From the NCBI GenBank assembly GCA_963749445.1, contig CAVVMJ010000010.1, forward strand, positions 254,021 through 318,020: a stretch of 64,000 nucleotides of DNA. Direction: 5' to 3'. The notes under the pieces are model-generated. The model was not told the DNA's origin, made no database searches, and saw only the letters and a program-made list of their open reading frames with translations. Numbering within the stretch: position 1 is the stretch's first letter; every line of letters starts with the position of its first letter. Positions 1-64,000 of the stretch are shown piece by piece. Made by a program: the position numbers and the translations under genes. The DNA comes from an uncultured bacterium. GTDB taxonomy: Bacteria; Patescibacteriota; Doudnabacteria; UBA920.

Positions 1-157
1 ACGGCGGGCAAAGCCACTCACCTTAGTCGGCATCGCCCGACGAAGCTTCAGCGAAGTCGGGTCGGGGTGGAACACCCCGGAGCCCAAGCTCTCGAGAAAA
101 TATTCTTGATTATAAACCCATTAATTAAATCCAATTTAATCTTACCCAATCAATTTT

Positions 158-1849
158 ATGCCGCATAAAATCCTCGCCTATCTCAAACAGCATAAAGTCA
201 GAATGATAATTATTGCCGTTATCGTCATCGCCCTGGGCTATTACTGGTACCGGCAAACGCACACCGCCGCCAAGTCCGTGCAATACATTACCGCCCCAGC
301 GCAAACCGACACCGTCATCGCCTCGGTTACGGGCACCGGCCAGGTGGCGGCTTCCAACCAGCTGGACATCAAGCCGCAAACCGACGGCCAGTTTACCAGC
401 GTCCCCGTCAAGTTAAACCAACAGGTTAAAAAAGGCGATGTTTTGGGAATTATAGACCAGCAATCGGCAGCCAATACCGTGGCCCAGGCCCAGGCCAATT
501 TGCAGCAGGCCCAGGCCAACTACGACAAGCTGATGGCCGGCGCCACGCAAAACGCCATTGATACGCAAAAACTCGCAATCTTGTCGGCCCAACAGGCGCT
601 GGATCAGGATAAAACGAATTACAGCAATGTCGTGGCCCAGCAGCAATTAAGCGTAAGCAAGGCTTCTTCCACCCTGCTCAGCTCCAATTTGTTGGCGGCC
701 CCGAGCGACACGCAAAGCACCGGAACGATTACGGTGAGCGGCAGTTACAACGGCAATAATCAGGGGCAAATTACAATAACCGTATACAATTCCGGAGACG
801 GCCTGCATTACAGCGTTTCAGGTTTGGGCACCGCCGGAACCGGCCTAATCCAGACAGGGCTTGCCCAAAGCATCGGCGACGGTCTGTTCATTACTTTCGG
901 CACTACCGGCAGTTTCTCGGTTTCCACGACATGGACTATTAATATACCCAATACCAACTCGGCAAGCTACCTTAATAACCTCAACGCTTTTAACTCCGCG
1001 GTACAAGCACAAACGCAGGCGCTGGAAAACGCCCAAGCCAGCATTGTCTCCGACCAAAACGCCCTGGACAGGGCCAATCTTTCCCTGCAAAATATAATGC
1101 TGCCGCCGACCGGCGCGGACATTGCCTCGGCCAAAGCCCAAATCACTTCGGCCCAGGCCCAACTGGCTAACGCCCAGACCACTTACCAAAACACGGTGCT
1201 GCGCGCCCCGTTTGACGGCTCGGTCGCGACTCTGGCTTTCAACGTGGGCGACAAAATTACCGCGGGCACAACCTTTGCCACCATCATTACCAACCAGCAA
1301 ATGGCAAAGATTACCTTAAACGAAGTTGACGTGGCCAAAGTCCAGCTCGGCCAAAAAGCCACCATGACTTTTGACGCCATTGACGGTTTGCAAATGACCG
1401 GCCAAGTCGGGGAAGTTGACACTTTGGGCGCGGTGAGCCAGGGCGTGGTCACTTATGGGGTGCAAATCGTTATGGACACTACTGACCCCAGAATCAAGCC
1501 CGGCATGAGCGTCAGCGCTTCCATCATTACCAAAGTGGCGGCGGACGTTTTAACCGTTCCGAACGCCGCGGTCAAATCCAGTACGGCGGGCGGGAATTAC
1601 GTGCAGGTCTTGGTTAACGGCCAGCCGCAAAACAAAACCGTCACCATTGGCATTGCCGATGATACCAACACCCAAATCCTAAGCGGCATAAACGCCGGCG
1701 ACCAGGTGGTCACGCAAACCATAACCACGGGCGCGACCAGTTCCACTACGGGAACCGCCGCGCAGACCGGCACCAGTATTTTGGGCGGCCTTGGCGGCGG
1801 CGGCGCGGTTAGAGCCATCAGCGGCGGCGGCGGCGCGCCAGGACGATAG
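158..1849 (+). CDS. HlyD-family membrane fusion (periplasmic adaptor) protein of a MacAB-like efflux pump. It has an N-terminal TM, coiled coil, a beta-rich insertion and a Gly-rich C-terminal tail
   Basis: 563-aa ORF. N-terminal TM then coiled-coil repeats (AQAQANLQQAQANYDKL). The C-terminal beta-barrel/MPD region resembles MacA/HlyD. It sits directly upstream of an ABC ATPase and an FtsX-type permease. Paralogous to 13734..15269. Confidence 0.75.
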   Translation: MPHKILAYLKQHKVRMIIIAVIVIALGYYWYRQTHTAAKSVQYITAPAQTDTVIASVTGTGQVAASNQLDIKPQTDGQFTSVPVKLNQQVKKGDVLGIIDQQSAANTVAQAQANLQQAQANYDKLMAGATQNAIDTQKLAILSAQQALDQDKTNYSNVVAQQQLSVSKASSTLLSSNLLAAPSDTQSTGTITVSGSYNGNNQGQITITVYNSGDGLHYSVSGLGTAGTGLIQTGLAQSIGDGLFITFGTTGSFSVSTTWTINIPNTNSASYLNNLNAFNSAVQAQTQALENAQASIVSDQNALDRANLSLQNIMLPPTGADIASAKAQITSAQAQLANAQTTYQNTVLRAPFDGSVATLAFNVGDKITAGTTFATIITNQQMAKITLNEVDVAKVQLGQKATMTFDAIDGLQMTGQVGEVDTLGAVSQGVVTYGVQIVMDTTDPRIKPGMSVSASIITKVAADVLTVPNAAVKSSTAGGNYVQVLVNGQPQNKTVTIGIADDTNTQILSGINAGDQVVTQTITTGATSSTTGTAAQTGTSILGGLGGGGAVRAISGGGGAPGR

Positions 1850-1912
1850 CCGATCATCTAACAATTTAACAATAAAACAATATAACAATTGTTAGATTGC
1901 TAAATTGTTCAA

Positions 1913-2640
1913 TTGTTTAACATTACCATTATGATAGAGTGTAAAAATATCTCTAAATCCTACTTTAGCGGCGATTTGGAAACCCAAGTTTTGCGCGATG
2001 TATCCTTTTCCATCAACGACGGCGAATTCGTGGCCATTATGGGCCCGTCCGGCAGCGGCAAGTCCACGCTCATGCACATTTTGGGCGCGCTGGACACGCC
2101 GACTCCGGCAAATATTTTTTGGACGGGCAAGACGTGTCGCAAATGAGCGACGATGAGCTGGCCGCCATTCGCCGCAAAAAAATCGGTTTTGTGTTCCAAG
2201 CGTTTAATTTGCTGGCTCGCGCTACGGTAGTCCGCAACGCCGCCCTGCCTTTGGTTTACGCGGAAGTCCCGAAAAACGAACGCGAAGAGCTGGCCAAAAA
2301 AGCGCTGCGGCAAACCGGACTGGACGAATCGCGGTTTTATCACTTATCCAACCAGCTGTCCGGCGGGCAGATGCAGCGCGTGGCCATTGCCCGCTCTTTA
2401 GTCAACGACCCCGCTTTGTTGTTAGCGGATGAGCCCACCGGCAACCTGGACACCCACACCGGCGAAATCGTACTGTCCACTTTCCAGTCGCTCAACAGGC
2501 AAGGCCGGACAATTATTTTAATTACCCACGAACACGACGTAGCCATGCACGCGCAGCGCATTATCCACATCCGCGACGGCCAAATTTTAAGCGACGAAAT
2601 TAATCGGCAACAAGTTTTGGCAAAAATTTCAAAAGAATAA
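1913..2640 (+). pseudogene. ABC transporter ATP-binding protein (MacB/LolD-like), interrupted by a -1 frameshift near 2100-2125
   Basis: ORF 1913..2146 carries Walker A (GPSGSGKST). ORF 2119..2640 in another frame carries the Q-loop, the LSGGQ signature, Walker B (LLLADEPTGNLD) and the H-loop. Restoring one T in the run at about 2103-2120 gives a continuous MacB-like ...[23 protein letters not shown]... Confidence 0.8.
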
Positions 2641-2763
2641 TAATTAAAAACTAAACTCTAAACACTAAATTCTAAACAAACTTTCAAAATATAAAATATA
2701 AACCGTTTAAAATTTTAGGGTTTGGATATTTAGGTTTTAGGGTTTAGTTTTTAGATTTTCTAT

Positions 2764-4002
2764 ATGAAAACATCGGATATATTCGAAGAGTCCTACAGCG
2801 CCCTAACCGTAAACAAAGTCCGGACGTCTTTGACCATGCTCGGCATTATTATCGGCATCGGCAGCGTCATTGCCATGGTGGCCGTGGGCCAGGGCGCGCA
2901 GGCTACGATTGCGGCCAACATTGCCTCCATCGGGTCCAATTTGATTATTGTTTCCCCGGGCGCCCAGCGCGGCCCGGGCGTTACCGTCAGCGCGGGCTTG
3001 GGCAGTTCCCAAAGCCTGACCATGGCCGACGAGCAGGCCGTGGCCCAGCAGGTTACCCTGGCCCAGGCTGTAGATCCGGAACTTTCCAAGCGTTACCAGG
3101 TTACGGCCAAAGGCACCAACACCAACACTACTGTCTTAGGCACGGACCAAAACTATCCCACGGTCAGGAATTTGACCATTGACACCGGCTCGTTCATCAC
3201 CGCCCAGGAAGTCACCGATTTGGCCAAAGTCGCAGTGCTCGGGCCGACCACGCGGGATGACCTGTTCGGCGTCGGAGCCAGCGCCATTGGCCAAACTATA
3301 AAAATTAACTCCATTGAATTCAAAGTCATCGGCATAACCACGGCCAAAGGCGGCAGCGGATTTACCAACCAGGATGACAGGATTTACATTCCCATTTCCG
3401 TATCCCAGCACTATTTAACCGGCCCCAACGCCGATGGGCAGCCGTATGTGAGCAACATCGCTGTTTCCGCCCAAAGCGCCAACGATATGTCTACCGTGCA
3501 ACAGGAAGTTACGGATGTCCTGCTGCAGCGCCACAAAATTTCTGATCCTACGCAGGCGGACTTTACCGTCCAAAACCAAGCGGACATTGTCTCGGCCGCT
3601 TCCTCGGTCACCGGCACGTTCACGTTATTGTTGGCCTCGATCGCGGGCATTTCCCTGGTGGTCGGCGGCATCGGCATTATGAACATGATGTTAACTACGG
3701 TAACGGAACGCACGCGCGAAATCGGTTTGCGCAAAGCCATTGGCGCCACGCGCAGCGACATTAATTTACAATTTTTGACCGAAGCGATTTTGCTCACCTT
3801 CATTGGCGGGACCATCGGCATCCTGTTCGGCTGGCTATTGGCTTTTTTGCTGTCGCACTTCGCGGGCACGACCACTTCGGTTTCCACCTCATCAATACTG
3901 TTGGCCTTTGGCGTTTCCGCGGGCATCGGTTTGGTATTCGGTTATTATCCGGCCCGCCGCGCTTCCAAATTAAATCCGATAGAGGCTTTAAGATTTGAGT
4001 AA
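2764..4002 (+). CDS. ABC transporter permease, MacB/FtsX family
   Basis: 412 aa. N-terminal TM, a large periplasmic domain, then three C-terminal TM helices with the FtsX-like motif (GIMNMMLTTVTERTREIGLRKAIGA). Operonic with the ATPase and MFP. Confidence 0.85.
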   Translation: MKTSDIFEESYSALTVNKVRTSLTMLGIIIGIGSVIAMVAVGQGAQATIAANIASIGSNLIIVSPGAQRGPGVTVSAGLGSSQSLTMADEQAVAQQVTLAQAVDPELSKRYQVTAKGTNTNTTVLGTDQNYPTVRNLTIDTGSFITAQEVTDLAKVAVLGPTTRDDLFGVGASAIGQTIKINSIEFKVIGITTAKGGSGFTNQDDRIYIPISVSQHYLTGPNADGQPYVSNIAVSAQSANDMSTVQQEVTDVLLQRHKISDPTQADFTVQNQADIVSAASSVTGTFTLLLASIAGISLVVGGIGIMNMMLTTVTERTREIGLRKAIGATRSDINLQFLTEAILLTFIGGTIGILFGWLLAFLLSHFAGTTTSVSTSSILLAFGVSAGIGLVFGYYPARRASKLNPIEALRFE

Positions 4003-4005
4003 AAA

Positions 4006-4106
4006 ATTGATGGGCATCTTCGTGAATCCACAAAGTTCGCGCGATAATTATCAGTTGTTAAAAAAATATAATTTGCCTTCAAATAACCACTAAGATGCCC
4101 ATCGAG
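4006..4106. repeat. TIR-element copy D1: about 100-bp intergenic element with imperfect 19-bp terminal inverted repeats (TTGATGGGCATCTTCGTG ... CTAAGATGCCCATCGA)
   Basis: The termini are mutually reverse-complementary, and the same termini recur at 8321, 15276, 31106 and 34990. Confidence 0.7.
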
Positions 4107-4218
4107 TCCGGAAGTCCTAAATTGGGGGATAAAGTTTAGGCTGAGGGCGGGATTATCCGACTTAAGCGGAGAAAGAGCGTCCTGGCCTAGCCCTTGTCCC
4201 CCAAAGCGCCATAAATGT

Positions 4219-4256
4219 GATCGCTTTTTTGACGGCCGTCAAAAAAGCGATCACTC
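4219..4256. promoter_or_regulatory. 38-bp perfect palindrome GTGATCGCTTTTTTGACGGCCGTCAAAAAAGCGATCAC. It may be an operator, or a bidirectional terminator
   Basis: The perfect dyad can be read directly. It shares the core TGACGGCCGTCA with the palindrome at 29023..29058. Confidence 0.5.
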
Positions 4257-4304
4257 AATAAATTATCAATCTATATTAACATTAAAGTAAGAAAGGATAA
4301 TAAG

Positions 4305-4772
4305 ATGAACAAGCAAACCATAATCATGGTTGTAGTAGCAGTAGTGTTCGCAGCCGCCGGATTTTTTGGCGGCTACAAGTACAGCCAGGGTAAAGCGCCC
4401 AAAGCCGGGGCCGCGCGTTCAGGCGCTTTTGCGGGCGGAGCAGGCGGCGCGGCAGGCGCCCGCAGGTTCGGCACGGGAAACGATTTTGTAAACGGCACGA
4501 TTTTGTCCAATGACAACGGCCAGCTAACCGTGCAGATGCGCGCCCTGCCCGGCTCTGCCACTTCCACCAGCAGCGGCTCCAAAATTGTTATCTTAAGCGC
4601 CAACACCCAAATTTTCAAAGCCGTAGCGGGCACGCCGGCCGATTTGAGCGTGGGCCAAAGCGTCACGGCCACGGGCGTGGACAATTCCTCCGGCGCCATG
4701 ACCGCGCAAACCATCCAAATCAGCCAAACTCCCCCCGCCGGCCAAGGCACTCCACCCCCGCCGGGACAATAA
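4305..4772 (+). CDS. hypothetical small secreted or membrane-anchored protein (Gly-rich linker, beta-rich C-terminal domain)
   Basis: 155-aa ORF with an N-terminal TM helix, a GGAGGAAG low-complexity segment and a Pro-rich C-terminus. Confidence 0.5.
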   Translation: MNKQTIIMVVVAVVFAAAGFFGGYKYSQGKAPKAGAARSGAFAGGAGGAAGARRFGTGNDFVNGTILSNDNGQLTVQMRALPGSATSTSSGSKIVILSANTQIFKAVAGTPADLSVGQSVTATGVDNSSGAMTAQTIQISQTPPAGQGTPPPPGQ

Positions 4773-4963
4773 ATCACTTTAATGTATTTCCATTTCGACC
4801 TTAAGCTTACCGAGAAGGAGAAATCTATTTATTAACAGATCTCTCCTCGGCTGCACTCGTCGAGATGGACACAATTTCAAAGGCTCGCCATCCATCGGAC
4901 GGTGAGCCTTTAAACTGTCCGCTTCCAAAGTATATACTTGGGTATATACTTTGATATATATTT

Positions 4964-5440
4964 TTATTTTTTTACAATTTGATAATACACCTCCTGGCCG
5001 CGCTCCCCCACCCGGGACAGCTTTCCCAAATTTACCAGATACTCCAAATACCTAGCGGCCGCGGCGTCAGAAATTTTAAGCGCCCGTTGCACATCACCGG
5101 CGGCCAGACGATTATTGCCTTGCGCCAGCGCCAATATCCTGTCCAAATTTTCCCTGCGCTTTGCTATCTGCTCCGGACTTAATAAATTCCCCGATGTGTC
5201 ATCCCCTCGCCCGCGGGAATTTTTTATTATCTGATAAATCCCAAACACGGCCAAAACCACCGCAGCCAAAATCGCCGCTGTTTTTGCGTTCCACATCGCG
5301 CCGAACAAAAGTATCAACGCGATAGCTATGGCAATCATTCCCAAAGTTTTACTACCCATAAAATTTAACCCAATGTCTTTATATTTTACACCTTTTGACA
5401 AAAACAGTGCAATAAAAAATAGCTTAAAGGTTGCGCCCAA
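4964..5440 (-). CDS. membrane-anchored protein with a C-terminal winged-helix-like domain, possibly a regulator paired with the divergent ECF sigma factor
   Basis: 158 aa. Two N-terminal TM helices, then a helical C-terminus (DVQRALKISDAAAARYLEYLVNLGKL). Divergently placed from the sigma-70/ECF gene. Same architecture as 32917..33300. Confidence 0.45.
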   Translation of the reverse strand: MGATFKLFFIALFLSKGVKYKDIGLNFMGSKTLGMIAIAIALILLFGAMWNAKTAAILAAVVLAVFGIYQIIKNSRGRGDDTSGNLLSPEQIAKRRENLDRILALAQGNNRLAAGDVQRALKISDAAAARYLEYLVNLGKLSRVGERGQEVYYQIVKK

Positions 5441-5487
5441 GCTGAAAAAGGCGTAAGATTTATATTGTAAATTAACTATTTCACTCT

Positions 5488-6141
5488 ATGAAAACAGAAA
5501 GCTCGCAAACTCCAGAAACGGCTTTTAACGAGGGCAACGGGAGCGGCTCGACAGAACAAGAGGCGCCGCCTTTGGCCAATAAAGAGTGCAGCGAACAGGA
5601 AATAATCCAGGCCTTAGCCGGCGTGGAAGCTAAAACCAGAAGACTACTGATAAAAATGCTAAAGAAACCCGATGAGGTTGACGATGCTTGGCAAGAAATA
5701 TCAGAACGAATATGGCAAGCTTTATCCGAAGCCAAGTTCAGGGGAGAGTCAACTTTTGACAGCTGGGTTTACCGTATTGCAACAAATGAGGCGAACAGCC
5801 GCCTGAAAAACAAAAAGAATAACCCTCTGCATTATGCCAGTGGGGAAGGTACGATCGATGAACCTCGGGATCACGGCCCAAACCCGGAAGAATTACTACG
5901 GCAAAAACAATTAACCGAACAAATAGCCCGTGTTATGCGAGTTTTGTCGGAAAGAGACCAAAATATTTTATTGCTGAGGGACAGAGACAATCTGCCTGTA
6001 CAAAAAATCGCTGACATTTACGGTTACGGGTTATCAAACACAAAAACATTAATACATAGGGCAAGGAAAAGATTCAGAAAAGAATTTACGCGGCAACAAC
6101 TAATTGACAATCGCGGTCACCCCGGGAAAAATCCTGAATAA
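5488..6141 (+). CDS. RNA polymerase sigma factor, sigma-70 ECF subfamily, with an acidic N-terminal extension
   Basis: Region 2 (WVYRIATNEANSRL) and region 4 HTH (LRDRDNLPVQKIADIYGYGLSNTKTLIHRARKRF) are recognisable. Confidence 0.8.
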   Translation: MKTESSQTPETAFNEGNGSGSTEQEAPPLANKECSEQEIIQALAGVEAKTRRLLIKMLKKPDEVDDAWQEISERIWQALSEAKFRGESTFDSWVYRIATNEANSRLKNKKNNPLHYASGEGTIDEPRDHGPNPEELLRQKQLTEQIARVMRVLSERDQNILLLRDRDNLPVQKIADIYGYGLSNTKTLIHRARKRFRKEFTRQQLIDNRGHPGKNPE

Positions 6142-6200
6142 AAATCATGGTCGGCAAATAACCGTTCGCCCACCGGAAATTTTTATGGTATAATCACAAC

Positions 6201-6785
6201 ATGTCGTGGTACCAACAACTGCTGGGTTTCGTGAGTTTTTCCCGCTACGCGATTGTGTTTGTCGGCTGCATCGTGGAAGGGCCGATTGTCATGATCACCA
6301 GCGGCTTTTTATTGCGCGCCGCCCAGTTCCAAATTTTACCGCTTTACCTTTCGCTGATGGCCGGGGATTTTACGGCCGACCTGGGCTGGTATGCGGTCGG
6401 CCGCTTCGGCGCCCGCACTTTGATCGACCGTTTTGGGCATTACTTTAACCTCACGCCGCTGATCATTACCAAAGTTGAACATCGTTTTAAAAGATACCAG
6501 GACAAAATATTGTTCATTTCCAAAATCACCATGGGCTTTGGCTTTGCCCTGGCCACGCTCATAGTTGCCGGCATGCTGCACGTGCCATTTAAGCGCTACG
6601 CGGCGCTGAACTTTTTGGGCGGCTTTATTTGGACGGCATTTTTAATGCTGTTGGGCTTCTTTTTCGGCAATGTCTATTACATGCTAGCAGGCCCGCTACG
6701 CGCGATTTTTGTGGCGCTGTTAATAATTGTGGTAATTTATGGTTTATGGGCGATTAATCGATATTTAATAAAACAAGAACTATGA
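6201..6785 (+). CDS. DedA/SNARE-associated (TVP38/TMEM64) family membrane protein
   Basis: 194-aa polytopic membrane protein with the DedA-like core (GCIVEGPIVMITSGFLL ... KITMGFGFA). Confidence 0.7.
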   Translation: MSWYQQLLGFVSFSRYAIVFVGCIVEGPIVMITSGFLLRAAQFQILPLYLSLMAGDFTADLGWYAVGRFGARTLIDRFGHYFNLTPLIITKVEHRFKRYQDKILFISKITMGFGFALATLIVAGMLHVPFKRYAALNFLGGFIWTAFLMLLGFFFGNVYYMLAGPLRAIFVALLIIVVIYGLWAINRYLIKQEL

Positions 6786-6792
6786 CGATTTT

Positions 6793-7518
6793 ATGATATC
6801 CTTCATCATTCCAACGCTCAACGAAGAGAAAGTTATAGAAAAGCTGCTGCGCAACCTACGGGAAATTACCACTCTCGATTATGAAATTATTGTCAGCGAC
6901 GGTAAAAGCACCGACAAGACAGTGGAAATAGCCAAAAAACTGGCCGATAAAGTTGTGGAAAACACTTCCGGCCAACGCCAGACCATTGGCCAAGGTCGAA
7001 ATGAGGGGGCCAAGGTTGCCTCCGGTGATCTGCTGATTTTTTTGGATGCCGATGTCCAGGTTCCCGAACCCAATGCGTTTTTTAGCCGCGCACTGGAACA
7101 TTTTAAAAAGGATCCGCAATTATTTGGCCTAAGCGGATGGGTCAGGGTGTTTCCCGAAATCGAAACCTGGGCCGATATTTTTGGCTACGTTATTGTATCG
7201 GACTGCATGTTTTATTTGCTGAACAATATTTTCCACCACGGCTCAACCTGCGGCGAACTTCAAATCATAAAAACCGAAGTGTTTAAAAAGGTTAACGGCT
7301 TCCGGGAAGAATTAGTCGCCGGCGAAGATAAAGATTTGTTCTACCGCATATCCAGACTCGGGCACACCCGGACCGACCCTAAACTTTTAATCTACCATAC
7401 CGGACGGCGGCCCCGGGCAATCGGCTGGCCAAGACTGCTTTGGCAATGGAGCCGCGATACCTTTCACGTGGCAGTCCTGAACAAATCGCACAGCAAGGAA
7501 TGGACGGTAATCCGTTAA
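6793..7518 (+). CDS. glycosyltransferase family 2
   Basis: N-terminal GT-A fold (IIPTLNEEKVIEKLL, DGKSTDKT, the LIFLDADV DxD motif). Confidence 0.8.
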   Translation: MISFIIPTLNEEKVIEKLLRNLREITTLDYEIIVSDGKSTDKTVEIAKKLADKVVENTSGQRQTIGQGRNEGAKVASGDLLIFLDADVQVPEPNAFFSRALEHFKKDPQLFGLSGWVRVFPEIETWADIFGYVIVSDCMFYLLNNIFHHGSTCGELQIIKTEVFKKVNGFREELVAGEDKDLFYRISRLGHTRTDPKLLIYHTGRRPRAIGWPRLLWQWSRDTFHVAVLNKSHSKEWTVIR

Positions 7519-7545
7519 AAAATATTTAAATACGCACGGATGTTT

Positions 7546-7600
7546 AGTGTCAAGGGTCACCCTTGACACAAAGGGTCACCCTTGACACAACTTGACACAA
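7546..7600. promoter_or_regulatory. operator-like repeat cluster: a 21-bp dyad TGTCAAGGG-TCA-CCCTTGACA plus three direct TTGACACAA repeats, immediately upstream of the M23 peptidase gene
   Basis: Read directly: gtgtcaagggtcacccttgacacaaagggtcacccttgacacaacttgacacaa. Confidence 0.5.
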
Positions 7601-8263
7601 TTCCAAATTATGCCAAAAAAATATTTGTTGCTGGCGATATTGCTCGCCGCGGCGGGGTGCGGCAAAACGATTTTGCCGATGAACAATCCGCCGGCCTCTC
7701 CATCGTCTACGCCGCAAACAGTGCAGCAGGCGACGACTACTGATAAGTCTCCGATGCCCCAGCCGACAATCACAGAGCCGATAAGCGGCGGTGTTTCGCG
7801 CGTGACCAAAAAACCGTTTGGCATTTACGTTACGCCGCAAAATTCGCCGGTAAGTCCGGAAAAATTTACCGGCTTTCACACAGGCATTGATTTTGAAACC
7901 ACGCCCACAGAGCAAAATATTGACGTAGCCGTTTACGCGATTTGCGACGGAAAACTGCTGATGAAAAAGTACGCAACAGGCTACGGCGGCGTGGCTGTGG
8001 AAAGTTGCACGATTGATAAAAATCCGGTAACAGTAATTTACGGCCATCTGCGCGAGTCAAGCATTAGCCCAAACATCGGACAAACGCTGACCGCCGGACA
8101 GCAAATCGCCGTGCTCGGCACCGGCTACAGCAGCGAGACCGACGGCGAGCGCAAACATTTGCATTTAGGCATCCATAAAGGCACAGACATTAACATTTTG
8201 GGTTACGTGCAAAAACAATCAGACCTGGCCGCTTGGATAGACCCGTTATTAGTGCTAAAATGA
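7592..8263 (+). CDS. M23-family metallopeptidase (lipoprotein signal, LytM-like)
   Basis: Lipobox-like N-terminus (LLAAAGCGK). M23 motifs HTGIDF and HLHLGIHKGTD. Confidence 0.75.
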   Translation: MTQFQIMPKKYLLLAILLAAAGCGKTILPMNNPPASPSSTPQTVQQATTTDKSPMPQPTITEPISGGVSRVTKKPFGIYVTPQNSPVSPEKFTGFHTGIDFETTPTEQNIDVAVYAICDGKLLMKKYATGYGGVAVESCTIDKNPVTVIYGHLRESSISPNIGQTLTAGQQIAVLGTGYSSETDGERKHLHLGIHKGTDINILGYVQKQSDLAAWIDPLLVLK

Positions 8264-8320
8264 TTTATGGATGGGTGCGCCAAATTGGACGCGCGAGTCG
8301 TACTAAACATAGACGCTTAA

Positions 8321-8422
8321 GTTGATGGGAATCTTCGTGAATGTTTTACCGCCGGCCGATTTTTGTCGGCAGCGGGATAATTACCATCAGCGGTAATACC
8401 AGCAAGAAGATTCCCATCAAAC
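8321..8422. repeat. TIR-element copy D2 (GTTGATGGGAATCTTCGTG ... AAGAAGATTCCCATCAAAC)
   Basis: Terminal inverted repeats with a compensatory change (GGGAATCTT / AAGATTCCC) relative to the other copies. Confidence 0.7.
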
Positions 8423-8475
8423 TGCCAGGAAACCAACCGCTTAAATCAAAAATCAATTAAAATTAACCAAAATTT

Positions 8476-9768
8476 ATGAACAACAATATGTCCCGCAAAG
8501 CGGGATCCGGCTCCGCCGGAAAAAAATACCTCCTTAGCTCCGCGGCGATAATATTCGCCATTTTTGGATTAACCCTAACCGCTTATGCCGCGCCTTTGGC
8601 CAACAGCGCCAAAGTCACGGGCCCAAACACCATTGTGATCACTTATTCCGTGCCGGTTAACACCAGTTTCGGCGACTACAGCAACTTAACCGGCCAGCTG
8701 GCCGGGCGGTCTTTGACCAACTTAAGCGGCAACGGCACCAACACAATTACCCTGACCTTTAGCGGCTCGGCGTTTGCGGCCGATGCCCACGGCGCCATGT
8801 CCGTGGCCAGCACCACCGTGGCCACCGCGGACAATTCCCCTTATACCAACGGCGACATTACCGTAACCGACGGGCAGAACCCGCAGTTCAGCACTTTTGG
8901 CGTTAACGTTTCTTCCAACAGCTCCGGCGCCAACTTGCCCAAAGTCGGCGACACCGTAACTTTAACCTTTACCACCAACGAATCCATTGCCCAGCCTTTA
9001 ATTACTTTGGATGGGCACGCTCTATATCCCAGCGGCACCGGCACCGGCCCGTTTACCCTGACTTATACTTTAGTCAGCGGCGATCCTTTGGGCGCAGTGC
9101 CCTTTAGTTTTAATTTGACCGATTTAACCGGCAATGCCGTACCCATCCAAGGCACGCTGAATTTGACCGGAACTTCCGCGACGGCCGCGCCAACCACAAC
9201 CGCCCCGTCCACTACCGCGACCGCTTCAACCACCGGCCCGGTAATTACCCAAACTACGCCCGTGCCAGACCTTTCCGCCACGGCCACGCCGGTTTACGTT
9301 TTTACCTCCACCGAAGCCGGCACCCTAAACCTTAGCGGCGATTGCAAAAGCTCGCAAACCACGGCGACTGCCGGCATCAACAGCGTTACCTTTACCGCCC
9401 TGGCGGACGGCGCGCACAATAACTGCGTCATCACCCTGACCGATGCGTCCGGCCTAACGAGCAACACAATTTTTATTCCGGCTTTCACGGTCAACACCTC
9501 CGGCGCCGCCGCAACTCCGACCGCAGCCGCACCGGCAACTTTGCAAAGCGACGGTTTTAAATTCACCAAATTCCTTCAGGAAGGAATGACCTCAAACGAC
9601 GTGCTGGAACTGCAACAACGCTTGGCTGCGGAAGGATTTTCACCGGCCCGGTCACCGGTAAATTCGGCGCCATCACTTTAGGCGCGGTCAAAGCCTACCA
9701 AAAAGCCCACGGCATTGACCAAAAAGGCTGGGTCGGCCCCGCCACCCGCGCCGCGCTGAATAAATAGC
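8476..9768 (+). pseudogene. secreted cell-surface protein with Thr-rich repeats and a C-terminal peptidoglycan-binding (PG_binding_1) domain. A -1 frameshift near 9640 truncates the PGB domain
   Basis: Signal peptide plus a long Thr/Ala-rich region. After the ORF stop at 9681, the PGB consensus (GKFGAITLGAVKAYQKAHGIDQKGWVGPATRAALNK) continues in another frame up to 9768. The T4 run in ggattttcacc is one T short of giving EGFFTGPVTGKFG. Confidence 0.6.
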
Positions 9769-9783
9769 AATTGATGAGTATTA

Positions 9784-9822
9784 AAAACCTCTTTCCGGTG
9801 ACTGGCGGGGAGAGGTTTTTTG
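9784..9822. terminator. bidirectional rho-independent terminator between convergent genes
   Basis: aaaacctctttccggtgactggcggggagaggtttttt: a GC stem flanked by A and T runs. Confidence 0.6.
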
Positions 9823-9826
9823 ATGT

Positions 9827-10621
9827 TTACCTTTTTTTCAAAAGGCTCAACCCAAATAAAATCAAGGCAAAAACAACAATCGCCGCGCCGCTCGGCAAAT
9901 TAAGATAAAAAGAAGTGAATAAACCCGCGATTACGGAAATCAAAGAAATTATAACGGCTAATAAAAGCGTTCTAGAAAAACTTTTGCCGAGTTGTATGGC
10001 GGCAAGCACCGGAATGACCATCAAAGCGCCGATGAGCAGGACGCCAACCACCCGCATGCTCAAGGCCACGGAAATGGCCGCCAAAACCATCAGGCCGACA
10101 TTCAAGCTGCTCACCGGCAAGCCATTGGCTTTGGCCAGCTCTTCGTCAAAAGAAACCAAAAAAAACTTTTTAAACAAAACAAAGGTCGCGAGTATAACCA
10201 CCGCTCCAAACCCGCCGATAATAAAAAGGTCGCTTGCGGAAACCGTGGTAATGCTGCCGAACAAATAAGAAAAGATGTTGACGTTCAGACCGTGAGACAA
10301 ACCGAGCAAAATGAGCGCGATGGCCAGACTGCCGCTCAAAAACAAGGCCAGCACCGATTCGCCGAAAAGTTTTCTTTTTTCTCGCAATTTTTCCATGCCA
10401 AAAGCCGCCAAGGTGGAAGCGGCTAACGCTCCAAAAATCGGATTAAAATTAAACAGCACTCCGGCGGCGACGCCGACCAAAGAAACGTGGGACAAAGTAT
10501 CGGCCAAAAGCGAATAACGCTTGACCACCAAAAAAATCCCCACAACCGGGGCCAGCAGCCCAATAACCAAACCTGCAATAAAGGCCCGGATCATGAAATC
10601 GTATTGGAATATTTCCAGCAT
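9827..10621 (-). CDS. znuB: metal (Zn/Mn) ABC transporter permease, ZnuB/MntB family
   Basis: 264-aa polytopic permease. Operonic with the ATPase and the TroA-like SBP. A Zur-type regulator is adjacent. Confidence 0.75.
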   Translation of the reverse strand: MLEIFQYDFMIRAFIAGLVIGLLAPVVGIFLVVKRYSLLADTLSHVSLVGVAAGVLFNFNPIFGALAASTLAAFGMEKLREKRKLFGESVLALFLSGSLAIALILLGLSHGLNVNIFSYLFGSITTVSASDLFIIGGFGAVVILATFVLFKKFFLVSFDEELAKANGLPVSSLNVGLMVLAAISVALSMRVVGVLLIGALMVIPVLAAIQLGKSFSRTLLLAVIISLISVIAGLFTSFYLNLPSGAAIVVFALILFGLSLLKKR

Positions 10622-10625
10622 AATG

Positions 10626-11381
10626 TCAGTGGGTATGATGAATGTGGGTAATTTTCTTGCCGTAAAGGTTTTCTATGATGTTACCCTCGTGCAAAAGCTC
10701 GGGCCTGTCCAGAAAAAACAGCCCCCGGTTCAGGCACAAAATGGATTTTACCTCTTCGGTAATCATGTCTATATCATGCGAAACAAAAACAATGGTCAAG
10801 TTTTGTTCTTGGTTTAATTGTTTTAAAAAGGCGTAAAAATCTTTTTGCGCGGCCACGTCTATACCCACAAACGGCTCGTCTAAGATTAAAATCTTTGGTT
10901 CAGTAGCCAATGCCCTGGCGACGTAAACCCTTTGCCGCTGGCCGCCGGAAAGGTTGCCGATAAGCTTATCCTTTAGTTCCTCAATGCGCGCTATGGCCAA
11001 GGCTTTATCAATCGCTTGCCTGTCTTGATTGGTCGTCCGCCCAAACCATCTGGCCTTTGGGGTCAACCCGCTTTCCACAACTTCATAAACCGTTGCGGGA
11101 AAAGCTATATTTTCCTGTCCCGACCTCTGCGGGACATAACCGATTTGGAATTTATTTTGGAATTGGCCGATGGGAGTGCCGGAAATCTTTACGCTACCGC
11201 TTTGCGCCTCTAAAAGGCCGACTAAAATTTTAAGCAGTGTGGTTTTCCCTCCGCCGTTTGGCCCGACAATGCCAACATAATCACCTTGCTCAATATTAAA
11301 GCTGACGCGCTCTAAAACGGTATTCCCGTTATAAGCAAAACTGACGTCTTTGGCTTCAATTATCGGCTCATTTATTGGCAT
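10626..11381 (-). CDS. znuC: metal ABC transporter ATP-binding protein
   Basis: Walker A GPNGGGKTT, signature LSGGQRQR, Walker B ILILDEP. Confidence 0.8.
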   Translation of the reverse strand: MPINEPIIEAKDVSFAYNGNTVLERVSFNIEQGDYVGIVGPNGGGKTTLLKILVGLLEAQSGSVKISGTPIGQFQNKFQIGYVPQRSGQENIAFPATVYEVVESGLTPKARWFGRTTNQDRQAIDKALAIARIEELKDKLIGNLSGGQRQRVYVARALATEPKILILDEPFVGIDVAAQKDFYAFLKQLNQEQNLTIVFVSHDIDMITEEVKSILCLNRGLFFLDRPELLHEGNIIENLYGKKITHIHHTH

Positions 11382-12322
11382 TGCAAAGCAATCCTTAAGT
11401 TGGCCAAATTGGCCTGCATCTGGCTGATGTAATTCTTGCCCTGGGCGATCTCCTGGTCGGTAAAACCCTCAATCGGGTTTAACTCTAAAGTTTTGGCGCC
11501 AATCTCGCTAGCCACCGTCTGGGACAATTTTGGACTGACTAGGCTTTCAAAAAAAATATATTTGATATTTTTCTGCCTGGCAACGGTGGCGACATCGGCA
11601 ATGGTTTTGGGCGAAGGCTCTTCGTCAGGCGACAATCCCAAAATATACAGGGTGGTTAATCCGTATTGGTTGGCCATATAGTTAAAGGCATTATGGGAAG
11701 TAACAATGAGGTGCTGTTGACATTGGACTAAACCGGTTTTGTATTCTTGATCTAATTCCGCCAGCTGTTGTTTGTAAGCGTCCCTATTTTGATTATATGC
11801 CGTTTCGTGCGCGGGATCAATTTTCACCAGGGCATCGGCTATTAAATCCACTTCCTTTTCGGCGTTAATCGGGTTTAACCAAAAATGCGGATCAAAAGCC
11901 AGATTGGGCTCATCCGGGGAATTATTTTTTAAGGAATCAAGGTGGTCGGAAATTTTTACCACCACCACACCTTTGCTTTCCAAGTCGCTCTGGATTTTTT
12001 CGCCCCAGGCGTCAACGCCGTTGCCGTTCATAATAAATAATTTGGCGTCATAAACTTTGGCGATATCCCTAGGTGTGGGCTCGTAATCATGGGGCTCGGC
12101 TCCGGCTGGCGTGATACTGGTAACTTGCGCGAAGTCGCCGCCGACATTTTTGGCAAAATCATACAGCGGAAAAAAACTGGCGACAACATTTATTTTTTGG
12201 CCTTGTTCCGTACCGGCAGTCTTTGCCGTTTGGCTGGTTAAATTTTTTTTGATTTTTGCGGCAGCAAACGCGCCGACTGCCAACACCGCCACTATAACTG
12301 CGGTCCAATATATTTTTTTCAT
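11372..12322 (-). CDS. znuA: metal ABC transporter substrate-binding protein (TroA/ZnuA-like)
   Basis: Signal/anchor N-terminus and cluster-9 SBP features (His-rich metal site DPHFW, SHNAFNY). Confidence 0.75.
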   Translation of the reverse strand: MKKIYWTAVIVAVLAVGAFAAAKIKKNLTSQTAKTAGTEQGQKINVVASFFPLYDFAKNVGGDFAQVTSITPAGAEPHDYEPTPRDIAKVYDAKLFIMNGNGVDAWGEKIQSDLESKGVVVVKISDHLDSLKNNSPDEPNLAFDPHFWLNPINAEKEVDLIADALVKIDPAHETAYNQNRDAYKQQLAELDQEYKTGLVQCQQHLIVTSHNAFNYMANQYGLTTLYILGLSPDEEPSPKTIADVATVARQKNIKYIFFESLVSPKLSQTVASEIGAKTLELNPIEGFTDQEIAQGKNYISQMQANLANLRIALQCQ

Positions 12323-12406
12323 ATTTAATGTTTATTAATTATCTTGTGGCGTTTGGCCGAAAGCTCTCGGCAAAACGCACGGGAAAAAATTATCTGCTTA
12401 TATCTT

Positions 12407-12425
12407 AATGCAAATCATTTGCATT
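12407..12425. promoter_or_regulatory. Zur/Fur box: perfect 19-bp palindrome AATGCAAATCATTTGCATT overlapping a TTGTCA-N17-TAATAT promoter in the znuA/zur divergent spacer
   Basis: Read directly. It lies between the divergent znuACB and fur-family genes. Confidence 0.65.
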
Positions 12426-12459
12426 TGTCAAGAGCCCGATTTTGTGCTAATATCAGAAT

Positions 12460-12888
12460 ATGGAATGCAAACAGCACAGCAAAGAATCCACAGGCCAGCT
12501 CAAACGCAGCGGCCTAAAAATCACTCCGGCCCGCGTAAAAATGCTGGACATTTTTAAGCACGCTCGAACGCCCTTAAACGCCAAGCAAATCGCCCGCCGA
12601 TTAAAATTCGCGGATGTTGATTTGGCCACAATTTACCGCAACCTGGAAACCCTGCAAAAGCAAAAAATTATCGCCGAAGTCAACTTAAAAAAAGAACAAG
12701 CTTACTATGAACTCTCCGGCACGCACCATCACCACATTATTTGCGAATCCTGCGGCAAAATTTCCGACGTCGGCAACTGCGGCATCCACAAACTGCAATA
12801 CCAAATTATGAAAAAGCACGGCTTTAAAAAAATCAGCCGCCACGAGCTGGAGTTCTTCGGCCTGTGCAAAGCCTGCGCAAAAGTTTGA
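12460..12888 (+). CDS. zur: Fur-family transcriptional regulator, probably Zur
   Basis: 142 aa. Fur DNA-binding N-domain, and the metal sites HHHHIICESCG and CKAC. Divergent from the zinc ABC operon. Confidence 0.75.
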   Translation: MECKQHSKESTGQLKRSGLKITPARVKMLDIFKHARTPLNAKQIARRLKFADVDLATIYRNLETLQKQKIIAEVNLKKEQAYYELSGTHHHHIICESCGKISDVGNCGIHKLQYQIMKKHGFKKISRHELEFFGLCKACAKV

Positions 12889-12932
12889 GCCCAATCTCAA
12901 TCTTGCAGATAAAACTCGTCAGCAAATCGCCA

Positions 12933-12957
12933 TAAAGGCGGTTTTTTTGATTGTAAT
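12933..12957. terminator. rho-independent terminator after zur
   Basis: cgccataaaggcggttttttt. Confidence 0.55.
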
Positions 12958-13039
12958 ATTTGTTGCATTTACGCGCACGTACGCATAAATGCAACAAATA
13001 TTTTTCAATAACCTATTGCCGACTTATCCTCTCAGGGAC

Positions 13040-13100
13040 TTGACAAATCCCAAAAATCGATTATAATTAGACAAACTAACAATTAGACAATCTAATTAAA
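13040..13100. promoter_or_regulatory. consensus sigma-70 promoter (TTGACA-N16-TATAAT) followed by the 17-bp palindrome AATTAGACAATCTAATT (and a second TAGACAA half-site). Probably the marR autoregulatory operator
   Basis: Read directly, upstream of the MarR-family gene. Confidence 0.55.
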
Positions 13101-13103
13101 TAT

Positions 13104-13523
13104 ATGGCTAAAAATTCCGCCACGCAAATTGTGGAATTGTTCTGGAGCATGTCCAAAATGTTCAAACAGCAACTGGACCATAGCAGCCCGGCATTTTACC
13201 TGACCATCGCCCAACTGGAAGCCTTACGATACGTTTCCGAGCAAAAAACGTTAACTATGAAGGAGCTGGCCGATTGCCTGGGCGTGGCTCCCCCTTCGGC
13301 CACGGCCATGGTGGACCATTTGGTCAAACTACATCTGTTAAACCGTCGCCACAGCCCCAAAGACCGGCGCGGCATTAATCTAAGATTGACCGATAAAGGC
13401 CGGTCAATTTACAAAAAAGCCATGGCCGAAAGATGCCGGTGGTTTACCAATTTGATCAAAAACCTCAGCGCCAAAGAGCGCGCCGAACTGGTGGAAATTT
13501 TAAAAAAGATGTCGCAGGCTTAA
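13104..13523 (+). CDS. MarR-family transcriptional regulator
   Basis: 139 aa. Winged-HTH MarR core (LTMKELADCLGVAPPSATAMVDHLVKLHLLNRRHSPKDRRGINLRLTDKG). Confidence 0.8.
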   Translation: MAKNSATQIVELFWSMSKMFKQQLDHSSPAFYLTIAQLEALRYVSEQKTLTMKELADCLGVAPPSATAMVDHLVKLHLLNRRHSPKDRRGINLRLTDKGRSIYKKAMAERCRWFTNLIKNLSAKERAELVEILKKMSQA

Positions 13524-13544
13524 AAATTATATACCTTATCTGTT

Positions 13545-13715
13545 CCATTCCGAGCGAGTCCGAATGCAGCTGAGGGCGAGTCGAGGAATCTGTTCTTCAT
13601 TTTACAGACCCCTCCGCTCCTACTCGCCCTTTCGACTTCGCTCAGGGCGACCCTGAGACTTGCCGAATGGGTCGGATGCACTCGTAGTCGGTCGGGGTGG
13701 CGAACAATTTATTTC
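13545..13715. repeat. GC-rich palindromic repeat, family A (copy A2, about 170 bp, internally dyad-symmetric)
   Basis: About 85% identical over about 78 nt to 42466..42548. Partial copies at 1..100 and inside holA at 44385..44448. Core ...GGCGACCCTGAG...GCCGAATGGGTCGGATGCACTCGT.GTCGGTCGGG.TGG. Confidence 0.7.
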
Positions 13716-13733
13716 TAATCTTTAACCTTATTT

Positions 13734-15269
13734 ATGAACCTCAAATCCTTGGAAAAACACCATATTTTCAGCGGCGCGGCCATTTTGGTAATTGTCGTAA
13801 TCGCGATTATCATCAGTTCTAAACTCAAGCAGCAGCCGAGCTACAATTTTGTCAGCGTAAAAAGGCAAACTATTACCCAGGGCGCCACGGAAACCGGCAC
13901 GGTGAAAGCGGCGCAGGATTTGTCTTTGTCATTCCAAAAAAGCGGCAATATTGTCGCGGTGAATGTCAAAGCCGGCGACCGGGTTAAAAAAGGCCAGTTG
14001 CTGGCCGCCCTGGACAGCAAAGACGCCTCCGCCGCCGTAAGCCAGGCCACAGCCGCCCTGGAAGCGGCCCAGGCCAATTACCAGAAAATTTTAAACGGCG
14101 CCACGAGCGCGGACGTTAACGTCGCCCAGACCGCCTTGGATAACGCCAAAAAGAATTCGGACGAGACAACTAAACAGCAAAATCTGATGGTGGCCAACGC
14201 TCTATCCGCCTACTTAAACACCGTTAATCCGACCGGCATGAGCAACGGTTTGTCAGCGGTTCCTAAAACCGGCAATCTCGGCACAGCCGTAATCACCTTA
14301 AGCGGCAGCTACGCCGACACCGCGCCGGGGCAGTATGTTTTGACCGCTTACAGCACCGGCTCGGGTATGAAATTTACCGTCAACGGTTTGGAAACTGCGA
14401 GTGTGGACGTCAAAACCGCACCCGTGGCTCTGGGCACCAAAGGTTTGTTCATCCAGGTCAGCGGCACGCCCGCGGCCAACGACAGCTGGACGGTAAGCAT
14501 CCCCAACACGCAATCCCCTTCCTATATTCCCGATTACAACGCCTACAATGCCGCCCAAGAAGCACGCAGCCAGGCAATACTCAACGCGCAAAATGCCGTG
14601 GACGCGGCCCAGGCCGCCCTGGATTTAAAACAAACCGCGGCCCGGCCCGAAGACATCGCCTCGGCCAAAGCCCAAATGGACGCGGCCGCGGCCCAGCTGC
14701 AGCTGGCGCAAAATTCCTACAGCGACAATTCCATTGTCTCCCCGATTGACGGCATCGTGACCTCTGTGGACGCCAAAGTCGGCGAACTGGCCAGCCCGGG
14801 CAAACCCATACTATCGCTAATCTCCAGCCAAAAATTTCAAATCGAAACCTACGTTTCGCAGAACGATTTGGGAAAAATTAAAATCGGCGACAAAGCCGCG
14901 GTCACGCTTGACGCCTACGGCAGTGGCGTAAATTTTGACGCCTCGGTAATCAGCATTGATCCGGCCGCCACCGTGCAGAACAACATTGCCGGCTACAAAG
15001 TCACTTTGCAGTTCAACCAAAACGACGATCGGGTAAAAGAAGGACTAAACGCCAACATTGCCATTTTTGACGATAGCCGTGACAATGTCCCGGCAATTCC
15101 GGCCGGCGACATTATTACCAAAAATAACCAAAAATTCGTTATTAAAGATGTCGGCAACGGCAAAACCGCGCAGGTGCAGGTGCAAACCGGTTTGATTGGC
15201 ATGGACAATATGGCGGAAATTACCAACGGCCTGAATGACGGCGACCGCATCGTGAATTTGGGAAATTAA
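13734..15269 (+). CDS. HlyD-family membrane fusion protein (paralog of 158..1849)
   Basis: 511 aa. Same architecture and the same beta-rich insertion (ITLSGSYADTAPGQYVLTAYSTGSGMKFTVNG...) as the first MFP. Confidence 0.75.
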   Translation: MNLKSLEKHHIFSGAAILVIVVIAIIISSKLKQQPSYNFVSVKRQTITQGATETGTVKAAQDLSLSFQKSGNIVAVNVKAGDRVKKGQLLAALDSKDASAAVSQATAALEAAQANYQKILNGATSADVNVAQTALDNAKKNSDETTKQQNLMVANALSAYLNTVNPTGMSNGLSAVPKTGNLGTAVITLSGSYADTAPGQYVLTAYSTGSGMKFTVNGLETASVDVKTAPVALGTKGLFIQVSGTPAANDSWTVSIPNTQSPSYIPDYNAYNAAQEARSQAILNAQNAVDAAQAALDLKQTAARPEDIASAKAQMDAAAAQLQLAQNSYSDNSIVSPIDGIVTSVDAKVGELASPGKPILSLISSQKFQIETYVSQNDLGKIKIGDKAAVTLDAYGSGVNFDASVISIDPAATVQNNIAGYKVTLQFNQNDDRVKEGLNANIAIFDDSRDNVPAIPAGDIITKNNQKFVIKDVGNGKTAQVQVQTGLIGMDNMAEITNGLNDGDRIVNLGN

Positions 15270-15275
15270 TTACAA

Positions 15276-15378
15276 GTTGATGGGCATCTTCTTGCGCCCA
15301 TATCGGTCAACGGATATTGGCTGGCTGATGCATCCATTATCATCAACTGTAATTTAACCACGAAGATGCCCATCAAAC
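15276..15378. repeat. TIR-element copy D3 (GTTGATGGGCATCTTCTTG ... CACGAAGATGCCCATCAAAC)
   Basis: 19-20-bp terminal inverted repeats around a unique interior. Intergenic, downstream of the MFP gene. Confidence 0.7.
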
Positions 15379-15423
15379 ACTAGTAATAATAATCCAACAA
15401 TAATTATCCTTCACCAAACACTT

Positions 15424-16119
15424 ATGGACGAACCAATCAACAATCAAGAACAAAAACCCGAAGCCGCGGCCAACGAAGCAACCAGCGCGCCCAAAGAGAA
15501 AAAGAGTTTGCTAAAAAACAAATGGGTCCGAAGCGGCGGTTTAGTGGCGCTTGTGCTGATAATTGCCGGCGGATTTTTGTACTGGCAAACGGCCAGCACG
15601 CGCGTCGGGATTGACAACTCGCTAATCTCCGCCCCAACCATTGCCCTGGCGCCCACCGCCGGAGGCACGCTTAACCAAATTTATGTTAACGTCGGCGACC
15701 AGGTGCCGGCCAACACGGCCGTGGCCGAAGTCGGCAACGAAATCATTAAAACCAAAGTGGCGGGGATTATTGTGAGCGAGCAAAACGACACCGGCAAAAT
15801 TTTCAGCCCGGGCCAGGCCGTGGTCAATATGATAGACCCAACCGAGCTGCGCGTGGTCGGCACCATCGCGGAAAACAAGGGCTTAAGCCAAATCCAGGTC
15901 GGCCAAAAGGCGGGCTTTACCGTGGACGCTTTTGGCTCCAAAAAATACACGGGCATAGTGGACGAAGTCAGTCCAACGGCCAACCAAGCCAGCGTAGTCT
16001 TTAACATTTCCGACCAACGGGTCACCCAGGACTTTGACGTCAAGGTCCGTTTTGATCCCGCCCAGTATCCGGAATTAAAAAACGGCATGTCGGCAAAACT
16101 CACTATTTTTACAAAGTAG
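15424..16119 (+). CDS. EmrA-like HlyD-family secretion/efflux adaptor protein (short form)
   Basis: 231 aa. N-terminal TM, then a biotinyl-lipoyl-like and beta-barrel region. Upstream of a DHA2 MFS pump. Confidence 0.65.
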   Translation: MDEPINNQEQKPEAAANEATSAPKEKKSLLKNKWVRSGGLVALVLIIAGGFLYWQTASTRVGIDNSLISAPTIALAPTAGGTLNQIYVNVGDQVPANTAVAEVGNEIIKTKVAGIIVSEQNDTGKIFSPGQAVVNMIDPTELRVVGTIAENKGLSQIQVGQKAGFTVDAFGSKKYTGIVDEVSPTANQASVVFNISDQRVTQDFDVKVRFDPAQYPELKNGMSAKLTIFTK

Positions 16120-16213
16120 CTAAAACTTTCCAGAAAATCGGAAGTCGGAGAAATCGGAATTCCGATTTTCTAATTTATCCGATTTTCCGATTATAACCTG
16201 GACTATCTGGATA

Positions 16214-17737
16214 ATGGATACTTTACCCTCGACGACAAATCAACCCACCACCGAATCCCCCGCCGAAAAATCCTCCCTCAAATGGTGGGTTCTGTTAACC
16301 GTAATCATCGGCACTTTTTTGGGACGCCTTGACCAGACCATTGTGAATTTGGCGCTGCCCAAAATCATCAGCGACTTCAGCATTTCGGTTTCCGACGCCG
16401 GCTGGATTGCCACGGCCTACATTTTGGCCAACGCGATTTTCGTGCCCATTTGGGGAAAATTAGGCGACACCATCGGCCGCAAAAAAGTTTACATTTTGGG
16501 CTTTAGCATTTTTATTCTGGGCTCGGTGCTGGCCGGGCTGTCTTGGAATTTAAGTTCCATGCTGTCTTTCCGCGTTATCCAAGCCATGGCCGCCTCGGCC
16601 GACTACCCCACGGCCATGGCCATTTTGGCCGTAACTTTCCGCGGCCAAAAAGAACGCGCGCAGGCCTTGGGCATTTGGTCGTCCTCGTTTGCCGCGGCCG
16701 CGGTGTTCGGGCCGCTCGTCGGCGGGCCGCTAATTGACAACTTCGGCTGGCGCAGCGTGTTTTTAGTTAATTTGCCGGTGGGAATTCTGGGCCTGTTTAT
16801 GGCCATCACGTTCGTTAAAGAATCGGTGTCCGAACACAAGACCACGCACTTTGACTGGTGGGGAGCCCTGACTTTGGGCACTGCGCTGTCGGCTTTGGTT
16901 TTGGTTTTGGACCAGGGGCAATCCTGGGGATGGCTGTCTATTAATTCTCTATTGTCCTATTTGACTATGGTTGTGTTTACGGCCGTGTTCATCCGCATTG
17001 AACACCATTCTCCCGAACCGATTGTGGATTTAAAATTTTTCAAAATCCCCGCTTTCGTCAATACGCTCTGGAATAATTTTATTGTGTTTATGGGGATGAT
17101 GGGAGGCGTGTTTTTGATCCCGATTTTCGCCCAGACTTTTTTGGGCTATAGCGCCACGCAGAGTGGCTACTTGTTTATTCCCATGGCCGCGGCCATGATG
17201 CTGGCAGCTCCCTTAGGCGGCAGCCTGATAGGCAAAGTCAAACCCAACTACGTAATTATGGCCAGCACGTTTGTGGCCGGCCTGGGCATTTATTTATTCT
17301 CGTTTTTAGACCCGCGCTCCACGGCTTTGGCCATAATTTGGCCCCTGTCCATAATGGCCTTTGGCCTGGGTTTTGGCATGGCCCAGCGAACTAATATTAT
17401 CGCTGTGATCGTCCCGCATGACGAAATCGGCGTTGCCTCTTCCATTTTGGCTCTGGCGCGCAACATTGCCGGCGCGTTCGGCATCGCGCTGTTTGCCACG
17501 ATTTTAACCAACGTGACCAACAGCAATGTCATTAAATACGAGCAACACAGTATTCTGCAAAGCACCAATCCGGCCGATTACCAAAAATTCCTCGGCCTGA
17601 TAATCCTAAAATCCCAGGTCGCGGCCTACGCCACCGTATTCGTCATCGCGGCCGCGGTAATTCTTGTAGGCGCCATAACCGCCTACTGGATCAAAGTTGA
17701 CCGCTCCATGACCGGCGAAAAAATTCTGATAGAATAA
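16214..17737 (+). CDS. MFS transporter, DHA2 (EmrB/QacA) family, 14 TMS
   Basis: 507 aa with MFS motif A (GKLGDTIGRKK) and motif C. The operon runs marR-MFP-emrA-emrB. Confidence 0.8.
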   Translation: MDTLPSTTNQPTTESPAEKSSLKWWVLLTVIIGTFLGRLDQTIVNLALPKIISDFSISVSDAGWIATAYILANAIFVPIWGKLGDTIGRKKVYILGFSIFILGSVLAGLSWNLSSMLSFRVIQAMAASADYPTAMAILAVTFRGQKERAQALGIWSSSFAAAAVFGPLVGGPLIDNFGWRSVFLVNLPVGILGLFMAITFVKESVSEHKTTHFDWWGALTLGTALSALVLVLDQGQSWGWLSINSLLSYLTMVVFTAVFIRIEHHSPEPIVDLKFFKIPAFVNTLWNNFIVFMGMMGGVFLIPIFAQTFLGYSATQSGYLFIPMAAAMMLAAPLGGSLIGKVKPNYVIMASTFVAGLGIYLFSFLDPRSTALAIIWPLSIMAFGLGFGMAQRTNIIAVIVPHDEIGVASSILALARNIAGAFGIALFATILTNVTNSNVIKYEQHSILQSTNPADYQKFLGLIILKSQVAAYATVFVIAAAVILVGAITAYWIKVDRSMTGEKILIE

Positions 17738-17791
17738 ATCCCCCGCTCCGTGTCATTGCGAGCGGAGCAAAGCAATCTCTTTTAGCAACAC

Positions 17792-17817
17792 AAATCGCCA
17801 CAAAGGCGATTTTTTGT
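17792..17817. terminator. rho-independent terminator (AAATCGCC-N5-GGCGATTTTTT)
   Basis: Read directly. The same hairpin type recurs at 19288..19312 and 12933..12957. Confidence 0.55.
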
Positions 17818-18061
17818 TATACTGTATTTATGGCCAATTATAAAAACTTTAAAAAGAAACTCCTAAAAAATAAAGCTATCAAAAGGACCTATAAAAAACT
17901 CGGCCCAAAATTTGCTTTGATCGAGCTGCCCATTTCAAAATCATAGATTATGTCCTGCGAAAAAATTCTAATTGGGTAAAAATCTCCCATTTCAAGATAA
18001 ACAAAAAAGCACTCCCTTGCGGTTGTGCTTTTTTAATCAATCCAACATTCCCAAAGCGAAA

Positions 18062-19243
18062 CTAAAATTCTTTGTCGGAGATTTTGGGTTGCAGAAAAAT
18101 AAAGGCGAGCATAGCGGCAAAAGTCACTATTGCCGCAAAGCCGAAAGCGTAGGTCGGGTGAAGCACCCATAACGCGCCGGCGATCGCGGAAGCCGGAAGA
18201 TAGACAAGTCCGGTGGTAAAATTATACATCCCGATAGCCGTGGCGCGGCGCTCCGGCTCAATATCCGCGATGAACGCCTTGCTTTGGGCTTCGTCAATGC
18301 TGTAAAAAATGCCGAACAATATAAATAATACCACGACTTCCCATTTTTGCGCGGCAAAAACAAAGCCGAGCGACATTATAATGTAGACCAGGTATTCCAA
18401 AATAATAACGGATTTCCTGCCGATAAAATCCCCGAGTTTGCCCACGGGCGCGGCGACAACGACGAACGAAATATTGAACAGCGCGTAAAGCAAGACAACG
18501 TCTTTTACGGAAAAGCCGATTGTGTACGCGCGCAACAGCAAAAATCCAAAGCTAAAATACGCCAGGGAAAATATTCCCGCCGGAATCAGGAACAGCTTAA
18601 AACTATGGCTTAACGTACCCCAGGCTTTAAAGATATTTTCCCGTTTCTGCGGCTGGGTGGGGCGGTCTTTTATAAAGGCCAGGGCCACTACCGCCAGCGC
18701 AGCCGCTAAAACAGCCACAATAAACAGAATATGGAAAGCGCGCAAATTTTGGCCAAACTTATTTAAAATGGCGTATGCCAAAAGCGGACCCAAAATCGCG
18801 CCGGATTTGTCCAGGGCTTTGTGTACGCCAAAAGCGTAGCCCCGGGAGGATTTTTCCGCCACGGCCGAAAGCCAGGCGTCCCGGGGCGGCCCGCGGAAAC
18901 TTTTCCCCAGCCGCTCTATCACCCTAAACAAAGCCAGGGCCGTGACGGAACTGGCAACCAATAAGGTGATTTTTGCCAAAGTGGAAAAGAAATACCCAAG
19001 CATGGCCAGCGGTTTGTTTTTGCCGGATCGGTCCGCCAGCCAGCCGGACAAGTAGTCCAGAGAAGACGCGGAGAAATCCGCCAATCCTTCCACCAACCCC
19101 AAAAGCGCCGCAGAAGCGCCGGCTATAGTGGTAAAAAAAACGGAAAAAACGGAAAAAATCGCTTCGGAACTCACGTCGGTCAAAAAACTCACCAGGCCTA
19201 ATTTTACCACGTCGGGATGGACGTTAAACAGGTCTTTTTTCAT
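18062..19243 (-). CDS. MFS transporter
   Basis: 393-aa 12-TMS protein with MFS motifs (GWLADRSGKNKPL). Confidence 0.75.
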   Translation of the reverse strand: MKKDLFNVHPDVVKLGLVSFLTDVSSEAIFSVFSVFFTTIAGASAALLGLVEGLADFSASSLDYLSGWLADRSGKNKPLAMLGYFFSTLAKITLLVASSVTALALFRVIERLGKSFRGPPRDAWLSAVAEKSSRGYAFGVHKALDKSGAILGPLLAYAILNKFGQNLRAFHILFIVAVLAAALAVVALAFIKDRPTQPQKRENIFKAWGTLSHSFKLFLIPAGIFSLAYFSFGFLLLRAYTIGFSVKDVVLLYALFNISFVVVAAPVGKLGDFIGRKSVIILEYLVYIIMSLGFVFAAQKWEVVVLFILFGIFYSIDEAQSKAFIADIEPERRATAIGMYNFTTGLVYLPASAIAGALWVLHPTYAFGFAAIVTFAAMLAFIFLQPKISDKEF

Positions 19244-19423
19244 ATTGTGATGGGTTAGATGTTGTTTTAAAGAATTTTAATCATTATAGCAAAAAATCGC
19301 CGCATTTGGCGATTTCATATCTTCATTCTGGGGTGCTATAATGAGCGGCGCAGGCCGGGCTTGCCAACCGGCAGTTTCCGATATATTATAAAGGGAACTT
19401 GCCAGAAGCATTAAAATTTTCAG

Positions 19424-19828
19424 ATGATAAAAAAATATATATTTTTCGGGTTAGCGGGTTTTGCGTTAATAGCGGCAGGCTGTCTGCTTTGGCAAAGCAG
19501 GCCGCAAAGCGCCGCCACGGGAGCCGTCAAAGGCGCCAGCATCAAATCGGAAATTTTTATGGACGTCCGGACCGACCAGGAATGGGCCGCCGGGCACTTA
19601 GATGGGGCCGTCCATTTTGAATTGGCGAAAATGCAACAGGGACAGCTGCCAGGTTTGCCCAAAGACACGCCCATCGCCCTTTATTGCCGCACCGGCATCC
19701 GCGCCGGGCAGGCTTTGGCCATCCTGAAACAAAACGGCTTTACCTATGCCCGCAATGCCGGAGGATACGCCGATTTGCTGGCGCAGGGGGAAAAATCCTG
19801 TACCGGCATGGAATCGTCCTGCGATTAA
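19424..19828 (+). CDS. rhodanese-domain protein (sulfurtransferase), secreted or lipoprotein
   Basis: Signal peptide. Rhodanese motifs DVRTDQEWAAGHLDGAVH and the active-site loop CRTGIRAG. Confidence 0.75.
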   Translation: MIKKYIFFGLAGFALIAAGCLLWQSRPQSAATGAVKGASIKSEIFMDVRTDQEWAAGHLDGAVHFELAKMQQGQLPGLPKDTPIALYCRTGIRAGQALAILKQNGFTYARNAGGYADLLAQGEKSCTGMESSCD

Positions 19829-19837
19829 TCTCCAAAT

Positions 19838-20077
19838 ATGAAAATCCAAGTCTTAGGCTCGGGCTGTCCGACCTGCAAAAAATTATTTGAAATCACAAAA
19901 AAAGCGGCTGCCGAACTGCGACTCCCCGACGAAGTGGAATACATTACCGATATACAGCAAATAGTAAATATGGGACTGATGTCCAGCCCGGTTTTGGCCG
20001 TGGACGGCAAACCCGCGCTGGTCGGCTTTGTGCCGGACGTGGAAAAAATAAAAGCGGCGATTAAAAAACATCAATGA
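19838..20077 (+). CDS. thioredoxin-fold small redox protein (redox-active disulfide protein 2-like)
   Basis: 79 aa with a CPTC motif. Typically paired with a DUF318 permease. Confidence 0.7.
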   Translation: MKIQVLGSGCPTCKKLFEITKKAAAELRLPDEVEYITDIQQIVNMGLMSSPVLAVDGKPALVGFVPDVEKIKAAIKKHQ

Positions 20078-21039
20078 GCGTATTCTCCCCCATTCAATGG
20101 CTTGCCGATTGGTTAACCCTTTCGGCATTTAATTTGGCCCCCGGAACTGCGCTGGCCGGGGCGGTGAATTTTTTTATTTTTGATACGGCCAAGATATTCA
20201 TTTTGCTGGCTGTGATAATTTTTGCGGTATCCGTCATCCGCTCTTTTTTGCCCCCGGAAAAAATCAGGCAAATCTTATCCCATAAAAATAAATACGCGGG
20301 AAACATTATCGCTTCGGTGCTGGGCATCGCCACCCCTTTCTGTTCCTGCTCGGCCATTCCCCTATTCCTCGGTTTTGTGCAGGCAGGCGTGCCGCTCGGC
20401 ACGACCTTTTCTTTCCTGGTGGCGTCGCCGATGATAAACGAAGTGGCTTTGGTTTTACTGCTCGGATTATTCGGCTGGAAAATCGCCTTACTTTACATTA
20501 TCAGCGGGCTGGTTATAGCCATTCTTTCCGGGATCATCATCGGAAAAATGAAAATAGAAAGTCTGGTAGAGCCGTTCGTGTTCCAAAATTCCATAAATAC
20601 CGATGTTGGCTTACCGAAAATGGAATGGAAAGACAGGCTGACCTATGCCAAAGGCTACACGCTGGACATTTTAAAAAAGGTTTGGCCTTACATTATTATC
20701 GGCATAGGCGTTGGAGCCTTTATCCACGGTTATGTTCCCACTGACTTTTTGGCCAAATACGCCGGCCGTGATAAATGGTACGCCGTACCTTTGGCCGTGC
20801 TTGTTGGCATCCCGCTTTATTCCAACGCCGCGGGAGTAATACCGTTAGTCAGCGCTTTAACCGAAAAAGGCGTCAGTATGGGAACAACGCTGGCTTTTAT
20901 GATGTCCGTCACCGCCCTGTCTTTACCGGAATTTATGATTTTAAAAAAGGTAATGAAATTAAAACTTATCTTAATTTTTGCGGGGATAGTGGCAATTGGG
21001 ATTATGCTGACAGGATTTTTATTTAATATAATTTTATAG
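20074..21039 (+). CDS. permease, DUF318/ArsP-like (UPF0718) family
   Basis: 321-aa polytopic protein with the conserved CSCSAIP motif. Confidence 0.7.
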   Translation: MSVFSPIQWLADWLTLSAFNLAPGTALAGAVNFFIFDTAKIFILLAVIIFAVSVIRSFLPPEKIRQILSHKNKYAGNIIASVLGIATPFCSCSAIPLFLGFVQAGVPLGTTFSFLVASPMINEVALVLLLGLFGWKIALLYIISGLVIAILSGIIIGKMKIESLVEPFVFQNSINTDVGLPKMEWKDRLTYAKGYTLDILKKVWPYIIIGIGVGAFIHGYVPTDFLAKYAGRDKWYAVPLAVLVGIPLYSNAAGVIPLVSALTEKGVSMGTTLAFMMSVTALSLPEFMILKKVMKLKLILIFAGIVAIGIMLTGFLFNIIL

Positions 21040-21183
21040 CTTAACTATTATCATTACAAATATGAAACCTGCCTACAATAAAAAAAAGGGTAAAAAAAAG
21101 GGGACATGACCCATATATAAAAATATACCTATATCAATAGGTATATTTTTGCTTGGGGAGGAGAGCTGTAACGTCGAAATGCT

Positions 21184-21537
21184 ATGAATGACGGCGGGAG
21201 GGTAAAGGTATATAATATAGATAATCTTATGAGCAATAAAAAAATTCCCTCGGGAACAGTGCATAAATTACCGCCCGATTTAAGAAAGACTCTTGTTTCC
21301 GACAAAGAGGCTTTGGCCGTGTGGCAGGGTTTGACGCCTTTGGCGCGCAATGAGTGGATATGCTGGGTTACGTTTGTCAAAAAGGAGGAAACGAGGAAGC
21401 AACATGTAGAGAGAGTGCGGATCGAGCTTAAAGAAGGCATGCGGAGGCCGTGTTGCTGGCTGGGTTGCATTCATCGTACGGATAAGAAAGTCAGCCCTTC
21501 GGTGCAGGGAATACTCAACAGACGGTCTAAAAAATAA
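21184..21537 (+). CDS. YdeI/OmpD-associated family protein
   Basis: 117 aa. Matches the YdeI-like C-terminal pattern (LARNEWICWVTFVKKEETRKQHVERVRIELKEGMRRPCCW). Confidence 0.6.
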   Translation: MNDGGRVKVYNIDNLMSNKKIPSGTVHKLPPDLRKTLVSDKEALAVWQGLTPLARNEWICWVTFVKKEETRKQHVERVRIELKEGMRRPCCWLGCIHRTDKKVSPSVQGILNRRSKK

Positions 21538-21541
21538 TCTT

Positions 21542-21892
21542 ATGAAACGCGCAAAGGACGTAAACCGATATATAGAGCAAGCGCCTAAAGAAATGCAAAG
21601 CGGCTTAAAAAAGCTTCGCGCTTTAATTAAGAAAACCGCGCCTAAGGCTTTAGAGAGCATTAGTTACGGCATACCATTTTACGGCTACAAAGGGCGGCTG
21701 GTCTATTTTGCGGCCATGAAAGGCTATCTCGGGCTTTACATTCCTCCCCCGATAATTGCCAATCATTCCAAGGAACTGAAAATTTACGCCACAACCAAGT
21801 CGGCCATCCATCTGCCGATCAAAAAACTGCCGGCCGCGCTTATAAAAAAATTGGTTAAAGCGCGGATAAAGCATAATAATACAATTCGTTAA
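21542..21892 (+). CDS. DUF1801 (YdhG-like) domain protein
   Basis: 116 aa. The DUF1801 pattern (ISYGIPFYGYKGRLVYFAAMKGYLGLY) is recognisable. Confidence 0.6.
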   Translation: MKRAKDVNRYIEQAPKEMQSGLKKLRALIKKTAPKALESISYGIPFYGYKGRLVYFAAMKGYLGLYIPPPIIANHSKELKIYATTKSAIHLPIKKLPAALIKKLVKARIKHNNTIR

Positions 21893-21956
21893 AGGTCGCG
21901 GTATTTCCCGCCAGAGGCGGGTCCGCCTTTGGCGGAAATTAACCAAATTTTATAAT

Positions 21957-22121
21957 ATGGTAAAAGGAAATTTTATCGGCGCGGCGATTGTCGCGATAAT
22001 CTACACAGTTTATATTGCATGGCATCCCCTTCCCTCGCGCACGCAAACAGCATTAGTATTGGTGGTTCTTAATGCATTAACCATCGTGCTGATGGCTTTT
22101 GCGTTCAAAGGTTTAAAATAG
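21957..22121 (+). CDS. possible small membrane protein (54 aa)
   Basis: ATG ORF below the track cutoff, with two hydrophobic helices and no SD. Weak support. Confidence 0.25.
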   Translation: MVKGNFIGAAIVAIIYTVYIAWHPLPSRTQTALVLVVLNALTIVLMAFAFKGLK

Positions 22122-22189
22122 GAGTTAATATGTGGCAATTGTATGTATTTGGTTTTTTAAGTGACTTTGCGTCTTAACCCCAAACGGTT

Positions 22190-22768
22190 TTGTACAATAA
22201 TCCTATGTCCGACTATGGCTATGTCATCGTCGCAAGTTGGTTGGTACTTATAACGGTATGGGTGATAGGTGCCTTTACCGCCAAACGCGACGCTTCAAAC
22301 AGATCAAGTATCGTTCTTTCGCTGTTACGGCTCCTTTTATTGGGGCTCTTGATTTTTGTTCTGCGAAATCCGCATGACGATGTGGCCGTCCTTGAGCGAA
22401 CATTCTTTAATTTCGGCCCCGCGGTAAACTGGGTTGGCGCGTTTTTGACCGTTATTGGGATCGCGTTTGCAATCTGGGCGCGATACCGCTTGGGACGCAA
22501 CTGGGGCTCACGTCAGAAAGAAGACCCTGTGCTGATAACCAGCGGTCCTTACGCATTTGTCCGCCATCCGATTTATACCGGCGCTACTTTTGCACTCCTC
22601 GGTAGTGCATTGACCGGAAGCATTGTTGCCGTTGTGTTGTTTATTATAAGCATCGTCTTTTGTCTACGCCGCATCGATAAAGAAGAGCGCATGATGCTCA
22701 GCCTTTTCCCCGGGCAATATCCGGCCTATCAAGCGCGTACTAAGCAGTTCATACCGTTCGTGTGGTAA
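22190..22768 (+). CDS. isoprenylcysteine carboxyl methyltransferase (ICMT)/phospholipid methyltransferase family membrane protein
   Basis: 192 aa. Matches the C-terminal ICMT motif (FVRHPIYTGATFALLGSAL ... EERMM). Confidence 0.65.
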   Translation: MYNNPMSDYGYVIVASWLVLITVWVIGAFTAKRDASNRSSIVLSLLRLLLLGLLIFVLRNPHDDVAVLERTFFNFGPAVNWVGAFLTVIGIAFAIWARYRLGRNWGSRQKEDPVLITSGPYAFVRHPIYTGATFALLGSALTGSIVAVVLFIISIVFCLRRIDKEERMMLSLFPGQYPAYQARTKQFIPFVW

Positions 22769-22818
22769 ACGAAGCATATATTGCGGCTTGGCACGACGGG
22801 CGCTCCCCCCTTAGATGA

Positions 22819-22847
22819 TTGACCAAAATCATATAAAATGATATACT
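22819..22847 (+). promoter_or_regulatory. strong sigma-70 promoter (TTGACC-N17-TATACT), about 150 nt upstream of tRNA-His
   Basis: Read directly. It would produce a leader or a small RNA before the tRNA. Confidence 0.45.
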
Positions 22848-23004
22848 ATTTTTACCTGGCACTTCTCGGCTTCGCTCGAAGCCTCCGGCAGCCACGGTAA
22901 GATGTTTGGCACAGCAAACATCAAACGCAACTCTTCACGATTCTGTGCGAGAGTTTTTCTTTTGTCCGACGTAGCTTTAGCGAAGTTGGATTGTTTGAAA
23001 ATAT

Positions 23005-23080
23005 GGCGACTATAGTTCAATGGTAGAACGCCGCTCTGTGGCAGCGGATACGAGGGTTCGATTTCCCTCTAGTCGCCCCA
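23005..23080 (+). tRNA. tRNA-His (anticodon GTG), with genomically encoded G-1 and 3' CCA
   Basis: Manual cloverleaf: acceptor GCGACTA/TAGTCGC, anticodon stem CCGCT/AGCGG, loop CTGTGGC, T-arm GAGGG-TTCGATT-CCCTC. G-1 pairs with discriminator C. A terminator hairpin and T-run follow (23083..23115). Confidence 0.9.
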
Positions 23081-23221
23081 AAAAAATATCCCGATTGGTC
23101 GGGATATTTTTTTATTTGATTTTTTCCGATGGATATGCTATAATTAATACATAAAGGTTAATTTCAGCAAGAAATAAAAACAAAATTTAACCAATGCGTT
23201 GGAATCGAGCCAAAAATAGGC

Positions 23222-25168
23222 TTGGTTTTAAGCATTAAACAAATGACTAAACCTGCCAAAAAGGCGAGGCCGCTGAAGAGACGGTCCAAAAAAATCGTTC
23301 GCAAGGCTATCCGCAAAGCCGGCAAAACACACGGCGCCTGGCATAATTTTTTTGAAATTCAAGTTAGCAGCGCCATAGCGCTAGTTTTGTGTCTTTCGAT
23401 CGCCGGCACGGCGGCCACCGCTGTCCTGCCCGCTTATAACGAGTTGGCCGATACGGGCCTTGTTTTAGCTTACGCCGCCTTGCCCCATCACCACACACAA
23501 GCTAGCCCGCAAGTGCTCGGCACAAGCACGACAACGACTGCGGCGCCGGCCCAAAAGCCAACGATGATGCAAGCCGCCGACGTTGAAGTGTCCCCTGCCC
23601 AGGACTTGCCCGCTGACGTAGGCGTGTACTTTTGGGACGGCCAGCTGGACAACGTCCCGGCCGGACAAATGCTAGCCAAAGGACAAGAACTGGCAGACAG
23701 TTTGGGAGTTAAAACTCTCCGCATTTTCATGTCGCCGAAATCGGACATAGATTATTCCATATCGAATAAATGCATCAGTAATTTTACCCTGGCCAAACTG
23801 GCGGCGCGCAGCGATTTTAAGGCCATTTTGAGAGACCCGCAATTTCAAACCATCATCATCACCGCCTACGACGGAACGACTTTTGGCAATTGCGTGAAAA
23901 AAAATTACATGATTCCGACATTTTTAACCCCAACCAAGCTGGCCAGCGTCCAAACCGAATACCGCGGCCTGGCAACCTATTTAAAACAGTTCAATAAAAC
24001 TTTCATTATAGACGCTTGGGAGGGCGACAACGATTTATACTGCGGCGACGCTTTTGACGCCACGCCCGGCAGCTGCCCGGGCATAAACGACAGAATCACC
24101 GGTTATACCAAATGGATGCAGGCGCGGGCGGCGGGAATTAAATCGGCCAAAACCGCAAACGTATTTAGCGCCATGGAATTCAACAACGTCCATTCGCTGC
24201 CGGACCAGGGAATGCCGAACATTCTTTATAATGTCCTGCCTAACGTGGATGTGGATTATTATTCCTATTCTTCCTACGAGTCCATTAACGTGTCAGCCGC
24301 ACAGCTGGCCACGGACATTGACGGCATAAGGGCATCGCTGTCCGGCTACGGCAAAGACCCGAGTCATTTGTTCATTGGGGAATTCGGTTTTGACTCCGAA
24401 ATCTTTGGCAAGGACGTGGCGGCGCAAAAAGTCGCGGAAACTATTGCCGTAGCCAGGCAAAAAAACATTCCTTACTCCATTCTTTGGAACCTAATAGACA
24501 ACCCGACCTTGGGCGCGTTTGATACCGGTGGAAATTTGACGGCTTACGGAAAAGCTTTAAGCGCCAGCCTTCCCGATCCCCCAACCCTGGACGCGGCACA
24601 GGGCTATAATACCCAAACCGGCCAGTATACCGATGGCTTTGGTTACGACAATGAATATCTGATTGCTTACGGCAATTTTTCCCAGACCGGCAATACCGTA
24701 TACGTCGGCGGCGTGGCCTTTACTCCCGACTATGAAGGCGCCAACCAAATCAACGTCAAACTGGACAATACCCGCCTAAACGCCGGCGACAGCAGCAACC
24801 AAGTCCAGGTTTATGTCTCCGACGCGGATGGACAAACCAGTTCACCTGCAACTTTCATCCTGGCTCCCGAAAACGCCATCGTTTACGCCGAAGGCTACGA
24901 CGCCCAAAGCGGCCAGTCTTCAGCCGGTTCGGCCGACGTTAGCGAATACCTCCTGTTGTTCGGAAACTTCGTTCCCAGCGGCAATTCCGTTTATATCAAC
25001 GGCACTGAATTCACCCCAATGTTTCAGAGCGGCATGGAACTTGTGGTGCCTTTGCAAAACAGCGGCAAAATCCAAGCCAGCCTAAGCGGTACGCCGGCGT
25101 CCGTGTACGTTATAAACAGCCTCGGCCGCACGCCAGAGGTTACGGTAAAATTTTATTTGGCCAAATAG
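23222..25168 (+). CDS. large secreted hypothetical protein, possibly a TIM-barrel glycoside-hydrolase-like domain (weak), with two tandem C-terminal beta-domain repeats
   Basis: 648 aa. N-terminal basic segment and a TM/signal anchor. Internal tandem repeat (YTDGFGYDNEYLIAYGNFSQTGNTVYVGGVAFTP / SADVSEYLLLFGNFVPSGNSVYINGTEFTP). The true start may be the internal M. Confidence 0.4.
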   Translation: MVLSIKQMTKPAKKARPLKRRSKKIVRKAIRKAGKTHGAWHNFFEIQVSSAIALVLCLSIAGTAATAVLPAYNELADTGLVLAYAALPHHHTQASPQVLGTSTTTTAAPAQKPTMMQAADVEVSPAQDLPADVGVYFWDGQLDNVPAGQMLAKGQELADSLGVKTLRIFMSPKSDIDYSISNKCISNFTLAKLAARSDFKAILRDPQFQTIIITAYDGTTFGNCVKKNYMIPTFLTPTKLASVQTEYRGLATYLKQFNKTFIIDAWEGDNDLYCGDAFDATPGSCPGINDRITGYTKWMQARAAGIKSAKTANVFSAMEFNNVHSLPDQGMPNILYNVLPNVDVDYYSYSSYESINVSAAQLATDIDGIRASLSGYGKDPSHLFIGEFGFDSEIFGKDVAAQKVAETIAVARQKNIPYSILWNLIDNPTLGAFDTGGNLTAYGKALSASLPDPPTLDAAQGYNTQTGQYTDGFGYDNEYLIAYGNFSQTGNTVYVGGVAFTPDYEGANQINVKLDNTRLNAGDSSNQVQVYVSDADGQTSSPATFILAPENAIVYAEGYDAQSGQSSAGSADVSEYLLLFGNFVPSGNSVYINGTEFTPMFQSGMELVVPLQNSGKIQASLSGTPASVYVINSLGRTPEVTVKFYLAK

Positions 25169-25176
25169 CGACATTT

Positions 25177-25206
25177 AAAAACGGCCTCAAAAGAGGCCGT
25201 TTTTTT
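25177..25206. terminator. rho-independent terminator
   Basis: aaaaacggcctcaaaagaggccgttttttt. Confidence 0.7.
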
Positions 25207-25309
25207 ACTGGATGTTTCCGCCAGAGGCGGATCTCAGCCGAAGGCTGACCAGCCTCTGGCTGGCGCAACCAACTTTGGCGGAAAAATATCATTATGATAA
25301 AATGCCTAT

Positions 25310-26227
25310 ATGGCTTCGGAACCCACAATCTGTTTCGGCCAACAACCTGCCGGGTTTTTCCCCAAGCGGTTTTTGGCGGCCAAAATCAATACCGCAAAAA
25401 AATTGCGCGATGAAATCGGCGGCAAGGTCGTCTTTTTTTATCACGACAGCGATGCCGACTATCGAGAAACGATTACGATTATGCGCGACCGAACGACCGG
25501 CGCGGAAGTCCGCTTAAATTTTACCCAGGAAAACAAACTGCAAAAAAAATTCTCCCCGCTTTACTTAAAAAGAATCCCTGCGGGCTGGAAAGGAGAAATA
25601 TTAAAACAGCTTCCGCGCTTTGCCGACAAGCCGCTGATAGATATTTTTACATCCACCGATGAAAAAACCGCAGCCGATTTTTGCCTGGAAATGTACCGCA
25701 AAATGAGATTACTTGAAAGAATTGGAATTTTAAGATCATCTGACAAAAATTTTAGGCAGAAAGCCCAAGACCTTGCCATAGACTACTTTGCCGATATAGA
25801 ATACCAGGGCGAAGTTGTGCGGGCCAAGGTTGAATCATTGCAAACTCCAACCACCTCCCCCCGCTTCGCGGGGTACTCCTCCTTAAAAAAGGAGGAGAGG
25901 CTCCGCACTTCATCGGATATTTCGGATGACCGCGGAGCTTCCCCTCCTACCAAGGAGGGGTGGACGCCGGAGGCGGACGGGGTGGTTGGAGTTCTCCACG
26001 AAGGCGGCAATAAATTTATCCGCTTTCCGATAAACCAGCCCATCCAAAAATCGCAAAAATCCCCCAACCGAGACCAAAGGTTTGCCTGGATGCAGTCAGT
26101 GATAAATTGCACCCACTACATTTACGGCGAAGGCGAAAAGGAATACCTGGATATTTCTAAATTTCCCGATATCAAATTCATTGACCGCGAAAAAATCGAC
26201 GACCCAAGTTATGCATGGTTAGGTTAA
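25310..26227 (+). CDS. BshC-like protein (short form) carrying an in-frame GC-rich repeat insertion
   Basis: 305 aa. The N-terminal segment ICFGQQPAGFF ... VVFFYHDSDADYRE resembles the BshC motifs ITGQQAGL and VFWVAGEDHDFAE. The family-B repeat at 25850..25998 is embedded in-frame. It sits directly upstream of bshB- and bshA-like genes. Confidence 0.4.
   Translation: MASEPTICFGQQPAGFFPKRFLAAKINTAKKLRDEIGGKVVFFYHDSDADYRETITIMRDRTTGAEVRLNFTQENKLQKKFSPLYLKRIPAGWKGEILKQLPRFADKPLIDIFTSTDEKTAADFCLEMYRKMRLLERIGILRSSDKNFRQKAQDLAIDYFADIEYQGEVVRAKVESLQTPTTSPRFAGYSSLKKEERLRTSSDISDDRGASPPTKEGWTPEADGVVGVLHEGGNKFIRFPINQPIQKSQKSPNRDQRFAWMQSVINCTHYIYGEGEKEYLDISKFPDIKFIDREKIDDPSYAWLG
25850..25998. repeat. 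GC-rich palindromic repeat, family B (copy B1), inserted in-frame in a CDS
   Basis: Shares CAAGGAGGGGTGGACGCCG.AGGCGGACGG ... GGGGTGGTTGGA with 28455..28550, and AAGCCTTGGCGA.GG.GGGGGTG with 37985..38075. Has internal dyads (ctcctccttaaaaaaggaggag). Confidence 0.7.
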
Positions 26228-26310
26228 GGATTACGGATTAATACGGATATACAGATAACTGCAGTATCCGTAATCCGTATATCCGTATTAAATCAGTAAT
26301 CTATAACCCT

Positions 26311-27003
26311 ATGAAAATCCTCGCAATCGGCGCGCACCCCGACGACGTGGAGTTCGGCGCCGCTCCGCTTTTAATCAAGGAAATCCAAAAAGGCAACCAG
26401 GCCAAAATCGCGGTGTGTTCTTTGGGCGAGGCCGGCACCAGCGGCACGCCCCAAGGCCGCAAAAAAGAAGCAACCGATGCGGCTAACGCCATCGGCGCGG
26501 AAATTGAATTCCTAAATTTAGGCGGCGACTGCCACATAGAATGCAATCCGCGAAACGGTTTTAAAATTGCCGCGATTTTAAGAAAATTTAAACCTAACAT
26601 TGTGCTTGCGCCGTCGCTGATGGAAAACCAGCATCCCGACCATTTGAATTTGGCAAAACTCACCCGCGATGCCTGCAGATTCGCGCGCTACGGCGGATTA
26701 AAAGAACTTAAAAGCTTACCGACGCACAAGGTCGGTATGTTGTATTATTACGGTTCCAGCGCAGAATGGGACAAAAAACCGGACCTTTTGGTTGATGTCA
26801 CGGACGTGGAAAGGCAGTGGCAAAAGGCCATGGCCTGCCACAAGAGCCAAATGAAAACCAAACAATACATAGATTTAATTTTTAGCAAATCGCGGGCACT
26901 CGGCGCTTCCTGCGGCGTCAAATACGCGGTGGGGCTTTATTCCAACGATCCGATAAGGCTTGATAGGCTTTCCGATATTACTCTGTCTTCAAGAAATTAT
27001 TAA
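26311..27003 (+). CDS. bshB: LmbE/PIG-L family N-acetylglucosaminyl deacetylase, BshB1-like
   Basis: HPDDVEFG metal-site motif and HPDH. Collinear similarity to B. subtilis BshB1 (YpjG). Confidence 0.7.
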   Translation: MKILAIGAHPDDVEFGAAPLLIKEIQKGNQAKIAVCSLGEAGTSGTPQGRKKEATDAANAIGAEIEFLNLGGDCHIECNPRNGFKIAAILRKFKPNIVLAPSLMENQHPDHLNLAKLTRDACRFARYGGLKELKSLPTHKVGMLYYYGSSAEWDKKPDLLVDVTDVERQWQKAMACHKSQMKTKQYIDLIFSKSRALGASCGVKYAVGLYSNDPIRLDRLSDITLSSRNY

Positions 27004-27096
27004 TATGAGATACCAATATACTAATACATGCGAATAATACTAATCAGTTTGCATTCGTATTATTAGTATCATTAGTACCATTGGTATATTAGTATC

Positions 27097-28230
27097 ATGA
27101 CTATGAAAATCGGCATTGTCTGCTGGCCTTCCATCGGCGGCAGCGGCGTGGTGGCCACCAATTTGGGCAATGAATTGGCCCGGTTAGGGCACCGGGTGCA
27201 TTTTATTTCCTACGAAAGGCCGTTTTTGCTCAACTTGCGGGCCAAAAACGTGTTTTTCCACCAGGTCAAAATAAACGAGTATTCGCTTTTTAAATATCCC
27301 GACTACACCCTGCCTTTGGCGGAAACCATTGTCAACGTCCAAGAAAAATATGGCTTGGATGTTTTGCACGTGCACTACGCGGTGCCGCACGCCACAGCCG
27401 CGCTTTTGGCGCGCCGCATTATGAGGCAAACCAACATTCCCCTGCCTAAGATAGTCACCACCCTGCACGGCACGGATATTACCCTGTTCGCCAGCGACAA
27501 AAGCATGTTTTCCACCATCAAATATTCCATTGAGCGCTCGCACTGCGTGACCGCGGTTTCGCAAAATTTAAAAAACCAGACCGTCAAAATTTTCAGGATC
27601 CAAAAGCCAATCCATGTAATTTATAATTTTTATAATCCGGTTTTAGTTAAAATTTCGCGCGAAAAAGTTAGACGACGGCTAAAAATCAAACCCGACGATT
27701 TCCTCGCCATCCATTTATCCAACCTCCGCCCGGTCAAGCGCATTCCGGACTTGCTTAAAATTGCCGCGCTGCTGAAAAAACAACGTAAATTTAAATTGCT
27801 AATTCTGGCCGGCGAGCCGTTTGCCAAGTACCGGCCTCTGGTAAAAAAATTGCGGCTGAATAATGTTTTGGTCAGAGAAAACGTCAAAGATATTCAAAAT
27901 TATTTAAACGCGTCCGATGCCGGCATTTACACTTCGCAGGACGAAAGCTTCGGCATGGGCATTTTGGAAACTATGTCTTACGGCAAACCGGTGCTGGCCA
28001 CGCGCGCCGGCGGCATCCCGGAAGTTATGCGCGACAAAATTGACGGATTTTTGCTCAAAATCGGCGACACCAAAAGTTTTGCGCAAAAATTGGAATTGCT
28101 AATGAATAACCCCGGGCTCACAAAAAAACTCGGCCAAAATGCCGGGTTGCGGGCCAAAGAAAAATTTTCCGCCGGCGTAATAGTAAAAGATTACGTCAAA
28201 CTCTATACCCGTACCTGCGGCAAATTTTAA
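27097..28230 (+). CDS. bshA: GT4 glycosyltransferase, BshA-like
   Basis: N-terminal MKIGIVCWPSIGGSGVVATNLGNELARLGHRVHFIS closely matches the BshA N-terminus. C-terminal GT4 EX7E region (ESFGMGILETMSYGKPVLA). Confidence 0.7.
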   Translation: MTMKIGIVCWPSIGGSGVVATNLGNELARLGHRVHFISYERPFLLNLRAKNVFFHQVKINEYSLFKYPDYTLPLAETIVNVQEKYGLDVLHVHYAVPHATAALLARRIMRQTNIPLPKIVTTLHGTDITLFASDKSMFSTIKYSIERSHCVTAVSQNLKNQTVKIFRIQKPIHVIYNFYNPVLVKISREKVRRRLKIKPDDFLAIHLSNLRPVKRIPDLLKIAALLKKQRKFKLLILAGEPFAKYRPLVKKLRLNNVLVRENVKDIQNYLNASDAGIYTSQDESFGMGILETMSYGKPVLATRAGGIPEVMRDKIDGFLLKIGDTKSFAQKLELLMNNPGLTKKLGQNAGLRAKEKFSAGVIVKDYVKLYTRTCGKF

Positions 28231-28295
28231 TAAAAAATTTTCTTCCGCTAAAATTTTATTACGACTTTTGCCGCAATTGCGGCAAAAGTCGTAAT

Positions 28296-29048
28296 TTATT
28301 TCGTATTCCATTCAATCAACTTGCCTGCCTGAATTTCAACCGGATCCGCTTTGCGTAAATTTTTTAGCTGCTGGCTGTTTAAAATTTTATAGTGTTTCGC
28401 TTTATCCAAATAATCCGGCAGATCCGCCAAATCCTTTTCCGTGGTGCGCCAATCAGCGCTTCCGCTCCCCTTCTTTTCAAGGAGGGGTGGACGCCGCAGG
28501 CGGACGGCTTGTCCTCCGAAGCCTTGGCGAAGGTGGGGGTGGTTGGAACTAAACGGGTGTTTATCGAAAAATCTCAGATCAAACGGCGCGGAGTATTCCC
28601 GCAGCGTCTTTCTGCCGCTGTCCAAAAAATATTCGTGGAAATACGACAACGACAATTCACGGATAGTTTTATATATCGGTTCGCGATAACGCAGCACCGC
28701 GTGGTTGGTTTTGCTAATCGCGCCCCAGCAGCCGAACTGCTTAAACAAGGCCACTACGTGATCTAAATCGTCATCTGTCGAACGTAAATCCAGTAAAAAC
28801 GGCTTATACCCATGAAATTCCAAAATTGCCGCGGCCAAAAGCGCGCCTTCCATACAGTGGGCTTTACCGATTTTTAAAACCTCCCGCGGGCTGCGGCACT
28901 CCACGCCGTCCTTGGCCGGATTATGCCTAATTTTAAACGCCAAAAAATCCTGAATTTTTTTGGGCGAATCCAGACTTTTGAATACTTTTATTTCCCGAGG
29001 TGTATAAAGAAGCATTTTGTGCCTGATTCTGTTTGTGACGGCCGTCAC
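28296..29048 (-). CDS. hypothetical protein with a possible papain/transglutaminase-like Cys-His core; contains an in-frame family-B repeat
   Basis: 250 aa with a GKAHCMEGALLAAAIL motif. The repeat at 28455..28550 is embedded in opposite orientation to copy B1. The N-terminus overlaps a perfect palindrome, so the true start is probably the internal MLLYTP. Confidence 0.4.
   Translation of the reverse strand: MTAVTNRIRHKMLLYTPREIKVFKSLDSPKKIQDFLAFKIRHNPAKDGVECRSPREVLKIGKAHCMEGALLAAAILEFHGYKPFLLDLRSTDDDLDHVVALFKQFGCWGAISKTNHAVLRYREPIYKTIRELSLSYFHEYFLDSGRKTLREYSAPFDLRFFDKHPFSSNHPHLRQGFGGQAVRLRRPPLLEKKGSGSADWRTTEKDLADLPDYLDKAKHYKILNSQQLKNLRKADPVEIQAGKLIEWNTK
28455..28550. repeat. GC-rich palindromic repeat, family B (copy B2), in-frame within a CDS
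   Basis: See 25850..25998. Confidence 0.7.
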
Positions 29049-29058
29049 AAACAGAATC
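29023..29058. promoter_or_regulatory. perfect 34-36-bp palindrome GATTCTGTTTGTGACGGCCGTCACAAACAGAATC at the junction of two tandem genes
   Basis: Read directly. Shares the core TGACGGCCGTCA with 4219..4256. Confidence 0.5.
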
Positions 29059-29060
29059 AG

Positions 29061-29969
29061 CTACTTTCTTGATTGAACTCCGTGGCCTCCAAATTGTTTC
29101 CTCAATAGTGCCACAATTTTATTGGAAAATTTTTCCTGATTTTTTTTGTCTGAGGATTCTTGACGCACTTTTAATGAATCTTCAATGACGCGCGCGTCCA
29201 CACCCAATTCTTTAGCCGCGCTCACGGTCCATTCCCCCTCGCCGGTAGCCTCGATGAATCCCGATGTTGATTCAATGTCTTCGTTTTCAAAAATATCGCG
29301 CACCAAGTCAATCAGCCAGCTTTTGATTACCGACCCTTCCTGGTAAATTTTGGTAACCTGGTTTAAATCCAATTTAAATTCACTCGCATGCAGCACGCCG
29401 TAGCCCTCAGCGATTGATTCCATCATCCCGTACTCAATGCCGTTATGCACCATTTTAACAAAATGCCCAGCGCCGTTTTTGCCGACCAGCCCATAGTTCT
29501 CTCCGGATGATAAAGCCTTCATCAGCGGCTCAATTTTTGGCCACTGCTCCTTTGGCCCGCCGACCATAAGCGCGAAACCGTTTTTTTCGCCCCACACTCC
29601 CCCGCTAGTACCACAATCATAAAACACTATCCCCTTAGCCCTTAGCCCTTCTGCCCTCCTGATGGAATCTTTATAGAAAGAGTTACCGCCGTCTATTACA
29701 ATATCGCCGGGCTTTAAATGCGGGCCGAGCTGGTTTTGCAAAAATTCGTCCACAATTTTGTGCGGCAGCATCAGCCAGAAAACTCGCGACTGATCAGTCA
29801 TATTTTTCAACAGCCGCCCAACATCAGCGAACGCCTTTACTCCGGCCTTGGCGACTTCTTCGCGCGGACCGGCCGACCGGTTCCACGCCAAAATCTCAAA
29901 CCCGCAGCTTTGCAGCCGCCGCGCAATCTGCCCGCCCATTTTGCCTAACCCAAATATCGCTACTTTCAT
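29061..29969 (-). CDS. gnd: 6-phosphogluconate dehydrogenase, decarboxylating, short (about 300 aa) NAD(P)-binding form
   Basis: Rossmann N-terminus MKVAIFGLGKMGGQIARRL plus the 6PGDH C-domain. Adjacent to zwf. Confidence 0.8.
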   Translation of the reverse strand: MKVAIFGLGKMGGQIARRLQSCGFEILAWNRSAGPREEVAKAGVKAFADVGRLLKNMTDQSRVFWLMLPHKIVDEFLQNQLGPHLKPGDIVIDGGNSFYKDSIRRAEGLRAKGIVFYDCGTSGGVWGEKNGFALMVGGPKEQWPKIEPLMKALSSGENYGLVGKNGAGHFVKMVHNGIEYGMMESIAEGYGVLHASEFKLDLNQVTKIYQEGSVIKSWLIDLVRDIFENEDIESTSGFIEATGEGEWTVSAAKELGVDARVIEDSLKVRQESSDKKNQEKFSNKIVALLRKQFGGHGVQSRK

Positions 29970-30406
29970 AACTTTATGAAATATTGGGTAATAATAAAAG
30001 TTAACGCCACGCCTTCAACCACGGCAAAAACAACGTCAAAAAAGCTGTGGCCGCTGAAGTCCAGTAAAATTTTGTCCTTGATGATTGTCCGCAAAGCAAG
30101 GTCTTGGCTTTTGGCAAAATAGCTTTCAAAAATCAGCTCCCGCTTGTGATCTTCCAACAGGCCGTAAATGATTATCAGCGCCAAAAACAGGCAAAAACCG
30201 AACAGTGCGCCAAGTCCCTGGCTCAAACCGACTAAATACAGCGCCGAGGTCAGCACCGCCGTATGCGCGCTGGGAAAGCTGCCGACCCACAAGACCGACC
30301 AGGAAAAACGATTGTCGAGAATGTTCCGCCGGCGCTTAAGCAGCACAAAAAATTTAATCAGCTGGTTAACAATATAGACTATCAGCGGCACCAAAATGAA
30401 TTTCAT
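29966..30406 (-). CDS. divergent PAP2 (DUF212, YuiD-like) family membrane protein
   Basis: 146 aa with a GSFPSAHTA motif and 3-4 TMS. Confidence 0.5.
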   Translation of the reverse strand: MKFILVPLIVYIVNQLIKFFVLLKRRRNILDNRFSWSVLWVGSFPSAHTAVLTSALYLVGLSQGLGALFGFCLFLALIIIYGLLEDHKRELIFESYFAKSQDLALRTIIKDKILLDFSGHSFFDVVFAVVEGVALTFIITQYFIKL

Positions 30407-30447
30407 ACTGTCTTAATTATAGCAAAAAATTGCCTTCTTGCCGATTT

Positions 30448-31056
30448 TTAATCTTTGATCCGCAAACTCGCCCAAAGATGACGGCTGGCAACGGTTTTAT
30501 ACGGGTGCCAGGCATCCAACAATTTTTCCAGTTTTCGATGGTGACGTTTTGCGTCTATCTTATATAGTTTTTTCAAACCATTGCGCAAACCCAAATCGCC
30601 GGCAGAAAAAACGTTCGGCCGCGCCAGGGAAAACATCAAAAACATTTCCGCGGTCCAGCGCCCGATGCCCTTTATGGTTATCAGTTGGCTGATAATTTCC
30701 TCATCCTCCATTTGCGAAAACTTTTTAAACTCCACATTCCCCTTTTCCACAGAACGGGCGAGATTCTTGATGTAGGATATTTTTTGGAACGACAGCCCGG
30801 CTGTGCGCAATTTTTTATCAGAAACTTTTAAAACCTCAGTTGGTTTGGGAAACCGCCCCATAAATAAATCGCGAAATCTTTTTTCTATCGTGGCCGCGGC
30901 CTTGCCCGAAAGTTGCTGGTTGATAATAGAAACCACCAAAGATTCAAAATGATTGCGGCGGGTCCTCAGCGGCATCACTTTGGCGCGCTTAATTACCGCG
31001 GCCATTATCGGGTCTGCCTTAGAAAGATGCAATAATGCCTGTTTATGATGATCCAT
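30448..31056 (-). CDS. DNA-3-methyladenine glycosylase II / HhH-GPD family base-excision glycosylase
   Basis: HhH-GPD motif (IKGIGRWTAEMFLMFSLARPNVFSAGDLGLRNG). Confidence 0.75.
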   Translation of the reverse strand: MDHHKQALLHLSKADPIMAAVIKRAKVMPLRTRRNHFESLVVSIINQQLSGKAAATIEKRFRDLFMGRFPKPTEVLKVSDKKLRTAGLSFQKISYIKNLARSVEKGNVEFKKFSQMEDEEIISQLITIKGIGRWTAEMFLMFSLARPNVFSAGDLGLRNGLKKLYKIDAKRHHRKLEKLLDAWHPYKTVASRHLWASLRIKD

Positions 31057-31105
31057 AAAGGTACTATATCAGTATTTCGCTACTTTTTAAAAACGTGGGC
31101 TTAAA

Positions 31106-31207
31106 GTTGGTGGGCATCTTCACGCGGTAACAAAGGCTAATCGATATTTATAAGCAGGCGCATCAGCCATTGTCAACAATAAACAACCTTAAAGATTCCC
31201 ATCAAAC
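31106..31207. repeat. TIR-element copy D4 (GTTGGTGGGCATCTTCACG ... TTAAAGATTCCCATCAAAC), partly degenerate
   Basis: Terminal motifs match family D, with imperfect pairing. Confidence 0.6.
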
Positions 31208-31450
31208 ATATTGGCAATCAGGGAGGTAACTTAAACAATTATTGCCTAAGATAAGACCAAAATCAATAAAATCATTGACAAAATTATTTAGATGTGACAT
31301 AATGTATAAACTAATCAATCTATTAGACTCGTACTCATACTTATCTGAAATACTGAAATATTTCCGACCTTTGAGAAAACGGGTCGGAAATATTATTTAT
31401 GACACCACCCTTCGGCTCCGCTCAGGGTTTCGGTGTCTAAATTGTAAAAC

Positions 31451-32852
31451 TATGATACCTCAACAACCTACGTTTGACGGCCTGGGCATTGCGCCAAAAC
31501 TTTTAGAGATACTTGACAGGCTCCAATTTAAAACGCCCACGCCAATCCAGCTCCAGTCCATTCCGACCGCCCTGCAAGGCAAGGACATTATGGGCATTGC
31601 CCAAACCGGCACGGGCAAAACCCTGGCTTTCGGCATACCCATGATCCAACGCCTGGCAAAGGACAAAGGCCGTGGCCTGATTATTCTGCCCACGCGCGAA
31701 CTCGCCGTGCAGGTGGATGAAGCCTTAAACAAACTCGGCCGGCCCATTGGGCTGAAGACCGCGGTGTTAATCGGCGGGGAAAACATCGGCAAGCAAATCC
31801 GCCAGCTAAGAAACAACCCGCACATTATTATTGCCACGCCGGGAAGGCTGATTGACCATTTGGAACAAAAAACCGTCCGACTCAACGACGTCGTAATTTT
31901 GATTTTGGATGAGGCCGACCGCATGCTGGATATGGGTTTTGCGCCGCAGATAAAAAAAATCCTGGTCACCGTACCGGCCAAAAGGCAGACCATGCTGTTT
32001 TCCGCAACCATGCCCCAGGAAATTGTGCAAATTGCCAACTCTTATATGCAGCTGCCCGTACGCGTGGAAGTTGCCCCGTCCGGCACCGCGGCGCAACTGG
32101 TAACCCACGAGCTGTTTTTTGTCCATAAGCAGGACAAAATGGCGCTGCTGGAAAACCTGCTTAAAGAATACAAAGGCAGCGTGCTGATTTTTTCCCGCAC
32201 CAAATTCGGCGCCAAAAAAATCGCGGCCAGCCTGAACCGCTTGGGTCACACGGCCGCGGAAATCCACAGTAACCGTTCACTAAACCAACGCCTGGAGGCC
32301 CTAAACGGCTTTAAGGTCGGCAAATACAGGGTTTTGGTAGCCACGGACATTGCCGCGCGCGGCATAGATGTTACCGGCATTGAACTGGTCATAAATTTTG
32401 ATTTACCGGAACAGGCCGAAGATTACGTGCACCGGATTGGCCGGACCGGCCGCGCCGAACACAGCGGCCACGCCATCTCCTTTGCCACGCCCGAGCAAAA
32501 ATTTGATGTCCGCGCCATTGAACGGCTCATTAAAAAACAATTACCCGTCTCTCCCCTGCCGGCGCTCCCCGAAAGAAAAATTACGGACGATTATTCTCCC
32601 GTGCGCCAACACCGCAGCACAGGTTTTGGCGGTTTCCGCAGGCCTGACCGGCATTCGCGCGACAGCTTTGGCAGCCACGGCCAATCCCGGCCGTCACAAA
32701 CCCCCGAGCCTTTGCGCAGCCGTTTTGCCCGCCACAGTCGCTCGAGCAGCGACGTGGCCCGCAGGACCGGGCCGCCATCAAGCGGCCAAAAATTCCGCCC
32801 CCGCCGGCAATTCAAAACCTTCCGCCGCATGCCCCAGGACAGATCGTTCTAA
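31451..32852 (+). CDS. DEAD-box ATP-dependent RNA helicase with an Arg/Ser/Pro-rich C-terminal tail
   Basis: Q-motif, Walker A AQTGTGKT, PTRELA, DEAD, SAT, HRIGRTGR. The track ORF begins at 31242, but the likely start is the M at 31451. The leader contains a 12-bp perfect-stem hairpin (atatttccgacc...ggtcggaaatat). Confidence 0.85.
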
Positions 32853-32857
32853 TCGAT

Positions 32858-32900
32858 ATAAAACCGCCTTTCGAGCGTAATCGAGAAGCGGTTTTTTAAA
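32858..32900. terminator. bidirectional terminator between convergent genes
   Basis: aaaaccgcctttcgagcgtaatcgagaagcggtttttt. Confidence 0.5.
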
Positions 32901-32916
32901 TTTCCAATCAACCAAT

Positions 32917-33300
32917 CTAAAACAAATTAAATTCCGAATCCTTATTCAAGGCAAAACTGTTGTCGCCGTTTTCATCCCTGAATTGGCGCACGATGCCCCG
33001 GGCTTCCAGTTGGCCCAAATACTGCACGGCCTGCGACTCTTCTACCAAAAGCGCTTGGATTACTTCCTGCATGGTAGCTCCCTCGCTATGCCCCAACAAA
33101 AAATTATAGAGTTTCTCCAGATTTTCCGCGTTCTCCTGGGCTTGTTTTGTCAGCCGGATCTGTTCCCGGCCGCCGGCCACGCTTTGCCGGCGCCAAATAA
33201 ACAAAACCAAGCCGATGCCCAACAGGACCCAGCACCGACTAGAACTACTTTGATTATCTCTGCATCCGACATTAAGCAATAAATTAATTCTTCTAGCCAA
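32917..33300 (-). CDS. membrane-anchored protein with a C-terminal winged-helix-like domain (paralog-like to 4964..5440)
   Basis: 127 aa. N-terminal TM, then ENLEKLYNFLLGHSEGATMQEVIQALLVEESQAVQYLGQLEARGIV. Confidence 0.4.
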   Translation of the reverse strand: MARRINLLLNVGCRDNQSSSSRCWVLLGIGLVLFIWRRQSVAGGREQIRLTKQAQENAENLEKLYNFLLGHSEGATMQEVIQALLVEESQAVQYLGQLEARGIVRQFRDENGDNSFALNKDSEFNLF

Positions 33301-33445
33301 ATTATAGCTTATTTTAACTGGAATGCAAACTCCGCCTTAGTTTTGCTAAATCGATGGCCAAAAAATCACGTGGGATATTTGTCTGATATCGGAAATTCAA
33401 CAAATCCTGTCTTGATTCATTCTTCATTATTCATTATTCTGAATA

Positions 33446-34930
33446 CTACCTCGTCTGCCACTTCCGGTCGTCTTTGGCCATAAGCTCGTCCGACTGCTTG
33501 GGGCCGTTACGCCCAGGTTTGTACTTATAAAGCGGCAGGCTCCTAAACACCGGGCTGTCGGTAATGCTGTCCACGAATTTCCAGGCGGCCTCTATTTCGT
33601 CGCTACGGATAAATAAGCGCTGGTCGCCCTCCATAAAATCGAGCAGCAGCCGTTCGTAAGCCGACGGGATTTCGCTCTGGAAATTTTTTTGGTAGCCAAA
33701 CTCGTAATCGCCCTGGTGGAGCTGGATGCCAAAGCCGGGCACTTTGTTGTTGAGCCGCAAATGCACGGACTCGTCCGGCTGGATACGGAAAGTCAAAACA
33801 TTGGCCGCGCAGCCTTCAAACAGGCAGCGCGCCTGTTCGCGGAAATGGATGGAAATTTCCGTGAGTTTTTTGCTCAGGCGTTTGCCGGTGCGCAAATAAA
33901 ACGGCACGCCGGCCCAGCGCGGCAAATTTATGTAAGTTTTTAGGGCAAAAAAAGTTTCCGTGGCGCTTGTCCCGCCCTTGGGGCTTAGGCTTTTGATGTC
34001 TTTGGCATAACCTTAGTACTGGCCCAAAACCAGCCGCGCCGGCAACTTGTCCGGCCCCAGAATCTGGAGCGCGTTAAGAACGCGCAGTTTTTCGTTGCGG
34101 ATCATGTCCGCAGTCAGCTGGTACGGCTCTTCCATGGCAATCAACGCCAACATTTGCAAAATATGATTTTGTAAAAAATCTTTAATCGCCCCGGTCCGGT
34201 CGTAATACGCGGCGCGGCCGCCCACGCTGTCTTTTTCCAAAACCGAAATTTCCACGTGCTCAATGAAGCGATTATTCCACAGCGGCTCAAACAAAGAATT
34301 GGCAAAACGCACCACCATCAAATTCTGCACCGTTTCCTTGCCCGCGTAATGGTCAATGCGGTAAATTTGGTCTTCGGCAAAATACTTGAGCAACAGGGCG
34401 TTTAAATCCCGCGCGGATTTTAAATTAAAGCCAAAAGGTTTCTCCGCCAAAATCCGGACTTTGCGCCCGTGTGCCGCGCAAGCGGAAAGCAGGCCGGTCT
34501 GCTTTAAAATTCGGGCGATGGAAGCGAAAAACTGCGGGCTGGTTGCAAAATAATATAACCGGTTAAAACACTTATGCCGAGGCTGTTCTTTGGTTTCCAA
34601 AAGTTTAGTTAGCGGGCCAAAAGACGATACATCCGTAAAATCGCCCTGAAAATAAGTCAAATTGCGCAAAAAATGCTGGCGCTGTTTTTGGGTGATTTTT
34701 TTAATGACCGAAGATTTTTTAACAATGAAGTCAAGATATTTTTCGCTGGTCAGAGGCCTCCTGCCCACGCAAACCAGCTGGAAATCTGCCGGCAGCATGC
34801 CTTCCTGGTCCATATGAAGTAGCGCCGGCAGCAGGTAGTCGGAGGACAAATCGCCGGTGGCGCCAAAGATGGTCAAAACCGTGGGCGGCAACTTTTGAAT
34901 TAAATAATGGAACCCAAAGCCATGTTTCAT
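33446..34930 (-). pseudogene. zwf: glucose-6-phosphate dehydrogenase (zwf) interrupted by a single in-frame TAA at 34013..34015
   Basis: N-terminal ORF has GATGDL, EKPFG, RIDHYAGKE and ends ...LVLGQY*. The same frame continues as GYAKDIKSLSPKGGTSATETFFALKTYINLPRWAGVPFYLRTGKRL..., which is the G6PD C-domain. The two halves are in one frame. Confidence 0.8.
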
Positions 34931-34989
34931 AAAAACCCCGATTTAACTATACATCAAGAAACCTAGTAAGACAATCCCCTGTTAATGCC

Positions 34990-35090
34990 TTGATGGGCAC
35001 CTTCGAGGTTGTAGTTTAGTTGACGGTCATAGACGCGCTGATTAATGAAAATCGACAAACCTATTTTGTCGCACGAAGGTGCCCATCAAG
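34990..35090. repeat. TIR-element copy D5 (TTGATGGGCACCTTCGAGG ... CACGAAGGTGCCCATCAAG)
   Basis: Terminal inverted repeats with compensatory substitutions (GGGCACCTTCG / CGAAGGTGCCC). Confidence 0.7.
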
Positions 35091-35161
35091 CGCATCAAAA
35101 AAATTTATGCCAACTCCGGCATAATAGTGTATAATACCAATAACCATTAACAATTTTTTCT

Positions 35162-35392
35162 ATGAGCTATTACGAACACCACAAGCGTTCCCTGGCAAAA
35201 ACCATTGGTTTCCACACCTTAATAATTTTGGCGGATTTAGTCGTGGTTTTTGTCATTACCCACCAATACCAAATCACCATCAGTATAATCTTGTTTACCA
35301 ATTTGATGAGCGGCTTGATTTACTTTTTGCACGAACGCGCCTGGAACCGCATCCACTGGGGGAAAAGCAGTTTGGAAATAGAGTTAAAATAA
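35162..35392 (+). CDS. DUF2061-family small membrane protein
   Basis: 76 aa with two TM helices. Matches the DUF2061 pattern (HKRSLAKTIGFHTL ... FLHERAWNRIHWGK). Confidence 0.5.
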   Translation: MSYYEHHKRSLAKTIGFHTLIILADLVVVFVITHQYQITISIILFTNLMSGLIYFLHERAWNRIHWGKSSLEIELK

Positions 35393-35394
35393 CA

Positions 35395-35455
35395 ACAACG
35401 ATAACTATAACCATAACCATAACCATAACAAAACCAGCCGTTATGGTTATTTTTT
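35395..35455. terminator. bidirectional terminator preceded by an (ATAACC)x4 microsatellite
   Basis: ataaccataaccataaccataacaaaaccagccgttatggttattttttatt. Confidence 0.5.
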
Positions 35456-35459
35456 ATTG

Positions 35460-36482
35460 TTATTGTTCTTTACCTTTTATATCGGTTCTGTAGATACCCA
35501 CCAGGGCCACAAAAATTGCCATCAAAATCGGGCCGAGCAAAACGCCCAAGACACCGAAGCTGACTACCCCGCCCAAAATGGCGAAGATAGTCAACAGCGG
35601 GTGCAGGCGGACCCGGGCCGAGACCAGCTTGGCCGCCAAAACGTTGTCAATGAGCGCCACTGAGGCCGCGGCCCAAATGGCCATGCCCACTGCCGCGCCA
35701 AAATGGCCGGTGACATACAAAAAACCGATGGCCGGCAGCCAGACCAAAGACGTGCCAAAGGTCGGCACGAACGCGGCCACGAACATTGCGCAACCCCACA
35801 ACAGGCTGTTGGGCAGCCCAAAAATCGAAAAACCGATAAACGCGGCGGTGGAAATGGACAGCACCACCAAAAACTGACCCTTGATTACGCCGCTCACCGC
35901 CTGGGTGAGTTTGTTGAACAAGATATTTTCGTTGGCCGCGGACAAAGGCAAAATATCTTTCAATAATTTTTTTATGGCGTCACCGTCGCGCAGCAAAAAG
36001 AAAGTGGAAAACGCCACCACAACCAAAGAGCCAAACAGCCAGCCCAAAGATGATAGCAGGCCGGAAAGCGAGGCGAACGCCTGGCTCGTAAGCTGGGCCA
36101 CCCATGCGTGAATGTCAACATTAAAGCTAATGGCTAATTGCTGCAAAGGCTGGGGCAAGCTGTGCACAAAAGCGCTGGACTGCCCGGGCAAATTACCCAG
36201 GTTCAGGGACCTATAAAAATTCGCCAACTCAAAAAATACCTGCTGGCCAATCAGCAGCACCGGCCCGGCAATGATGATGGCGATCAGCAACACCACAAAG
36301 CCCGCGTTTAAATTGGGCGCTTTGAGATGCCGCTCCAGGCGTTCGTAAAGCGGATGGAACAACACGGCCAAAATCAAGGCAAAAGCCAGCAGCTCCCAAA
36401 ACGGCCAAAAAATCTTTAATACGATTAGCGCCGCCGCCGCCAGCAGCACAAAGAACCCGATGGTTTGTGTTTTTTGTTTCAT
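35460..36482 (-). CDS. AI-2E family transporter (PerM/YhhT, UPF0118)
   Basis: 340 aa, 7-8 TMS, with AI-2E-like topology and motifs. Confidence 0.7.
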   Translation of the reverse strand: MKQKTQTIGFFVLLAAAALIVLKIFWPFWELLAFALILAVLFHPLYERLERHLKAPNLNAGFVVLLIAIIIAGPVLLIGQQVFFELANFYRSLNLGNLPGQSSAFVHSLPQPLQQLAISFNVDIHAWVAQLTSQAFASLSGLLSSLGWLFGSLVVVAFSTFFLLRDGDAIKKLLKDILPLSAANENILFNKLTQAVSGVIKGQFLVVLSISTAAFIGFSIFGLPNSLLWGCAMFVAAFVPTFGTSLVWLPAIGFLYVTGHFGAAVGMAIWAAASVALIDNVLAAKLVSARVRLHPLLTIFAILGGVVSFGVLGVLLGPILMAIFVALVGIYRTDIKGKEQ

Positions 36483-36753
36483 TTTAGATGATACTGATAT
36501 ACGGATTAATACGGATGATACCGATAATACTAATACGGTTAAATATCCGTATTATCGGTATTATCAGTATGCATCAGTATATCGGTATCTCATGTATATT
36601 ATAGCAAATTATTGACATTATTGTAAATTAATGCTATATTTTAAGCTACTTCCCGAAAAGTAGCGCGGGATTTTTTAGTGAACTAATTAAAAACAATTTC
36701 GAATTGCGTATTACGAATTCTTAATCCGTAATGCGTAATCCGTAATACTCAAA

Positions 36754-38706
36754 ATGAAAAGGGATAACATACGAAACATCGCCATTATCGCCCACGTGGA
36801 CCACGGCAAGACTACGCTGGTGGATGCCATGCTAAAGCAAACCCACAGCATCAAAGACGACGCCGCGGATTTGGTAATGGACAGTATGGATTTGGAGCGC
36901 GAGCGCGGCATTACTATCAAAGCAAAAAATGCATCTCTGATATATAATGGGGTAAAAATAAATATTGTAGATACGCCAGGCCACGCGGATTTTGGCGGCG
37001 AAGTGGAGAGAACTTTAAAAATGGCCGACGGCGTCCTGCTTTTGGTGGACGCCAAAGAAGGCCCAATGCCCCAAACCAAATTCGTGCTCAAAAAAGCTTT
37101 GGAGCTCGGACTTAAAGCCATTGTCGTCATCAATAAAGTGGACAAGCCCGACGCCCAGGTTGACCACAGTGTCAATCATACTTTTGATTTGTTCGTCAAA
37201 CTAAACGCCACCCACAACCAATTGGATTTTCCGATTATTTATGCTTCGGGGGTAAGGGGTCTGGCGGATTTGAATTTGGAAAATCTTTTGGAAAAAATCT
37301 CCGCCCAAGGCGGATCCGCCTCCGGCGGAAAATACTCTGGCGAACCCGACGTCTCTCCCCTGTTTGACGCCATCATCAAATACATCCCCGCCCCGGAAGT
37401 GGAAATGGAAGATGCCTTTGCCGTGCAAATTTTGGCTTTGGCTTACGACAACTACTTGGGCCGCCTGGGCATCGGCAAAGTGTTTTCGGGGAGCTGTAAA
37501 AAAAACCAGAACGCCATGCTGATTAAACAGAGCGGCGAGCGGATGACCTCTAAAATTACTTCCCTGCAAATGTACGAAGGCTTAAAACAAATTGACGTGG
37601 AAGAAGCCGTGGCCGGCGACATTGTGGCTTTTGGCGGCTTTGACGACATCCACATTGGCGACGTTTTAACCGATCCCCTAAATCCCAAAACCCTGCCGCC
37701 CGTGGAAATTGAGCCGCCCACAATAAAGATGACCTTTGGCGTCAACACTTCCCCGTTTGCCGGCCGCGAAGGCAAGTATGTGACCTCGCGCCAGTTGCGC
37801 GAACGCTTAATTAAGGAACTGGAAACCAATGTGGCGCTAAAGGTCCAGGGCTTGGAACAGGGTTCGGATTCGTTTTTGGTGTCCGGCCGCGGCGAACTGC
37901 ATTTGGCGGTTTTAGTGGAAACCATGCGGCGCGAAGGTTTTGAACTGCAGGTTTCCCAACCCGAAGTTATCTACCATTATCAAAGGCCGGACGGTTCTTC
38001 GTCCCCTCTCCCTTTGGGAGAGGGCCAGCCTGCCCGCCAAAGCCTTGGCGACGGCGGGGGTGAGGGTTCGGAGAAAATGACAAAACTCGAGCCATACGAA
38101 ATTCTAACGATTGATGTCCCTTCCGAACACCAGGGCGTCGTAATTGAAGAACTCGGCAAGCGCGGCGGACAAATGCAAATCCTGGAAACCGGCCACGGCG
38201 GCGACGTGCACGCCGAATATTTAATCCCTACGCGTGGCTTGATTGGCTTAAAAAACCTGCTGATGACGCGCACCCGCGGCACCGTGGTCATAAATAATCT
38301 TTTTGACAGTTATAGGCCCGTGCACGACATAGACACCCGCAGCAACGAACACGGCAGCTTGATTGCCTCAGAGTCCGGCCAAAGCAACTCTTACGGCTTA
38401 AACAACGCCCAGCAGCGCGGCATGTTGTTTATCGGCCCGGCCGTTGACGTTTACGAGGGCATGGTGGTGGGCAAAAATTCCGTGGACAGCGATTTGGAAT
38501 TAAACGTCTGCCGCACCAAAAAACTCACCAACATCCGCTCCTCCAGCTCCGATGAAGCCATTATTTTAACTCCTCCGCGTCCGGTGGAACTGGACTTCGC
38601 TCTGGAATACATCGGCGCCGACGAGCTGGTAGAAGTTACGCCGCAGTCCATCAGGATAAGAAAGCGGATATTAAACGCCACCGAACGCAAACGCGCCGCG
38701 AAATAA
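36754..38706 (+). CDS. typA: translational GTPase TypA/BipA, with two in-frame insertions derived from repeat elements
   Basis: G1 AHVDHGKTT, G3 DTPGH, G4 NKVD. Collinear with E. coli BipA throughout. It is 650 aa rather than the usual about 605, because of inserts at about 37300..37340 (GGCGGATCCGCC palindrome, peptide AQGGSASGGKYSGEP) and about 37985..38075 (family-B repeat, peptide RPDGSSSPLPLGEGQPARQSLGDGGGEGSE). Confidence 0.9.
   Translation: MKRDNIRNIAIIAHVDHGKTTLVDAMLKQTHSIKDDAADLVMDSMDLERERGITIKAKNASLIYNGVKINIVDTPGHADFGGEVERTLKMADGVLLLVDAKEGPMPQTKFVLKKALELGLKAIVVINKVDKPDAQVDHSVNHTFDLFVKLNATHNQLDFPIIYASGVRGLADLNLENLLEKISAQGGSASGGKYSGEPDVSPLFDAIIKYIPAPEVEMEDAFAVQILALAYDNYLGRLGIGKVFSGSCKKNQNAMLIKQSGERMTSKITSLQMYEGLKQIDVEEAVAGDIVAFGGFDDIHIGDVLTDPLNPKTLPPVEIEPPTIKMTFGVNTSPFAGREGKYVTSRQLRERLIKELETNVALKVQGLEQGSDSFLVSGRGELHLAVLVETMRREGFELQVSQPEVIYHYQRPDGSSSPLPLGEGQPARQSLGDGGGEGSEKMTKLEPYEILTIDVPSEHQGVVIEELGKRGGQMQILETGHGGDVHAEYLIPTRGLIGLKNLLMTRTRGTVVINNLFDSYRPVHDIDTRSNEHGSLIASESGQSNSYGLNNAQQRGMLFIGPAVDVYEGMVVGKNSVDSDLELNVCRTKKLTNIRSSSSDEAIILTPPRPVELDFALEYIGADELVEVTPQSIRIRKRILNATERKRAAK
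37985..38075. repeat. GC-rich palindromic repeat, family B (copy B3), in-frame inside typA
   Basis: cccctctccctttgggagaggg dyad plus aagccttggcgacggcgggggtgagggttcgg, similar to copy B2. Confidence 0.6.
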
Positions 38707-38751
38707 TTTCAATGTGTCATTCCGGCCTCCGAGCCGGAATCTATCTTTAAG

Positions 38752-38790
38752 CAAAACCCCGCTCCGGGCAAAGCCGAGGGGCGGAGTTTT
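38752..38790. terminator. rho-independent terminator after typA
   Basis: aaaaccccgctccgggcaaagccgaggggcggagttttt. Confidence 0.55.
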
Positions 38791-38795
38791 TAAAT

Positions 38796-39314
38796 TTACC
38801 ACTCCTTGTCGTCCGCGCTCGGGCCGTAAATTTTCGGCACCGCGATGTTGTTTAAGCGCATATAAACCGTAAGCTGGCCGCGGTGGTGGACCAAATGGTT
38901 AATAGTATCGCAGACAGTGTTCTTTTTGCTGTCTGTAGCCAAAACCTGATCTTTCATTTTTAAGGAAAAAGGCTTTTCCAAATCCGCGTCCGAAACTTTT
39001 TCCACGGCCCTCTTAGCTGCCGCGAGATTATTGTCAAAAAACTTGAGCATTTCTAAGGTCTTAGTTGGCCGCCCCATTTTAAACGTGGCAAAGTCAATAT
39101 CCCCTTTTTCAATAACGTGCGCGATCCACGCCGGAATACCGGCCACAGTTAAAACCAAATGGCCCATCTTCATGGACTTTTCGTGCGGCTTGTATTCATA
39201 CAAACTTTCCGGCACGCGCTCCAGACATTTCCTGCTGGCAGGCGCCTCGGCCTCCAGTTCCTTTAAATATAACCGTCCTAATGTATCGCTCATAATAGTC
39301 TCCTTTTCCGCCAA
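38796..39314 (-). CDS. DinB/YfiT-like (DinB_2) damage-inducible family protein
   Basis: 172 aa with the HLVHHRGQLTVYMRL motif. The true start may be the internal MSDTL. Confidence 0.6.
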   Translation of the reverse strand: MAEKETIMSDTLGRLYLKELEAEAPASRKCLERVPESLYEYKPHEKSMKMGHLVLTVAGIPAWIAHVIEKGDIDFATFKMGRPTKTLEMLKFFDNNLAAAKRAVEKVSDADLEKPFSLKMKDQVLATDSKKNTVCDTINHLVHHRGQLTVYMRLNNIAVPKIYGPSADDKEW

Positions 39315-39521
39315 AGACGGATCCGCCTTTGGCAGACTTTAATTTTTGATAATATTCTTCCAACGCTGTTCCAATAAATGGTTTGCCATATAAACGGCCC
39401 TAAAAATGTAAACGGATTCCGCGCGCCAACGTTACACATAAAGGAAGCTTTAACAAATTCAACAAAATCGCGTATCTGTAATATATGAAAGGTCGAAATT
39501 AATGTAGAAAGACATAAACTT

Positions 39522-39710
39522 ATGAAAACGCTATCATGCAAGGCCATGGGAGACCCCACCTGCAGCTTTGTCGCCAAAGGCGAAACCGACGAGGAGGTTA
39601 TGGATATGATGATGGAACACATTCAGGAAAAGCACCCGCGGGTTATGGATAACATGGATATGGCAGCCATGAAATCCAAAATGATGTCCAAAATCCAGGA
39701 AGTGATGTAA
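39522..39710 (+). CDS. DUF1059-family small protein
   Basis: 62 aa. MKTLSCKAMGDPTCSFVAKGETDEEVMDMMMEHIQEKH matches the DUF1059 pattern. Followed by a terminator at 39748..39786. Confidence 0.55.
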   Translation: MKTLSCKAMGDPTCSFVAKGETDEEVMDMMMEHIQEKHPRVMDNMDMAAMKSKMMSKIQEVM

Positions 39711-39880
39711 ATGCCCGCCTCCCCTGTCCGCGCCACCTAAAAAATCACCCCGAGCTTTTTCGAAGGGTGATTTTTTTGTTTGGCAAAACTCCGCACACAA
39801 TAAAGCTTCGGTTATATTTTACCTACCTATCCTTGATGGGTCGGGTGGGGGCGAACCCACAATAGGCATATATTTTTGAA

Positions 39881-40009
39881 TTATTTCTCAATAAAAAACA
39901 AACCCGTCGCAACGACTAAAAAAATAATGCCAGCCCTCAGCCAAACCTCGCTTTGCGCCGGGTTAGTTTTGTGTAAGCTCAAAGTGAAGAAATTATACCA
40001 AAATGTCAT
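39881..40009 (-). CDS. small hydrophobic peptide (42 aa) with an LSLHKTNPAQS motif, paralogous to 41251..41361
   Basis: ATG-to-TAA ORF below the track cutoff. Shares an about 50-nt conserved segment (ctttgcRccgggttRgttttgYgYaagctcaaRRtgaRg) with the second copy. Coding status uncertain. Confidence 0.35.
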   Translation of the reverse strand: MTFWYNFFTLSLHKTNPAQSEVWLRAGIIFLVVATGLFFIEK

Positions 40010-40117
40010 TTTAAAGTATATTTGGAGGTGTCTATGCCTTGGATTTCCATGTACTTGATTAAATTCGGTTTGGCAATATTGTTTAGAAATTCTATTGCTT
40101 TCAGCAAATCCGGCATT

Positions 40118-40366
40118 TTAGCTTTTTTTACCGGCTGACCAAAGACCTTTCTTTAGAAGCTGGTCATTTTTTAAAACGCCAATTTGTTTGTCCAGCTGTT
40201 TCTTTTCTTCCCCGGTTTTCTTATGCACGCCTCCGCCGTCCTTCATTTTGGCCAGCATGATAATTAAATTTTCGCGGTATTTTTTAAGCTCGTAATAATC
40301 GTCTACCCTCTCCTGTTCTTTTCTCTTTTCGTTCAAAGTTGGCCTGCCTGTTCTTTTGTTTGGCAT
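40118..40366 (-). CDS. hypothetical small basic protein (82 aa)
   Basis: ORF in an AT-rich islet. Lys/Glu-rich and helical. Confidence 0.4.
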   Translation of the reverse strand: MPNKRTGRPTLNEKRKEQERVDDYYELKKYRENLIIMLAKMKDGGGVHKKTGEEKKQLDKQIGVLKNDQLLKKGLWSAGKKS

Positions 40367-40379
40367 ATATTTTATAATG

Positions 40380-40562
40380 TTAATACTTATACGGCGTGCC
40401 TTTAAAGCCTAATTTTAGCATTTCTTCCGGCGAACGCAAAAAGGGATTTTCGCGATCCAAATTTTTAATAAATTCTTGGATCAAATGTTCCGTTTCCCCC
40501 GGCTCAAAATTAAATTCAGGTTCAAATACTTCTCTGGGTACAAACAGGCCCGGGCGATTCAT
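40380..40562 (-). CDS. hypothetical small acidic protein (60 aa)
   Basis: ORF in an AT-rich islet. Confidence 0.35.
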   Translation of the reverse strand: MNRPGLFVPREVFEPEFNFEPGETEHLIQEFIKNLDRENPFLRSPEEMLKLGFKGTPYKY

Positions 40563-40604
40563 CTCTAAAACTATTTCCTCCTCGTCGGGGTTATGCAGAG
40601 TTTA

Positions 40605-41228
40605 TCAACGAGTTGTCAATTTGAAAGTTTCAGTAATAGTTTTCCAGAATTTGATTGCGGAAAAACCATAATAATCATTTATTGCCGGGGATTCAATTTT
40701 AACAAAAGAGTTATCTAAATAAAATTCAACAAAATTTCTACCCCGGAGGTCTAATTCAGGGTCGTCTTTAAGAAGTTCAGGATCGCTATTAAGAAATCTA
40801 TATTTAATTCCTTGGGGGTTGGTAAACACGGCAGCTGATTCCCATTCCTGCTCTGGAGTGGAAGATTTTTTTACCTCAACATAGAAAGGAGCCGGTTTAA
40901 CTGGCTCTTTCATCTCTGGCGGTGCACCAGGAGGGATTTCCGCAAAACCAGACCATCCGATTTCTATTGAGCAAAAATTTTCATTGATTTTCTTTACTTT
41001 TATATCATCCCAATTTTTAAATACCGGAATCTTAAAAGTAACGCCGGAAATACCATCACAATAAAAATCTTGATTTTCAATTACCCCACTAGTATTCGGT
41101 GATGTAGAAACAGTATTATCCATAGTTTTGTGAAAAGGGTTAAATATTGCAACAGCCAAAATTAATATCAATAAAAGTAGTAGTAGTAATAGTATTAGTA
41201 TAGCAAATATTGAAAGTTTTTTTAACAT
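40605..41228 (-). CDS. hypothetical secreted or membrane-anchored protein with a poly-Leu N-terminal helix
   Basis: 207 aa. N-terminal LLLLLLLLLILILAVAIF anchor, then a hydrophilic domain. No recognisable family. Confidence 0.45.
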   Translation of the reverse strand: MLKKLSIFAILILLLLLLLLILILAVAIFNPFHKTMDNTVSTSPNTSGVIENQDFYCDGISGVTFKIPVFKNWDDIKVKKINENFCSIEIGWSGFAEIPPGAPPEMKEPVKPAPFYVEVKKSSTPEQEWESAAVFTNPQGIKYRFLNSDPELLKDDPELDLRGRNFVEFYLDNSFVKIESPAINDYYGFSAIKFWKTITETFKLTTR

Positions 41229-41250
41229 TATTGGGTGCCAGCTTGGCCAT

Positions 41251-41361
41251 CTAGTGGGGATGCTTGCCGGAACTTTGCACCGGGTTGGTTTTGCGCAAGC
41301 TCAAGATGAGGAAAATTATTCCGAGGGCGGCGAAGATTGTGGAGATGATGTTTGGGATCAT
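41251..41361 (-). CDS. small hydrophobic peptide (36 aa, MIPNIISTIFAALGIIFLILSLRKTNPVQSSGKHPH)
   Basis: ATG-to-TAG ORF. Paralogous segment to 39881..40009. Confidence 0.35.
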   Translation of the reverse strand: MIPNIISTIFAALGIIFLILSLRKTNPVQSSGKHPH

Positions 41362-41399
41362 ATTTAATATCTATACGGCGTGATTTTATTTAAACCATA

Positions 41400-41654
41400 C
41401 TATTTCACCAACCCCATATCTTTTGCCCAGGCTGCCAGTTGCCGGTCTCTCTTCATGTCTTTCTTAAGGATGGTTACAGCCTCGTCCAATGCTTTTTGCA
41501 ATTCAGTCCTGATTTCCTGTTCCTTATTTGGAATTTTTTCCAGTAAATCCTGGAATTCTAAAATAGGATCCTTAAAATTATCAAACTGATCGTTTTTGTA
41601 CATGCGCAGCACCGTTTCGGCACGTGTTATAAGTTCTTGATCATTGTTTGTCAT
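41400..41654 (-). CDS. hypothetical small helical protein (84 aa)
   Basis: ORF in an AT-rich islet. Charged and helical. No family recognised. Confidence 0.4.
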   Translation of the reverse strand: MTNNDQELITRAETVLRMYKNDQFDNFKDPILEFQDLLEKIPNKEQEIRTELQKALDEAVTILKKDMKRDRQLAAWAKDMGLVK

Positions 41655-42249
41655 ATATTTGTAGGGTTATTTATAAATTTAATTGAAAGAAGGAGTAATG
41701 GATATTATATATTTTAATAATGTTTTTTACAGTTCTCGACTTGGAACTTTTTAAAGTTGGGGTTGTTTTGTTTTTGCTTGTGTTGCATATTATCCATAGT
41801 CGCATAAAACTTATCAAACCTGTTCGCCTTTTGCAATCTTGTTTTTCCAGTAATCTATCGCTTTAATGCTGTGCTCAAAATATTGATCGAAATTGTAGTC
41901 CCTGAGCAAACTCAAGCACAATCCTCTAAGCATTTTGTCGGTTTCTATTAAACTTTTCATACGTTTATTTACTCATACTATACAATAAAAAGTAAATTTT
42001 AAAAGTTTTATTACATTTTAATATTATCCATATTTTTCCCCATTAGCTTATATAACTAATTTTACATTTTTCGAAATAATTGAAAGCTTTTTCTCTATTT
42101 TATTTAAGCATATACCCAAAGCCTGGTTATTGTAAATATCCCTTATTTTAGGCAATATTAAAAGGCCAGCCCTTCGGAAGGCTGAGGGCTGCGCCGGGCT
42201 GACACTTTAAAACATCCTTACAAACTTGAGAATGTAAGGATGATATTAT

Positions 42250-42459
42250 TCATCCGATAATATTCTGCACGCGGCCGACTTGGCCGCTTTGTAGGCGGAC
42301 TTTGATGCCGTGGGGGTGGAATTGGGAGTTGGTTAAAATGTCCGCCACCAAGCCGCGTGTGAGTTTGCCGGTTCTTTGATCTTCCTTAAGCACAATGTCC
42401 ACTTCCAGTCCGGGTGATATGTTTTCGCGATTTTGTCCGTCCATAATATATCCCTCCAC
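42250..42459 (-). CDS. YwbE-family (DUF2196) small protein
   Basis: GQNRENISPGLEVDIVLKEDQRTGKLTRGLVADILTNSQFHPHGIKVRLQSGQVGRVQNI matches the YwbE consensus along its full length. Confidence 0.8.
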   Translation of the reverse strand: MEGYIMDGQNRENISPGLEVDIVLKEDQRTGKLTRGLVADILTNSQFHPHGIKVRLQSGQVGRVQNIIG

Positions 42460-42461
42460 TC

Positions 42462-42548
42462 CTCCTCGCCCCTCGATTTCACTCGGGGCGACCCTGAGCG
42501 TAAGCCGAATGGGTCGGATGCACTCGTCGTCGGTCGGGATGGAATACC
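42462..42548. repeat. GC-rich palindromic repeat, family A (copy A3)
   Basis: About 85% identical to the right half of 13545..13715. Confidence 0.7.
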
Positions 42549-43778
42549 CTAAGCGGCGGTTTCTTTATCCCGCCGCAAAAGCCAGTAGCCCAAACCCGCG
42601 GCAATTAGAGCGGCAAAGCCGCCGACGGCTAGCCCCCAGCGCGGACCAACATACTGTCCTATAAACCCGATTATCGGCCCGCCAATGGGCGTGGAGCCAA
42701 GGAAAGCCATGGCCCAAAACGACATCACCCTGCCGCGCATTTGCGGGTCGCTTTCCAGCTGCAGCGTGGTATTGCCCAGGGCCAAAAAATTTATGGAATA
42801 AAACCCAACGGCCACCATGGCTATGAGCACCAAAGTAAACTTAGGCAAAACCGCAGCCAGCAGGACGGTAACGCCAAAAAACAGCGCGGCTTTTACCAGC
42901 GCGCCCGCGGTAGTGGTTTTGCGACTGGCCGTGTATAGCCCGCCGGCTATGGAACCAACCCCCATGGCCACGGTAAGCGCGGCGTAAGTGCCGGCATTGC
43001 CGTGAAATGTAAACTGCGCCACCAGCGGCAGAATTACGGAGAACTCGTAAGTGAGCGTGCCGATTATGGCCATCATAAGCAGCGTGTCGCGCAAAATTTT
43101 GTTGGACTTGATGTATCGCCAGCCTTCGCCCAACTGGCCTTTGGCGCGTTCGGCCGCAGGAGCGGAGCTTAATTCCTTTGAACGCATCATAAACAAAGCC
43201 CCCAGCACGGCAATAAAAGAAATCGCATTAATTAAAAAACACGGCGCCAAACCCAAAGAGGCAATCACGGCGCCGGCAATGGCCGGGCCAATCACGCGCG
43301 CCAAATTCACCATAGTGGAATTCAACGAAATGGCATTGGCCACGCTGTCTTTGCCCACCATCTCAAAAATAAAAGTCTGGCGGGTGGGATTGTCTATAAC
43401 ATTGACCAATCCCAAACCCAGCGCCAAAACGTAAACCATCCACAACTGCACGCTGCCGGTTACCATGAGCAGCCACAAAATCAAAGCCAGCAGTCCGGCC
43501 GAAGTTTGGGTAAAATATAAAACTTTGCGCTTACTGAAACGGTCGGCCACGATGCCGCCCAGCGGGGCTAAAAACAGCATGGGCAAAAATTGCACCGCGG
43601 CTATAAGTCCGAGCTGAGCGCCGGAATTGGTCAGCTTAAGCACCAGCCAGGCCTGGCCAATGGTTTGCATCCAGGTGCCGCATAAAGAAACGGCCTGGCC
43701 GATAAAGTACAGGCGGTAATTACGGAGTTTAAGTGAGGCAAAAGTCTGGTTGCTGAAGTTTAAAAAATTTTTTCGCAT
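42549..43778 (-). CDS. MFS transporter
   Basis: 409 aa, 12 TMS, with MFS motif A (GGIVADRFSKRKVL). Confidence 0.75.
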   Translation of the reverse strand: MRKNFLNFSNQTFASLKLRNYRLYFIGQAVSLCGTWMQTIGQAWLVLKLTNSGAQLGLIAAVQFLPMLFLAPLGGIVADRFSKRKVLYFTQTSAGLLALILWLLMVTGSVQLWMVYVLALGLGLVNVIDNPTRQTFIFEMVGKDSVANAISLNSTMVNLARVIGPAIAGAVIASLGLAPCFLINAISFIAVLGALFMMRSKELSSAPAAERAKGQLGEGWRYIKSNKILRDTLLMMAIIGTLTYEFSVILPLVAQFTFHGNAGTYAALTVAMGVGSIAGGLYTASRKTTTAGALVKAALFFGVTVLLAAVLPKFTLVLIAMVAVGFYSINFLALGNTTLQLESDPQMRGRVMSFWAMAFLGSTPIGGPIIGFIGQYVGPRWGLAVGGFAALIAAGLGYWLLRRDKETAA

Positions 43779-43799
43779 GATGGAAATTTGATAAAAAAG

Positions 43800-43875
43800 T
43801 TTCTGTCATCCCGGAATTTTTCACGCAGGCGATTATCATCAGTCGTGAAAAATATCCGGAATGACACTGAAATGC
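43800..43875. repeat. GTCATCCCGGAAT...ATTCCGGAATGAC hairpin element (family C)
   Basis: gtcatcccggaatttttcacg ... cgtgaaaaatatccggaatgac inverted repeat. Related copies at 54655..54720 and 38712..38740. A variant (gtcattgcgagcgg) at 17755..17785. Confidence 0.55.
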
Positions 43876-43876
43876 T

Positions 43877-44941
43877 TTAAATAAACAGCTGCGCCAAAAT
43901 CAAGTCCAACAAAACCCGCGGCGGGGTGGAGGTGGTTTTAAGCTCCTTGTCCAGCGCCGCCAATTTATTGAGCGTCTGCTTGACTATATCCGGCTTAAAC
44001 CGGCCAGCGATTTTTTTGAGCACATAAAGCCGGCCGCTTTTCCAAGCCGTAAGGCTTAAAATTTTGTCATCCGAGATTTTGCGGGCCAGCAAATCCGAAA
44101 GCGCGTAAATATTGCGGAACTGTTCGCTGAGCAGAGCGTTTAGCTGGATAATTTGCGCCTTAGTGTCGCCCTCGCTTAAAAACTTACCGATAAGCTCCAA
44201 AGCCGCCTGTTTGTTATGGTCGCCTATGGCATTGATAATTTTAAACACATCCACTTCCCCGTTTTCGGAAACCAGATTGTTAACGTCCGCTTCTTTGATT
44301 TCCTGACCGTTTGCGTATGCGATTAATTTGCGGATTTCGGAATCCGCCTGCCACAGACTGTAAATTTCTTCGCCCGCGATAAGTTTGCCGCCCCCTCGAC
44401 TTTGCTCGGGGCGGCCCTGAGCCTTGCCGAATGGGCCGCCCGCCCGGATTTCTTTGGCGTCATCCCGCCCCAATTTTTTGGCCAAAAACGCTGCCGCGCC
44501 CTTGCTTATTGTGCTGTTTAACTCTTTGGCGCGGCTGGTAATCCATTTATCCAAATCCGCGCCGTGCGGCAAATCAAATTGTTTAACTTCCGCGCCCTTG
44601 TGCGCCAGCCACTGCTTATTATTGGACAGGCGCTTGTCTACTTTATCCTCCTCAAACACAATAACATTTTTGCCGACCACTAGCTTATCGGCAATTTCCT
44701 GATTATAATCATATCCGGCCAAAAGATTTTGTAGAACCACGACTTTGGTTTTGGAAAACAAATCCTGGCCAAAAAGCCCTGACAGTTGCGGCCGCTCCTC
44801 TGCCGAAACAAAAAATTCCGCCTCGGCTTTATGCTTTTTGGCCAAAGAGGAAATCTGGCTGTCTTTAGAAAAATTGTCCGGTCCGAGAAAGAAAAACAAC
44901 ATAAATTTTGGTGGGTTGGGTGGGGATCGGACCCACGACAC
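43877..44941 (-). CDS. holA: DNA polymerase III subunit delta (HolA), carrying an in-frame family-A repeat insertion
   Basis: The N-domain (LFFFLGPDNF...KVVVLQN) and C-domain (VFKIINAIGDHNKQAALELIGKFLSEGDTKAQIIQLNALLSEQFRNI) match HolA. A segment of about 25 aa (DAKEIRAGGPFGKAQGRPEQSRGGG) is encoded by the repeat at 44385..44448. The likely start is the internal MLFFFLG. Confidence 0.65.
   Translation of the reverse strand: MSWVRSPPNPPKFMLFFFLGPDNFSKDSQISSLAKKHKAEAEFFVSAEERPQLSGLFGQDLFSKTKVVVLQNLLAGYDYNQEIADKLVVGKNVIVFEEDKVDKRLSNNKQWLAHKGAEVKQFDLPHGADLDKWITSRAKELNSTISKGAAAFLAKKLGRDDAKEIRAGGPFGKAQGRPEQSRGGGKLIAGEEIYSLWQADSEIRKLIAYANGQEIKEADVNNLVSENGEVDVFKIINAIGDHNKQAALELIGKFLSEGDTKAQIIQLNALLSEQFRNIYALSDLLARKISDDKILSLTAWKSGRLYVLKKIAGRFKPDIVKQTLNKLAALDKELKTTSTPPRVLLDLILAQLFI
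44385..44448. repeat. GC-rich palindromic repeat, family A (partial copy A4), in-frame within holA
   Basis: ctcgactttgctcggggcggccctgagccttgccgaatgggcc is about 80% identical to the core of A2/A3. Confidence 0.6.
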
Positions 44942-45005
44942 GCGGCTTAAGAGGCCGCTGCTCTACCAACTGAGCTACCAACCCATGTGCAAACAATTGA
45001 CAATT
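44929..45005 (-). tRNA. tRNA-Lys (anticodon CTT), with encoded CCA
   Basis: Manual fold of the reverse complement: acceptor GGGTTGG/CCAACCC, anticodon stem GCGGC/GCCGC, loop CTCTTAA, T-arm GTGGG-TCCGATC-CCCAC. Confidence 0.85.
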
Positions 45006-45092
45006 GACAATTAACTGTCCAAAAAATTAATCGTTAATGACTAATGGTTTTCCGTATCCTTGATATTTTAGCTTATATCACGGAAAATTTCA

Positions 45093-45169
45093 ATGGTGCA
45101 CCCGGTAGGATTTGAACCTACTGCCTCGTGGTCCGAAGCCACGCGCTCTATCCAAATGAGCTACGGGTG
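45093..45169 (-). tRNA. tRNA-Arg (anticodon TCG), with encoded CCA
   Basis: Manual fold: acceptor GCACCCG/CGGGTGC, anticodon stem CGTGG/CCACG, loop CTTCGGA, T-arm GTAGG-TTCAAAT-CCTAC. TTGACA repeats lie between the two tRNAs. Confidence 0.8.
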
Positions 45170-45261
45170 CAGTCCTTATATTATATAAAAAAATCCCATT
45201 TAAAGCCAGATGGGATTTACAGCCAAAAAGCCGGATACCGCGGCGCTAAAATCCGTGCCGC

Positions 45262-45588
45262 CTATTGGGGTGTGGCGCCCGCCGGAGCCGGCGCGGCCGC
45301 GGGGTTAAAAGGATCTCTGGTCAGGCCGCCGCTGGGCTGGAAATTTTGCCCGCTTTGGATGCGCTGGACGTCATAATCATAATCCGAAAAATTTATCCTC
45401 GCCCCGGGTCCGGCGGCGGAAACCGGGGCAATCTGGTTTTCCAGCTTAATGACCATGTCAATGGCGTCCTTGGCGACCAAACCGTCCATAACCAATACCA
45501 CCAGCAAAATCGCCAAAAACAAATAACGGACGTCAAATTTGAAGTGGCGGAGGTCTTTTAAATTAAGATTGGCGGAGAGGTTCTTCAT
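45262..45588 (-). CDS. PilP-like type IV pilus assembly protein
   Basis: 108 aa. N-terminal TM and an RDPF motif near the C-terminus. Last gene of the pilMNO(P) operon. Confidence 0.45.
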   Translation of the reverse strand: MKNLSANLNLKDLRHFKFDVRYLFLAILLVVLVMDGLVAKDAIDMVIKLENQIAPVSAAGPGARINFSDYDYDVQRIQSGQNFQPSGGLTRDPFNPAAAPAPAGATPQ

Positions 45589-45702
45589 AAATTTAAGCTA
45601 GCGCGCCATTAATTTAAGATTGATGGCCGCAAACATTGTAAAGACATTCTGCCGATGGAATTTTTGGTGGTATCGAATAAACATAATTAAATTAAAAGCG
45701 CG

Positions 45703-46245
45703 CTAATGGCTGCGGATATAGAGGGTGGCGCTAATGGCGGCATTGACCGTGCCGCCGGCGCCGGTTAGATTTAAAGAGTTCAGGCTGACGGCAAAATCCA
45801 GATTTTCCAAATTCTCAACGGTGTCCACCACCTTGCTGAAAGAGCCGTTAATTGAAATGCTCACCGGGATCAAATAAAGCGGGCTTTTGGTCGGGGCTTT
45901 GGGTACGCTCCCGATGGTGCCGCTAATTCCTCCCAAAGTTAAGCTCACGCCCCGGACATTGCCCAAATTCTCAAAAACCTCAATTTCTTTAACCAAGGTA
46001 ATGTCTTGGCTAAAAAAATCTATCGGCTGAAGGGATTTGGCTTTCATGTCGTTCAAATCCTGCAGGGCCAACTGATAATTTTTGTCTTCCGCCTGTAAAG
46101 CCAACAACTGGTTCTTTTGTTTGGAAATTTGCGCCAAAGCGGCGCGGTTAGACTGGTCCAGAATTTTAAAACCGTACAAAAACATCGCCCCGCAAAGGCC
46201 CAGCCACAACACGGCAGCAAGATAAATTTTAGTCCTAATACTCAT
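45703..46245 (-). CDS. pilO: type IV pilus assembly protein PilO
   Basis: 180 aa. N-terminal TM plus coiled coil, then a periplasmic domain. Operon position after pilN. Confidence 0.6.
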   Translation of the reverse strand: MSIRTKIYLAAVLWLGLCGAMFLYGFKILDQSNRAALAQISKQKNQLLALQAEDKNYQLALQDLNDMKAKSLQPIDFFSQDITLVKEIEVFENLGNVRGVSLTLGGISGTIGSVPKAPTKSPLYLIPVSISINGSFSKVVDTVENLENLDFAVSLNSLNLTGAGGTVNAAISATLYIRSH

Positions 46246-46282
46246 AAGTCAATCGGGCAAAATTTCTTGAAATCTTATTTAA

Positions 46283-46837
46283 TCACTTCAGCAGGCTGTC
46301 AACCACTTGAAAAGTGAAGTGGAAAGAATCATTTTTCGGCGCGGCCACGTTCTCCAAAGGGTAATCTATACCATAAAACTCCTTGCTGTCGGCCAAGATA
46401 TTATTATAGAGCTGGATGACGACGTCCCGGGTTGAGGCGGTACCGGTTATGATGATTTTTTTGCTTTGAAAGTCCGGGGCAAAAGAGCTTATGACCACGC
46501 CCGGGGGCGGCAAAACCGCAAACGCCTTTAAGACCTTGGACCATTTGGGAATACCCGAAGACAGGTCCTTATAGTCAGTAATGTAATTATTGATATCCGC
46601 AATATCTTTTTTCGTGCTGGCATTTTCCTGCCTTTTGACCTGGCTTTGCAGCTGGGCGATGCTGGCCCCGATGGAAGTCGCCTGGTTTTGCAGATACAGT
46701 TTGACGCCAAACTGCGCGCCAACCACCAAACCAAAACCCAGCACGCTGTAGCCCATCAGCGCGAGCAGCGCCCGAAACACGGCTTCCTGCTCGAGGAGCT
46801 TTTGACGGGCCGGCGGCAACAAATTGATAATTTTCAT
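46283..46837 (-). CDS. pilN: type IV pilus assembly protein PilN
   Basis: 184 aa. N-terminal LLPP/arginine segment (MKIINLLPPARQKLLEQE) and TM, typical of PilN. Confidence 0.65.
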   Translation of the reverse strand: MKIINLLPPARQKLLEQEAVFRALLALMGYSVLGFGLVVGAQFGVKLYLQNQATSIGASIAQLQSQVKRQENASTKKDIADINNYITDYKDLSSGIPKWSKVLKAFAVLPPPGVVISSFAPDFQSKKIIITGTASTRDVVIQLYNNILADSKEFYGIDYPLENVAAPKNDSFHFTFQVVDSLLK

Positions 46838-46857
46838 AAATCGTTAGGCATTTAAAA

Positions 46858-46916
46858 AATTCTCTAATTCTCTAATTCTCTAATTCTCTAATTCTCTAAT
46901 TCTCTAATTCTCTAAT
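46858..46916. repeat. tandem octanucleotide repeat (TCTCTAAT) x about 6.5 in the pilM-pilN spacer
   Basis: Read directly: ttctctaattctctaattctctaattctctaattctctaattctctaattc. Confidence 0.9.
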
Positions 46917-47967
46917 TCAACCCGCGCATGGCCAATCCCACGGCAGTGGCAAATCCCAAGGATTCGCCCGGATCTAAAGGCTGCGACTTTAACCCCAAAA
47001 TCCCCTGCCAGGGATTGCCCAGCTCCACGGGCGGGCTGCCGAACTCGCTGAACTGCGGGCTTAAAAACTCGGGCAAATTTTTTAGCCGGGCGGCGCCGCC
47101 CGCCAATAAAATTTTCTTAACCTGCTTGCCGGAATGCTCGCCGTGGAACCTTAAAATGCTTTTGATCTCCGCGCTGAGATTGTTCAGCACCGGCAGTAGC
47201 GCGATTTTGATATTCGGGTAGTCGGCGGTGTTGGCAATACCCACTTTCTTTTTGATTTCCTCGGCCTTGACGTTGGATACACCCAAAATTTTGGCAATAT
47301 TCTCGGTAAAATTATTACCGGCAATGGGCACAGTGGAAGTGAACTGTAAATTTCCATCCTCCACCATGACCAGGCTGCTGCGAAACGCGTCCAAATCCAC
47401 AATCAATACCGTGTCCCGGCCGCCGGGCGGCAATAATGCCCGCAGGCAGCTTTGCGACTCCACCTCCAAGGCCGCAGCCTTGACGCCGGCACTGTCCAAC
47501 AGCGACAAATATTGGTCCACAAAATCCTTTGGGGAAGCCACAATTAAAATATTAAGCTTGCCCTCGCTGCTGCCGATTTTTTGCCAGTCCAAATCGACCT
47601 GGTCCACGGGCAAAGGGATAAAACTTTCGGCTTCCACCGGCACCGCGGACTGCGCCTCACTGTCGCTCATTTGGGGAATCTGAATAACCCGGACAAAGGA
47701 CTTGGATTCCGGAAGGCTGACGACGGCGTAATCAGTGTGCAGCTGCCCGTGCTGGCACTTCTGCAAACTGGCTTTCAACATTTGGCTAAAGGCTTTGCCG
47801 TCGGCAAAAGCTTCGTTGACTATCATGCCCTTAGGCAGCGGCACGTCGCTAAAGGCGCGCAGTTTGACTTCCTTGCCGCTCTTGCCCAGCTCCAAAATCT
47901 TCAAGGCGCTGCCGCTGACGTCCAAACCAAAGGCTTTTTTTTGATTGCTAAACAGTTGCCAGGACAT
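46912..47967 (-). CDS. pilM: type IV pilus assembly protein PilM (actin-like ATPase fold)
   Basis: 351 aa, with PilM/FtsA-like motifs throughout. Confidence 0.8.
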   Translation of the reverse strand: MSWQLFSNQKKAFGLDVSGSALKILELGKSGKEVKLRAFSDVPLPKGMIVNEAFADGKAFSQMLKASLQKCQHGQLHTDYAVVSLPESKSFVRVIQIPQMSDSEAQSAVPVEAESFIPLPVDQVDLDWQKIGSSEGKLNILIVASPKDFVDQYLSLLDSAGVKAAALEVESQSCLRALLPPGGRDTVLIVDLDAFRSSLVMVEDGNLQFTSTVPIAGNNFTENIAKILGVSNVKAEEIKKKVGIANTADYPNIKIALLPVLNNLSAEIKSILRFHGEHSGKQVKKILLAGGAARLKNLPEFLSPQFSEFGSPPVELGNPWQGILGLKSQPLDPGESLGFATAVGLAMRGLN

Positions 47968-48185
47968 ATTTACCCGCCTAAATTTGCAATTAGCTATAAA
48001 TAATTTTTAAATTTGATAAATCCAATCCAATTAGACTCTATTTCCTAAACCCAGAGCAAATTTCGGCGGGTTAACTCCGCCTAAATTTTGCCTTAGTTTG
48101 TAAAGTTTATTTTTAATTCCACCCACTAAACTATTATTTTTGCAAAGATGATAAAAATTTCGCAAAATTTTGGCGGGTAAATTAA
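47968..48185. promoter_or_regulatory. conserved leader element of about 210 bp (copy E1), upstream of pilM
   Basis: Block-wise conserved with 51635..51860 (upstream of pilB). Shared blocks: TTTACCCGCCTAAATTTGC, AAATCCAATCCAATTA, GGCGGGTTAACTCCGCCTAAATTTTGCC, TTTTGCAAAG, TTTTCGCAAAATTTTGGCGGGTRAATT. Internal GGCGG/CCGCC dyads. Confidence 0.7.
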
Positions 48186-49393
48186 TTAATATTCTGCGCT
48201 ATCTGGTAAATCGGCGCAATCAGCGCCATGGCCAGCACGCCCACCACGCCGCCGATCACCAACAGCAAAAGCGGTTCAATAATGGACGACAGGTTCTTGA
48301 GGGTGTCATCGACTTGGCCTTCATAATGCTCAGCCAACTGGCCTAACATATCTTCCACCGTGCCGCTCTCCTCCCCCACCTCCAGCATCTGCACCACAAT
48401 GACCGGAAACAAATTGGGATCTTTGCCCAGCGACTCGGTTAAGGGCTTGCCTAACTTGACGTCAACCGCGGCTGCTGCGACCAAGTCTTGATACCAGACA
48501 TTGCCCATGGAATCAGCCGAAACTTCCAAACCCTGGACAATGGGAATGCCGCTTTTCAGCAGGGAGCTCAAAATGCGCGCAAACCGCGCCAGATTAATTT
48601 TTTTGATAATGCCGTTAACGACCAAAAAATGCAGCAGCAGCCAGTCAAGGACCCGTCCTCCGAAAGAAGTTCTGATAAAAGCTATTACTCCCGCCACCAA
48701 ACCGAACATCAGCCCGATGACCAGCGCCGCGTGATGGCTCATAAAGTCAGAAAAAGCGATGACGACTTTGGTGGTAAGCGGTAAATCGCCGGTGCCGAAG
48801 TCCGAAAGCGTGGAGGTTAAGCTGGGCAGGACGAAAATTGACAAAAACACGCCGATGATAATCATAGCCGAAACAATTACCGAAGGATAAATCATGGCGC
48901 CCCGAACCTTGGAACGCAGGTCGGCGTCTCGCTGCAGCTGGATGGTCAAATATTCCAAACTCTTTTCCAAATTTCCGGAAATCTCGCCGACTTTGATCAT
49001 GCTCACAAAAATGTTAGAAAAATTATGCGGATATTTACTAAGAGCCTCGCCCAGGCTTTTGCCCGATTCCACCTGCCCGGCAATATCGCTTAATATGTTC
49101 TTAAACCTGGGGTTTTTGGTCTGCTTGACCTGAATGCTCAAGGCTCGGCTGACCGCAATTCCGGCTTTGAGCATAATGCCCAAATTTTCCGCAAAGCCTA
49201 TCTTTTCCGCAAAGCTGACCGTGCCGAGTTTCTGCAATTGGTCCAAAAACGAAAGCCCCTTGTGTTCCTCCAGCAAAGTCGGCAGAAGGCCCCGCTCTTT
49301 CAGCAAATGGCCGGCGGCGGCCAAATTGCCGGCGGCAATCATGCCGCTTTCGCGGTGCCCGTCTTTAGTTATGGCGTTATATGTAAAATCCAT
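48182..49393 (-). CDS. pilC: type IV pilus assembly / type II secretion platform protein PilC (GspF family)
   Basis: 403 aa with two T2SSF repeats and three TMS. Confidence 0.85.
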   Translation of the reverse strand: MDFTYNAITKDGHRESGMIAAGNLAAAGHLLKERGLLPTLLEEHKGLSFLDQLQKLGTVSFAEKIGFAENLGIMLKAGIAVSRALSIQVKQTKNPRFKNILSDIAGQVESGKSLGEALSKYPHNFSNIFVSMIKVGEISGNLEKSLEYLTIQLQRDADLRSKVRGAMIYPSVIVSAMIIIGVFLSIFVLPSLTSTLSDFGTGDLPLTTKVVIAFSDFMSHHAALVIGLMFGLVAGVIAFIRTSFGGRVLDWLLLHFLVVNGIIKKINLARFARILSSLLKSGIPIVQGLEVSADSMGNVWYQDLVAAAAVDVKLGKPLTESLGKDPNLFPVIVVQMLEVGEESGTVEDMLGQLAEHYEGQVDDTLKNLSSIIEPLLLLVIGGVVGVLAMALIAPIYQIAQNIN

Positions 49394-49438
49394 TGTGGGA
49401 TTGACAAGAATTAAAAGATTTAAATGATTGACAAGAAT

Positions 49439-49828
49439 TTAAGACAATTTGCCCGGGTGATTTTTTATTGAAGTATTTCTGGAAGACGTCATAATGGCAG
49501 TTAATTCATCAGCTTCCTTAAGCAAATCTTGAACTAAAGAAAGCGGAACTACGCCTGACGCGACCAAAAGTTCCAGCCAGCCCAAAGTCTCGTCAGCCTC
49601 TTCAACCACGGTACCCATTTTTGAAATAAAATCCTTGGCTGACTTACATCTGCATACCGCTCGATAATTACCGAAAACACCCGTACCAGAACGTAAAACC
49701 TGGTCGCCCAGCTTCCTTCCGACATTGCCGCAATTCTTTTCCAAATACTGGGCAAGTTTTATAATCTTAATTGCGAATTGTTTTGTTTTTTCCTTTAATT
49801 CTTTTGGATCCATAATTTTTAAAATCAT
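49439..49828 (-). CDS. four-helix-bundle protein (formerly 23S rRNA intervening-sequence protein family, PF05635)
   Basis: 129 aa. LAQYLEKNCGNVGRKLGDQVLRSGTGVFGNYRAVCRCKSAKDFISKMGTVVEEADETLGWLELL is the family pattern. Inserted between pilB and pilC. Confidence 0.8.
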   Translation of the reverse strand: MILKIMDPKELKEKTKQFAIKIIKLAQYLEKNCGNVGRKLGDQVLRSGTGVFGNYRAVCRCKSAKDFISKMGTVVEEADETLGWLELLVASGVVPLSLVQDLLKEADELTAIMTSSRNTSIKNHPGKLS

Positions 49829-49882
49829 GTCGCCGCTTCAATCATGTCAATCTTTTAAATCATGTCAATCTTGTCAATCACA

Positions 49883-51634
49883 CTACTCTTTGCTCACCCG
49901 CACAATTTCTTCCACCGTCGTTATCCCCTTGGCCGCTTTTATAAAACCGTCCTCCCACATCAAAACCATGCCCTCCTTTTCCCCCTGCTCCTGGATTTCC
50001 GGCGCGCTATTGTGGGCCATGATCATCTGCGAAATGGCCGGGCTGACTTCCAGAATTTCGTGGATGCCGACGCGGCCGCGGTAGCCGGTATGGCTACACT
50101 TGTCGCAGCCTTCGCCTTTGAAAAATTGGATGTCCGCCAATGATTTGGCTTTTTCGGGCGCCGCACCGCGCCGCGCCAAAACCGGCAGGAGTTTTTCCAA
50201 ATGGAATTGCTTGGCCAGGCTGCCGAGCACAACCTCGTCCAGCTTAATGGCCGCTTTGCAGTCCTTGCAGATCACGCGGACCAGGCGCTGCGCCAGCACC
50301 GCGTTGATGGTGGAAGAGATCAAGTAAGGCTCCACGCCGATGTCCAAAAGCCGGGGCAAAGCCGAGGCCGCGTCGTTGGTGTGGAGAGTGGAAAACACAA
50401 TGTGGCCGGTCATGGCCGCGTGTACCGCTTCTTCGGCCGTTTCCTTGTCGCGGATTTCGCCGATCATAATGATATTCGGGTCCTGCCGCAGAAGCGCCCT
50501 TAGGCCGATGTCAAAAGTCAGGCCGATTTTGGGGTTGATTTGCATCTGGTTGGCGCCGACCAGCCGGTATTCCACCGGGTCTTCAATGGTGGAAATGTTC
50601 ACGCTCTTGGTATTCAGCATGCTCAAGACCGTATACAGCGTGGTGGATTTGCCGCTGCCCGTGGGGCCGGTCACCAGCATCATGCCGTGCGGCTTTTTGA
50701 TGTTGCGCGTAATCAGGTCAATGCCTTCCGGCTCAAAACCTAAATCTTCCAAAGACGCGGCCTTGGCTGACTCGTCCAGCAGGCGGATGACGACTTTTTC
50801 CCCGTCGAAAATCGGGATCGCGGACACGCGCATGGAAAATTTATAGCCTTCCTTTTCAATCTTAAACCGGCCGTCCTGGGGCAGGCGATGCTCGTCAATT
50901 TTTAAATTGGTCAAAACCTTGATGCGCGCCACAATCGCCGCCTGGATGACTTTGGGCAAAGTCATAACGTCATGGAGCACGCCGTCAATGCGGTAACGGA
51001 CAATCACCGCATTCTCCTGCGGCTCAATGTGGATGTCGGAAGCTTTTTCAAAAATCGCATACTCAATTAACGTGTCCACCACGCGGATGACGGGGATTTC
51101 CTCGGCCATTTTTTTCAGGCCGTCCTCGGCGCTCTCCCCTTCCGGACTGGCTTTCAACGGCTTGTCGGAACCTGTGAACAGGTGTTTGATTTCCTTTTCC
51201 AGGCTGGAGTGGTATTTGGACAGGCCGAACTCCAAACTGCTTTTGCCAATGAGAAAAATTTTAATCTTCAGGCCGGTCTTTTTTTGGATGAATTCCTTGG
51301 TCTGCAGGTCCGACGGGTCGGTCATAGCCAATGACAGGTCTTCCTTGGTTTTGGCGAAACTGATGACCTGATGACGATGGGCAATCGGCTCGGGCACCAG
51401 ATTGAGCACGTCCTGGGCAATGGTTTCGTTGCGCAAATCCACCACCGGCGCGCCCGTGGCTTCGCTTTTTATGGCCAAAAGCTGGTCTTCGGTCACGATT
51501 TTTTTCTCAACCAAAAAATCTTCCCACGACGTAGGCGCCTTTTGGGAATTTAAATCCTTTTCCAGCTGGGCGATGCTGGCATCGGTCAAAAGCTTTTTGC
51601 TTTTTAACACTAAATTGAGTTCCTTTTTATCCAT
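49883..51634 (-). CDS. pilB: type IV pilus assembly ATPase PilB (GspE family) with N-terminal GSPII_E_N domains
   Basis: 583 aa. Walker A GPTGSGKST, Asp and His boxes, and a tetracysteine motif (CKDC...CDKC). Confidence 0.9.
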   Translation of the reverse strand: MDKKELNLVLKSKKLLTDASIAQLEKDLNSQKAPTSWEDFLVEKKIVTEDQLLAIKSEATGAPVVDLRNETIAQDVLNLVPEPIAHRHQVISFAKTKEDLSLAMTDPSDLQTKEFIQKKTGLKIKIFLIGKSSLEFGLSKYHSSLEKEIKHLFTGSDKPLKASPEGESAEDGLKKMAEEIPVIRVVDTLIEYAIFEKASDIHIEPQENAVIVRYRIDGVLHDVMTLPKVIQAAIVARIKVLTNLKIDEHRLPQDGRFKIEKEGYKFSMRVSAIPIFDGEKVVIRLLDESAKAASLEDLGFEPEGIDLITRNIKKPHGMMLVTGPTGSGKSTTLYTVLSMLNTKSVNISTIEDPVEYRLVGANQMQINPKIGLTFDIGLRALLRQDPNIIMIGEIRDKETAEEAVHAAMTGHIVFSTLHTNDAASALPRLLDIGVEPYLISSTINAVLAQRLVRVICKDCKAAIKLDEVVLGSLAKQFHLEKLLPVLARRGAAPEKAKSLADIQFFKGEGCDKCSHTGYRGRVGIHEILEVSPAISQMIMAHNSAPEIQEQGEKEGMVLMWEDGFIKAAKGITTVEEIVRVSKE

Positions 51635-51860
51635 TTACCCGCCTAAATTTGCGGTTACCCACAAATAATTTTTAAATTTATTCAAAATCCAATCCAATTA
51701 ATTCAAACTCTGTTTGTTATCAGGGCAAATTTTGACGGGTTAACTCCGCCTAAATTTTGCCCAAATTGGCAAATTTATATTCTCAACCGCCAAAATTGTC
51801 ATTTTGCAAAGCTTATCGAGAGTTTTCGCAAAATTTTGGCGGGTGAATTTTTTGTTTCAA
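51635..51860. promoter_or_regulatory. conserved leader element of about 210 bp (copy E2), upstream of pilB
   Basis: See 47968..48185. Confidence 0.7.
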
Positions 51861-51957
51861 TGTTGCTGATTTGCCTATTCATTATACCACAAACCTTGCC
51901 AAACGCGCAAAAATAGCACCACTGATAAAAAATATGCGCTCCGCGGCGGCAAAATTA

Positions 51958-52359
51958 TCAGTGGATGAATAAAGCGATAAACATGGCCGTAAAGTTGGCG
52001 GCCGAAATCACGCACCAGGTGCAGAAAGCGCGCAACACAAAGGCTTGGATAAAAGTAAAGTATACGGAGAACAAAAAGCCAAACACAACCACGGCCTTCA
52101 CCAGCCACGGCGCGGCCAGGCCGATGGCGGCAAAATAAGTCAACCCAATAATGGCCAAATACATCAGCAAACCCAAAAACGGATTCGGCACGCCGAACGT
52201 CTTGCTGAATTTGCTGTACTGCACTTTTTTGCACCACTCGGCCGGAAACCACCAGCACGCTACGTCCGTGCGCTTTATGGCATGATAGGATAAATAAACA
52301 GTATCCACCAAACCAACGACGGAAAAAAGATAAAACTCCATCGCCGTTCCCTGGTTCAT
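51958..52359 (-). CDS. vitamin K epoxide reductase (VKOR) family protein
   Basis: 133 aa, 4 TMS. A loop Cys pair (CWWFPAEWC) and the TM4 CTWC redox motif. Confidence 0.7.
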   Translation of the reverse strand: MNQGTAMEFYLFSVVGLVDTVYLSYHAIKRTDVACWWFPAEWCKKVQYSKFSKTFGVPNPFLGLLMYLAIIGLTYFAAIGLAAPWLVKAVVVFGFLFSVYFTFIQAFVLRAFCTWCVISAANFTAMFIALFIH

Positions 52360-52493
52360 ATATTTTATTTTTTGTTTTAATGATAAATCTATAACCTTTC
52401 AGAACTTGCCCTGCGGGCCAAATGGTGGAAATGACCCGCAGCGATTGCGGGTCATTATCGTCCCTGCCTTTCGGCTACGCTCAAAACTGCGGC

Positions 52494-53807
52494 CTAGCGG
52501 CCTTGCCAGGTAAAAATATAATACAAGGTCTTTAGGATAATCTCCAAGTCAAACAGTACGCTGCGGTGCTTAATGTAATACAAATCGTACTGCAGCTTGA
52601 GCCTGGTTTCCTCCAGACTGGCGGCGTAGACGTTGTTGATTTGCGCCCAGCCGGTCAGTCCCGGCTTGACCAAATGGCGCTCGTCGTAAAACGGGATATG
52701 CTGTTTCAGTTCTTCAACGATGTGCGGCTGTTCCGGCCTCGGTCCGACCAAACTCATATTGCCAAGCAGCAAATTAATAAACTGCGGCCACTCGTCAACG
52801 CGCGACATGCGCAAAAAGCGCCCAACTTTGGTAATGCGCGGGTCATTAGCGCTTGTCCAGGTATTGGTCGCTCCCCACGACTGCATAGTGCGGTATTTAT
52901 AAACCTTGAAGACTTTGTTGTTTTTGCCTACGCGCTCTTGGACAAAAAAAATCGCGCCGCGCGAAGTGAACTTAATCAGCAAAGCAATCACGGGAAAAGT
53001 CACGGCAAAAACTACGCCGGCAGTCAAGCCGACAACCAAATCGATTATTCTTTTTAATAAATTGTAAAACCGTTTCTCTCGGTAATCGATGTTTTCCAAA
53101 AACCACAGCTCGCTGATCTGGGACAAATAGACGCGGCGCAGCAAGCTTTCGTAAAAATCCTTGTAATTGTAAAAATCCACTCCCGACCGCCTGAGCTCGT
53201 AAAATTTCTTCAGCACCTCCGGCCGCTCGCCTAAATTGTCGGGCAAGACAATGGCCGCGCCTTTGGAAAGCGCCGCCTCGGGCAGGCTCTGGCCGCTGAT
53301 GTGCCCGAGCACCCTAAAACCCAAATAGTTGTGGTGCGCGATTTCCTGCTCCAGCTCGCGCAGTTCGTTGTTAAAAGAAAACAAATACACGCCTTGGGAA
53401 ATCCGGTTCTTGATTAAATACTTAATGAGCAGGTGCCAGCCCAAAATCAACACGAAAGAGACGGCCGCGTCAATCAACAAAAACCTTCTGGGCGTGAAAA
53501 TCAGCAACGGCTGGAAGTAGAAAAAAATGATGGCCGCCAAAACGTTAAACATCATGGCGGAAACCAGGCTGAACACCAGACTGGTGTAACGACGCAGGGA
53601 AGAAAAATCAAACAAGCCGTGGATAAAAAAAATCACGGCCCAGACCAAATAAATCAAGGAAAACAGCCGCAGATGGTTTAGCCAGACCAAAGGCGAAAGG
53701 CCGCCGCCGTAGCGGATTTGAACCGTCAACCACAAACTTAAATAGAGCAGCAGGACGTCGGGCAGCAGGATGATGAGAAAATTTTTGGGCTTATTTACGC
53801 TGGCCAT
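52494..53807 (-). CDS. polyprenyl glycosylphosphotransferase (bacterial sugar transferase, WbaP/CpsE-like), initiating enzyme of exopolysaccharide synthesis
   Basis: 437 aa. N-terminal TMS, and a C-terminal Bac_transf domain (VGKNNKVFKVYKYRTM ... DEWPQFINLLLGNMSLVGPRPE). Confidence 0.85.
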   Translation of the reverse strand: MASVNKPKNFLIILLPDVLLLYLSLWLTVQIRYGGGLSPLVWLNHLRLFSLIYLVWAVIFFIHGLFDFSSLRRYTSLVFSLVSAMMFNVLAAIIFFYFQPLLIFTPRRFLLIDAAVSFVLILGWHLLIKYLIKNRISQGVYLFSFNNELRELEQEIAHHNYLGFRVLGHISGQSLPEAALSKGAAIVLPDNLGERPEVLKKFYELRRSGVDFYNYKDFYESLLRRVYLSQISELWFLENIDYREKRFYNLLKRIIDLVVGLTAGVVFAVTFPVIALLIKFTSRGAIFFVQERVGKNNKVFKVYKYRTMQSWGATNTWTSANDPRITKVGRFLRMSRVDEWPQFINLLLGNMSLVGPRPEQPHIVEELKQHIPFYDERHLVKPGLTGWAQINNVYAASLEETRLKLQYDLYYIKHRSVLFDLEIILKTLYYIFTWQGR

Positions 53808-53826
53808 AAGCTGATTATAGCAAAAA

Positions 53827-54609
53827 TCAGCGGTTTTTGAAACGCCGCCAAATTGGCCCGGCGCCCCACAATTGCAGGCGCCATTTTAGCCTTGCCCAAA
53901 AATAGTTCGGATAAAAATCGCGGTATTGTTTAATCAGCCGTAAAATAGCGCGGATTTGGAACCGGTTTTGGCGTCGCGTAATCCCTTGTTCATTTAAACG
54001 GTGTCCGACCATTACATCGGGCAGATTAGCCAACCGGCCCTTTTGGCCCAAGCGCAACCACAAGGCGTAATCTTCCACGTGAAGATCTTCGGCGCGATAA
54101 CCGCCTGCCTGCAACAAGGCCGATTTTCTGATAACGACGGAGCTGTGCACAAAACAATTATGGAGCAAAATTTCCTTGCGGATTTGGCTATCGTTGGCGG
54201 GCGGGCGGAAGTCGTAAAGTTTTTTGCCCGATGCGGCGGTTACCACAGCGCCGGTGCCGACTAAATTACAATCAGGATGCTCCCGCAAAAATAAGATTTG
54301 CTTAGCCAGCTTTTCGCGGCCTGGCCAAACGTCGTCCGCATCCAGCCGCGCCAGTAATTCACCGCGGGCAGCACCCACGGCATCATTAAGCGACTTTACC
54401 AATCCCAAATTTTGCGCGTGACTGATAAGTACCACGCGGCTGTCACGGTTTTGGAATCGCGCAACAATGTCCGGCGTGTTATCGGCGGAACCGTCATTGA
54501 CAATAACCAGTTCCCAATCGGCGAATGACTGATTAAACACACTTTGCACAGCCGTCTCTAAATCGCGGTCGCCGTTATACACCGGCAAAATTATGGAAAC
54601 TTGGGGCAT
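53827..54609 (-). CDS. glycosyltransferase family 2
   Basis: IILPVYNGDRDLETAVQSV ... NDGSADNT ... LDADD motif set. Confidence 0.8.
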   Translation of the reverse strand: MPQVSIILPVYNGDRDLETAVQSVFNQSFADWELVIVNDGSADNTPDIVARFQNRDSRVVLISHAQNLGLVKSLNDAVGAARGELLARLDADDVWPGREKLAKQILFLREHPDCNLVGTGAVVTAASGKKLYDFRPPANDSQIRKEILLHNCFVHSSVVIRKSALLQAGGYRAEDLHVEDYALWLRLGQKGRLANLPDVMVGHRLNEQGITRRQNRFQIRAILRLIKQYRDFYPNYFWARLKWRLQLWGAGPIWRRFKNR

Positions 54610-54654
54610 AGATTAATTCACCAATGCTTTTTAATAAACCATTCTAAACTCTTA

Positions 54655-54720
54655 CTGTCATTCCGGATATTTTTGCCTGCTTCCGGGACATCATCGGCAG
54701 GCAAAAATATCCGGAATCTA
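54655..54720. repeat. GTCATTCCGGATATTTTTGCCTGC...GCAGGCAAAAATATCCGGAAT hairpin element (family C)
   Basis: Perfect long inverted repeat, visible directly. Confidence 0.6.
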
Positions 54721-54816
54721 GGATTGTACTATTCCTTGTTTCTGGATCCCGCATATTTTTTGGACTGATGAATACCCTTTAGCCAAAAAATTGTGGGATG
54801 ACACTAAGTGGATTGA

Positions 54817-55446
54817 CTAAAGGAAATTCTGGGATCTCGGATCTTTTGCCCAAGCCTGAACGGTTAAGCCGCCGCGGTCTTTATCGGAAATCAGCAAGCC
54901 AGGACTTTTTAAAACCTGTACAAACTTTTTGTGCAAACCCGACTCGCACAAAGACCAGTCAATGTCCTTAGACAACGGCGAAATCCCCTCTTCGCAATCG
55001 GGATTATATTCTCCGGAACAAAAATACTCAATCGCCGTTTCCTCCAAGTAAAAATTCCCGTGGGCGAACCCCGGCGGCAGCCAAATCCATTCCGAAAAAT
55101 CGTTTCTGGGATCCTGCGGCATATTGTACATAATGGCTTTGCCGTAAGCCAGCGAATTTTTGCGGATATCCATCGCAACGTCAATCATGTGGCCAAAAAC
55201 CGTGCGCACCAGTTTGCCGACATAAGGGTTCCACTGGAAATGCAGCCCGCGCGCCGTGCCTTTGCGGGAATAGCTTTCGTTGCTTTGGACAAAATTAACA
55301 TTGCGGATAAAATCCAGCTCCGGCTTGCCGCGAAAATCGCTCTCCCGCCACGGCTCGCTGAAATATCCGCGGCGGTCCAAAAACCTGCCAAACCGGATAA
55401 CCTTGACCTCCGGAAAAACCAAACTTTTTACTTCCAAAATTTTCAT
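54817..55446 (-). CDS. dTDP-4-dehydrorhamnose 3,5-epimerase family protein (RmlC-like cupin)
   Basis: RmlC motifs: FxDxRGxFxE-like (FLDRRGYFSEPW), RGLHFQ, and LPPGFAHG. Confidence 0.75.
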   Translation of the reverse strand: MKILEVKSLVFPEVKVIRFGRFLDRRGYFSEPWRESDFRGKPELDFIRNVNFVQSNESYSRKGTARGLHFQWNPYVGKLVRTVFGHMIDVAMDIRKNSLAYGKAIMYNMPQDPRNDFSEWIWLPPGFAHGNFYLEETAIEYFCSGEYNPDCEEGISPLSKDIDWSLCESGLHKKFVQVLKSPGLLISDKDRGGLTVQAWAKDPRSQNFL

Positions 55447-55570
55447 ATCGTTTTAATCATACCATTTTTTTGCCAACAAAAAAAGCCTTTACATTTAAGG
55501 ATTTTTAGGGTATAATGCTTGGTCACGGCACGAGCCGCGAGACAGTCCACAACCTGGACTGGAGGAAAAA

Positions 55571-56500
55571 TTGCGCAGGCATATTTTTGACACCATTATG
55601 GCCGCCATGAAAGCGGCTATGATGGCAGTCTACGACTACCAGATTGGCAACAGGCGGCTCGTTGCGCCCGCGGAAATTAAGGCGCACGATGCCACGCTGC
55701 TGACGCAGTGCGACAAGGACAGCGATGTTGCTGCCAAAGCGCACCTGCTCACGCTACCGACGGAATACGACATCCAGCCCGAAGACGGCGACGGACGCAC
55801 CACGCCCGGAGCCGAGTATTTAGTCTGGCTGGATAACCTGGACGGCACCCGGCCGTTCACCAACGGCCTGATAACCTCAACTGTTATTTTGGCCGTTTAT
55901 GACTACGCCGTCAGACAACTGGTCTGGTGCGCGATCGGCGAGCCCATTAGCGGGCGCATTTGGATCTCGTCCCTACCCGGACAGGAAACCAAGGGAGCTT
56001 GGTTGGTGGGGATGTCGCACCAAAACCAAACGCTTTCGGTACCACGACCGATCCAAGTTAATGCCGACCCCCTCGACGGCCAAGCCACGGTACTTATGGA
56101 TTTAGCCAAAGGATTCCCGCGCAAGGGCAAAGACAACTCTGTGCGACAAATCCTCACCAACAATCAGGTACACAACCTGATCAACGCCGTCACTGCCCAA
56201 GGCCCATACGTACTGGTCTACCAATCTAACGGTTGCCAGCAGGCTGCCGTGGCCAATGGCGGCGAGAAAATGGTAGCCTCCATTACGACCGCCATGGGCG
56301 GCGAGTGGGACGCGGCGGGCGTGTTGCTGGTTCTGGAAGCCGGCGGCGCGGCGCGGGCGTTTCGGAGGAATGACGACCATACGCTGACCGAAGCCGATCC
56401 GCTCGATCCGTTCAGCTACGACCTGCTGGTCTGCGCCAACAGCAAAACAGCGGCCGACCAACTGGCCGCCACGCTGATCGAGGTATGCAAAATCGTCTAA
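55571..56500 (+). CDS. inositol monophosphatase (IMPase/FIG) family protein
   Basis: Motifs WLDNLDGT and WDAAGVLLVLEAGG. Alternative TTG start. Confidence 0.6.
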   Translation: MRRHIFDTIMAAMKAAMMAVYDYQIGNRRLVAPAEIKAHDATLLTQCDKDSDVAAKAHLLTLPTEYDIQPEDGDGRTTPGAEYLVWLDNLDGTRPFTNGLITSTVILAVYDYAVRQLVWCAIGEPISGRIWISSLPGQETKGAWLVGMSHQNQTLSVPRPIQVNADPLDGQATVLMDLAKGFPRKGKDNSVRQILTNNQVHNLINAVTAQGPYVLVYQSNGCQQAAVANGGEKMVASITTAMGGEWDAAGVLLVLEAGGAARAFRRNDDHTLTEADPLDPFSYDLLVCANSKTAADQLAATLIEVCKIV

Positions 56501-56564
56501 CAATCAAGAGAGCAGGAACGCCGCGTTCGCGCGACGGGCCTGCTCTTCTTCATTTACAAAAAAA

Positions 56565-57776
56565 TTATTTATCTTTCTTGCCCCACTTTTTTATGGCCGC
56601 GTCGTATTCTTTGCCGTAGTTGCCGTCTATGGCCTGCCTCATGGCGCGGACGCCGGCTAAGGTGCCCATGGGGTGGGAGGTTAGGGCGCCGCCGACGTTG
56701 GCCATCCAGTTGGCATGGCCGACTTCGGCTTTAATATACTCCACGAGCCCAGGCTGCATACCGCAGCTAAGTGCCGGCACACAGTTAATATCGTTAAGAT
56801 CCTGGATAATGCGCTTGGTGCGCTCGGTTTCGTCGTTAAGATAGCCGCCGATCATGCCCACATGCAAAGTACTGCAGCCGCTTAAACCGGCCAGGTTAAA
56901 AATTACCCGCTCGTTAATGTTATAGGGACCGGTATTTAAAACTTTGTCCCCGCTTTTTTGGAAATGCATAAGCAAAGGCAAATCCAGTTCGCGCAGGGAT
57001 TTATAAACCCCTAAACCGCAATGGAAATTTATATGGATGCCGTTACCGCCCAAATCCGCCACCAATTTGGCCCGCTTTAAAATATGCGCGGGGTCGGAAC
57101 TCATGGACACGCAATAAAAAACTTTGGCGCCGCTGTCCCTTAAATATTCCATAACCAGCGGCACGCGTTTTTCTATGGGGCAATGCGCCGGATCGGACAA
57201 AATTTCGTCTTCCTTGATAAAATTACAGCCCCCGTCTATAAGCTGTTTGACCAAATCCAAGTGCCGCTCCGGCGACAGCCCGACTTTGGGCTTGACTATG
57301 CCGCCGAACAAAATTTTATTTTCCGGGACGCCGCAATATTCCTTCATCTCCCGCAGGCCTACTTTAGGTCCCAAAAGGCACTTGCGCATATTCGGGGTCA
57401 ACCGGACATCCAGCAGCTCGCAGCCCTCAATGATGTCTATGTCCATTTGTCCCCCCATGGTTTGCACCAGGAGCTGAGAGACGCCGTCAGTCTGGAAATT
57501 AATATTGGCTTCCGGAAAGGCAATCTGCACCGTCCCCTGCTTTAAGCGCTCCAGACTTTTTTCATCGCTGAGCACCAGGCAGGAATGGTGCTCAAACAGC
57601 TCATCGGTTTCAAATTCCGAACGGTTTTTGGGATTGCCCACCGACTGGCCGATGGCCAAATCCCACGCCGCGTCCCTTAAGTTGGTCTGGCTTTTTAAGC
57701 GGTAAGTCGCGATGTAATATTTATTAAAAAATTCTTCCGAAAGCTCGGAGCTCGATCCCCGAAAAATATCAATCAT
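56565..57776 (-). CDS. RuBisCO large-subunit family protein, probably a RuBisCO-like protein (type IV RLP)
   Basis: Strong match to the RuBisCO core LFGGIVKPKVGLSPERHLDLVKQLIDGGCNFIKEDE (KPK, carbamylation Lys and acidic metal ligands present). The HIHRA-equivalent segment reads IHINFH, so the catalytic His/Arg look substituted. About 403 aa, shorter than bona fide RuBisCO. Confidence 0.65.
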   Translation of the reverse strand: MIDIFRGSSSELSEEFFNKYYIATYRLKSQTNLRDAAWDLAIGQSVGNPKNRSEFETDELFEHHSCLVLSDEKSLERLKQGTVQIAFPEANINFQTDGVSQLLVQTMGGQMDIDIIEGCELLDVRLTPNMRKCLLGPKVGLREMKEYCGVPENKILFGGIVKPKVGLSPERHLDLVKQLIDGGCNFIKEDEILSDPAHCPIEKRVPLVMEYLRDSGAKVFYCVSMSSDPAHILKRAKLVADLGGNGIHINFHCGLGVYKSLRELDLPLLMHFQKSGDKVLNTGPYNINERVIFNLAGLSGCSTLHVGMIGGYLNDETERTKRIIQDLNDINCVPALSCGMQPGLVEYIKAEVGHANWMANVGGALTSHPMGTLAGVRAMRQAIDGNYGKEYDAAIKKWGKKDK

Positions 57777-58096
57777 ATGATTTCAAATTTATCGTTTTTT
57801 ACTGACGGAATTTTGACCACGATGAGTTCGCATTCCGTAAAAAATACCGGGTCGGCGACTTCACCGGGTTTAATGATAAAGACGTCGCCTTTAGTGAATG
57901 TCCTGTTCATCAGCTTCATTTTGCCCCGAATCAGATAATTGATTTCCGTGGCCACTTTGTGGTAATGCTTGGCCCAGCGCTCGCCTTTGGGGTGGAGCTT
58001 AAAACAAACTTCAAAGTCTTGGGTTTTATGGGCGGCCGGGCGGAAATTGCCAATGAACCAACCGCCTTTCCATTTTTTGGATTTATGGACTTCCAT
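57773..58096 (-). CDS. cupin-domain protein
   Basis: 107 aa with a two-His cupin motif (KHYHKVATEINYLIRGKMKL). Confidence 0.6.
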   Translation of the reverse strand: MEVHKSKKWKGGWFIGNFRPAAHKTQDFEVCFKLHPKGERWAKHYHKVATEINYLIRGKMKLMNRTFTKGDVFIIKPGEVADPVFFTECELIVVKIPSVKNDKFEII

Positions 58097-58100
58097 AAGG

Positions 58101-58820
58101 CTATAAATTTCTCCATTTCTTGTAATTTTCGTAGTCTTCCGGTATGCCGATGGGAAAATGCATATTAAAATGGTAAGGGAGAATCTTCATGCCTTTTTTC
58201 AGCATATAGTTGTAGGAAGGTGCGACATAATATTCGCCGTTTAAAGCATCTTTATTCTGCTCCATTTCCTCAACCGATTCCACAAAATATTTCCCTTTTT
58301 TCCAGTAATGCAGCCCGTTGGTGGCCAAATTGCTAATGACGACCTTTTCCTTGGTTTCAGTCACCAGGTTACTTTCATTGATTTTAACATAGCTGTTTTT
58401 GGGGCTGCTGGAAAAGAACGTGCCCAAAACCCCGTCGGGATTGTGGAAATCGCAAAAATTCTTGAATTGTTCGTAACTGAAATCCTCTATAATTTGGTCG
58501 CAGTTGACCACGATAAGCGGCGTATCGTTATTGATATGCCGCTTGGCCTGCATGCAGGACATGGCCGAACCCTGGGGCACGTAATCTATTTCCACCAGCT
58601 TATAATCGGAAATCAGCCCGTCCAGTTTTGCCTTAAGCGCGGCCGGGTCCAGGCTTTTTTTGTTCACCACAAAAATAAATTTTAAATCCGGATGCGCCAA
58701 GTTTTTGACCACGCGCTCTATCATAGTGGATTTGCCCATAGGCAAAAAAGGCTTGGGCACCTTGTAACCCATATCGCTGAACCTTTGGCCAAGTCCGGCC
58801 ATGGGAATCAATATATTCAT
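58101..58820 (-). CDS. sugar-phosphate nucleotidyltransferase (GT-A-like NTP_transferase fold)
   Basis: N-terminal ILIPMAGLGQRF...KPF motif, characteristic of nucleotidyltransferases. Confidence 0.6.
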   Translation of the reverse strand: MNILIPMAGLGQRFSDMGYKVPKPFLPMGKSTMIERVVKNLAHPDLKFIFVVNKKSLDPAALKAKLDGLISDYKLVEIDYVPQGSAMSCMQAKRHINNDTPLIVVNCDQIIEDFSYEQFKNFCDFHNPDGVLGTFFSSSPKNSYVKINESNLVTETKEKVVISNLATNGLHYWKKGKYFVESVEEMEQNKDALNGEYYVAPSYNYMLKKGMKILPYHFNMHFPIGIPEDYENYKKWRNL

Positions 58821-58833
58821 AAAGTTTGATTAA

Positions 58834-59289
58834 TTATAGATATTTGGTTATGAAATCGCTGCAAATTCCGGCGCAAGCCTTTAGCCCACGGTTGTCTTTG
58901 CGCGCTTCCGGCAAAACACAAATGCTGTTTTTCAATAACCGCCCTTTGAAGCAATGGACCCAAATGTAGCCTTTGGAAGTCAAAGCGTAGTCGTCTTCCT
59001 GGTGCCAAAAATAGTGCAGTCCGGGACGCTGTTTTAAATAGACAAGCGCCGCGGCGTTTTTAGCGTGATACCAGGCGCGCGCCGGATCAAGCTCCGTAAA
59101 AAGAGTTTCGTCAACTTTATATTGCGGCCCATCGTGCCCCAAAAACAGGCCGCCTTGGGTATGCCATAAATCAAGCTCAATGTCAAAACCTAAAGATTGA
59201 GCGAACTTTAGGTACGAAGGCTGGTTTTCTTTTTCAGGCCTCGCCCCCTCTGTATTGCCGCGATGGGATATTAATATCATTTTAAACAC
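58834..59289 (-). CDS. glycerophosphodiester phosphodiesterase (GDPD)-like family protein, short
   Basis: N-terminal ISHRG motif and an E-x-D motif (FDIELDLW). Confidence 0.45.
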   Translation of the reverse strand: MFKMILISHRGNTEGARPEKENQPSYLKFAQSLGFDIELDLWHTQGGLFLGHDGPQYKVDETLFTELDPARAWYHAKNAAALVYLKQRPGLHYFWHQEDDYALTSKGYIWVHCFKGRLLKNSICVLPEARKDNRGLKACAGICSDFITKYL

Positions 59290-60373
59290 CTGTCTTAATG
59301 TTCATGCTTTGCATGCGCCTATGGTGTTTTTGCGCGATTGATTGAACGACAAAGGCATGGAATTTTGGAAATTGTTTCTTGATGAAAAACCGGAAATTAT
59401 AAACCACCGCGTAAGCCAGCTCCTCAAAAATATTCGGGACAATGACTAAGTGGTTGTTGGCGTATTTATTAAGCAGTTTTTTGTATTCGGTAAAAGTGTA
59501 CGGGCCGCCGTTGTTCAAGAAAGGGGCTTTCGCAAAGGCCACGCCGGGAAATTTTAACCAATTTATCCCGGCCCGCCGGCTGCTTAACAGGATGCAATTG
59601 CTGGCAAAATATTTTTCCGAGAGGGCGATATTGTCATGGGAAATATCCTCAATGTGCTCAAAATGCATTGGCTTGTATTTTGACAAAAACTGGGACCAAA
59701 TGTACTGTTCCGCCGAATATGGGTTAATAGCGACGCGCTCATCGCCGTTTTGGTCTTTCCTGGTCGTTTGCTTATTTATTAACGGGATGTCGAAAATATT
59801 TTTAACGTCTTCGGTTAACCCGAAAAAAAACCAGTCGCAGCAGTTAAACGGCCATTTTTGCCTCCGGTTGGGGTTGCAGGTGGTTAAGGTAACGACTCTT
59901 TGCTTTAAAATTTTATAATTTTGGTCAAACGGCAGCTGGCTGTATTTAATGAAATAATCTATAAATTTTTTCCCCTTAAGCTCCAAATCGCTTCTCATTT
60001 TGATGGCGTATTTGGTCCGGCAGGCTTTCAGGCCGTTGCCGGAAGAAACTATCTGGCGGAAACAATTGGTAGGATTATCCCCCATCTGATTGGGACCCGG
60101 GTCTTTGCTTAAAATTAAGACATCGTAATCCAAATTTTCCGTATCCGCGCCTTCCCAGGTGGATAAAATTATCTGGGCGCCGGGCAAATATTTGCGGACG
60201 CTCTTTAAACAAATATGCGTCAGCCTGTGCTTGGGATTGTTATTTTTCGAACCGGATACAGCCCCCTGGACCACGACCGATATTTCGCTGTTTTTAATAT
60301 TTTCCGTTGTCATATGTATTTGAATGTTTGATAAGCTTGGCTGCGCCCCGGAAGCAAACGCAAAATCGCCCAA
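59282..60373 (-). CDS. polysaccharide/LPS biosynthesis protein, WavE-like (tentative)
   Basis: 363 aa. ISVVVQGAV...STWEG N-terminal pattern. Sits in a glycan cluster. Family assignment from memory only. Confidence 0.3.
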   Translation of the reverse strand: MGDFAFASGAQPSLSNIQIHMTTENIKNSEISVVVQGAVSGSKNNNPKHRLTHICLKSVRKYLPGAQIILSTWEGADTENLDYDVLILSKDPGPNQMGDNPTNCFRQIVSSGNGLKACRTKYAIKMRSDLELKGKKFIDYFIKYSQLPFDQNYKILKQRVVTLTTCNPNRRQKWPFNCCDWFFFGLTEDVKNIFDIPLINKQTTRKDQNGDERVAINPYSAEQYIWSQFLSKYKPMHFEHIEDISHDNIALSEKYFASNCILLSSRRAGINWLKFPGVAFAKAPFLNNGGPYTFTEYKKLLNKYANNHLVIVPNIFEELAYAVVYNFRFFIKKQFPKFHAFVVQSIAQKHHRRMQSMNIKTGV

Positions 60374-60472
60374 ATTGCACCATAATTACAAACAAAATTC
60401 AACGCGATCCCACAATTATCACCCACTTGTAATTATAGCTCATCCAGCGGCTTTTTGCATCCCGAAACCAGG

Positions 60473-61518
60473 CTACAAGGTGAATAATTTTTTTAGGTTT
60501 GCCTCAACCGCGGCCTCGCTGCAATCCCTTAAAATATCCTGCCGGCACCTTTCGTTTTGTCCTTCGGCAATCCCGGGGTGTTGTAAATAATATAAAAGGT
60601 TTTCCGCCAATTTGGCGGAATCGGTCGGCTCATGAAACAAGGCCTTACCGCTAAACACTCCTATAAAGGACATTATTTTCGGCAGGCACAAAGCGCAGCC
60701 GCACAGAGCCGCGTCGTAGACGGCCACGCACTGGCCTTCGTCAAAAGACGAATTCACGCAAACCGCAAACGAATTTAAAACGGCCGCCAAATCGGCCTGG
60801 GCAAAAAACCATAAGTCTTAACATTATCTTTTAAGCCCCGTTTCTCCGCCTCCGGCCAAAAACTTCCGTCGTTAAGCGCGCCAATTACATGCAACTCTAT
60901 TTCCGGCATGCTCTTTTTTAGAATCTTTAACGCGGCAAGGATGGTCGGCAAATTTTTTTTAGGCGCGACATTGCCCAAATAAACCACATTCTTACGCGGC
61001 AAATTGCCGAACTTGTAAAAATATTTCGCTGAAACTGCCAAAGGCGCCACAAATAGTTTGCCCGGCGCGCACCCCCGGGCGACCAGAAATTCCTTTTCCC
61101 GCTCATTGTTTAAACGCACACGGACAAAAAATCTAAACACAAAATCCTGGATCTTTTGCTTAAGCTTGGTCTGCCTGACCACGTGAGTATGGCCCATAAA
61201 AATAGATTTGCCGGCGACAAACGGCACTAAAAAAGACTGCCACTCATAACTGTTCACATAAAACAACGCCCGGCGGTATTTAAACAATTGCCAAAAAAAA
61301 TTCCAGAAATTTTTATAATCAACCACTTTGATGTCCGGATCAAAACGGGGGTCGTTTTGCATATTGCCCGGGCCTTGCCTAATGAGAGCGATCGGCTGGT
61401 AACCCAAAGACTTAGCGACTTTCAGCGCCTGCAGGTGGTAATTTTCTTCCGGCGCAAAATCATACATTTGCCGCGAATAGCCCCAAATTACCGAAACAAA
61501 ATACTTTGGCTGGCTCAT
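60473..61518 (-). pseudogene. glycosyltransferase family 4 (GT1 fold), split by a -1 frameshift near 60775..60795
   Basis: The N-terminal ORF (60775..61518) and C-terminal ORF (60473..60790) overlap. The C-terminal ORF carries the GT4 EX7E-region pattern. The junction lies in a T6/C3 homopolymer context. Confidence 0.7.
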
Positions 61519-61543
61519 GGAAGTTTGATTAATAAAACTTTAC

Positions 61544-62611
61544 TTAAATGTCAAAAATTATGTTAAAAATCTCCCGGAACCGGATTTCAAAAGTGTGTTC
61601 GCGCAAGGTGCGCTCGTATCCGCATCTGGCTATGGCCTCGCGCTCCCGGGGATTTTCCAGATAATATTTAATCTTGCGCGCCAGCTCCGCGTTATCCTTA
61701 AATACGATGATCTCGCGGCCATCCTCGTAATATTCCCCCAGGTTATCGGCATAACCTGTGAGCAAAAAACCGCCGCAGCCCGGCACTTCAAAAGTCCGGC
61801 CTTTGATTTGGTCTCTCTGGTGGCCCAAAAACGAGCGGCAGTTTTCCGCCCAGCGCCAGGGGTTGTGCGGCCTGACGCGGCCGTGCTGTTTGTACAAAAA
61901 AACTCGCGCCACTGACCGCAGCGAATTATAACCGGAACCTTTGGTCAGGTTCAAATTTATCCGCGATTTATAAAACGCCTCAATCATTCCGGTCTGGTCA
62001 ATCCTGCCGTTGGGCCAGCCGGCGCCAAAGCAGGAAACGTCAATTCCCTGCTCGGCTAACTCCGCCATAATCTTTGCCCTGTCCCCATGCACCTGGCCGA
62101 TAAAACTGGCCCCGTAGGTATAGTCTTTTGGCGGCACCGGCCCCGCAGGTTTGTACAAAAAATGGTTGCAGGCCCACTGGGTTTTTATGGCATTATTGTA
62201 ACCAATGCGGCGGTATTTTTCCGGCGCCTCGGAATCCGTGGTGGAGACAAAACTAAAGTTCGGCGCGTAGTACTTGGAAAAATTGTCAAACCGCCAGTGG
62301 TCGTCGGCAAACCAGTTAAAAGTTTTAATGCCCATATTAGTAATTTGTTTGACGGTTTGAGGCAAAATTTCATTGCGGAACAAATAAAAAAAACACAAAT
62401 CCGGTTTTTCGGAGGAAACGGTCTCCAAAAGCTTTTGGTTCATGGCCTTATGGCCGCTTTCGCGCATAATTTCGTCAAACGCAAAATACAATACCTTATG
62501 CCGGCCGTTGTCCATCTTCGCAAGCGTATCGTAAAAATTGTAATATTCCACCGACAAGCCCCTTTCGGGTTTGCCGGTATCGTGCTTTAAGGCTACAAAT
62601 AAAATTTTCAT
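61544..62611 (-). CDS. CgeB-family / DUF3880-type glycosyltransferase-like protein
   Basis: 355 aa. C-terminal Glyco_trans_1_2-like segment (GCGGFLLTGYADNLGEYYEDGREIIVFKDNAEL). Confidence 0.5.
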   Translation of the reverse strand: MKILFVALKHDTGKPERGLSVEYYNFYDTLAKMDNGRHKVLYFAFDEIMRESGHKAMNQKLLETVSSEKPDLCFFYLFRNEILPQTVKQITNMGIKTFNWFADDHWRFDNFSKYYAPNFSFVSTTDSEAPEKYRRIGYNNAIKTQWACNHFLYKPAGPVPPKDYTYGASFIGQVHGDRAKIMAELAEQGIDVSCFGAGWPNGRIDQTGMIEAFYKSRINLNLTKGSGYNSLRSVARVFLYKQHGRVRPHNPWRWAENCRSFLGHQRDQIKGRTFEVPGCGGFLLTGYADNLGEYYEDGREIIVFKDNAELARKIKYYLENPREREAIARCGYERTLREHTFEIRFREIFNIIFDI

Positions 62612-63453
62612 ATTTTTTTATTCCCAAAAAAAAACTTTTTTAAAACCGGCCGCACGGGCATACCTCCGATTAACCTTCTGATAATTAAGCGCGTGTAAGC
62701 AAAAAACAAAGCGGAAGTAAAACGGGGATAGGTTTTCCCATACTGCTTGATCAAACTGACATTTTTGATTTGTTGTTTCAATAAATTTTTTCCCCCGTCC
62801 GAACTCGGACGGAGCCGGCATCTCACGCCATAAAAAGGCAAGTTGGCCATTTTTCCCACAGTCCCCAAATTCAGCCACAGCTCATAATCTTCCACGTGCC
62901 TCATAACTTCCCCGGCTTTATAGCCACCCACGGCCTTAAAAGCGGCTTTGCGGAATACCACGCTGGAATTAATGAAGCAGCTGCCGAACAAAATGTTTCT
63001 GCGGATTTTTTCATCGGTTTGGGGCGGGATGTAATCGTAAGCTTTGCGGCCCTTCTCATCCACGCCGCGCATCCCGGTGCCCGCCAAAACGCAGTCCGGA
63101 TGGTGTTCAAAAAAATCCAGCTGCTTTTTTAATTTACCGGGGTCAATCCATTCATCGTCGTCGTCAAGCAGCGCAACAAATTCTCCCCGCGCGTCGGCGA
63201 TGCCGAAATTTCTGGCCGCGGCCTGTCCGGCGTTGTCTTGCCGCAGATAACGCACGCGGCCATCCTGCTTGATCAGTTCCCCGACGATTTCCGCCGCGTT
63301 ACCCACGGTGGAGCCGTCATCGATGACAATTATTTCCAGATTTTGATAACTTTGCGATAAAACCGAAACCACCGCCTGCCTAATGAATTCGGAGGAGTTG
63401 TAAGTAGGCATTATGACTGAAACCAAATTTTCCATAAAATTTCTAAACTTCAA
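62608..63453 (-). CDS. glycosyltransferase family 2
   Basis: VIMPTYNSSEFIRQAV ... DDGSTVGN ... LDDDD motif set. Confidence 0.8.
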   Translation of the reverse strand: MKFRNFMENLVSVIMPTYNSSEFIRQAVVSVLSQSYQNLEIIVIDDGSTVGNAAEIVGELIKQDGRVRYLRQDNAGQAAARNFGIADARGEFVALLDDDDEWIDPGKLKKQLDFFEHHPDCVLAGTGMRGVDEKGRKAYDYIPPQTDEKIRRNILFGSCFINSSVVFRKAAFKAVGGYKAGEVMRHVEDYELWLNLGTVGKMANLPFYGVRCRLRPSSDGGKNLLKQQIKNVSLIKQYGKTYPRFTSALFFAYTRLIIRRLIGGMPVRPVLKKFFFGNKKI

Positions 63454-64000
63454 ACGCCTTAAAAATGTTTTTTAAACCCTGCTCATAAGTATAGTGCTTG
63501 ACCGCCTCCTGCTGCTGGCGGACAAAATCCTTATACTCCCTCTCGGACAGGCTTAAAGCCTTATCCACCATCTCGCTAATGCTGCCTTTTAAAGTGACAA
63601 ATAAGTCGTCAAATTTTTTGATGTTGGAAAAGGCCAGCTGGCCGTAAGAAATATTTTTGAACATCCGGCAGGGCAAATAATTATGCGCGGCCTGAAAACC
63701 TCCGCCGATGGCCGGAGCCAGCCTTGAACGCCTGATTAAAAACCGGTGCAGGCCGTCGGGCACAAACCTTACGGGATAAAACGCCAGGCCGCGATTTTTT
63801 AATACCTCTTTTAATTCAGCAATTTCGCGCAGGTTCCCCTGGTTATGCTCGTCATTCCAAACGCTGCCGACCCAAAATACGCGCCGGTGGCGGTTGAACG
63901 TCGGCGGCTTAAATTCGCCCGGCAACAAATCTGTGCCCCAGGGCTGGTATAAAATCCGGAAACGCGGGTTAAAAAAAACGACTTTATCCCATTGCTGGTT
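63443..64000 (-). CDS. hypothetical glycan-cluster protein (CgeB-like C-terminal region?), 5' end probably beyond the window edge
   Basis: The frame stays open upstream of the annotated TTG start up to position 64000. Confidence 0.4.
   Translation of the reverse strand, partial: NQQWDKVVFFNPRFRILYQPWGTDLLPGEFKPPTFNRHRRVFWVGSVWNDEHNQGNLREIAELKEVLKNRGLAFYPVRFVPDGLHRFLIRRSRLAPAIGGGFQAAHNYLPCRMFKNISYGQLAFSNIKKFDDLFVTLKGSISEMVDKALSLSEREYKDFVRQQQEAVKHYTYEQGLKNIFKAFEV

What the first reader, a model, noticed from the sequence alone, without database searches (positions are those of the whole stretch)
4006..35090. Five intergenic elements of about 100 bp with conserved, covarying 19-20-bp terminal inverted repeats (GTTGATGGGCATCTTCGTG / CACGAAGATGCCCATCAAC)
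Copies sit at 4006-4106, 8321-8422, 15276-15378, 31106-31207 and 34990-35090. All share the same terminal arms but have unrelated interiors of 60-75 nt. Where an arm is mutated, the partner arm carries the compensating change: GGGAATCTT with AAGATTCCC in D2, and GGGCACCTTCG with CGAAGGTGCCC in D5. That is the covariation signature of a selected stem, in DNA or RNA, rather than random decay. They lie at gene 3' ends or in divergent promoter spacers. A possible degenerate half-copy is at 39831-39850 (CTTGATGGGTCGGG). Candidates: a MITE-like mobile element with TIRs, a REP/BIME-like structural element, or a family of structured RNAs with a shared closing helix.
Basis: seen in the sequence. Interest (0 to 1): 0.8.

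Follow-up and report, generated by a model that had tools for sequence, protein, structure and literature searches.

The report
REPIN-like hairpin repeats in a CPR bacterium
The five ~100-bp elements are real inverted-repeat hairpin elements of the REP/REPIN type, the small non-coding DNA that a single-strand "tyrosine transposase" (RAYT/TIRYT) spreads through a genome; the kind is known, but this family sits in the tiny genomes of candidate-phyla-radiation bacteria, where I found no published description.

Summary
Five intergenic ~100-bp elements (4007-4105, 8322-8420, 15277-15376, 31107-31205, 34990-35089) carry the inverted arms TTGATGGGCATCTTC.../...GAAGATGCCCATCAA. The 14-nt cores lie 71-72 nt apart in every copy. 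The interiors are not unrelated: they are weakly homologous, asymmetric and fall into subfamilies.

The same arms occur in Patescibacteria (CPR) MAGs of four lineages and in about 30 metagenome contigs. Gaps there are mostly 69-73 nt, and the stem extends with covarying bases.

The decisive result is that in three other CPR contigs (L027, L054, L055) inverted arms with the identical core GATGGGCATCTT flank a 170-183-aa HUH/Y1 transposase gene. That protein is closest to REP-associated tyrosine transposases (NCBIfam NF047646, PDB 4ER8). This is the REPIN/RAYT, or "TIRtron/TIRYT", architecture.

There are no target-site duplications, no orientation bias relative to genes, no Rfam match and no conserved interior fold. 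These results argue against a DDE-type MITE or a structured RNA.

No transposase gene lies in the 64-kb window, so mobilisation in trans is inferred, not shown.

Verdict: a new member of a known kind, of moderate interest.

The parts
4007..4105 (+). Element D1. The left arm is 4007-4024 (TTGATGGGCATCTTCGTG) and the right arm is 4088-4105 (CACTAAGATGCCCATCGA). The interior belongs to subfamily A. It starts 4 nt after the stop codon of a MacB/FtsX-type permease gene (2764-4002).
8322..8420 (.). Element D2. The arms are 8322-8339 and 8403-8420 and carry the compensated variant GGGAATC/GATTCCC. The imperfect stem extends to 31 nt (84% complementary). Its orientation by interior is ambiguous. It lies 58 nt after an M23 peptidase gene and 55 nt before ORF 8476-9681.
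15277..15376 (+). Element D3. The arms are 15277-15294 and 15359-15376 (18 nt, 94% complementary). It starts 7 nt after the stop codon of a HlyD-family gene (13734-15269).
31107..31205 (+). Element D4, the most degraded copy. The left arm is TTGGTGGGCATCTTCACG and the right arm ends ...AAAGATTCCCATCAA, with one G.T pair and one uncompensated C/T. It lies in the divergent spacer between an HhH-GPD glycosylase gene (30448-31056, minus strand) and a DEAD-box helicase gene (31242-32852, plus strand).
34990..35089 (-). Element D5. The arms are 34989-35005 and 35074-35090 (17 nt, 100% complementary) and carry the compensated variant GGGCACC/GGTGCCC. By its interior it is oriented on the minus strand. 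It lies between the start of G6PD (34930, minus strand) and the end of an AI-2E transporter gene (35460, minus strand).

Best explanation
The five elements are REPIN-like doublets. Each consists of two inverted copies of a 15-20-nt repeat with a GATGGGCATCTT core, separated by a spacer of fixed length (about 65 nt) and free sequence. Together they fold into a long hairpin in single-stranded DNA.

They belong to a family spread in Patescibacteria (CPR) genomes. They are the non-coding counterparts of a unit in which the same inverted arms flank a RAYT/TIRYT-type HUH-Y1 (IS200-like) tyrosine transposase gene.

The proposed mechanism is as follows. The genome's own Y1 enzyme is encoded outside this window. 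It recognises the hairpin foot, with its conserved GATGG head, on single-stranded DNA, for example at the replication fork. It cuts and rejoins without making target duplications, and so copies or moves the ~100-bp unit into intergenic DNA in either orientation. Copies keep both arms complementary because only a foldable hairpin is a substrate.

Shown here:
- the anatomy of the elements;
- the complementarity and covariation of the arms;
- the length constraint on the spacer;
- intergenic dispersal in both orientations;
- absence of target-site duplications;
- absence of the elements from syntenic relatives;
- physical association of the identical arm core with Y1 genes in three other genomes.

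Inferred, not shown:
- that this genome has a cognate enzyme;
- that the enzyme acts on these copies;
- that the copies are still mobile.
For: 1. Identical arm cores flank Y1 transposase genes.
- L027: arms at 1237(+) and 1903(-) flank a 183-aa ORF that matches Pfam Y1_Tnp at E=3.9e-11.
- L054: the 19-nt perfect inverted repeat TGATGGGCATCTTAGCAGA flanks P0122.
- L055: GGGCATCTTCCACAC arms flank P0127.

2. The protein family is RAYT-like.
- The best NCBIfam model is NF047646, REP-associated tyrosine transposase (E 1e-14 to 1e-20). The IS200 model reaches only E about 0.004.
- A 34-sequence profile hits only PDB 4ER8 (E. coli TnpA-REP) at E=4.5e-4, with the HUH and YIxxNP motifs aligned.
- JGI names several homologues RayT.

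3. Other CPR homologues are flanked by compact hairpins with the same head. Examples are GATGGGAGTCTTC-CA-GAAGACTCCCATC on both sides in L046, and GATGGTGACCATTGTGCAT...57 nt...ATGCACAATGGTCACCATC in L052/L053.

4. MurJ-Y1-LepA synteny is shared by L027, L054 and L052/L053. This fits a vertically inherited single-locus gene, as described for RAYTs (PMC5581495).

5. The element features match published REPINs: conserved ends, a variable spacer, discrete spacing classes and compensatory changes (PMC3116915, PMC3337134). They also match the TIRtron/TIRYT class (PMC3733652).

6. The stem covaries across 33 diverse copies. There are 80 double-change cells against 43.8+-4.5 in shuffles (0 of 500 reach the observed value). 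The covariation score is 0.199 against 0.098, and slid controls give 0.05-0.08.

7. The gap between cores is 66-73 nt in the genome-collection hits, although 55-85 was allowed.

8. No target-site duplication is found.

9. Both orientations occur relative to flanking genes.

10. G.T and A.C mismatches in the arms are symmetric, 12 against 10.

11. Syntenic relatives L043-L045 have no copy in about 20 kb each.
Against: - No Y1 transposase gene lies in the 64-kb window (tblastn; six-frame hmmsearch). The rest of the genome could not be retrieved, so the cognate enzyme is unverified.
- The single arms are not palindromes themselves, unlike classical REPs. They also lack the unpaired GTAG or CGTC tag.
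- The Y1 proteins score below NCBIfam's curated cut-off for RAYT (53-73 bits against 80).
- No clean filled-versus-empty site pair was obtained, so mobility and exact element ends are not demonstrated.
- The window copies differ strongly in their interiors yet all keep intact arms, and no decayed copy or singlet is found. That fits selection on the arms at each locus, a possible host function, as well as it fits pure selfish spread.
- Covariation within the close family is not significant. The outside copies were ascertained by exact arm matches, which inflates apparent arm conservation.
Confidence: 0.75

Rival explanations
1. A host-selected cis-element. The conserved 15-bp hairpin foot would be kept at each locus because a host factor uses it. 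The factor could be a domesticated Y1 enzyme, a nucleoid or replication protein, or an RNase acting on the transcript. The use could be mRNA 3'-end protection, transcription punctuation or DNA structuring. Transposition would then be only the way the copies first arrived.
For: - All five window copies keep both arms although their interiors have diverged to near-randomness, and nhmmer finds no decayed copy or singlet.
- The same 14-nt core is shared by MAGs labelled Saccharibacteria, Doudnabacteria, Daviesbacteria and Nomurabacteria, whereas REPs are usually species-specific.
- Copies abut gene ends. The distances are 4 and 7 nt in the window, and in four outside loci the stop codon lies inside the TTGA of the arm.
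- At a probably orthologous site (L021/L032) the arms are identical while the interior is only about 60% identical.
Against: - The outside copies were retrieved by exact arm matches, so their arm conservation is partly by construction.
- Syntenic relatives lack the elements entirely, so the elements are dispensable.
- Both orientations occur and there is no T-run, so they are not canonical terminators.
- No candidate binding factor other than the Y1 enzyme was identified.
Confidence: 0.15
2. A family of structured non-coding RNAs or cis-regulatory RNA elements that share a closing helix.
For: - All elements fold with significant z-scores, -2.2 to -9.5.
- The closing helix covaries.
- In the window, the orientation of each copy by its interior agrees with the direction of a neighbouring gene.
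- A weak G.T over A.C excess (44 against 29) occurs in an internal palindromic motif.
Against: - Across all loci the orientation relative to genes is mixed: same/same 8, opposite/opposite 15.
- RNAalifold finds only the closing stem as consensus structure.
- The internal hairpin has no covariation beyond what column composition gives.
- There are no Rfam matches at the elements even at E<=1.
- Arm mismatches are strand-symmetric.
- The same arms flank a protein-coding transposase gene.
Confidence: 0.05
3. A classical MITE: an internally deleted insertion sequence mobilised by a DDE transposase that binds the TIRs in double-stranded DNA.
For: The elements are about 100 bp with 15-20-bp TIRs, are intergenic, have several copies and show presence/absence among relatives.
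Against: - No target-site duplication of 2-6 bp is found at any tested offset in 41 copies.
- Compensatory arm changes and stem covariation are not expected for independent protein-binding TIRs.
- The only gene found between such arms is a Y1/HUH enzyme, not a DDE enzyme.
- No longer element with these TIRs lies in the window.
Confidence: 0.04
4. Degenerate long intrinsic terminator hairpins, or chance palindromes.
For: Some copies lie just after stop codons.
Against: - None of the five copies has a T-run after the stem.
- D4 lies in a divergent promoter spacer.
- The arm sequence is conserved across genomes and lineages, which terminators do not need.
- The window has its own ordinary short GC-rich palindromes with T-runs.
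- The chance expectation for the arms is 0.01.
Confidence: 0.01

Closest known systems
[quoted passage not shown] 2017, PMC5581495)
   Same: - Two highly conserved inverted end sequences are separated by a spacer that varies in sequence but falls in narrow length classes. In SBW25 the GI class is 69-72 nt; here the gap is 71-72 nt.
- The total length is about 90-100 bp.
- The location is extragenic.
- Compensatory changes keep the hairpin.
- The same end sequence flanks a single-locus Y1 transposase gene.
- No target duplication is reported there or seen here.
   Different: - The arms here are not imperfect palindromes in their own right. In relatives such as L046 the two arms abut as one compact hairpin, so the window elements look like one REP hairpin with a roughly 65-nt loop rather than two REP hairpins.
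- The head is GATGG and is base-paired, not an unpaired GTAG.
- The Y1 proteins fall below the NCBIfam RAYT cut-off.
- The hosts are Patescibacteria.
- The same core is shared across several phylum-level lineages, whereas REPs are usually species-specific.
TIRtrons / TIRYTs (TIR-associated tyrosine transposases) and their dispersed TIR repeat families (Di Nocera et al. 2013, PMC3733652)
   Same: - RAYT-like Y1 genes are flanked by terminal inverted repeats rather than GTAG REPs.
- The TIRs are also found as moderately abundant dispersed families, often as dimers.
- HUH and the catalytic Tyr are conserved.
- Some repeats lie inside genes, as in L027.
   Different: - The described TIRs (some share a GGGGWSAS motif) come from Proteobacteria, Acidobacteria and similar groups. 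The paper does not contain the string GATG.
- No CPR examples were found in the searched literature.
- Whether the CPR proteins group with TIRYTs or with RAYT groups 1-5 was not tested by phylogeny.
IS200/IS605 insertion sequences (TnpA Y1; IS608, ISDra2)
   Same: - The HUH-Y1 catalytic domain is shared.
- The enzyme recognises hairpins in single-stranded DNA.
- There are no target-site duplications.
- From my own memory, ISDra2 inserts 3' of TTGAT, which is also the first five bases of these arms. This is a lead only.
   Different: - IS200/IS605 ends are not terminal inverted repeats, and those elements are multi-copy with the gene included.
- Here the gene sits at a syntenic locus (MurJ-Y1-LepA) in three genomes.
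- The IS200 model matches only at E about 0.004.
- No IS200-type PDB chain is hit.
Bacterial MITEs with long hairpins (ERIC, Correia/NEMIS, RUP, Nezha) and Rickettsia palindromic elements
   Same: They have a similar size (about 100-150 bp), are imperfect palindromes and lie intergenic next to gene ends. In-frame copies inside genes occur in Rickettsia RPEs and in L027 here.
   Different: Those MITEs derive from, or are attributed to, DDE insertion sequences with target duplications (for example TA for Correia elements), and their interiors are conserved. Here there is no duplication, the interior is free and the partner enzyme is a Y1 protein.

Membership tests
REPIN / RAYT system | Two inverted copies of a conserved short repeat, separated by a spacer, that together are predicted to form a hairpin | tested here: met
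   The arms are 15-18 nt with 63-68 nt between them. Fold z-scores are -2.2 to -6.8 for the window copies. The stem covaries across diverse copies.
REPIN / RAYT system | Repeats are over-represented and extragenic | tested here: met
   There are ten arms against 0.01 expected. All five elements are intergenic. The genome-wide copy number is unknown, because only 64 kb is held.
REPIN / RAYT system | The same repeat flanks a RAYT (Y1/HUH) gene in the same genome | not testable with these tools
   No Y1 gene lies in the window. The rest of the 372-kb contig could not be fetched. The feature is met in three other genomes with the identical 12-nt core: L027, L054 and L055.
REPIN / RAYT system | The associated protein is a RAYT: HUH motif, catalytic Tyr in YIxxNP, closer to TnpA-REP than to IS200 TnpA | tested here: inconclusive
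   HUH (PNHFHLL) and YIxxNP are invariant or nearly so. The best NCBIfam model is NF047646, but at 53-73 bits it is below the 80-bit cut-off. The only PDB hit is 4ER8 TnpA-REP at E=4.5e-4.
REPIN / RAYT system | Each REP is itself a short imperfect palindrome with an unpaired 5' GTAG (or CGTC) tag | tested here: not met
   The arms are not self-complementary beyond GATG..CATC, and that pairing is broken in D2 and D5. The head is GATGG and is paired with the other arm.
REPIN / RAYT system | The RAYT gene is single-copy and vertically inherited | tested here: inconclusive
   MurJ-Y1-LepA synteny is seen in L027, L054 and L052/L053 at 59-69% protein identity to the L027 protein. Copy number per genome was not testable.
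REPIN / RAYT system | Evidence of mobility, such as excision products or filled/empty sites | tested here: inconclusive
   Syntenic relatives at 78-81% TypA identity have no copy in about 20 kb each. Their intergenic DNA is too diverged to define an empty site.
TIRtron / TIRYT (Di Nocera 2013) | A RAYT-like Y1 gene flanked by terminal inverted repeats that are not GTAG REPs, with the TIR also dispersed as a repeat family | tested here: met
   L027, L054 and L055 show the arm-gene-arm arrangement. Dispersed doublets with the same core occur in the window and in about 40 other loci. The definition is taken from PMC3733652.
DDE-transposase MITE | Target-site duplication flanking the TIRs | tested here: not met
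   No direct repeat of 2-6 bp is found at any tested offset in 41 copies.
Integron attC site | R''(RYYYAAC)...R'(GTTRRRY) ends, sites in same-orientation arrays after cassette ORFs, next to an intI integrase | tested here: not met
   The ends are the reverse arrangement (GTTGATG...CATCAAC, with GTT on the outside). Spacing between copies is 4-16 kb among housekeeping genes, and orientation is mixed. The attC consensus is from my own knowledge.
Known structured RNA family (Rfam 15) | A match to a curated covariance model | tested here: not met
   There is no match at any element at the gathering score or at E<=1.
Intrinsic terminator | A GC-rich hairpin followed by a T-run, downstream of genes | tested here: not met
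   No T-run follows any right arm. D4 lies between divergent gene starts.

The most novel reading that the evidence does not exclude
The GATGGGCATCTT hairpin foot may be a conserved, host-maintained cis-element of Patescibacteria, recognised by a vertically inherited, domesticated Y1 enzyme. It would be kept intact at individual loci by selection while the ~65-nt loop drifts freely. On this reading it is a long-lived REPIN-RAYT partnership spanning several CPR phylum-level lineages with one shared recognition sequence. It would serve a genome-maintenance or gene-expression role in organisms with extremely reduced genomes.
Probability: 0.18. Interest if true: 0.65.

Novelty: new member of a known kind. 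Interest (0 to 1): 0.4.

Why it matters
REPIN/RAYT systems have been studied mainly in Proteobacteria and Cyanobacteria. My searches of the held literature found no paper linking them to Patescibacteria/CPR.

CPR genomes are about 1 Mb, tightly packed and thought to be poor in mobile DNA. A dispersed hairpin-repeat family with a partner Y1 enzyme shows that this kind of element persists even there.

The element offers three uses:
- a defined DNA substrate (GATGG head plus 15-bp stem) for testing CPR Y1 enzymes;
- markers for strain typing in metagenomes;
- a case where the same recognition core is shared across distant lineages, which bears on whether such systems are selfish or co-opted.

Practically, it warns annotators that ATG and TGA triplets inside the arms can be mis-called as gene starts or stops.

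Tried and rejected
- Exact-protein look-ups to fetch the rest of the window's contig failed.
- The viral collection has no copy.
- The target-site duplication search was negative.
- The orientation-versus-gene test showed no bias, so I dropped the cis-regulatory RNA idea. It had looked attractive because all five window copies agree with a neighbouring gene.
- RNAalifold and a hand-specified internal hairpin around the conserved CGATAATTATCG motif gave no covariation support.
- The G.T against A.C asymmetry test for strand-specific folding was symmetric in the arms.
- Small ORFs starting at the ATG inside the arm (MGIF...) are not conserved in length or sequence across copies. I read this directly and rejected them.
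- I considered attC sites and rejected them on end polarity and context.
- The Lachnospiraceae hits L009 and L010 carry true inverted repeats with a GGGG variant. One lies inside an ORF and neither interior is related, so I left them out of the family.
- L025 and L035 have no stem beyond the searched core and may be chance matches. By my own arithmetic, about 0.5 chance hits were expected for the pattern in the genome collection.
- The arms-versus-interior conservation test at orthologous loci (L021/L032) is compromised, because loci were retrieved by exact arm matches.

Full report
**1. The observation**

A 14-nt core scan (TTGATGGGNAYCTT) finds all ten arms in five facing pairs. These pairs are 4007/4105, 8322/8420, 15277/15376, 31107/31205 and 34990/35089.

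The gap between the 14-nt cores is 71 or 72 nt in every pair. The sequences confirm the compensated variants in D2 (GGGAATC/GATTCCC) and D5 (GGGCACC/GGTGCCC). D1 and D4 also carry a G.T pair and uncompensated mismatches. All five fold as a long closing stem with a large, variably folded interior, with z-scores of -2.2 to -6.8.

All five are intergenic:
- D1 lies 4 nt after a MacB/FtsX permease gene.
- D3 lies 7 nt after a HlyD-family gene.
- D2 lies between an M23 peptidase gene and an unannotated ORF.
- D4 lies between divergent glycosylase and DEAD-helicase genes.
- D5 lies between G6PD and an AI-2E transporter gene, both on the minus strand.

The proposed half-copy at 39831 is not supported.

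**2. Host and distribution**

The window's TypA protein is 100% identical to a protein on a 372-kb NCBI/ENA contig. Its closest named relatives (about 80% identity) are from Candidatus Doudnabacteria and the Patescibacteria group. The window is therefore a CPR genome.

I scanned 185,579 species genomes with both arm cores and a free 55-85-nt gap. This gave ten loci:
- eight in MAGs labelled Saccharibacteria, Doudnabacteria, Daviesbacteria and Nomurabacteria;
- two in Lachnospiraceae MAGs, carrying a GGGG variant.

The same scan of metagenome contigs gave 32 loci, mostly from one group of JGI samples. The viral collection gave none.

The gaps in the genome-collection hits are 66-73 nt although 55-85 was allowed. 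The CPR copies are intergenic. In the more distant CPR copies the stem continues past the conserved core with copy-specific complementary bases. Examples are CTAGCATG/CATGCTAG-type extensions, with perfect stems up to 23 bp and z-scores down to -9.5.

**3. The interiors**

After orienting the copies by their interiors, most align without large gaps into subfamilies. They share an asymmetric pattern that includes a conserved C-GAT(A/G)(A/T)TT(A/G)T(C/T)-GG motif left of centre.

I built a profile only from the interiors of non-window copies, with the arms removed. It ranks the five window interiors among its top seven hits in the whole window, in the predicted orientations. The interiors are therefore diverged homologues of constant length, not unrelated sequences. 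The window holds members of at least three subfamilies.

**4. Structure tests**

RNAalifold on 33 close copies predicts only the closing stem. In that set the stem is almost invariant, so covariation is not significant.

I then tested 33 diverse copies over 24 stem positions. Positions 15-24 were not constrained by the search. Covariation there is clear:
- 80 double-change cells against 43.8+-4.5 in shuffles, with 0 of 500 shuffles reaching the observed value;
- a covariation score of 0.199 against 0.098 for shuffles and 0.05-0.08 for slid controls;
- all four Watson-Crick pair types at pairs 16-20.

At the two free positions inside the searched core, six compensated changes stand against three uncompensated ones. 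An internal hairpin around the conserved motif is not supported beyond what column composition gives. G.T and A.C mismatches in the arms are balanced, 12 against 10. The helix is therefore not strand-specific.

**5. What it is not**

- Not a DDE-type MITE: no target-site duplication at any tested offset in 41 copies.
- Not a strand-specific RNA element: orientation relative to flanking genes is mixed, with 8 same/same and 15 opposite/opposite.
- Not a known RNA family: no Rfam match even at E<=1.
- Not an intrinsic terminator: no T-run after the stem.
- Not part of a longer element in this window: there is no solo arm and no longer element with these ends. nhmmer at maximum sensitivity finds only the five copies.

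**6. The decisive lead**

One metagenome contig, L027, carries many arms (GATGGGCATCTTAGCCGA). Two of them, at 1237(+) and 1903(-), flank a 183-aa ORF that matches Pfam Y1_Tnp (IS200-like) at E=3.9e-11.

This protein has more than 4,000 homologues. The organism names given are all Patescibacteria lineages, and several are named "REP element-mobilizing transposase RayT" by JGI.

Two further homologues are flanked in the same way by inverted arms with the identical core:
- L054: TGATGGGCATCTTAGCAGA, a 19-nt perfect inverted repeat whose arms overlap the MurJ stop codon and the called LepA start codon.
- L055: GGGCATCTTCCACAC.

Other CPR homologues are flanked by related hairpins with the same GATGG head:
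- L046: GATGGGAGTCTTC-CA-GAAGACTCCCATC on both sides of the gene. The two arms abut here as one compact palindrome.
- L052/L053: 19-nt arms separated by 57 nt.

The family's best NCBIfam model is REP-associated tyrosine transposase, although below its cut-off. The IS200 model is far weaker. A profile of 34 members hits only the E. coli TnpA-REP structure 4ER8, aligning the HUH motif and the YIxxNP tyrosine region.

L027, L054 and L052/L053 share MurJ-Y1-LepA synteny. This behaviour resembles a vertically inherited single-locus RAYT more than a hopping insertion sequence.

**7. Comparison with the literature**

Bertels and Rainey describe REPINs as follows (PMC3116915, PMC3337134). Two conserved inverted ends are separated by a spacer whose sequence is free. 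The spacer's length falls in narrow classes, 69-72 nt for the main SBW25 class. Compensatory changes are common, and the same ends lie next to the RAYT gene.

Di Nocera et al. describe RAYT-like genes flanked by TIRs rather than GTAG REPs, which they call TIRtrons and TIRYTs (PMC3733652). The TIRs are dispersed as moderately abundant families, often as dimers, and some repeats lie inside genes.

The window elements fit these descriptions. They differ in four ways:
- the arms are not self-palindromic;
- the head is GATGG and is base-paired;
- the host is CPR;
- the core is shared across several lineages, whereas REPs are normally species-specific.

I found no paper that holds RAYT or REPIN together with Patescibacteria. 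One 2026 preprint holds "REP-associated tyrosine transposase" together with "candidate phyla radiation", but only in passing.

**8. Gaps in the argument**

The window has no Y1 gene, and the rest of the genome could not be retrieved. Action in trans by a cognate enzyme is therefore inferred.

Relatives with the same G6PD-AI2E-TypA synteny lack any copy. This shows presence/absence variation but not a clean empty site.

All window copies keep intact arms while their interiors have diverged. This could mean selection on the arms at each locus, that is, co-option by the host. I keep that as the main rival and as the most novel reading still open. Arm conservation in the outside copies is partly an artefact of how they were found.

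**9. Verdict**

This is a real, non-random repeat family. It is best explained as REPIN-like (TIRYT/RAYT-associated) hairpin elements of a CPR bacterium. It is a new member of a known kind and of moderate interest.

Noticed in passing
window 33446-34930 (minus strand); stop codon at 34013-34015: The G6PD gene is interrupted by one in-frame TAA (...LGQY*GYAKD...). This splits it into ORFs 34013-34930 and 33446-33925. The syntenic relatives have intact genes of 490-496 aa. It is a pseudogene, a sequencing or assembly error, or a recoding event.
   Followed up: partly
window 36490-36589 and 26238-26291: A second, unrelated long-hairpin repeat is present. One is a 100-bp hairpin with 46-nt arms just upstream of TypA. 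The other is a 54-bp hairpin. They share the motif TTAATACGGATATAC. The second also gives spurious palindromic microRNA-model hits in Rfam at E about 0.007.
   Followed up: partly
L027 7710-9923 (minus strand), arms at 8007-8018 and 8616-8627; also 1096-1107 inside MurJ: In another CPR genome, single arms lie in frame inside a class I aminoacyl-tRNA synthetase ORF of 737 aa that Pfam matches as tRNA-synt_1 plus Anticodon_1. They encode ...DGHLSRLSRDTRDTRD... and ...AKMPIY.... The first arm is followed by direct repeats of CTTAGCCGA. Another arm lies in frame in MurJ. This recalls in-frame palindromic elements such as the Rickettsia RPEs.
   Followed up: partly
L054 2389-2408 and 2999-3018; several other loci (ORF distances of -4 and -11): The arms contain TGA (in TTGATGG) and ATG (in AAGATGCCC). 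In L054 the MurJ stop codon and the called LepA start codon both lie inside the arms. In four other loci a gene's stop codon is the arm's TGA. This is a risk of mis-called gene ends, or a real use of the element's codons.
   Followed up: no
L009 4735-4835 and L010 817-910 (Lachnospiraceae MAG contigs): These are inverted repeats with the same outer bases but a GGGG(A)TC or GGGGACC variant, compensated in both arms. L010 has a 22-bp perfect stem and L009 lies inside a 404-aa ORF. They may be a related family outside CPR or a convergent one.
   Followed up: no
L004 5878-5974 and L008 989-1085 (same 162-kb Saccharibacteria contig): These two copies share about 75% of their interior. They also share bases outside the arms (GAGCCC on the left, GACAYGCT on the right). 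The mobilised unit may therefore extend a few bases beyond the hairpin, as at IS200/IS605 ends.
   Followed up: no
window elements, alignment A2 columns 37-51 (for example window 4041-4054 in D1): The conserved palindromic interior motif (C)CGATAATTATCG(G), or GAT(A/G)(A/T)TT(A/G)T, is the only interior stretch near 90% conserved. It has no covariation support as a hairpin, and its role is unknown. It could be a second protein site or a remnant of a third repeat head.
   Followed up: partly
window 56613-56976: ARAGORN calls a permuted tmRNA here, but Rfam finds no tmRNA at the gathering score, and the region lies inside a 403-aa ORF on the other strand (56565-57776). It is probably a false positive.
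   Followed up: no
L045 13131-17593: Compared with L043/L044, the relative L045 carries extra genes between the DNA polymerase III delta-like gene and the pilus genes. They include a LexA-like repressor and a large serine recombinase, which may mark an integrated element.
   Followed up: no

What the first reader, a model, noticed from the sequence alone, without database searches (positions are those of the whole stretch)
4219..29058. Two long perfect palindromes sharing the core TGACGGCCGTCA
4219-4256 (GTGATCGCTTTTTTGACGGCCGTCAAAAAAGCGATCAC, 38 bp) and 29023-29058 (GATTCTGTTTGTGACGGCCGTCACAAACAGAATC) are both perfect dyads built around the same 12-bp core, but with different arms. Perfect palindromes over 30 bp are rare. 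A shared core suggests a common DNA-binding protein site (a dimeric regulator, a restriction/modification target, or a recombination site) rather than two unrelated terminators.
Basis: seen in the sequence. Interest (0 to 1): 0.5.

Follow-up and report, generated by a model that had tools for sequence, protein, structure and literature searches.

The report
Palindromic binding sites of a mini-PaaX protein
The two palindromes are real and belong to a large, apparently undescribed family of about 38-bp perfectly symmetric DNA sites in Patescibacteria (CPR bacteria) that go together with a small DNA-binding protein related to the repressor PaaX, whose own gene is usually bracketed by two such sites.

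Summary
The window holds three perfect palindromes, each exactly 38 bp: 4217-4254, 29023-29060 and 28258-28295. The first two share TGACGGCCGTCA, far beyond chance. The same centre, extended into 28-62-bp perfect palindromes, recurs in dozens of Patescibacteria genomes. It is mostly intergenic, but also sits inside fpg and a Wzy-type gene at orthologous positions. Arms are genome-specific, and most differences between copies are mirrored in both arms. About 17 of some 60 such loci lie next to a ~180-aa protein with a winged helix and a Cas2-like PaaX_M domain. Starting from that protein, 40 of 44 perfect palindromes in 80 metagenomic loci lie within 350 nt of its gene, often on both sides. The centre hexamer follows protein phylogeny. 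E. coli PaaX binds TGATTC-N27-GAATCA; the window's second palindrome reads TGATTC-N24-GAATCA. Best reading: these are binding sites of a dimeric mini-PaaX protein encoded outside the window. What keeps the arms symmetric, and what binding does, is unresolved. The dimeric-regulator idea is supported; the restriction-modification idea is not. I found no literature on this.

The parts
4217..4254 (.). P1: 38-bp perfect palindrome GTGATCGCTTTTTTGACGG|CCGTCAAAAAAGCGATCAC. It lies 214 nt after the stop of a MacB/FtsX permease gene (2764-4002) and 50 nt before the ATG at 4305.
   Evidence: sequence and perfect dyad; context; as single-stranded DNA it folds at -18.8 kcal/mol, z -7.5
4230..4241 (.). P1 centre TGACGGCCGTCA, flanked by TTTTT on the left and AAAAA on the right
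   Evidence: family profile (C at +/-3, A/T-rich at positions 6-11)
4218..4223 (.). P1 outer half-site TGATCG, mirrored as CGATCA at 4248-4253; the two are 24 bp apart
   Evidence: read from the sequence; compared with the E. coli PaaX operator TGATTC(N27)GAATCA; inferred
29023..29060 (.). P3: 38-bp perfect palindrome CTGATTCTGTTTGTGACGG|CCGTCACAAACAGAATCAG. It fills the 45-nt gap between the stop of the 6PGD-like gene (29061-29969, minus strand) and the ATG (29015) of the transglutaminase-like gene.
   Evidence: an independent Logan assembly of the same strain breaks inside it
29036..29047 (.). P3 centre TGACGGCCGTCA
29024..29029 (.). P3 outer half-site TGATTC, mirrored as GAATCA at 29054-29059. 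Together they read TGATTC-N24-GAATCA, the same hexamers as the E. coli PaaX operator.
   Evidence: sequence; review PMC9493321; inferred
28258..28295 (.). P2: third 38-bp perfect palindrome ATTACGACTTTTGCCGCAA|TTGCGGCAAAAGTCGTAAT. It has the same layout (outer arm, T-tract, GC core with C at +/-3) but a different centre (CAATTG). It abuts the stop of the transglutaminase-like gene, between convergent genes. It is a probable family member or a terminator.
   Evidence: relatives have hairpins at this position
28296..29015 (-). Transglutaminase-like (weak DUF553 match) gene, bracketed by P3 upstream and P2 downstream. It is a conserved, syntenic CPR gene, not a mobile cassette.
4305..4772 (+). 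Small Gly/Ala-rich gene with an N-terminal hydrophobic segment, 50 nt downstream of P1; a possible regulated gene
   Evidence: inferred
12955..13002 (.). 48-bp near-perfect palindrome (2 mismatches near the centre) in a tandem intergenic spacer; a possible degenerate relative
   Evidence: not followed further

Best explanation
P1 and P3, and probably P2, are copies of a Patescibacteria-wide class of roughly 38-bp dyad-symmetric DNA sites. Each site is bound by a homodimer of a small 'mini-PaaX' protein, which has an N-terminal winged helix and a C-terminal Cas2-like PaaX_M domain. I propose the following mode of binding. The Cas2-like domains dimerise over the GC-rich centre (xxCGGCCGxx). The flanking A/T tracts let the DNA bend. 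The two winged helices read genome-specific 6-8-bp half-sites 12-18 bp from the dyad; here these are TGATTC/GAATCA and TGATCG/CGATCA, 24 bp apart. This is the same layout as the E. coli PaaX operator. In most genomes the protein's own gene is bracketed by two sites, which suggests autoregulation, possibly by looping. Further 'orphan' sites, like those in this window, sit next to or inside other genes, where the bound protein would act as operator or roadblock. The gene for the protein lies outside this 64-kb window. Shown: the palindromes, their family, their statistical tie to the protein family, the co-variation of centre with protein clade, and the genome-specific arms. Inferred: direct binding, which domain reads which part, and the regulatory outcome. 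Not explained: what keeps most arms perfectly symmetric even at positions that vary between copies. My preferred guess is hairpin-templated (template-switch) correction, or a need for hairpin or cruciform formation.
For: Chance is excluded. In reference genomes there are 95 stretches with the centre; about 49 of 60 sites in CPR-named genomes are perfect palindromes of 28 bp or more, while 13 of 16 hits in other taxa are 24 bp or less, and such short hits overall are mostly inside genes. One ~180-aa protein family lies next to the palindrome in about 17 loci from different genomes, on both sides in several. Pfam assigns PaaX_M at E 1e-11 to 1e-23, with weak Cas2 matches. The AlphaFold model (pLDDT 85) shows a winged helix plus a Cas2-like fold, and its best PDB match is E. 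coli PaaX 8a39. From the protein side, in 80 metagenomic loci, 40 perfect palindromes of 20 bp or more lie within 350 nt of the gene and 4 lie in the other ~237 kb. A 38-bp window with at least 15 of 19 dyad matches is found upstream of 45% and downstream of 49% of 73 genes, against 0.7% of 853 control windows. The median length of 31 such palindromes is 38 bp. The centre hexamer (CGGCCG, CGATCG, CTATAG, CCATGG and others) follows protein phylogeny: the nearest neighbour shares it in 32 of 37 cases, and no permutation reached this. Arms are 73% identical within a genome and 39% between genomes, and no permutation reached this. One genome has consistently asymmetric arms in three copies, so arms are read as sequence. 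Sites inside fpg and a Wzy-type gene keep the centre, including synonymous positions, across genomes, while their arms match the other copies of each genome. A/T-tract orientation is free, and G.U-type mismatches are not favoured (3 G.U, 9 A.C, 9 other), which argues for a DNA-level rather than an RNA-level role. The E. coli PaaX operator is TGATTC(N27)GAATCA; P3 is TGATTC-N24-GAATCA. A relative of the source organism (GCA_964474825.1) has its mini-PaaX gene bracketed by CTGACGGCCGTCAG palindromes.
Against: No PaaX_M gene is in the window (tblastn; hmmsearch at E<=10), and the source genome's copy could not be found. Eleven long sites lie between convergent genes and about ten lie inside genes, which are not classical operator positions. 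Many sites abut stop codons, as terminators or REP elements do. Protein binding alone does not require symmetry at positions that differ between copies (P1 and P3 differ at 6 of 19 half-site positions, each difference mirrored). The predicted recognition helix varies among proteins that share the same centre. P2 has a different centre and sits where relatives have terminator-like hairpins. The TGATTC match to E. coli may be coincidence, since other genomes use other half-sites.
Confidence: 0.6

Rival explanations
1. REP-like or MITE-like selfish palindromic elements. The roughly 38-48-bp palindrome would be a mobile unit copied to new intergenic sites by the mini-PaaX protein, with its Cas2-like domain acting as nuclease. 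This would be analogous to REP elements mobilised by RAYT transposases whose genes are flanked by REPs. Perfect symmetry would then arise because each new copy is regenerated from a hairpin or a half-element.
For: Many near-identical copies occur within a genome, for example at least 8 in Colwellbacteria STB_63. The gene is flanked by copies on both sides. Copies fill short spacers and abut stop codons. P2 and P3 are absent at the same loci in relatives with about 65-70% protein identity. D104 is invariant, E107 nearly so, and a basic helix is conserved in the Cas2-like domain. Differences between copies are mirrored in both arms.
Against: No target-site duplications are visible around copies. 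Sites inside fpg and Wzy genes sit at orthologous positions in several genomes without any length change, so they are old residents and not insertions. The protein has no HUH/Tyr, DDE or recombinase signature. The gene keeps its synteny within sub-clades among housekeeping genes, and its paralogues are divergent, unlike an IS element. There were no hits in viral contigs.
Confidence: 0.15
2. Ordinary transcription-level hairpins: bidirectional intrinsic terminators, mRNA-stabilising 3' hairpins or RNase III sites, with no dedicated protein. The shared centre would be a favoured stable hairpin tip.
For: P2 and P3 pass a terminator-like scan (17-bp stem, T-rich tail). P2 lies between convergent genes, where relatives have hairpins. 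P3 starts right after a stop codon. Folding energies are strong. Many family members abut stop codons.
Against: In P1-P3 the T-tract is 5' and the A-tract 3' of the GC core, the reverse of a terminator. Across the family the tract orientation is free. The 4-nt 'loop' is self-complementary in essentially every member, which an RNA hairpin does not need. There is no excess of G.U-compatible mismatches. The window's canonical terminators (23080-23113, 21119-21150) look different: A-run first, with an asymmetric loop. P1 is not called terminator-like. Some sites lie inside coding sequences. The association with one DNA-binding protein family is strong and specific.
Confidence: 0.15
3. Target of a restriction-modification or methylation system, or a site-specific recombination site, centred on CGGCCG / GACGGCCGTC.
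For: The centre is a symmetric 6-10-bp sequence of the kind type II enzymes recognise.
Against: CGGCCG is frequent in the window (59 observed, 76 expected) and GACGGCCGTC occurs only in the two palindromes. No methyltransferase, endonuclease or recombinase family recurs next to the sites. The constraint extends over about 38 bp.
Confidence: 0.03

Closest known systems
E. coli PaaX repressor and its operator TGATTC(N27)GAATCA
   Same: The protein fold is shared: an N-terminal winged helix plus the Cas2-like PaaX_M domain (Pfam E down to 1e-23; best PDB match 8a39). The operator layout is shared: two 6-bp inverted half-sites separated by about 2.5 helical turns. PaaX represses its own promoter Px, as stated in the review read. 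P3 even carries the same hexamers.
   Different: The CPR proteins are about 180 aa and lack the PaaX C-terminal effector domain. There is no phenylacetate pathway context. The spacer is 24 bp rather than 27 and is itself a conserved palindrome (A/T tracts plus a CGGCCG centre). Sites are perfect 30-60-bp palindromes, bracket the gene on both sides, and also occur in convergent spacers and inside genes.
REP elements and RAYT transposases (REPtrons)
   Same: Short extragenic palindromes are dispersed in many copies with genome-specific sequence, and the cognate protein's gene is flanked by copies on both sides.
   Different: RAYTs are HUH/Y1 transposases, whereas mini-PaaX is a winged-helix plus Cas2-like protein. 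REPs are imperfect palindromes with a conserved GTAG head. No evidence of transposition was found here, and some sites are old and lie inside genes.
Bidirectional intrinsic terminators
   Same: They are strong GC-cored hairpins flanked by A and T runs, placed after stop codons and between convergent genes.
   Different: Here the tract orientation is often inverted, the loop is always self-complementary, perfect symmetry extends to 38 bp or more, some sites are inside coding sequence, and there is a specific link to a DNA-binding protein.
Cas2 in the Cas1-Cas2 integrase
   Same: The ferredoxin-like Cas2 fold is shared. From my own knowledge, not tested here, a Cas2 dimer sits on the central duplex of a prespacer of about 23 bp, which resembles the proposed role over the 24-bp spacer.
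   Different: No cas1, CRISPR array or other cas gene is nearby, so the database label 'CRISPR-associated endonuclease Cas2' for these proteins is very likely a misannotation.

Membership tests
PaaX-type repressor/operator pair | Protein with an N-terminal winged helix and the PaaX_M (Cas2-like) domain | tested here: inconclusive
   Met for the proteins next to homologous palindromes in other genomes. No such gene is in this window, and the source genome's copy was not found.
PaaX-type repressor/operator pair | Operator made of two 6-bp inverted repeats about 27 bp apart (TGATTC N27 GAATCA) | tested here: met
   P3 is TGATTC-N24-GAATCA and P1 is TGATCG-N24-CGATCA. The spacer is 3 bp shorter.
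PaaX-type repressor/operator pair | C-terminal effector-binding domain, phenylacetyl-CoA response and paa genes | tested here: not met
   The proteins are about 170-200 aa with only PaaX_M. NCBIfam PaaX scores are 27-45 bits against a cut-off of 264. The neighbours are housekeeping genes.
PaaX-type repressor/operator pair | Site at the regulator's own gene (autoregulation) | tested here: met
   Dyad elements lie within 150 nt upstream in 45-70% of 73 genes (at least 15 or at least 13 of 19 matches), against 0.7-5.7% of controls (examples). This shows position only, not regulation.
REP/RAYT (REPtron) | Cognate HUH/Y1 (IS200/IS605-like) transposase | tested here: not met
   Pfam and NCBIfam give only PaaX_M and Cas2, and there is no invariant His-U-His or Tyr.
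REP/RAYT (REPtron) | Protein gene flanked by the repeats, with many extragenic copies of genome-specific sequence | tested here: met
Intrinsic terminator | GC-rich stem, 3-8-nt loop, then a U-run | tested here: inconclusive
   P2 and P3 pass a loose scan and P1 does not. In all three the T-tract precedes the GC core and the A-tract follows it.
Intrinsic terminator | RNA-level constraint: G.U pairs tolerated, loop sequence free | tested here: not met
   Mismatches next to mini-PaaX genes were 3 G.U, 9 A.C and 9 other. The central 4 nt are self-complementary in every perfect member listed.
CRISPR-Cas adaptation module (Cas2) | Adjacent cas1 or other cas genes and a CRISPR array | tested here: not met
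   Neighbour clustering shows aminoacyl-tRNA synthetases, SmpB, TsaD, MurF, ComEC, RNase HII and similar genes, and no cas genes.
MITE / IS-derived element | Target-site duplication and presence/absence polymorphism | tested here: inconclusive
   No duplications are seen flanking copies. Sites are absent at P2/P3 loci in relatives of 65-70% identity, but no close strains were available.
Restriction-modification target | Avoidance of the recognition site and linked R-M genes | tested here: not met
   CGGCCG occurs 59 times against 76 expected. No R-M genes recur near the sites.

The most novel reading that the evidence does not exclude
Patescibacteria carry a so far undescribed genome-wide system. 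A Cas2-like/winged-helix protein family, comprising thousands of clusters and widely mislabelled as Cas2, recognises 38-bp perfect palindromes and may help keep them symmetric. These palindromes bracket its own gene, punctuate other genes, and even override protein-coding sequence in fpg and a Wzy-type gene. Their arms evolve in concert within each genome. On this reading the system is a domesticated palindromic-element system that is neither a classical regulon nor a REPtron. It would involve a DNA-templated symmetrising step through a hairpin or cruciform intermediate, or template switching at a protein roadblock.
Probability: 0.3. Interest if true: 0.85.

Novelty: new variant of a known kind. 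Interest (0 to 1): 0.7.

Why it matters
CPR/Patescibacteria have tiny genomes, and very little is known about how they regulate their genes. A protein family with at least 5,487 clusters at 50% identity now has a predicted DNA target that can be read directly from sequence. This gives a testable handle on regulation, or on chromosome organisation, in this radiation. It also corrects a common misannotation, because these proteins are often labelled 'CRISPR-associated endonuclease Cas2'. The perfect symmetry is unusual for bacterial DNA: it persists while the arm sequences change, even inside coding genes, and it raises a concrete question about how arm symmetry is maintained. There is a practical point too. 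These palindromes break de Bruijn assemblies; Logan contigs end inside them. That fragments CPR genome bins at precisely these loci.

Tried and rejected
Chance was rejected.

Known RNA families: only tRNAs reach threshold in the window, and only sub-threshold miRNA-like hairpin matches fall at P1.

A mobile cassette reading of the gene between P3 and P2 was rejected. It is a conserved, syntenic CPR gene with about 7,800 homologues.

A fixed 38-bp unit was rejected as a strict rule, since family lengths run from 28 to 62 bp. However, 38 bp is the median.

A CRP-like site (TGTGA-N6-TCACA fits P3 only), a matS-like site, a parS-like site and a DNA-uptake sequence were considered from memory and dropped. 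The position next to the core varies (T, G, C or A), copy density is low, and the constraint spans 38 bp.

RNA-level selection was tested through G.U against A.C mismatches and no support was found, although the sample is small.

Target-site duplications were not seen.

Phage origin: 0 hits in viral contigs.

Literature searches for the core, for palindromes in Patescibacteria and for PaaX with Cas2 found nothing relevant.

Extending the window along its 372-kb contig failed, because only short Logan contigs were returned.

The source genome's own mini-PaaX was not among the 120 listed hits.

I did not test whether recognition-helix residues co-vary with arm sequence. By eye, the helix varies among proteins that share a centre.
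Full report
1. THE OBSERVATION

The window contains exactly three perfect palindromes longer than 18 bp, and each is exactly 38 bp.
- P1 is at 4217-4254 (GTGATCGCTTTTTTGACGG|CCGTCAAAAAAGCGATCAC).
- P2 is at 28258-28295 (ATTACGACTTTTGCCGCAA|TTGCGGCAAAAGTCGTAAT).
- P3 is at 29023-29060 (CTGATTCTGTTTGTGACGG|CCGTCACAAACAGAATCAG).

In 200 Markov shuffles the longest perfect palindrome was usually 16-18 bp and never exceeded 26 bp. TGACGGCCGTCA occurs only in P1 and P3, against 0.11 expected. All three share one layout: an outer arm of 7-9 bp, a T-run, a GC-rich centre, and the mirror image of these.

2. CONTEXT IN THE WINDOW

The window comes from a Patescibacteria (CPR) genome. The proteins have thousands of CPR homologues, and the source contig is 372 kb.

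P3 fills the 45-nt gap between a 6-phosphogluconate-dehydrogenase-like gene and a transglutaminase-like gene. P2 abuts the stop codon of that same gene, between convergent genes. P1 lies 50 nt upstream of a small Gly/Ala-rich gene.

Relatives with 65-70% protein identity keep the gene order but lack P2 and P3. They have other hairpins at the P2 position. An independent Logan assembly of the same strain ends inside P3, so the palindrome is in the reads and it breaks assemblers.

3. THE FAMILY

The pattern TTTNTGACGGCCGTCANAAA matches 95 stretches in one-genome-per-species reference genomes.
- In CPR-named genomes, about 49 of 60 sites are perfect palindromes of 28-62 bp, and 5 more are near-perfect.
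- Of the 16 hits in other named taxa, 13 are 24 bp or less; short hits overall lie mostly inside genes, as expected for background.
- The long sites lie in tandem (29), convergent (11) and divergent (6) spacers, often 0-6 nt from a stop codon.
- About ten long sites lie inside genes.

Arms are genome-specific. At positions 11-18 from the dyad they are 73% identical within a genome and 39% identical between genomes, and no permutation reached this difference. Some genomes hold many copies, for example at least 8 in one Colwellbacteria genome.

Differences between copies are usually mirrored in both arms. P1 and P3 differ at 6 of 19 half-site positions, yet both are perfect.

Sites inside fpg (4 genomes) and inside a Wzy-type O-antigen-ligase gene (3 genomes) sit at orthologous positions without any change in protein length. 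They keep the centre even at synonymous codon positions. Their arms match the other copies in the same genome. These sites are therefore old, are constrained at the DNA level, and evolve in concert within a genome.

4. THE PROTEIN

Clustering all ORFs in those loci gave one family of about 180 aa that lies beside the palindrome in about 17 loci from different genomes. In several loci a palindrome sits on both sides of the gene.
- Pfam assigns PaaX_M, the 'PaaX central Cas2-like domain', at E 1e-11 to 1e-23, plus weak Cas2 matches.
- NCBIfam gives only weak PaaX and Cas2 matches.
- An AlphaFold model (pLDDT 85) shows a winged helix followed by a ferredoxin-like Cas2 fold. Its best PDB match is E. 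coli PaaX (8a39), followed by Cas2 proteins and VapD.
- Public databases name these proteins 'CRISPR-associated endonuclease Cas2', 'PaaX domain protein' or 'VapD'.
- Their neighbours are housekeeping genes, with no cas genes, and synteny is kept within sub-clades.
- The family has 5,487 clusters at 50% identity with E<=1e-10.

5. THE TEST FROM THE PROTEIN SIDE

This test is unbiased with respect to palindromes. I fetched 80 metagenomic loci using the protein alignment.
- They contain 40 perfect palindromes of 20 bp or more within 350 nt of the gene, and only 4 in the remaining ~237 kb.
- Of the 18 closest homologues, 16 have a 28-44-bp perfect palindrome next to the gene, many on both sides.
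- Allowing imperfect dyads, a 38-bp window with at least 15 of 19 symmetric matches lies upstream of 45% and downstream of 49% of 73 genes, against 0.7% of 853 control windows.
- The median length of the 31 perfect palindromes is 38 bp.
- C at position +/-3 is nearly invariant, positions 6-11 are 74-94% A/T with free orientation, and positions 12-18 are variable.
- The centre hexamer follows protein phylogeny. CGGCCG goes with the query's clade, while CGATCG, CTATAG, CCATGG, CGTACG and TAGCTA occur in more distant clades. The nearest neighbour shares the hexamer in 32 of 37 cases, and no permutation reached this.
- A relative of the source organism with a 1.21-Mb genome has its mini-PaaX gene bracketed by CTGACGGCCGTCAG palindromes of 38 and 24 bp.

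6. HOW IT PROBABLY WORKS

A review states that E. coli PaaX binds TGATTC(N27)GAATCA and represses its own promoter. P3 reads C-TGATTC-N24-GAATCA-G and P1 reads G-TGATCG-N24-CGATCA-C.

The layout of 6 + 24 + 6 = 36 bp explains the modal length. I therefore read the palindromes as sites for a mini-PaaX dimer. The winged helices would sit on the genome-specific outer half-sites. The conserved Cas2-like dimerisation domain would sit over the conserved centre. The A/T tracts would allow the DNA to bend.

Three further observations argue that the arms are read as sequence on DNA and are not RNA stems.
- One genome has consistently asymmetric arms in three copies.
- The A/T-tract orientation is free.
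- There is no preference for G.U-type mismatches (3 G.U, 9 A.C, 9 other).

Bracketing of the protein's own gene suggests autoregulation. Orphan sites such as P1 and P3 would act as operators or roadblocks. All of this paragraph is inference: no binding has been shown, and the window holds no PaaX_M gene.

7. WHAT REMAINS UNEXPLAINED

Protein binding does not require symmetry at positions that differ between copies, yet about 80% of sites are perfect, including sites inside genes. Candidate explanations are:
- hairpin-templated (template-switch) correction of quasi-palindromes, perhaps promoted by a tightly bound protein;
- a functional need for hairpin or cruciform DNA;
- regeneration of copies from a half-element, as in the mobile-element rival.

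None of these could be tested here.

8. RIVALS

A REP/RAYT-like mobile system is the most interesting rival. It is supported by the flanked gene, the many genome-specific copies and the turnover between relatives. It is weakened by the lack of target duplications, by the old in-gene sites, by the absence of any transposase signature and by the conserved synteny.

Plain terminators fit the positions of P2 and P3. They do not fit the tract orientation, the self-complementary loops, the in-gene sites or the link to the protein.

A restriction-modification target is not supported.

9. NOVELTY

I found no paper on these palindromes or on this protein-site pairing. The protein fold and the operator layout are of a known kind (PaaX). 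The perfect 38-bp symmetry, the conserved centre, the bracketing of the gene, the sites inside genes and the concerted evolution of the arms are new features. I therefore class the finding as a new variant of a known kind. There is a substantial chance that it is something more unusual.

Noticed in passing
It abuts the stop of the transglutaminase-like gene, so that gene is bracketed by P3 and P2 in the same way mini-PaaX genes are bracketed elsewhere.
   Followed up: partly
window 12955-13002: A 48-bp near-perfect palindrome (2 mismatches near the centre, AATATTTGTTGCATTTACGCGCAC|GTACGCATAAATGCAACAAATATT) in a tandem spacer. It may be a decayed member of the same class.
   Followed up: no
window 28407-28520 (inside gene 28296-29015, minus strand): The transglutaminase-like protein carries an in-frame insertion of about 34 aa (…HPHLRQGFGGQAVRLRRPPLLEKKGSGSA…) that is absent from a 66%-identical homologue. 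The inserted DNA is GC-rich with internal inverted repeats, which may indicate an in-frame repeat element.
   Followed up: partly
window, whole: GATC is under-represented (110 observed, about 187 expected from its sub-words), while CGGCCG and GGCC are not. This may hint at a GATC-specific restriction or methylation system.
   Followed up: no
window 36490-36589 and 26238-26291: Long imperfect inverted repeats built from reiterated TACGGAT / TACTGAT / TACCGAT-like heptamers. One pair has 46-nt arms at 83% complementarity, just upstream of the 36754 gene. They may be arrays of binding sites for another regulator.
   Followed up: no
window 1860-1917; 7547-7588; 54660-54717: Other structured intergenic elements: reiterated AACAAT motifs in a quasi-palindrome; GTGTCAAGGGTCACCCTTGAC repeated in inverted and direct form; and 21-nt perfect inverted arms around a 16-nt loop.
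   Followed up: no
window 56613-56976: ARAGORN calls a tmRNA here (tag ADHAHMQSTAAA), but Rfam reports no tmRNA at gathering threshold and the region overlaps a 403-aa ORF on the other strand. It is probably a false positive.
   Followed up: no
L001 (end), L186 (start), L007/L008 (starts): Logan contig L001 ends, and L186 begins, inside these perfect palindromes. L007 and L008 begin at an imperfect inverted repeat 63 nt upstream of the orthologous gene. The palindromes are assembly breakpoints, and many mini-PaaX proteins in the databases come from contigs of only 600-1300 bp.
   Followed up: partly
L016, L025, L046 (MAG AUK254): Three copies with the TGACGGCCGTCA centre have consistently different left and right arms (ATACCnCG versus TCCCCTC). 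The site is asymmetric but conserved, which could reflect a heterodimer of two paralogues.
   Followed up: partly
L185 10806-20525 (GCA_964474825.1): In this relative the bracketed mini-PaaX gene sits directly upstream of a cluster with PrgI, TraC-like and VirB4/TraG-like ATPase genes, that is, type IV secretion or conjugation-like genes.
   Followed up: no
L004 1810-1855 and 3567-3920: A relative has a 46-bp perfect palindrome of terminator type (A-run, core, T-run) filling another spacer. It also has a DUF559 endonuclease-like gene inserted between the 6PGD-like and transglutaminase-like genes.
   Followed up: no
L041, L064, L074, L085 (fpg); L079/L096 (Ham1); window 30448-31056 (HhH-GPD): DNA-repair and nucleotide-sanitising genes recur at or near sites: fpg holds a site internally, Ham1 has one adjacent, and an HhH-GPD glycosylase sits in the operon upstream of P3. 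This could be coincidence or a hint at the regulon's theme.
   Followed up: no

What the first reader, a model, noticed from the sequence alone, without database searches (positions are those of the whole stretch)
13545..13715. 170-bp GC-rich palindromic intergenic element (family A) with dispersed copies
The marR-MFP spacer holds a long internally dyad-symmetric GC-rich element. Its right half is about 85% identical to the ywbE-MFS spacer element (42462-42548). Partial copies sit at the window start (1-100) and within holA. In the 50% GC background these are conspicuous GC islands. Function is unknown; it could be structural, regulatory, or a selfish element.
Basis: seen in the sequence. Interest (0 to 1): 0.55.

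Follow-up and report, generated by a model that had tools for sequence, protein, structure and literature searches.

The report
Mosaic palindromic repeat element in CPR
The 166-bp GC-rich palindrome between marR and the efflux gene is one copy of a family of hairpin-forming repeat elements that was inserted only in this lineage of an ultra-small (CPR) bacterium, including in frame inside a replication gene. It resembles the REP, dRS3 and Rickettsia palindromic elements of other bacteria.

Summary
Window 13541-13706 is an imperfect 166-bp palindrome that folds into a Y shape (MFE -72.7 kcal/mol, z = -4.1 on both strands). Its right half is 86% identical to 42452-42542. Its 45-nt core recurs at 44389-44438 inside holA. 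The copy claimed at the window start shares only a ~25-nt end module.

All three copies are absent from the orthologous sites of related Patescibacteria. The holA copy is a 48-nt in-frame insert missing from 19 homologs. In a related metagenome contig, three such elements sit in frame inside one YfhO-family gene.

The element is a mosaic. Its ends carry degenerate TGTC-type tags like those of CGTC-tagged REPs (Neisseria dRS3/NTS, Rickettsia RPE-4/-6). Its centre is an inverted dimer of a 21-nt unit, CCCTGAGCGNAGCCGAA(T)GGG. That unit occurs in hairpin loops in MAGs of more than ten phyla, and once next to a GIY-YIG (Ssn-like) gene.

The window holds about ten elements of this kind and no transposase among 30 ORFs scanned.

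Verdict: a non-autonomous palindromic insertion element, a new member of a known kind, not described for CPR in the literature searched. The mobilising enzyme is unknown. Any regulatory effect on the marR-MFP operon is probably secondary.

The parts
13541..13706 (.). Element A, the full-length composite palindromic element in the marR-MFP intercistronic spacer
   Evidence: Fold z = -4.1 on both strands. Y-shaped helix map. Absent from the same spacer in L127 (21 nt) and L129/L130 (71 nt, AT-rich). Same architecture in L123 620-832 and L025 2640-2780.
13541..13572 (.). Left terminal module of A: degenerate TGTC-type tag (TGTTC) followed by CATTCCGA-GCGAG-TCCGAATG. It is the 5' strand of outer stem P1.
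   Evidence: Pairs with 13673-13706. The homologous ends in L123 read GTGTCATTCCGAGCGAG and in L025 GCGCCATCCTGAG / GCGTCATCCTGAG.
13573..13630 (.). Arm P2: AGGGCGAGTCGAGGAATCTGT / AT-rich loop / ACAGACCCCTCCGCTCCTACTCGCCCT
   Evidence: Helices listed. Equivalent AT-loop arms are present in L123 and L025.
13626..13672 (.). Arm P3: inverted dimer of the 21-nt unit, 13627-13647 (-) CCCTGAGCGAAGTCGAAAGGG and 13651-13671 (+) CCCTGAGACTTGCCGAATGGG, separated by CGA
   Evidence: Pattern and profile hits. The hairpin alone has z = -3.3.
13673..13706 (.). Right terminal module of A: TCGGATGCACTCGTAGTCGGTCGGGGTGGCGAACA. It is the 3' strand of P1.
   Evidence: The module GGTCGGATGCAC is shared with B, L122, L123, L124 and L025.
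42449..42547 (.). Element B, a half element (right half of the A type) that fills the MFS-ywbE (DUF2196) spacer. Units at 42468-42488 (-) and 42492-42513 (+).
   Evidence: 86% identical to A and 92.5% over 80 nt to L123. The orthologous spacer L124 8202-8297 is AT-rich and empty. A short-read contig of the same genome, L121, ends inside it. It does not fold significantly on its own.
44387..44440 (.). Element C: a 42-nt unit dimer (44393-44434) flanked by GCCGCC on both sides (44387-44392 and 44435-44440). This is a 48-nt in-frame insertion in holA that encodes GGPFGKAQGRPEQSRG.
   Evidence: Absent from 19 homologs, including one 77% identical. DNA comparison of empty and filled sites. The insert lies in the only long pLDDT < 50 segment of the model, residues 149-179. 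Hairpin z = -2.35.
31402..31438 (-). Single 21-nt unit (CCCTGAGCGGAGCCGAAGGG on the - strand) enclosed by a 6-bp stem gacacc/ggtgtc, 15 nt upstream of an ORF start
   Evidence: Fold z = -3.85.
1..80 (.). Weak partial relative. It shares the right-end module gtcgggtcggggtggaacac (55-78) with A and B, and a unit-like cttcagcgaagtcggg.
   Evidence: Fold z = -2.7. Similarity is not significant by BLAST.

Best explanation
What it is: element A is a non-autonomous, mosaic palindromic insertion element of the REP / dRS3-NTS / RPE kind. It is built from three parts: two inverted terminal modules carrying a degenerate TGTC-type tag, one arm with an AT-rich loop, and one arm that is an inverted dimer of a 21-nt unit.

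Shown:
- It belongs to a dispersed population of such hairpin elements in this CPR (Patescibacteria, near Doudnabacteria) genome.
- Its copies arrived at their present sites after divergence from relatives that are 62-77% identical in the neighbouring proteins.
- The core dimer can sit in frame inside genes without breaking them.

Inferred:
- The elements spread as single-stranded DNA hairpins handled in trans by an enzyme that recognises tag plus stem. The best candidate class is a small GIY-YIG Ssn-type ssDNA nuclease. An HUH/RAYT-like enzyme is less likely.
- Surviving copies are those in AT-rich spacers or in surface loops of proteins.

Consequence at this site: element A is transcribed inside the marR-MFP operon and can form a -73 kcal/mol RNA structure between the two cistrons. 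This may change the relative stability or translation of the flanking genes, as a by-product and not the reason the element exists.
For: Repeat family beyond chance.

Presence/absence at all three sites:
- holA has a 16-aa insert absent in 19 homologs. The empty site reads AAATTC|GGCGGC|AAGGTT; the filled site reads ...|GGCGGC|42 nt|GGCGGC|....
- The MFS-ywbE spacer is empty in L124.
- The marR-MFP spacer is 21 nt in L127 and 71 nt in L129/L130, against 210 nt here.

Same architecture and strong folds in other CPR contigs: L123 z = -6.3, L025 z = -5.6.

In-frame insertion is a family habit. The L123 YfhO-family ORF runs through three elements. An alignment of 13 homologs shows three hot spots with presence/absence and differing variants.

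Link to a known kind:
- The ends read (T/C)GTCAT(T/C)C..., as in CGTC-tagged REPs, dRS3 and RPE-4/-6 (PMC3733652) and in NTS/SRM (PMC11893778).
- The tag GTCATYCCS occurs 8 times in the window against 1.3 +/- 1.2 in shuffles.
- Of 120 unit hits in other phyla, 35 carry the tag in the right orientation within 45 nt, against 2-3% at random places.
- In L062 a GIY-YIG gene (PF01541, E = 4e-13) is flanked on both sides by TGTC hairpins, and one of them carries the 21-nt unit.

Other support:
- Orientation relative to transcription differs among copies (A in sense, B and C antisense), as expected for a DNA-level element.
- Repeats break assemblies: L121 ends inside B.
- Operon context: a perfect promoter lies at 13040-13067, and there is no promoter or terminator call between marR and MFP.
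Against: - No mobilising enzyme was found. None of 30 small or medium ORFs in the window is a Y1/HUH, GIY-YIG or other transposase, and the rest of the genome could not be searched.
- The published SRM search pattern has 0 matches in the window.
- The tags of A itself are degenerate (TGTTC).
- Copy number is known only for 64 kb.
- Target duplication is seen at one site only (GGCGGC in holA) and could be alignment ambiguity. No duplication is visible at A, or at the three YfhO sites at 80% protein identity.
- The Ssn nuclease is shown in the literature to cut ssDNA, not to transpose anything.
- Patchy presence at the same YfhO sites could also reflect old insertions followed by precise losses.
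Confidence: 0.72

Rival explanations
1. It is primarily a cis-regulatory RNA structure of the marR-MFP efflux operon. Under this reading it is an intercistronic stem-loop that protects the marR message, attenuates read-through, or tunes MFP translation, and it is kept for that function.
For: - It lies inside the operon transcript: perfect promoter at 13040-13067 and no internal promoter.
- Its predicted structure is very stable.
- REPs in other bacteria act as mRNA stabilisers or terminators, by general knowledge and PMC3733652.
- On the coding strand of ywbE, the end of B reads GGAGGAGGAGTGGAGGG 7 nt before the ATG at 42444, which looks like a Shine-Dalgarno sequence.
Against: - It is absent from the same operon in the closest relatives, L127 and L129/L130.
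- The same sequence occurs antisense to transcription at B and C, and inside coding sequence.
- Both strands fold equally well.
- There is no terminator-like tail.
- There is no Rfam match even at E <= 10.
Confidence: 0.12
2. It is a classical MITE: an internally deleted insertion sequence with terminal inverted repeats, moved by a DDE transposase that creates target-site duplications.
For: - Imperfect terminal inverted repeats: TGTTCCATTCCGA... / ...TCGGGGTGGCGAACA in A, and GTGTCATTCCGA / TCGGGATGACAC in L123.
- A possible 6-bp duplication, GGCGGC, flanks the holA insert.
Against: - The holA insert is only the 42-nt inner hairpin and has no terminal repeats.
- No duplication is visible at A or at the YfhO sites.
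- No transposase was found in the window, and none is enriched near 120 related loci.
- There is no match in plasmid, phage or viral-contig collections.
- The ends match the tag of REP-type hairpins, for which no DDE partner is known.
Confidence: 0.08
3. It is a REPIN: two inverted REPs mobilised by a RAYT, a REP-associated tyrosine (HUH) transposase.
For: - The P3 arm is an inverted pair of 21-nt units, as in a REPIN.
- A has cGTAGt at 13685-13690.
- Some units in Thermomicrobiales MAGs sit in GTAG-tagged stems, L019 and L024.
Against: - B has CGTC where A has GTAG, so the tetranucleotide is not conserved.
- The consistent tag in the family is (C/T)GTCAT, not GTAG.
- No Y1 transposase was found in the window.
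Confidence: 0.05
4. It is chance similarity between GC-rich, low-complexity spacers.
For: A 17-nt pattern is expected roughly 140 times by chance in 596 Gb (my arithmetic). A few hits in the genome scan are plainly coding coincidences, namely L007 and L066.
Against: - E = 2e-21 between A and B.
- 0.00 matches expected in the window against 3 found.
- In the genome scan the 'free' 4-nt gap is CGAA, CGCA or CGTA in 62 of 122 hits, and the 6 nt upstream are AGCCTG in 37 of 122.
Confidence: 0.01

Closest known systems
CGTC-tagged REPs (Di Nocera, De Gregorio and Rocco 2013, PMC3733652), which include Neisseria dRS3 and Rickettsia RPE-4/RPE-6
   Same: - Short GC-rich hairpins with a terminal CGTC/TGTC tag followed by a stem that starts with AT (GTCATTCC...GGAAT).
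- Organised as inverted dimers and mosaics.
- Often nested inside other palindromes.
- Mostly between unidirectional or convergent genes.
- Sometimes inside genes, notably DNA replication and repair genes.
- No dedicated transposase known.
- The window holds textbook examples at 38713-38742, 43803-43868 and 54655-54719.
   Different: - Element A is a 166-bp three-armed composite, not a 25-30-nt hairpin.
- Its own tags are degenerate (TGTTC).
- Its centre is a dimer of a 21-nt unit that the paper's text does not mention.
- The host is a CPR bacterium, a group not covered by that survey.
NTS / Ssn-related motifs (SRM) and the GIY-YIG ssDNA nuclease SsnA (Chenal et al. 2025, PMC11893778)
   Same: - NTS is CGTCATTCCCGCGMAVGCGGGAATCYRG, with the same tag and the same ATTCC/GGAAT stem as the simple hairpins here.
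- SRM-rich genomes are mostly symbionts with reduced genomes, as CPR bacteria are.
- In L062 a GIY-YIG gene is flanked on both sides by TGTC hairpins, the NTS-ssnA-NTS layout, and one of them carries the 21-nt unit.
   Different: - The published SRM pattern finds nothing in the window.
- No GIY-YIG gene was found among the 30 window ORFs scanned.
- NTS are rarely intragenic (2%), whereas these elements are often in frame in genes.
- SsnA is known to restrict transforming ssDNA, not to mobilise repeats.
Rickettsia palindromic elements (RPE)
   Same: - Palindromic repeats inserted in frame into protein-coding genes, including essential ones.
- They add a peptide segment without destroying the protein.
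- They show presence/absence among related species.
- They occur in a small-genome, host-dependent bacterium.
   Different: - No sequence relationship to RPE-1 was tested.
- The host phylum differs.
- Here the same gene site carries different variants in different lineages.
BIMEs of enterobacteria and NIMEs of Neisseria (mosaic elements made of REP units)
   Same: Modular mosaics of palindromic units and linker motifs that vary from copy to copy. This comparison rests on general knowledge and on PMC3733652.
   Different: The unit sequences differ. No IHF or gyrase-binding modules are known here.
REPINs and RAYTs (Bertels and Rainey 2011, PMC3116915)
   Same: An inverted pair of short palindromic units acts as the apparent mobile unit. 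Populations of diverged copies exist within a genome.
   Different: There is no conserved GTAG head and no RAYT was seen.

Membership tests
CGTC-tagged REP superfamily (PMC3733652) | Unpaired terminal tag CGTC (also TGTC or CCTC) at one end of the hairpin | tested here: inconclusive
   Clear in neighbouring window elements (TGTC at 38715, 43804, 54656) and in the full-length homologs L123 (GTGTCATTCCGAG) and L025 (GCGTCATCCTGAG). In element A itself both ends read TGTTC, a degenerate form.
CGTC-tagged REP superfamily (PMC3733652) | Stem of 8-9 bp starting with A-T pairs, and a loop of 4-5 nt | tested here: inconclusive
   The left end of A can form CATTCCGA-GCGAG-TCCGAATG (8 bp with one C-C mismatch, 5-nt loop). 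In the minimum-energy fold, however, this strand pairs with the far end of the element instead. The feature is met exactly at 38713-38742: ATTCCGGC-ctccga-GCCGGAAT.
CGTC-tagged REP superfamily (PMC3733652) | Many copies dispersed in the genome, mostly extragenic, often as inverted dimers | tested here: inconclusive
   About ten elements in 64 kb, covering 1.2% of the window. The whole-genome count could not be tested.
Ssn-related motifs / NTS (PMC11893778) | Match to the published degenerate pattern HGTCWYN(0-2)YYVSBRHN(0-5)WNVSBRGN(0-2)RNCYNB | tested here: not met
   0 matches on both strands of the window, with 0.12 expected. The simple hairpin at 38715 fails by one stem position.
Ssn-related motifs / NTS (PMC11893778) | A single-domain GIY-YIG (cd10448) gene in the same genome, typically flanked by the motif | not testable with these tools
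   No PF01541 hit among the 30 window ORFs scanned. The rest of the 372-kb contig and of the genome is not available. The architecture was seen once in an unrelated MAG, L062.
Ssn-related motifs / NTS (PMC11893778) | Strand-specific cleavage of single-stranded DNA next to the motif by the cognate nuclease | not testable with these tools
   Needs biochemistry.
Rickettsia palindromic elements (works-like comparison) | Palindromic repeat inserted in frame in ORFs, absent from orthologs, tolerated in a surface region | tested here: met
   holA carries a 16-aa insert absent in 19 homologs, located in a pLDDT < 50 linker. The YfhO-family gene in L123 carries three in-frame elements at polymorphic sites.
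Rickettsia palindromic elements (membership) | Sequence homology to RPE-1 to RPE-10 consensus | not tested
The only link is through the CGTC-tag class, to which RPE-4 and RPE-6 are assigned in PMC3733652.
REPIN/RAYT | Conserved GTAG (GTRG) head on each REP, and a RAYT gene flanked by REPs | tested here: not met
   GTAG in A (13686-13689) is CGTC in B. No Y1 transposase among the 30 ORFs scanned.
MITE | Terminal inverted repeats plus target-site duplication, and a parent IS with the same ends | tested here: inconclusive
   Terminal inverted repeats are present. A duplication is seen only as GGCGGC at holA and not at the other sites. No parent IS was found in the window, in 130 loci, or in the plasmid, phage or viral collections.
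Rfam RNA families | Covariance-model match | tested here: not met
   Only tRNAs reach gathering score in the window and in 18 related loci. Nothing credible appears at E <= 10 on the element.

The most novel reading that the evidence does not exclude
The 21-27-nt module (A)GCCTG-CCCTGAGCGNAGCCGAA(T)GGG may be the recognition or processing module of one ancient trans-acting system that is still uncharacterised. Plausibly this system is a branch of the GIY-YIG Ssn ssDNA nucleases, and it copies hairpin units into the loops of other hairpins, into spacers and into genes.

The module is nearly invariant in hairpin loops of MAGs from more than ten bacterial phyla and one Asgard archaeon MAG. It is absent from phage, plasmid and viral-contig collections.

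Under this reading, CPR bacteria use it, or suffer it, as a generator of in-frame peptide insertions in essential and envelope proteins.
Probability: 0.2. Interest if true: 0.75.

Novelty: new member of a known kind. Interest (0 to 1): 0.5.

Why it matters
CPR/Patescibacteria genomes are thought of as streamlined and poor in repeats. This window shows about one hairpin element per 6-7 kb.

These elements have entered an essential replication gene in frame. In a relative, they have entered one envelope-protein gene three times. That makes them a source of protein-length variation, assembly breaks and spurious ORFs in CPR MAGs.

The link to dRS3/NTS-type hairpins points to a concrete candidate partner, the Ssn GIY-YIG nucleases, that can be looked for in complete CPR genomes.

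The conservation of the 21-nt unit across phyla is unexplained and could be tested with existing enzymes.

Tried and rejected
- Rfam, at gathering score on the window and on 18 loci, and at E <= 10 on the element: only tRNAs, so no known RNA family.
- Searches of PLSDB plasmids and INPHARED phages, and an exact-pattern scan of IMG/VR: no match, so there is no sign of a plasmid or phage vector.
- Clustering of 3,109 ORFs from 120 loci that carry the unit: the only recurrent families are ABC ATPases, response regulators and the like. No transposase is enriched.
- Pfam scan of 30 window ORFs: no transposase, HUH or GIY-YIG protein.
- The published SRM regular expression: 0 matches.
- Target-site duplications at the three YfhO sites and at A: not resolvable at this divergence.
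- Literature searches with exact element sequences and for CPR plus palindromic repeats: no description found in the held library.
- A protein-coding reading of the short ORFs across A (53 aa and 30 aa): rejected, because they are the translation of a palindrome and have no support.
- The family-specific 20-mer in JGI metagenomes gave only two contigs, so a large alignment for covariation analysis of the full element could not be built.
- The look-up of encoding contigs on the MFP protein first returned nothing, although the same protein was later found as P0121.

Full report
**1. Observation**

The spacer between a MarR-family gene (13104-13523, +) and an HlyD/MFP gene (13734-15269, +) is 210 nt long. 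It contains a GC-rich block at 13541-13706.
- GC content is 58% over the block. The window mean is 48.3% and the AT-rich flanks are 30-38%.
- The 181-nt stretch folds to -72.7 kcal/mol on the + strand and -72.6 on the - strand. The z-score is -4.1 on both, and no shuffle out of 200 folds as well.
- The helix map shows a three-way junction. Outer stem P1 is 13541-13572 with 13673-13706. Arm P2 is 13573-13630 and has an AT-rich loop. Arm P3 is 13626-13672.

The similarity claims mostly hold.
- 13610-13700 is 85.9% identical to 42452-42542 (E = 2e-21). 13625-13674 is 86% identical to 44389-44438.
- The copy claimed at the window start is only a ~25-nt shared end module and is not significant by BLAST.
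- The core shared by A, B and C, CCCTGAG-N4-5-GCCGAATGGG, occurs three times in the window against 0.00 expected.

**2. Anatomy**

P3 is an inverted pair of a 21-nt unit: 13627-13647 on the - strand and 13651-13671 on the + strand, 3 nt apart. Copies B and C have the same pair.

A single unit also sits at 31408-31427, closed by a 6-bp stem. A degenerate one lies at 52470-52483.

A profile built only from units of unrelated genomes recovers five units in the window at E <= 0.02.

The ends of A are imperfect inverted repeats: TGTTCCATTCCGA... and ...TCGGGGTGGCGAACA.

Two full-length homologs were found elsewhere.
- L123 620-832, a JGI metagenome contig, reads GTGTCATTCCGAGCGAG ... GGGTCGGGATGACAC.
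- L025 2640-2780, a Doudnabacteria MAG, reads GCGCCATCCTGAG ... CTCAGGATGACGC.
- Both have the same three-armed fold, with z = -6.3 and -5.6.
- B is closer to the L123 copy (92.5% over 80 nt) than to A. The subfamilies are therefore older than this genome, or they move between genomes.

**3. Organism and context**

Homologs of the flanking proteins are named Patescibacteria or Candidatus Doudnabacteria by their sources. The window comes from a 372,259-bp contig.

A perfect TTGACA-16-TATAAT promoter lies at 13040-13067, upstream of marR. No promoter or terminator is called between marR and MFP. Element A is therefore most likely transcribed inside the operon.

B fills the spacer between an MFS gene and a DUF2196 (ywbE-like) gene, both on the - strand. 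C lies inside the DNA polymerase III delta subunit gene, also on the - strand. The same element orientation is thus sense to transcription at A and antisense at B and C.

**4. Presence and absence**

- C: the delta subunit has a 16-residue insert, GGPFGKAQGRPEQSRG, that is missing from all 19 aligned homologs. One of those homologs is 77% identical.
  - At the DNA level, relatives read AAATTC-GGCGGC-AAGGTT. The window reads CGGGCG-GGCGGC-[42 nt]-GGCGGC-AAACTT.
  - This is a 48-nt in-frame insertion with a possible 6-bp duplication.
  - An AlphaFold model places the insert in the only long low-confidence segment, residues 149-179, between two helices.
- B: the orthologous MFS-DUF2196 spacer in L124 is 96 nt, AT-rich and empty.
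- A: the marR-MFP spacer is 21 nt in L127 (MFP 73% identical) and 71 nt, AT-rich, in L129/L130 (65% identical).
- A short-read contig of the same genome, L121, stops inside B, as repeats make assemblies do.

**5. In-frame insertion is a habit of the family**

In L123 a single ORF runs in frame through three elements, at 383-480, 620-832 and 1556-1652. The full protein, P0241, is 902 aa, and several of its homologs carry Pfam YfhO.

An alignment of 13 homologs shows three insertion hot spots. Each is occupied in some lineages, by different variants, and empty in five to eight others.

The inserts begin with the translation of TGTGTCATTCCGAGC (CVIPS...) and end with that of CGGGATGACAC (RDDT). 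Target duplications could not be resolved at 80% protein identity.

**6. The wider superfamily in the window**

Simple hairpins with a TGTC tag lie at four further sites:
- 38713-38742 (TGTC-ATTCCGGC-ctccga-GCCGGAAT-CTA);
- 43803-43868, with tags at both ends, z = -5.4;
- 54655-54719, z = -8.8;
- 54743-54806.

The tag GTCATYCCS occurs 8 times against 1.3 +/- 1.2 in shuffles. In total about ten elements cover 1.2% of the window.

**7. Distribution of the unit**

By my arithmetic, chance alone would give roughly 140 hits, and a few hits are clearly coding coincidences. Most hits are not chance.
- The free 4-nt gap is CGAA, CGCA or CGTA in 62 of 122 hits.
- The six bases upstream are AGCCTG in 37 of 122 and AGTTTA in 13.
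- Perfect flanking stems of 7 bp or more occur in 22% of hits, against 4% in mismatched controls.
- 35 of 120 hits carry YGTCAT or ATGACR in the right orientation within 45 nt, against 2-3% at random places.

The hosts span Planctomycetota, Acidobacteriota, Chloroflexota, Verrucomicrobiota, Bacteroidota, Nitrospirota, Patescibacteria and others, plus one Heimdallarchaeota MAG. The unit is usually the loop of a hairpin whose stem differs from genome to genome.

In CPR loci, and in a few others, the unit is paired with its own inverted copy, as in the window. It was not found in plasmids, phages or 2.9 million viral contigs.

**8. Comparison with what is known**

Di Nocera et al. (PMC3733652) define CGTC-tagged REPs as follows.
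- Tag CGTC, TGTC or CCTC; a stem of 8-9 bp starting with AT; a loop of 4-5 nt; a short tail; mostly inverted dimers.
- They are often nested in other palindromes.
- They are sometimes intragenic, especially in replication and repair genes.
- No dedicated transposase is known.
- The class includes Neisseria dRS3 and Rickettsia RPE-4/-6.

Chenal et al. (PMC11893778) extend dRS3 to the oriented NTS, CGTCATTCCCGCGMAVGCGGGAATCYRG, and to 'Ssn-related motifs' (SRM).
- They show that a small GIY-YIG protein, SsnA, binds the motif and cuts single-stranded DNA next to it.
- The SsnA gene is itself flanked by the motifs.
- Motif-rich genomes are mostly symbionts.

The simple hairpins in the window fit the first definition. 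Element A fits it only in degenerate form. The published SRM pattern has no match in the window, and no GIY-YIG or HUH gene is among the 30 window ORFs scanned.

One link to Ssn was found. In L062 (Dehalococcoidia) a GIY-YIG gene (PF01541, E = 4e-13) is flanked on both sides by TGTC hairpins, and one of them contains the 21-nt unit.

I therefore file the element as working like, and probably related to, CGTC-tagged REP/SRM mosaics with RPE-like behaviour. I do not file it as a proven SRM.

**9. Mechanism**

Shown:
- a dispersed family;
- lineage-specific insertion;
- in-frame tolerance;
- hairpin architecture conserved in relatives.

Inferred:
- movement as single-stranded hairpins with a trans-acting tag-recognising enzyme, with an Ssn-type GIY-YIG nuclease as the leading candidate;
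- selection leaving copies in spacers and surface loops;
- side effects on the operon transcript.

The rival readings (dedicated RNA regulator, classical MITE, REPIN/RAYT, chance) are weighed in their own sections of this report.

**10. Verdict**

The finding is real and the 'selfish repeat' reading is supported. It is a new member of a known kind. I found no description of it for CPR bacteria in the held literature.

The most interesting loose end is the near-invariant 21-27-nt unit shared across phyla.

Noticed in passing
window 38713-38742: Textbook TGTC-tagged REP hairpin (aatGTGTCATTCCGGCctccgaGCCGGAATCTA) directly after a stop codon.
   Followed up: partly
window 43803-43868: Long hairpin with TGTC tags at both ends (TGTCATCCCGGAATTTTTCACG...CGTGAAAAATATCCGGAATGACA) in the holA-MFS spacer. 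Fold z = -5.4.
   Followed up: partly
window 54655-54719 and 54743-54806: Two adjacent long hairpins of the same TGTC/ATTCCGGA-AAAAAT type in opposite orientation. The first has a 22-bp perfect stem, z = -8.8.
   Followed up: partly
window 52404-52495: Degenerate composite element in a spacer between two minus-strand genes. It combines a hairpin (ATGACCCGCA-gcgat-TGCGGGTCAT) with a decayed 21-nt unit (cctttcggctacgctcaaaa).
   Followed up: partly
window 44457-44470: The conserved GRDDA motif of holA is encoded by GGGCGGGATGACGCC. The + strand therefore reads GCGTCATCCCGCCC, a natural tag-plus-stem half site about 20 nt from insert C. The Ssn nuclease is reported to cut upstream of such sites. 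This may be coincidence.
   Followed up: no
L123 1-2544 (protein P0241): A YfhO-family membrane protein gene carries three palindromic elements in frame. Homologs show three polymorphic insertion hot spots with different element variants.
   Followed up: yes
L062 6980-7360: In a Dehalococcoidia chromosome, a small GIY-YIG gene is flanked on both sides by TGTCATTCTGAGG...GAAGAATCC hairpins. The downstream one encloses the unit CCCTGAGCATGGCCGAAGGG.
   Followed up: partly
L029 (Heimdallarchaeota MAG CP070695.1) 1758-1778: The unit, with its AGCCTG prefix and nearby GTCATCCTAAGCG and TGTCATTGCGAGCG tags, occurs in an Asgard archaeon MAG. This is either a true archaeal copy or bacterial contamination of the bin.
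   Followed up: no
window 34013-34015 (minus strand), inside 33446-34930: The glucose-6-phosphate dehydrogenase gene is split by an in-frame TAA (…LGQY*GYAKD…). This could be a pseudogene, a sequencing error or recoding.
   Followed up: no
window about 2110-2146: An ABC-transporter ATPase gene is broken into ORFs 1913-2146 and 2119-2640 at a run of T. This could be a frameshift, an assembly error or a pseudogene.
   Followed up: no
window 2645-2753, 26222-26308, 36490-36589, 1860-1917: AT-rich long palindromes of other, unrelated kinds. Two of them share cggattaatacggat-type words.
   Followed up: no
window 12955-13002 and 13040-13067: A 48-nt palindrome (tgttgcatttacgcgcacgtacgcataaatgcaaca) lies between a Fur-like gene and a perfect sigma-70 promoter for marR. 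It is a possible operator.
   Followed up: no
window 42445-42465 (minus strand): The end of element B reads GGAGGAGGAGTGGAGGG on the ywbE coding strand, 7 nt before the ATG at 42444. The inserted element may supply the ribosome-binding site, or even the alternative GTG start at 42459.
   Followed up: no
window 22966-22986 versus 37-57: A 21-nt word, ccgacgWagcttYagcgaagtYgg, occurs twice (90% identical), the second time just upstream of a tRNA gene. It is possibly another unit variant.
   Followed up: no
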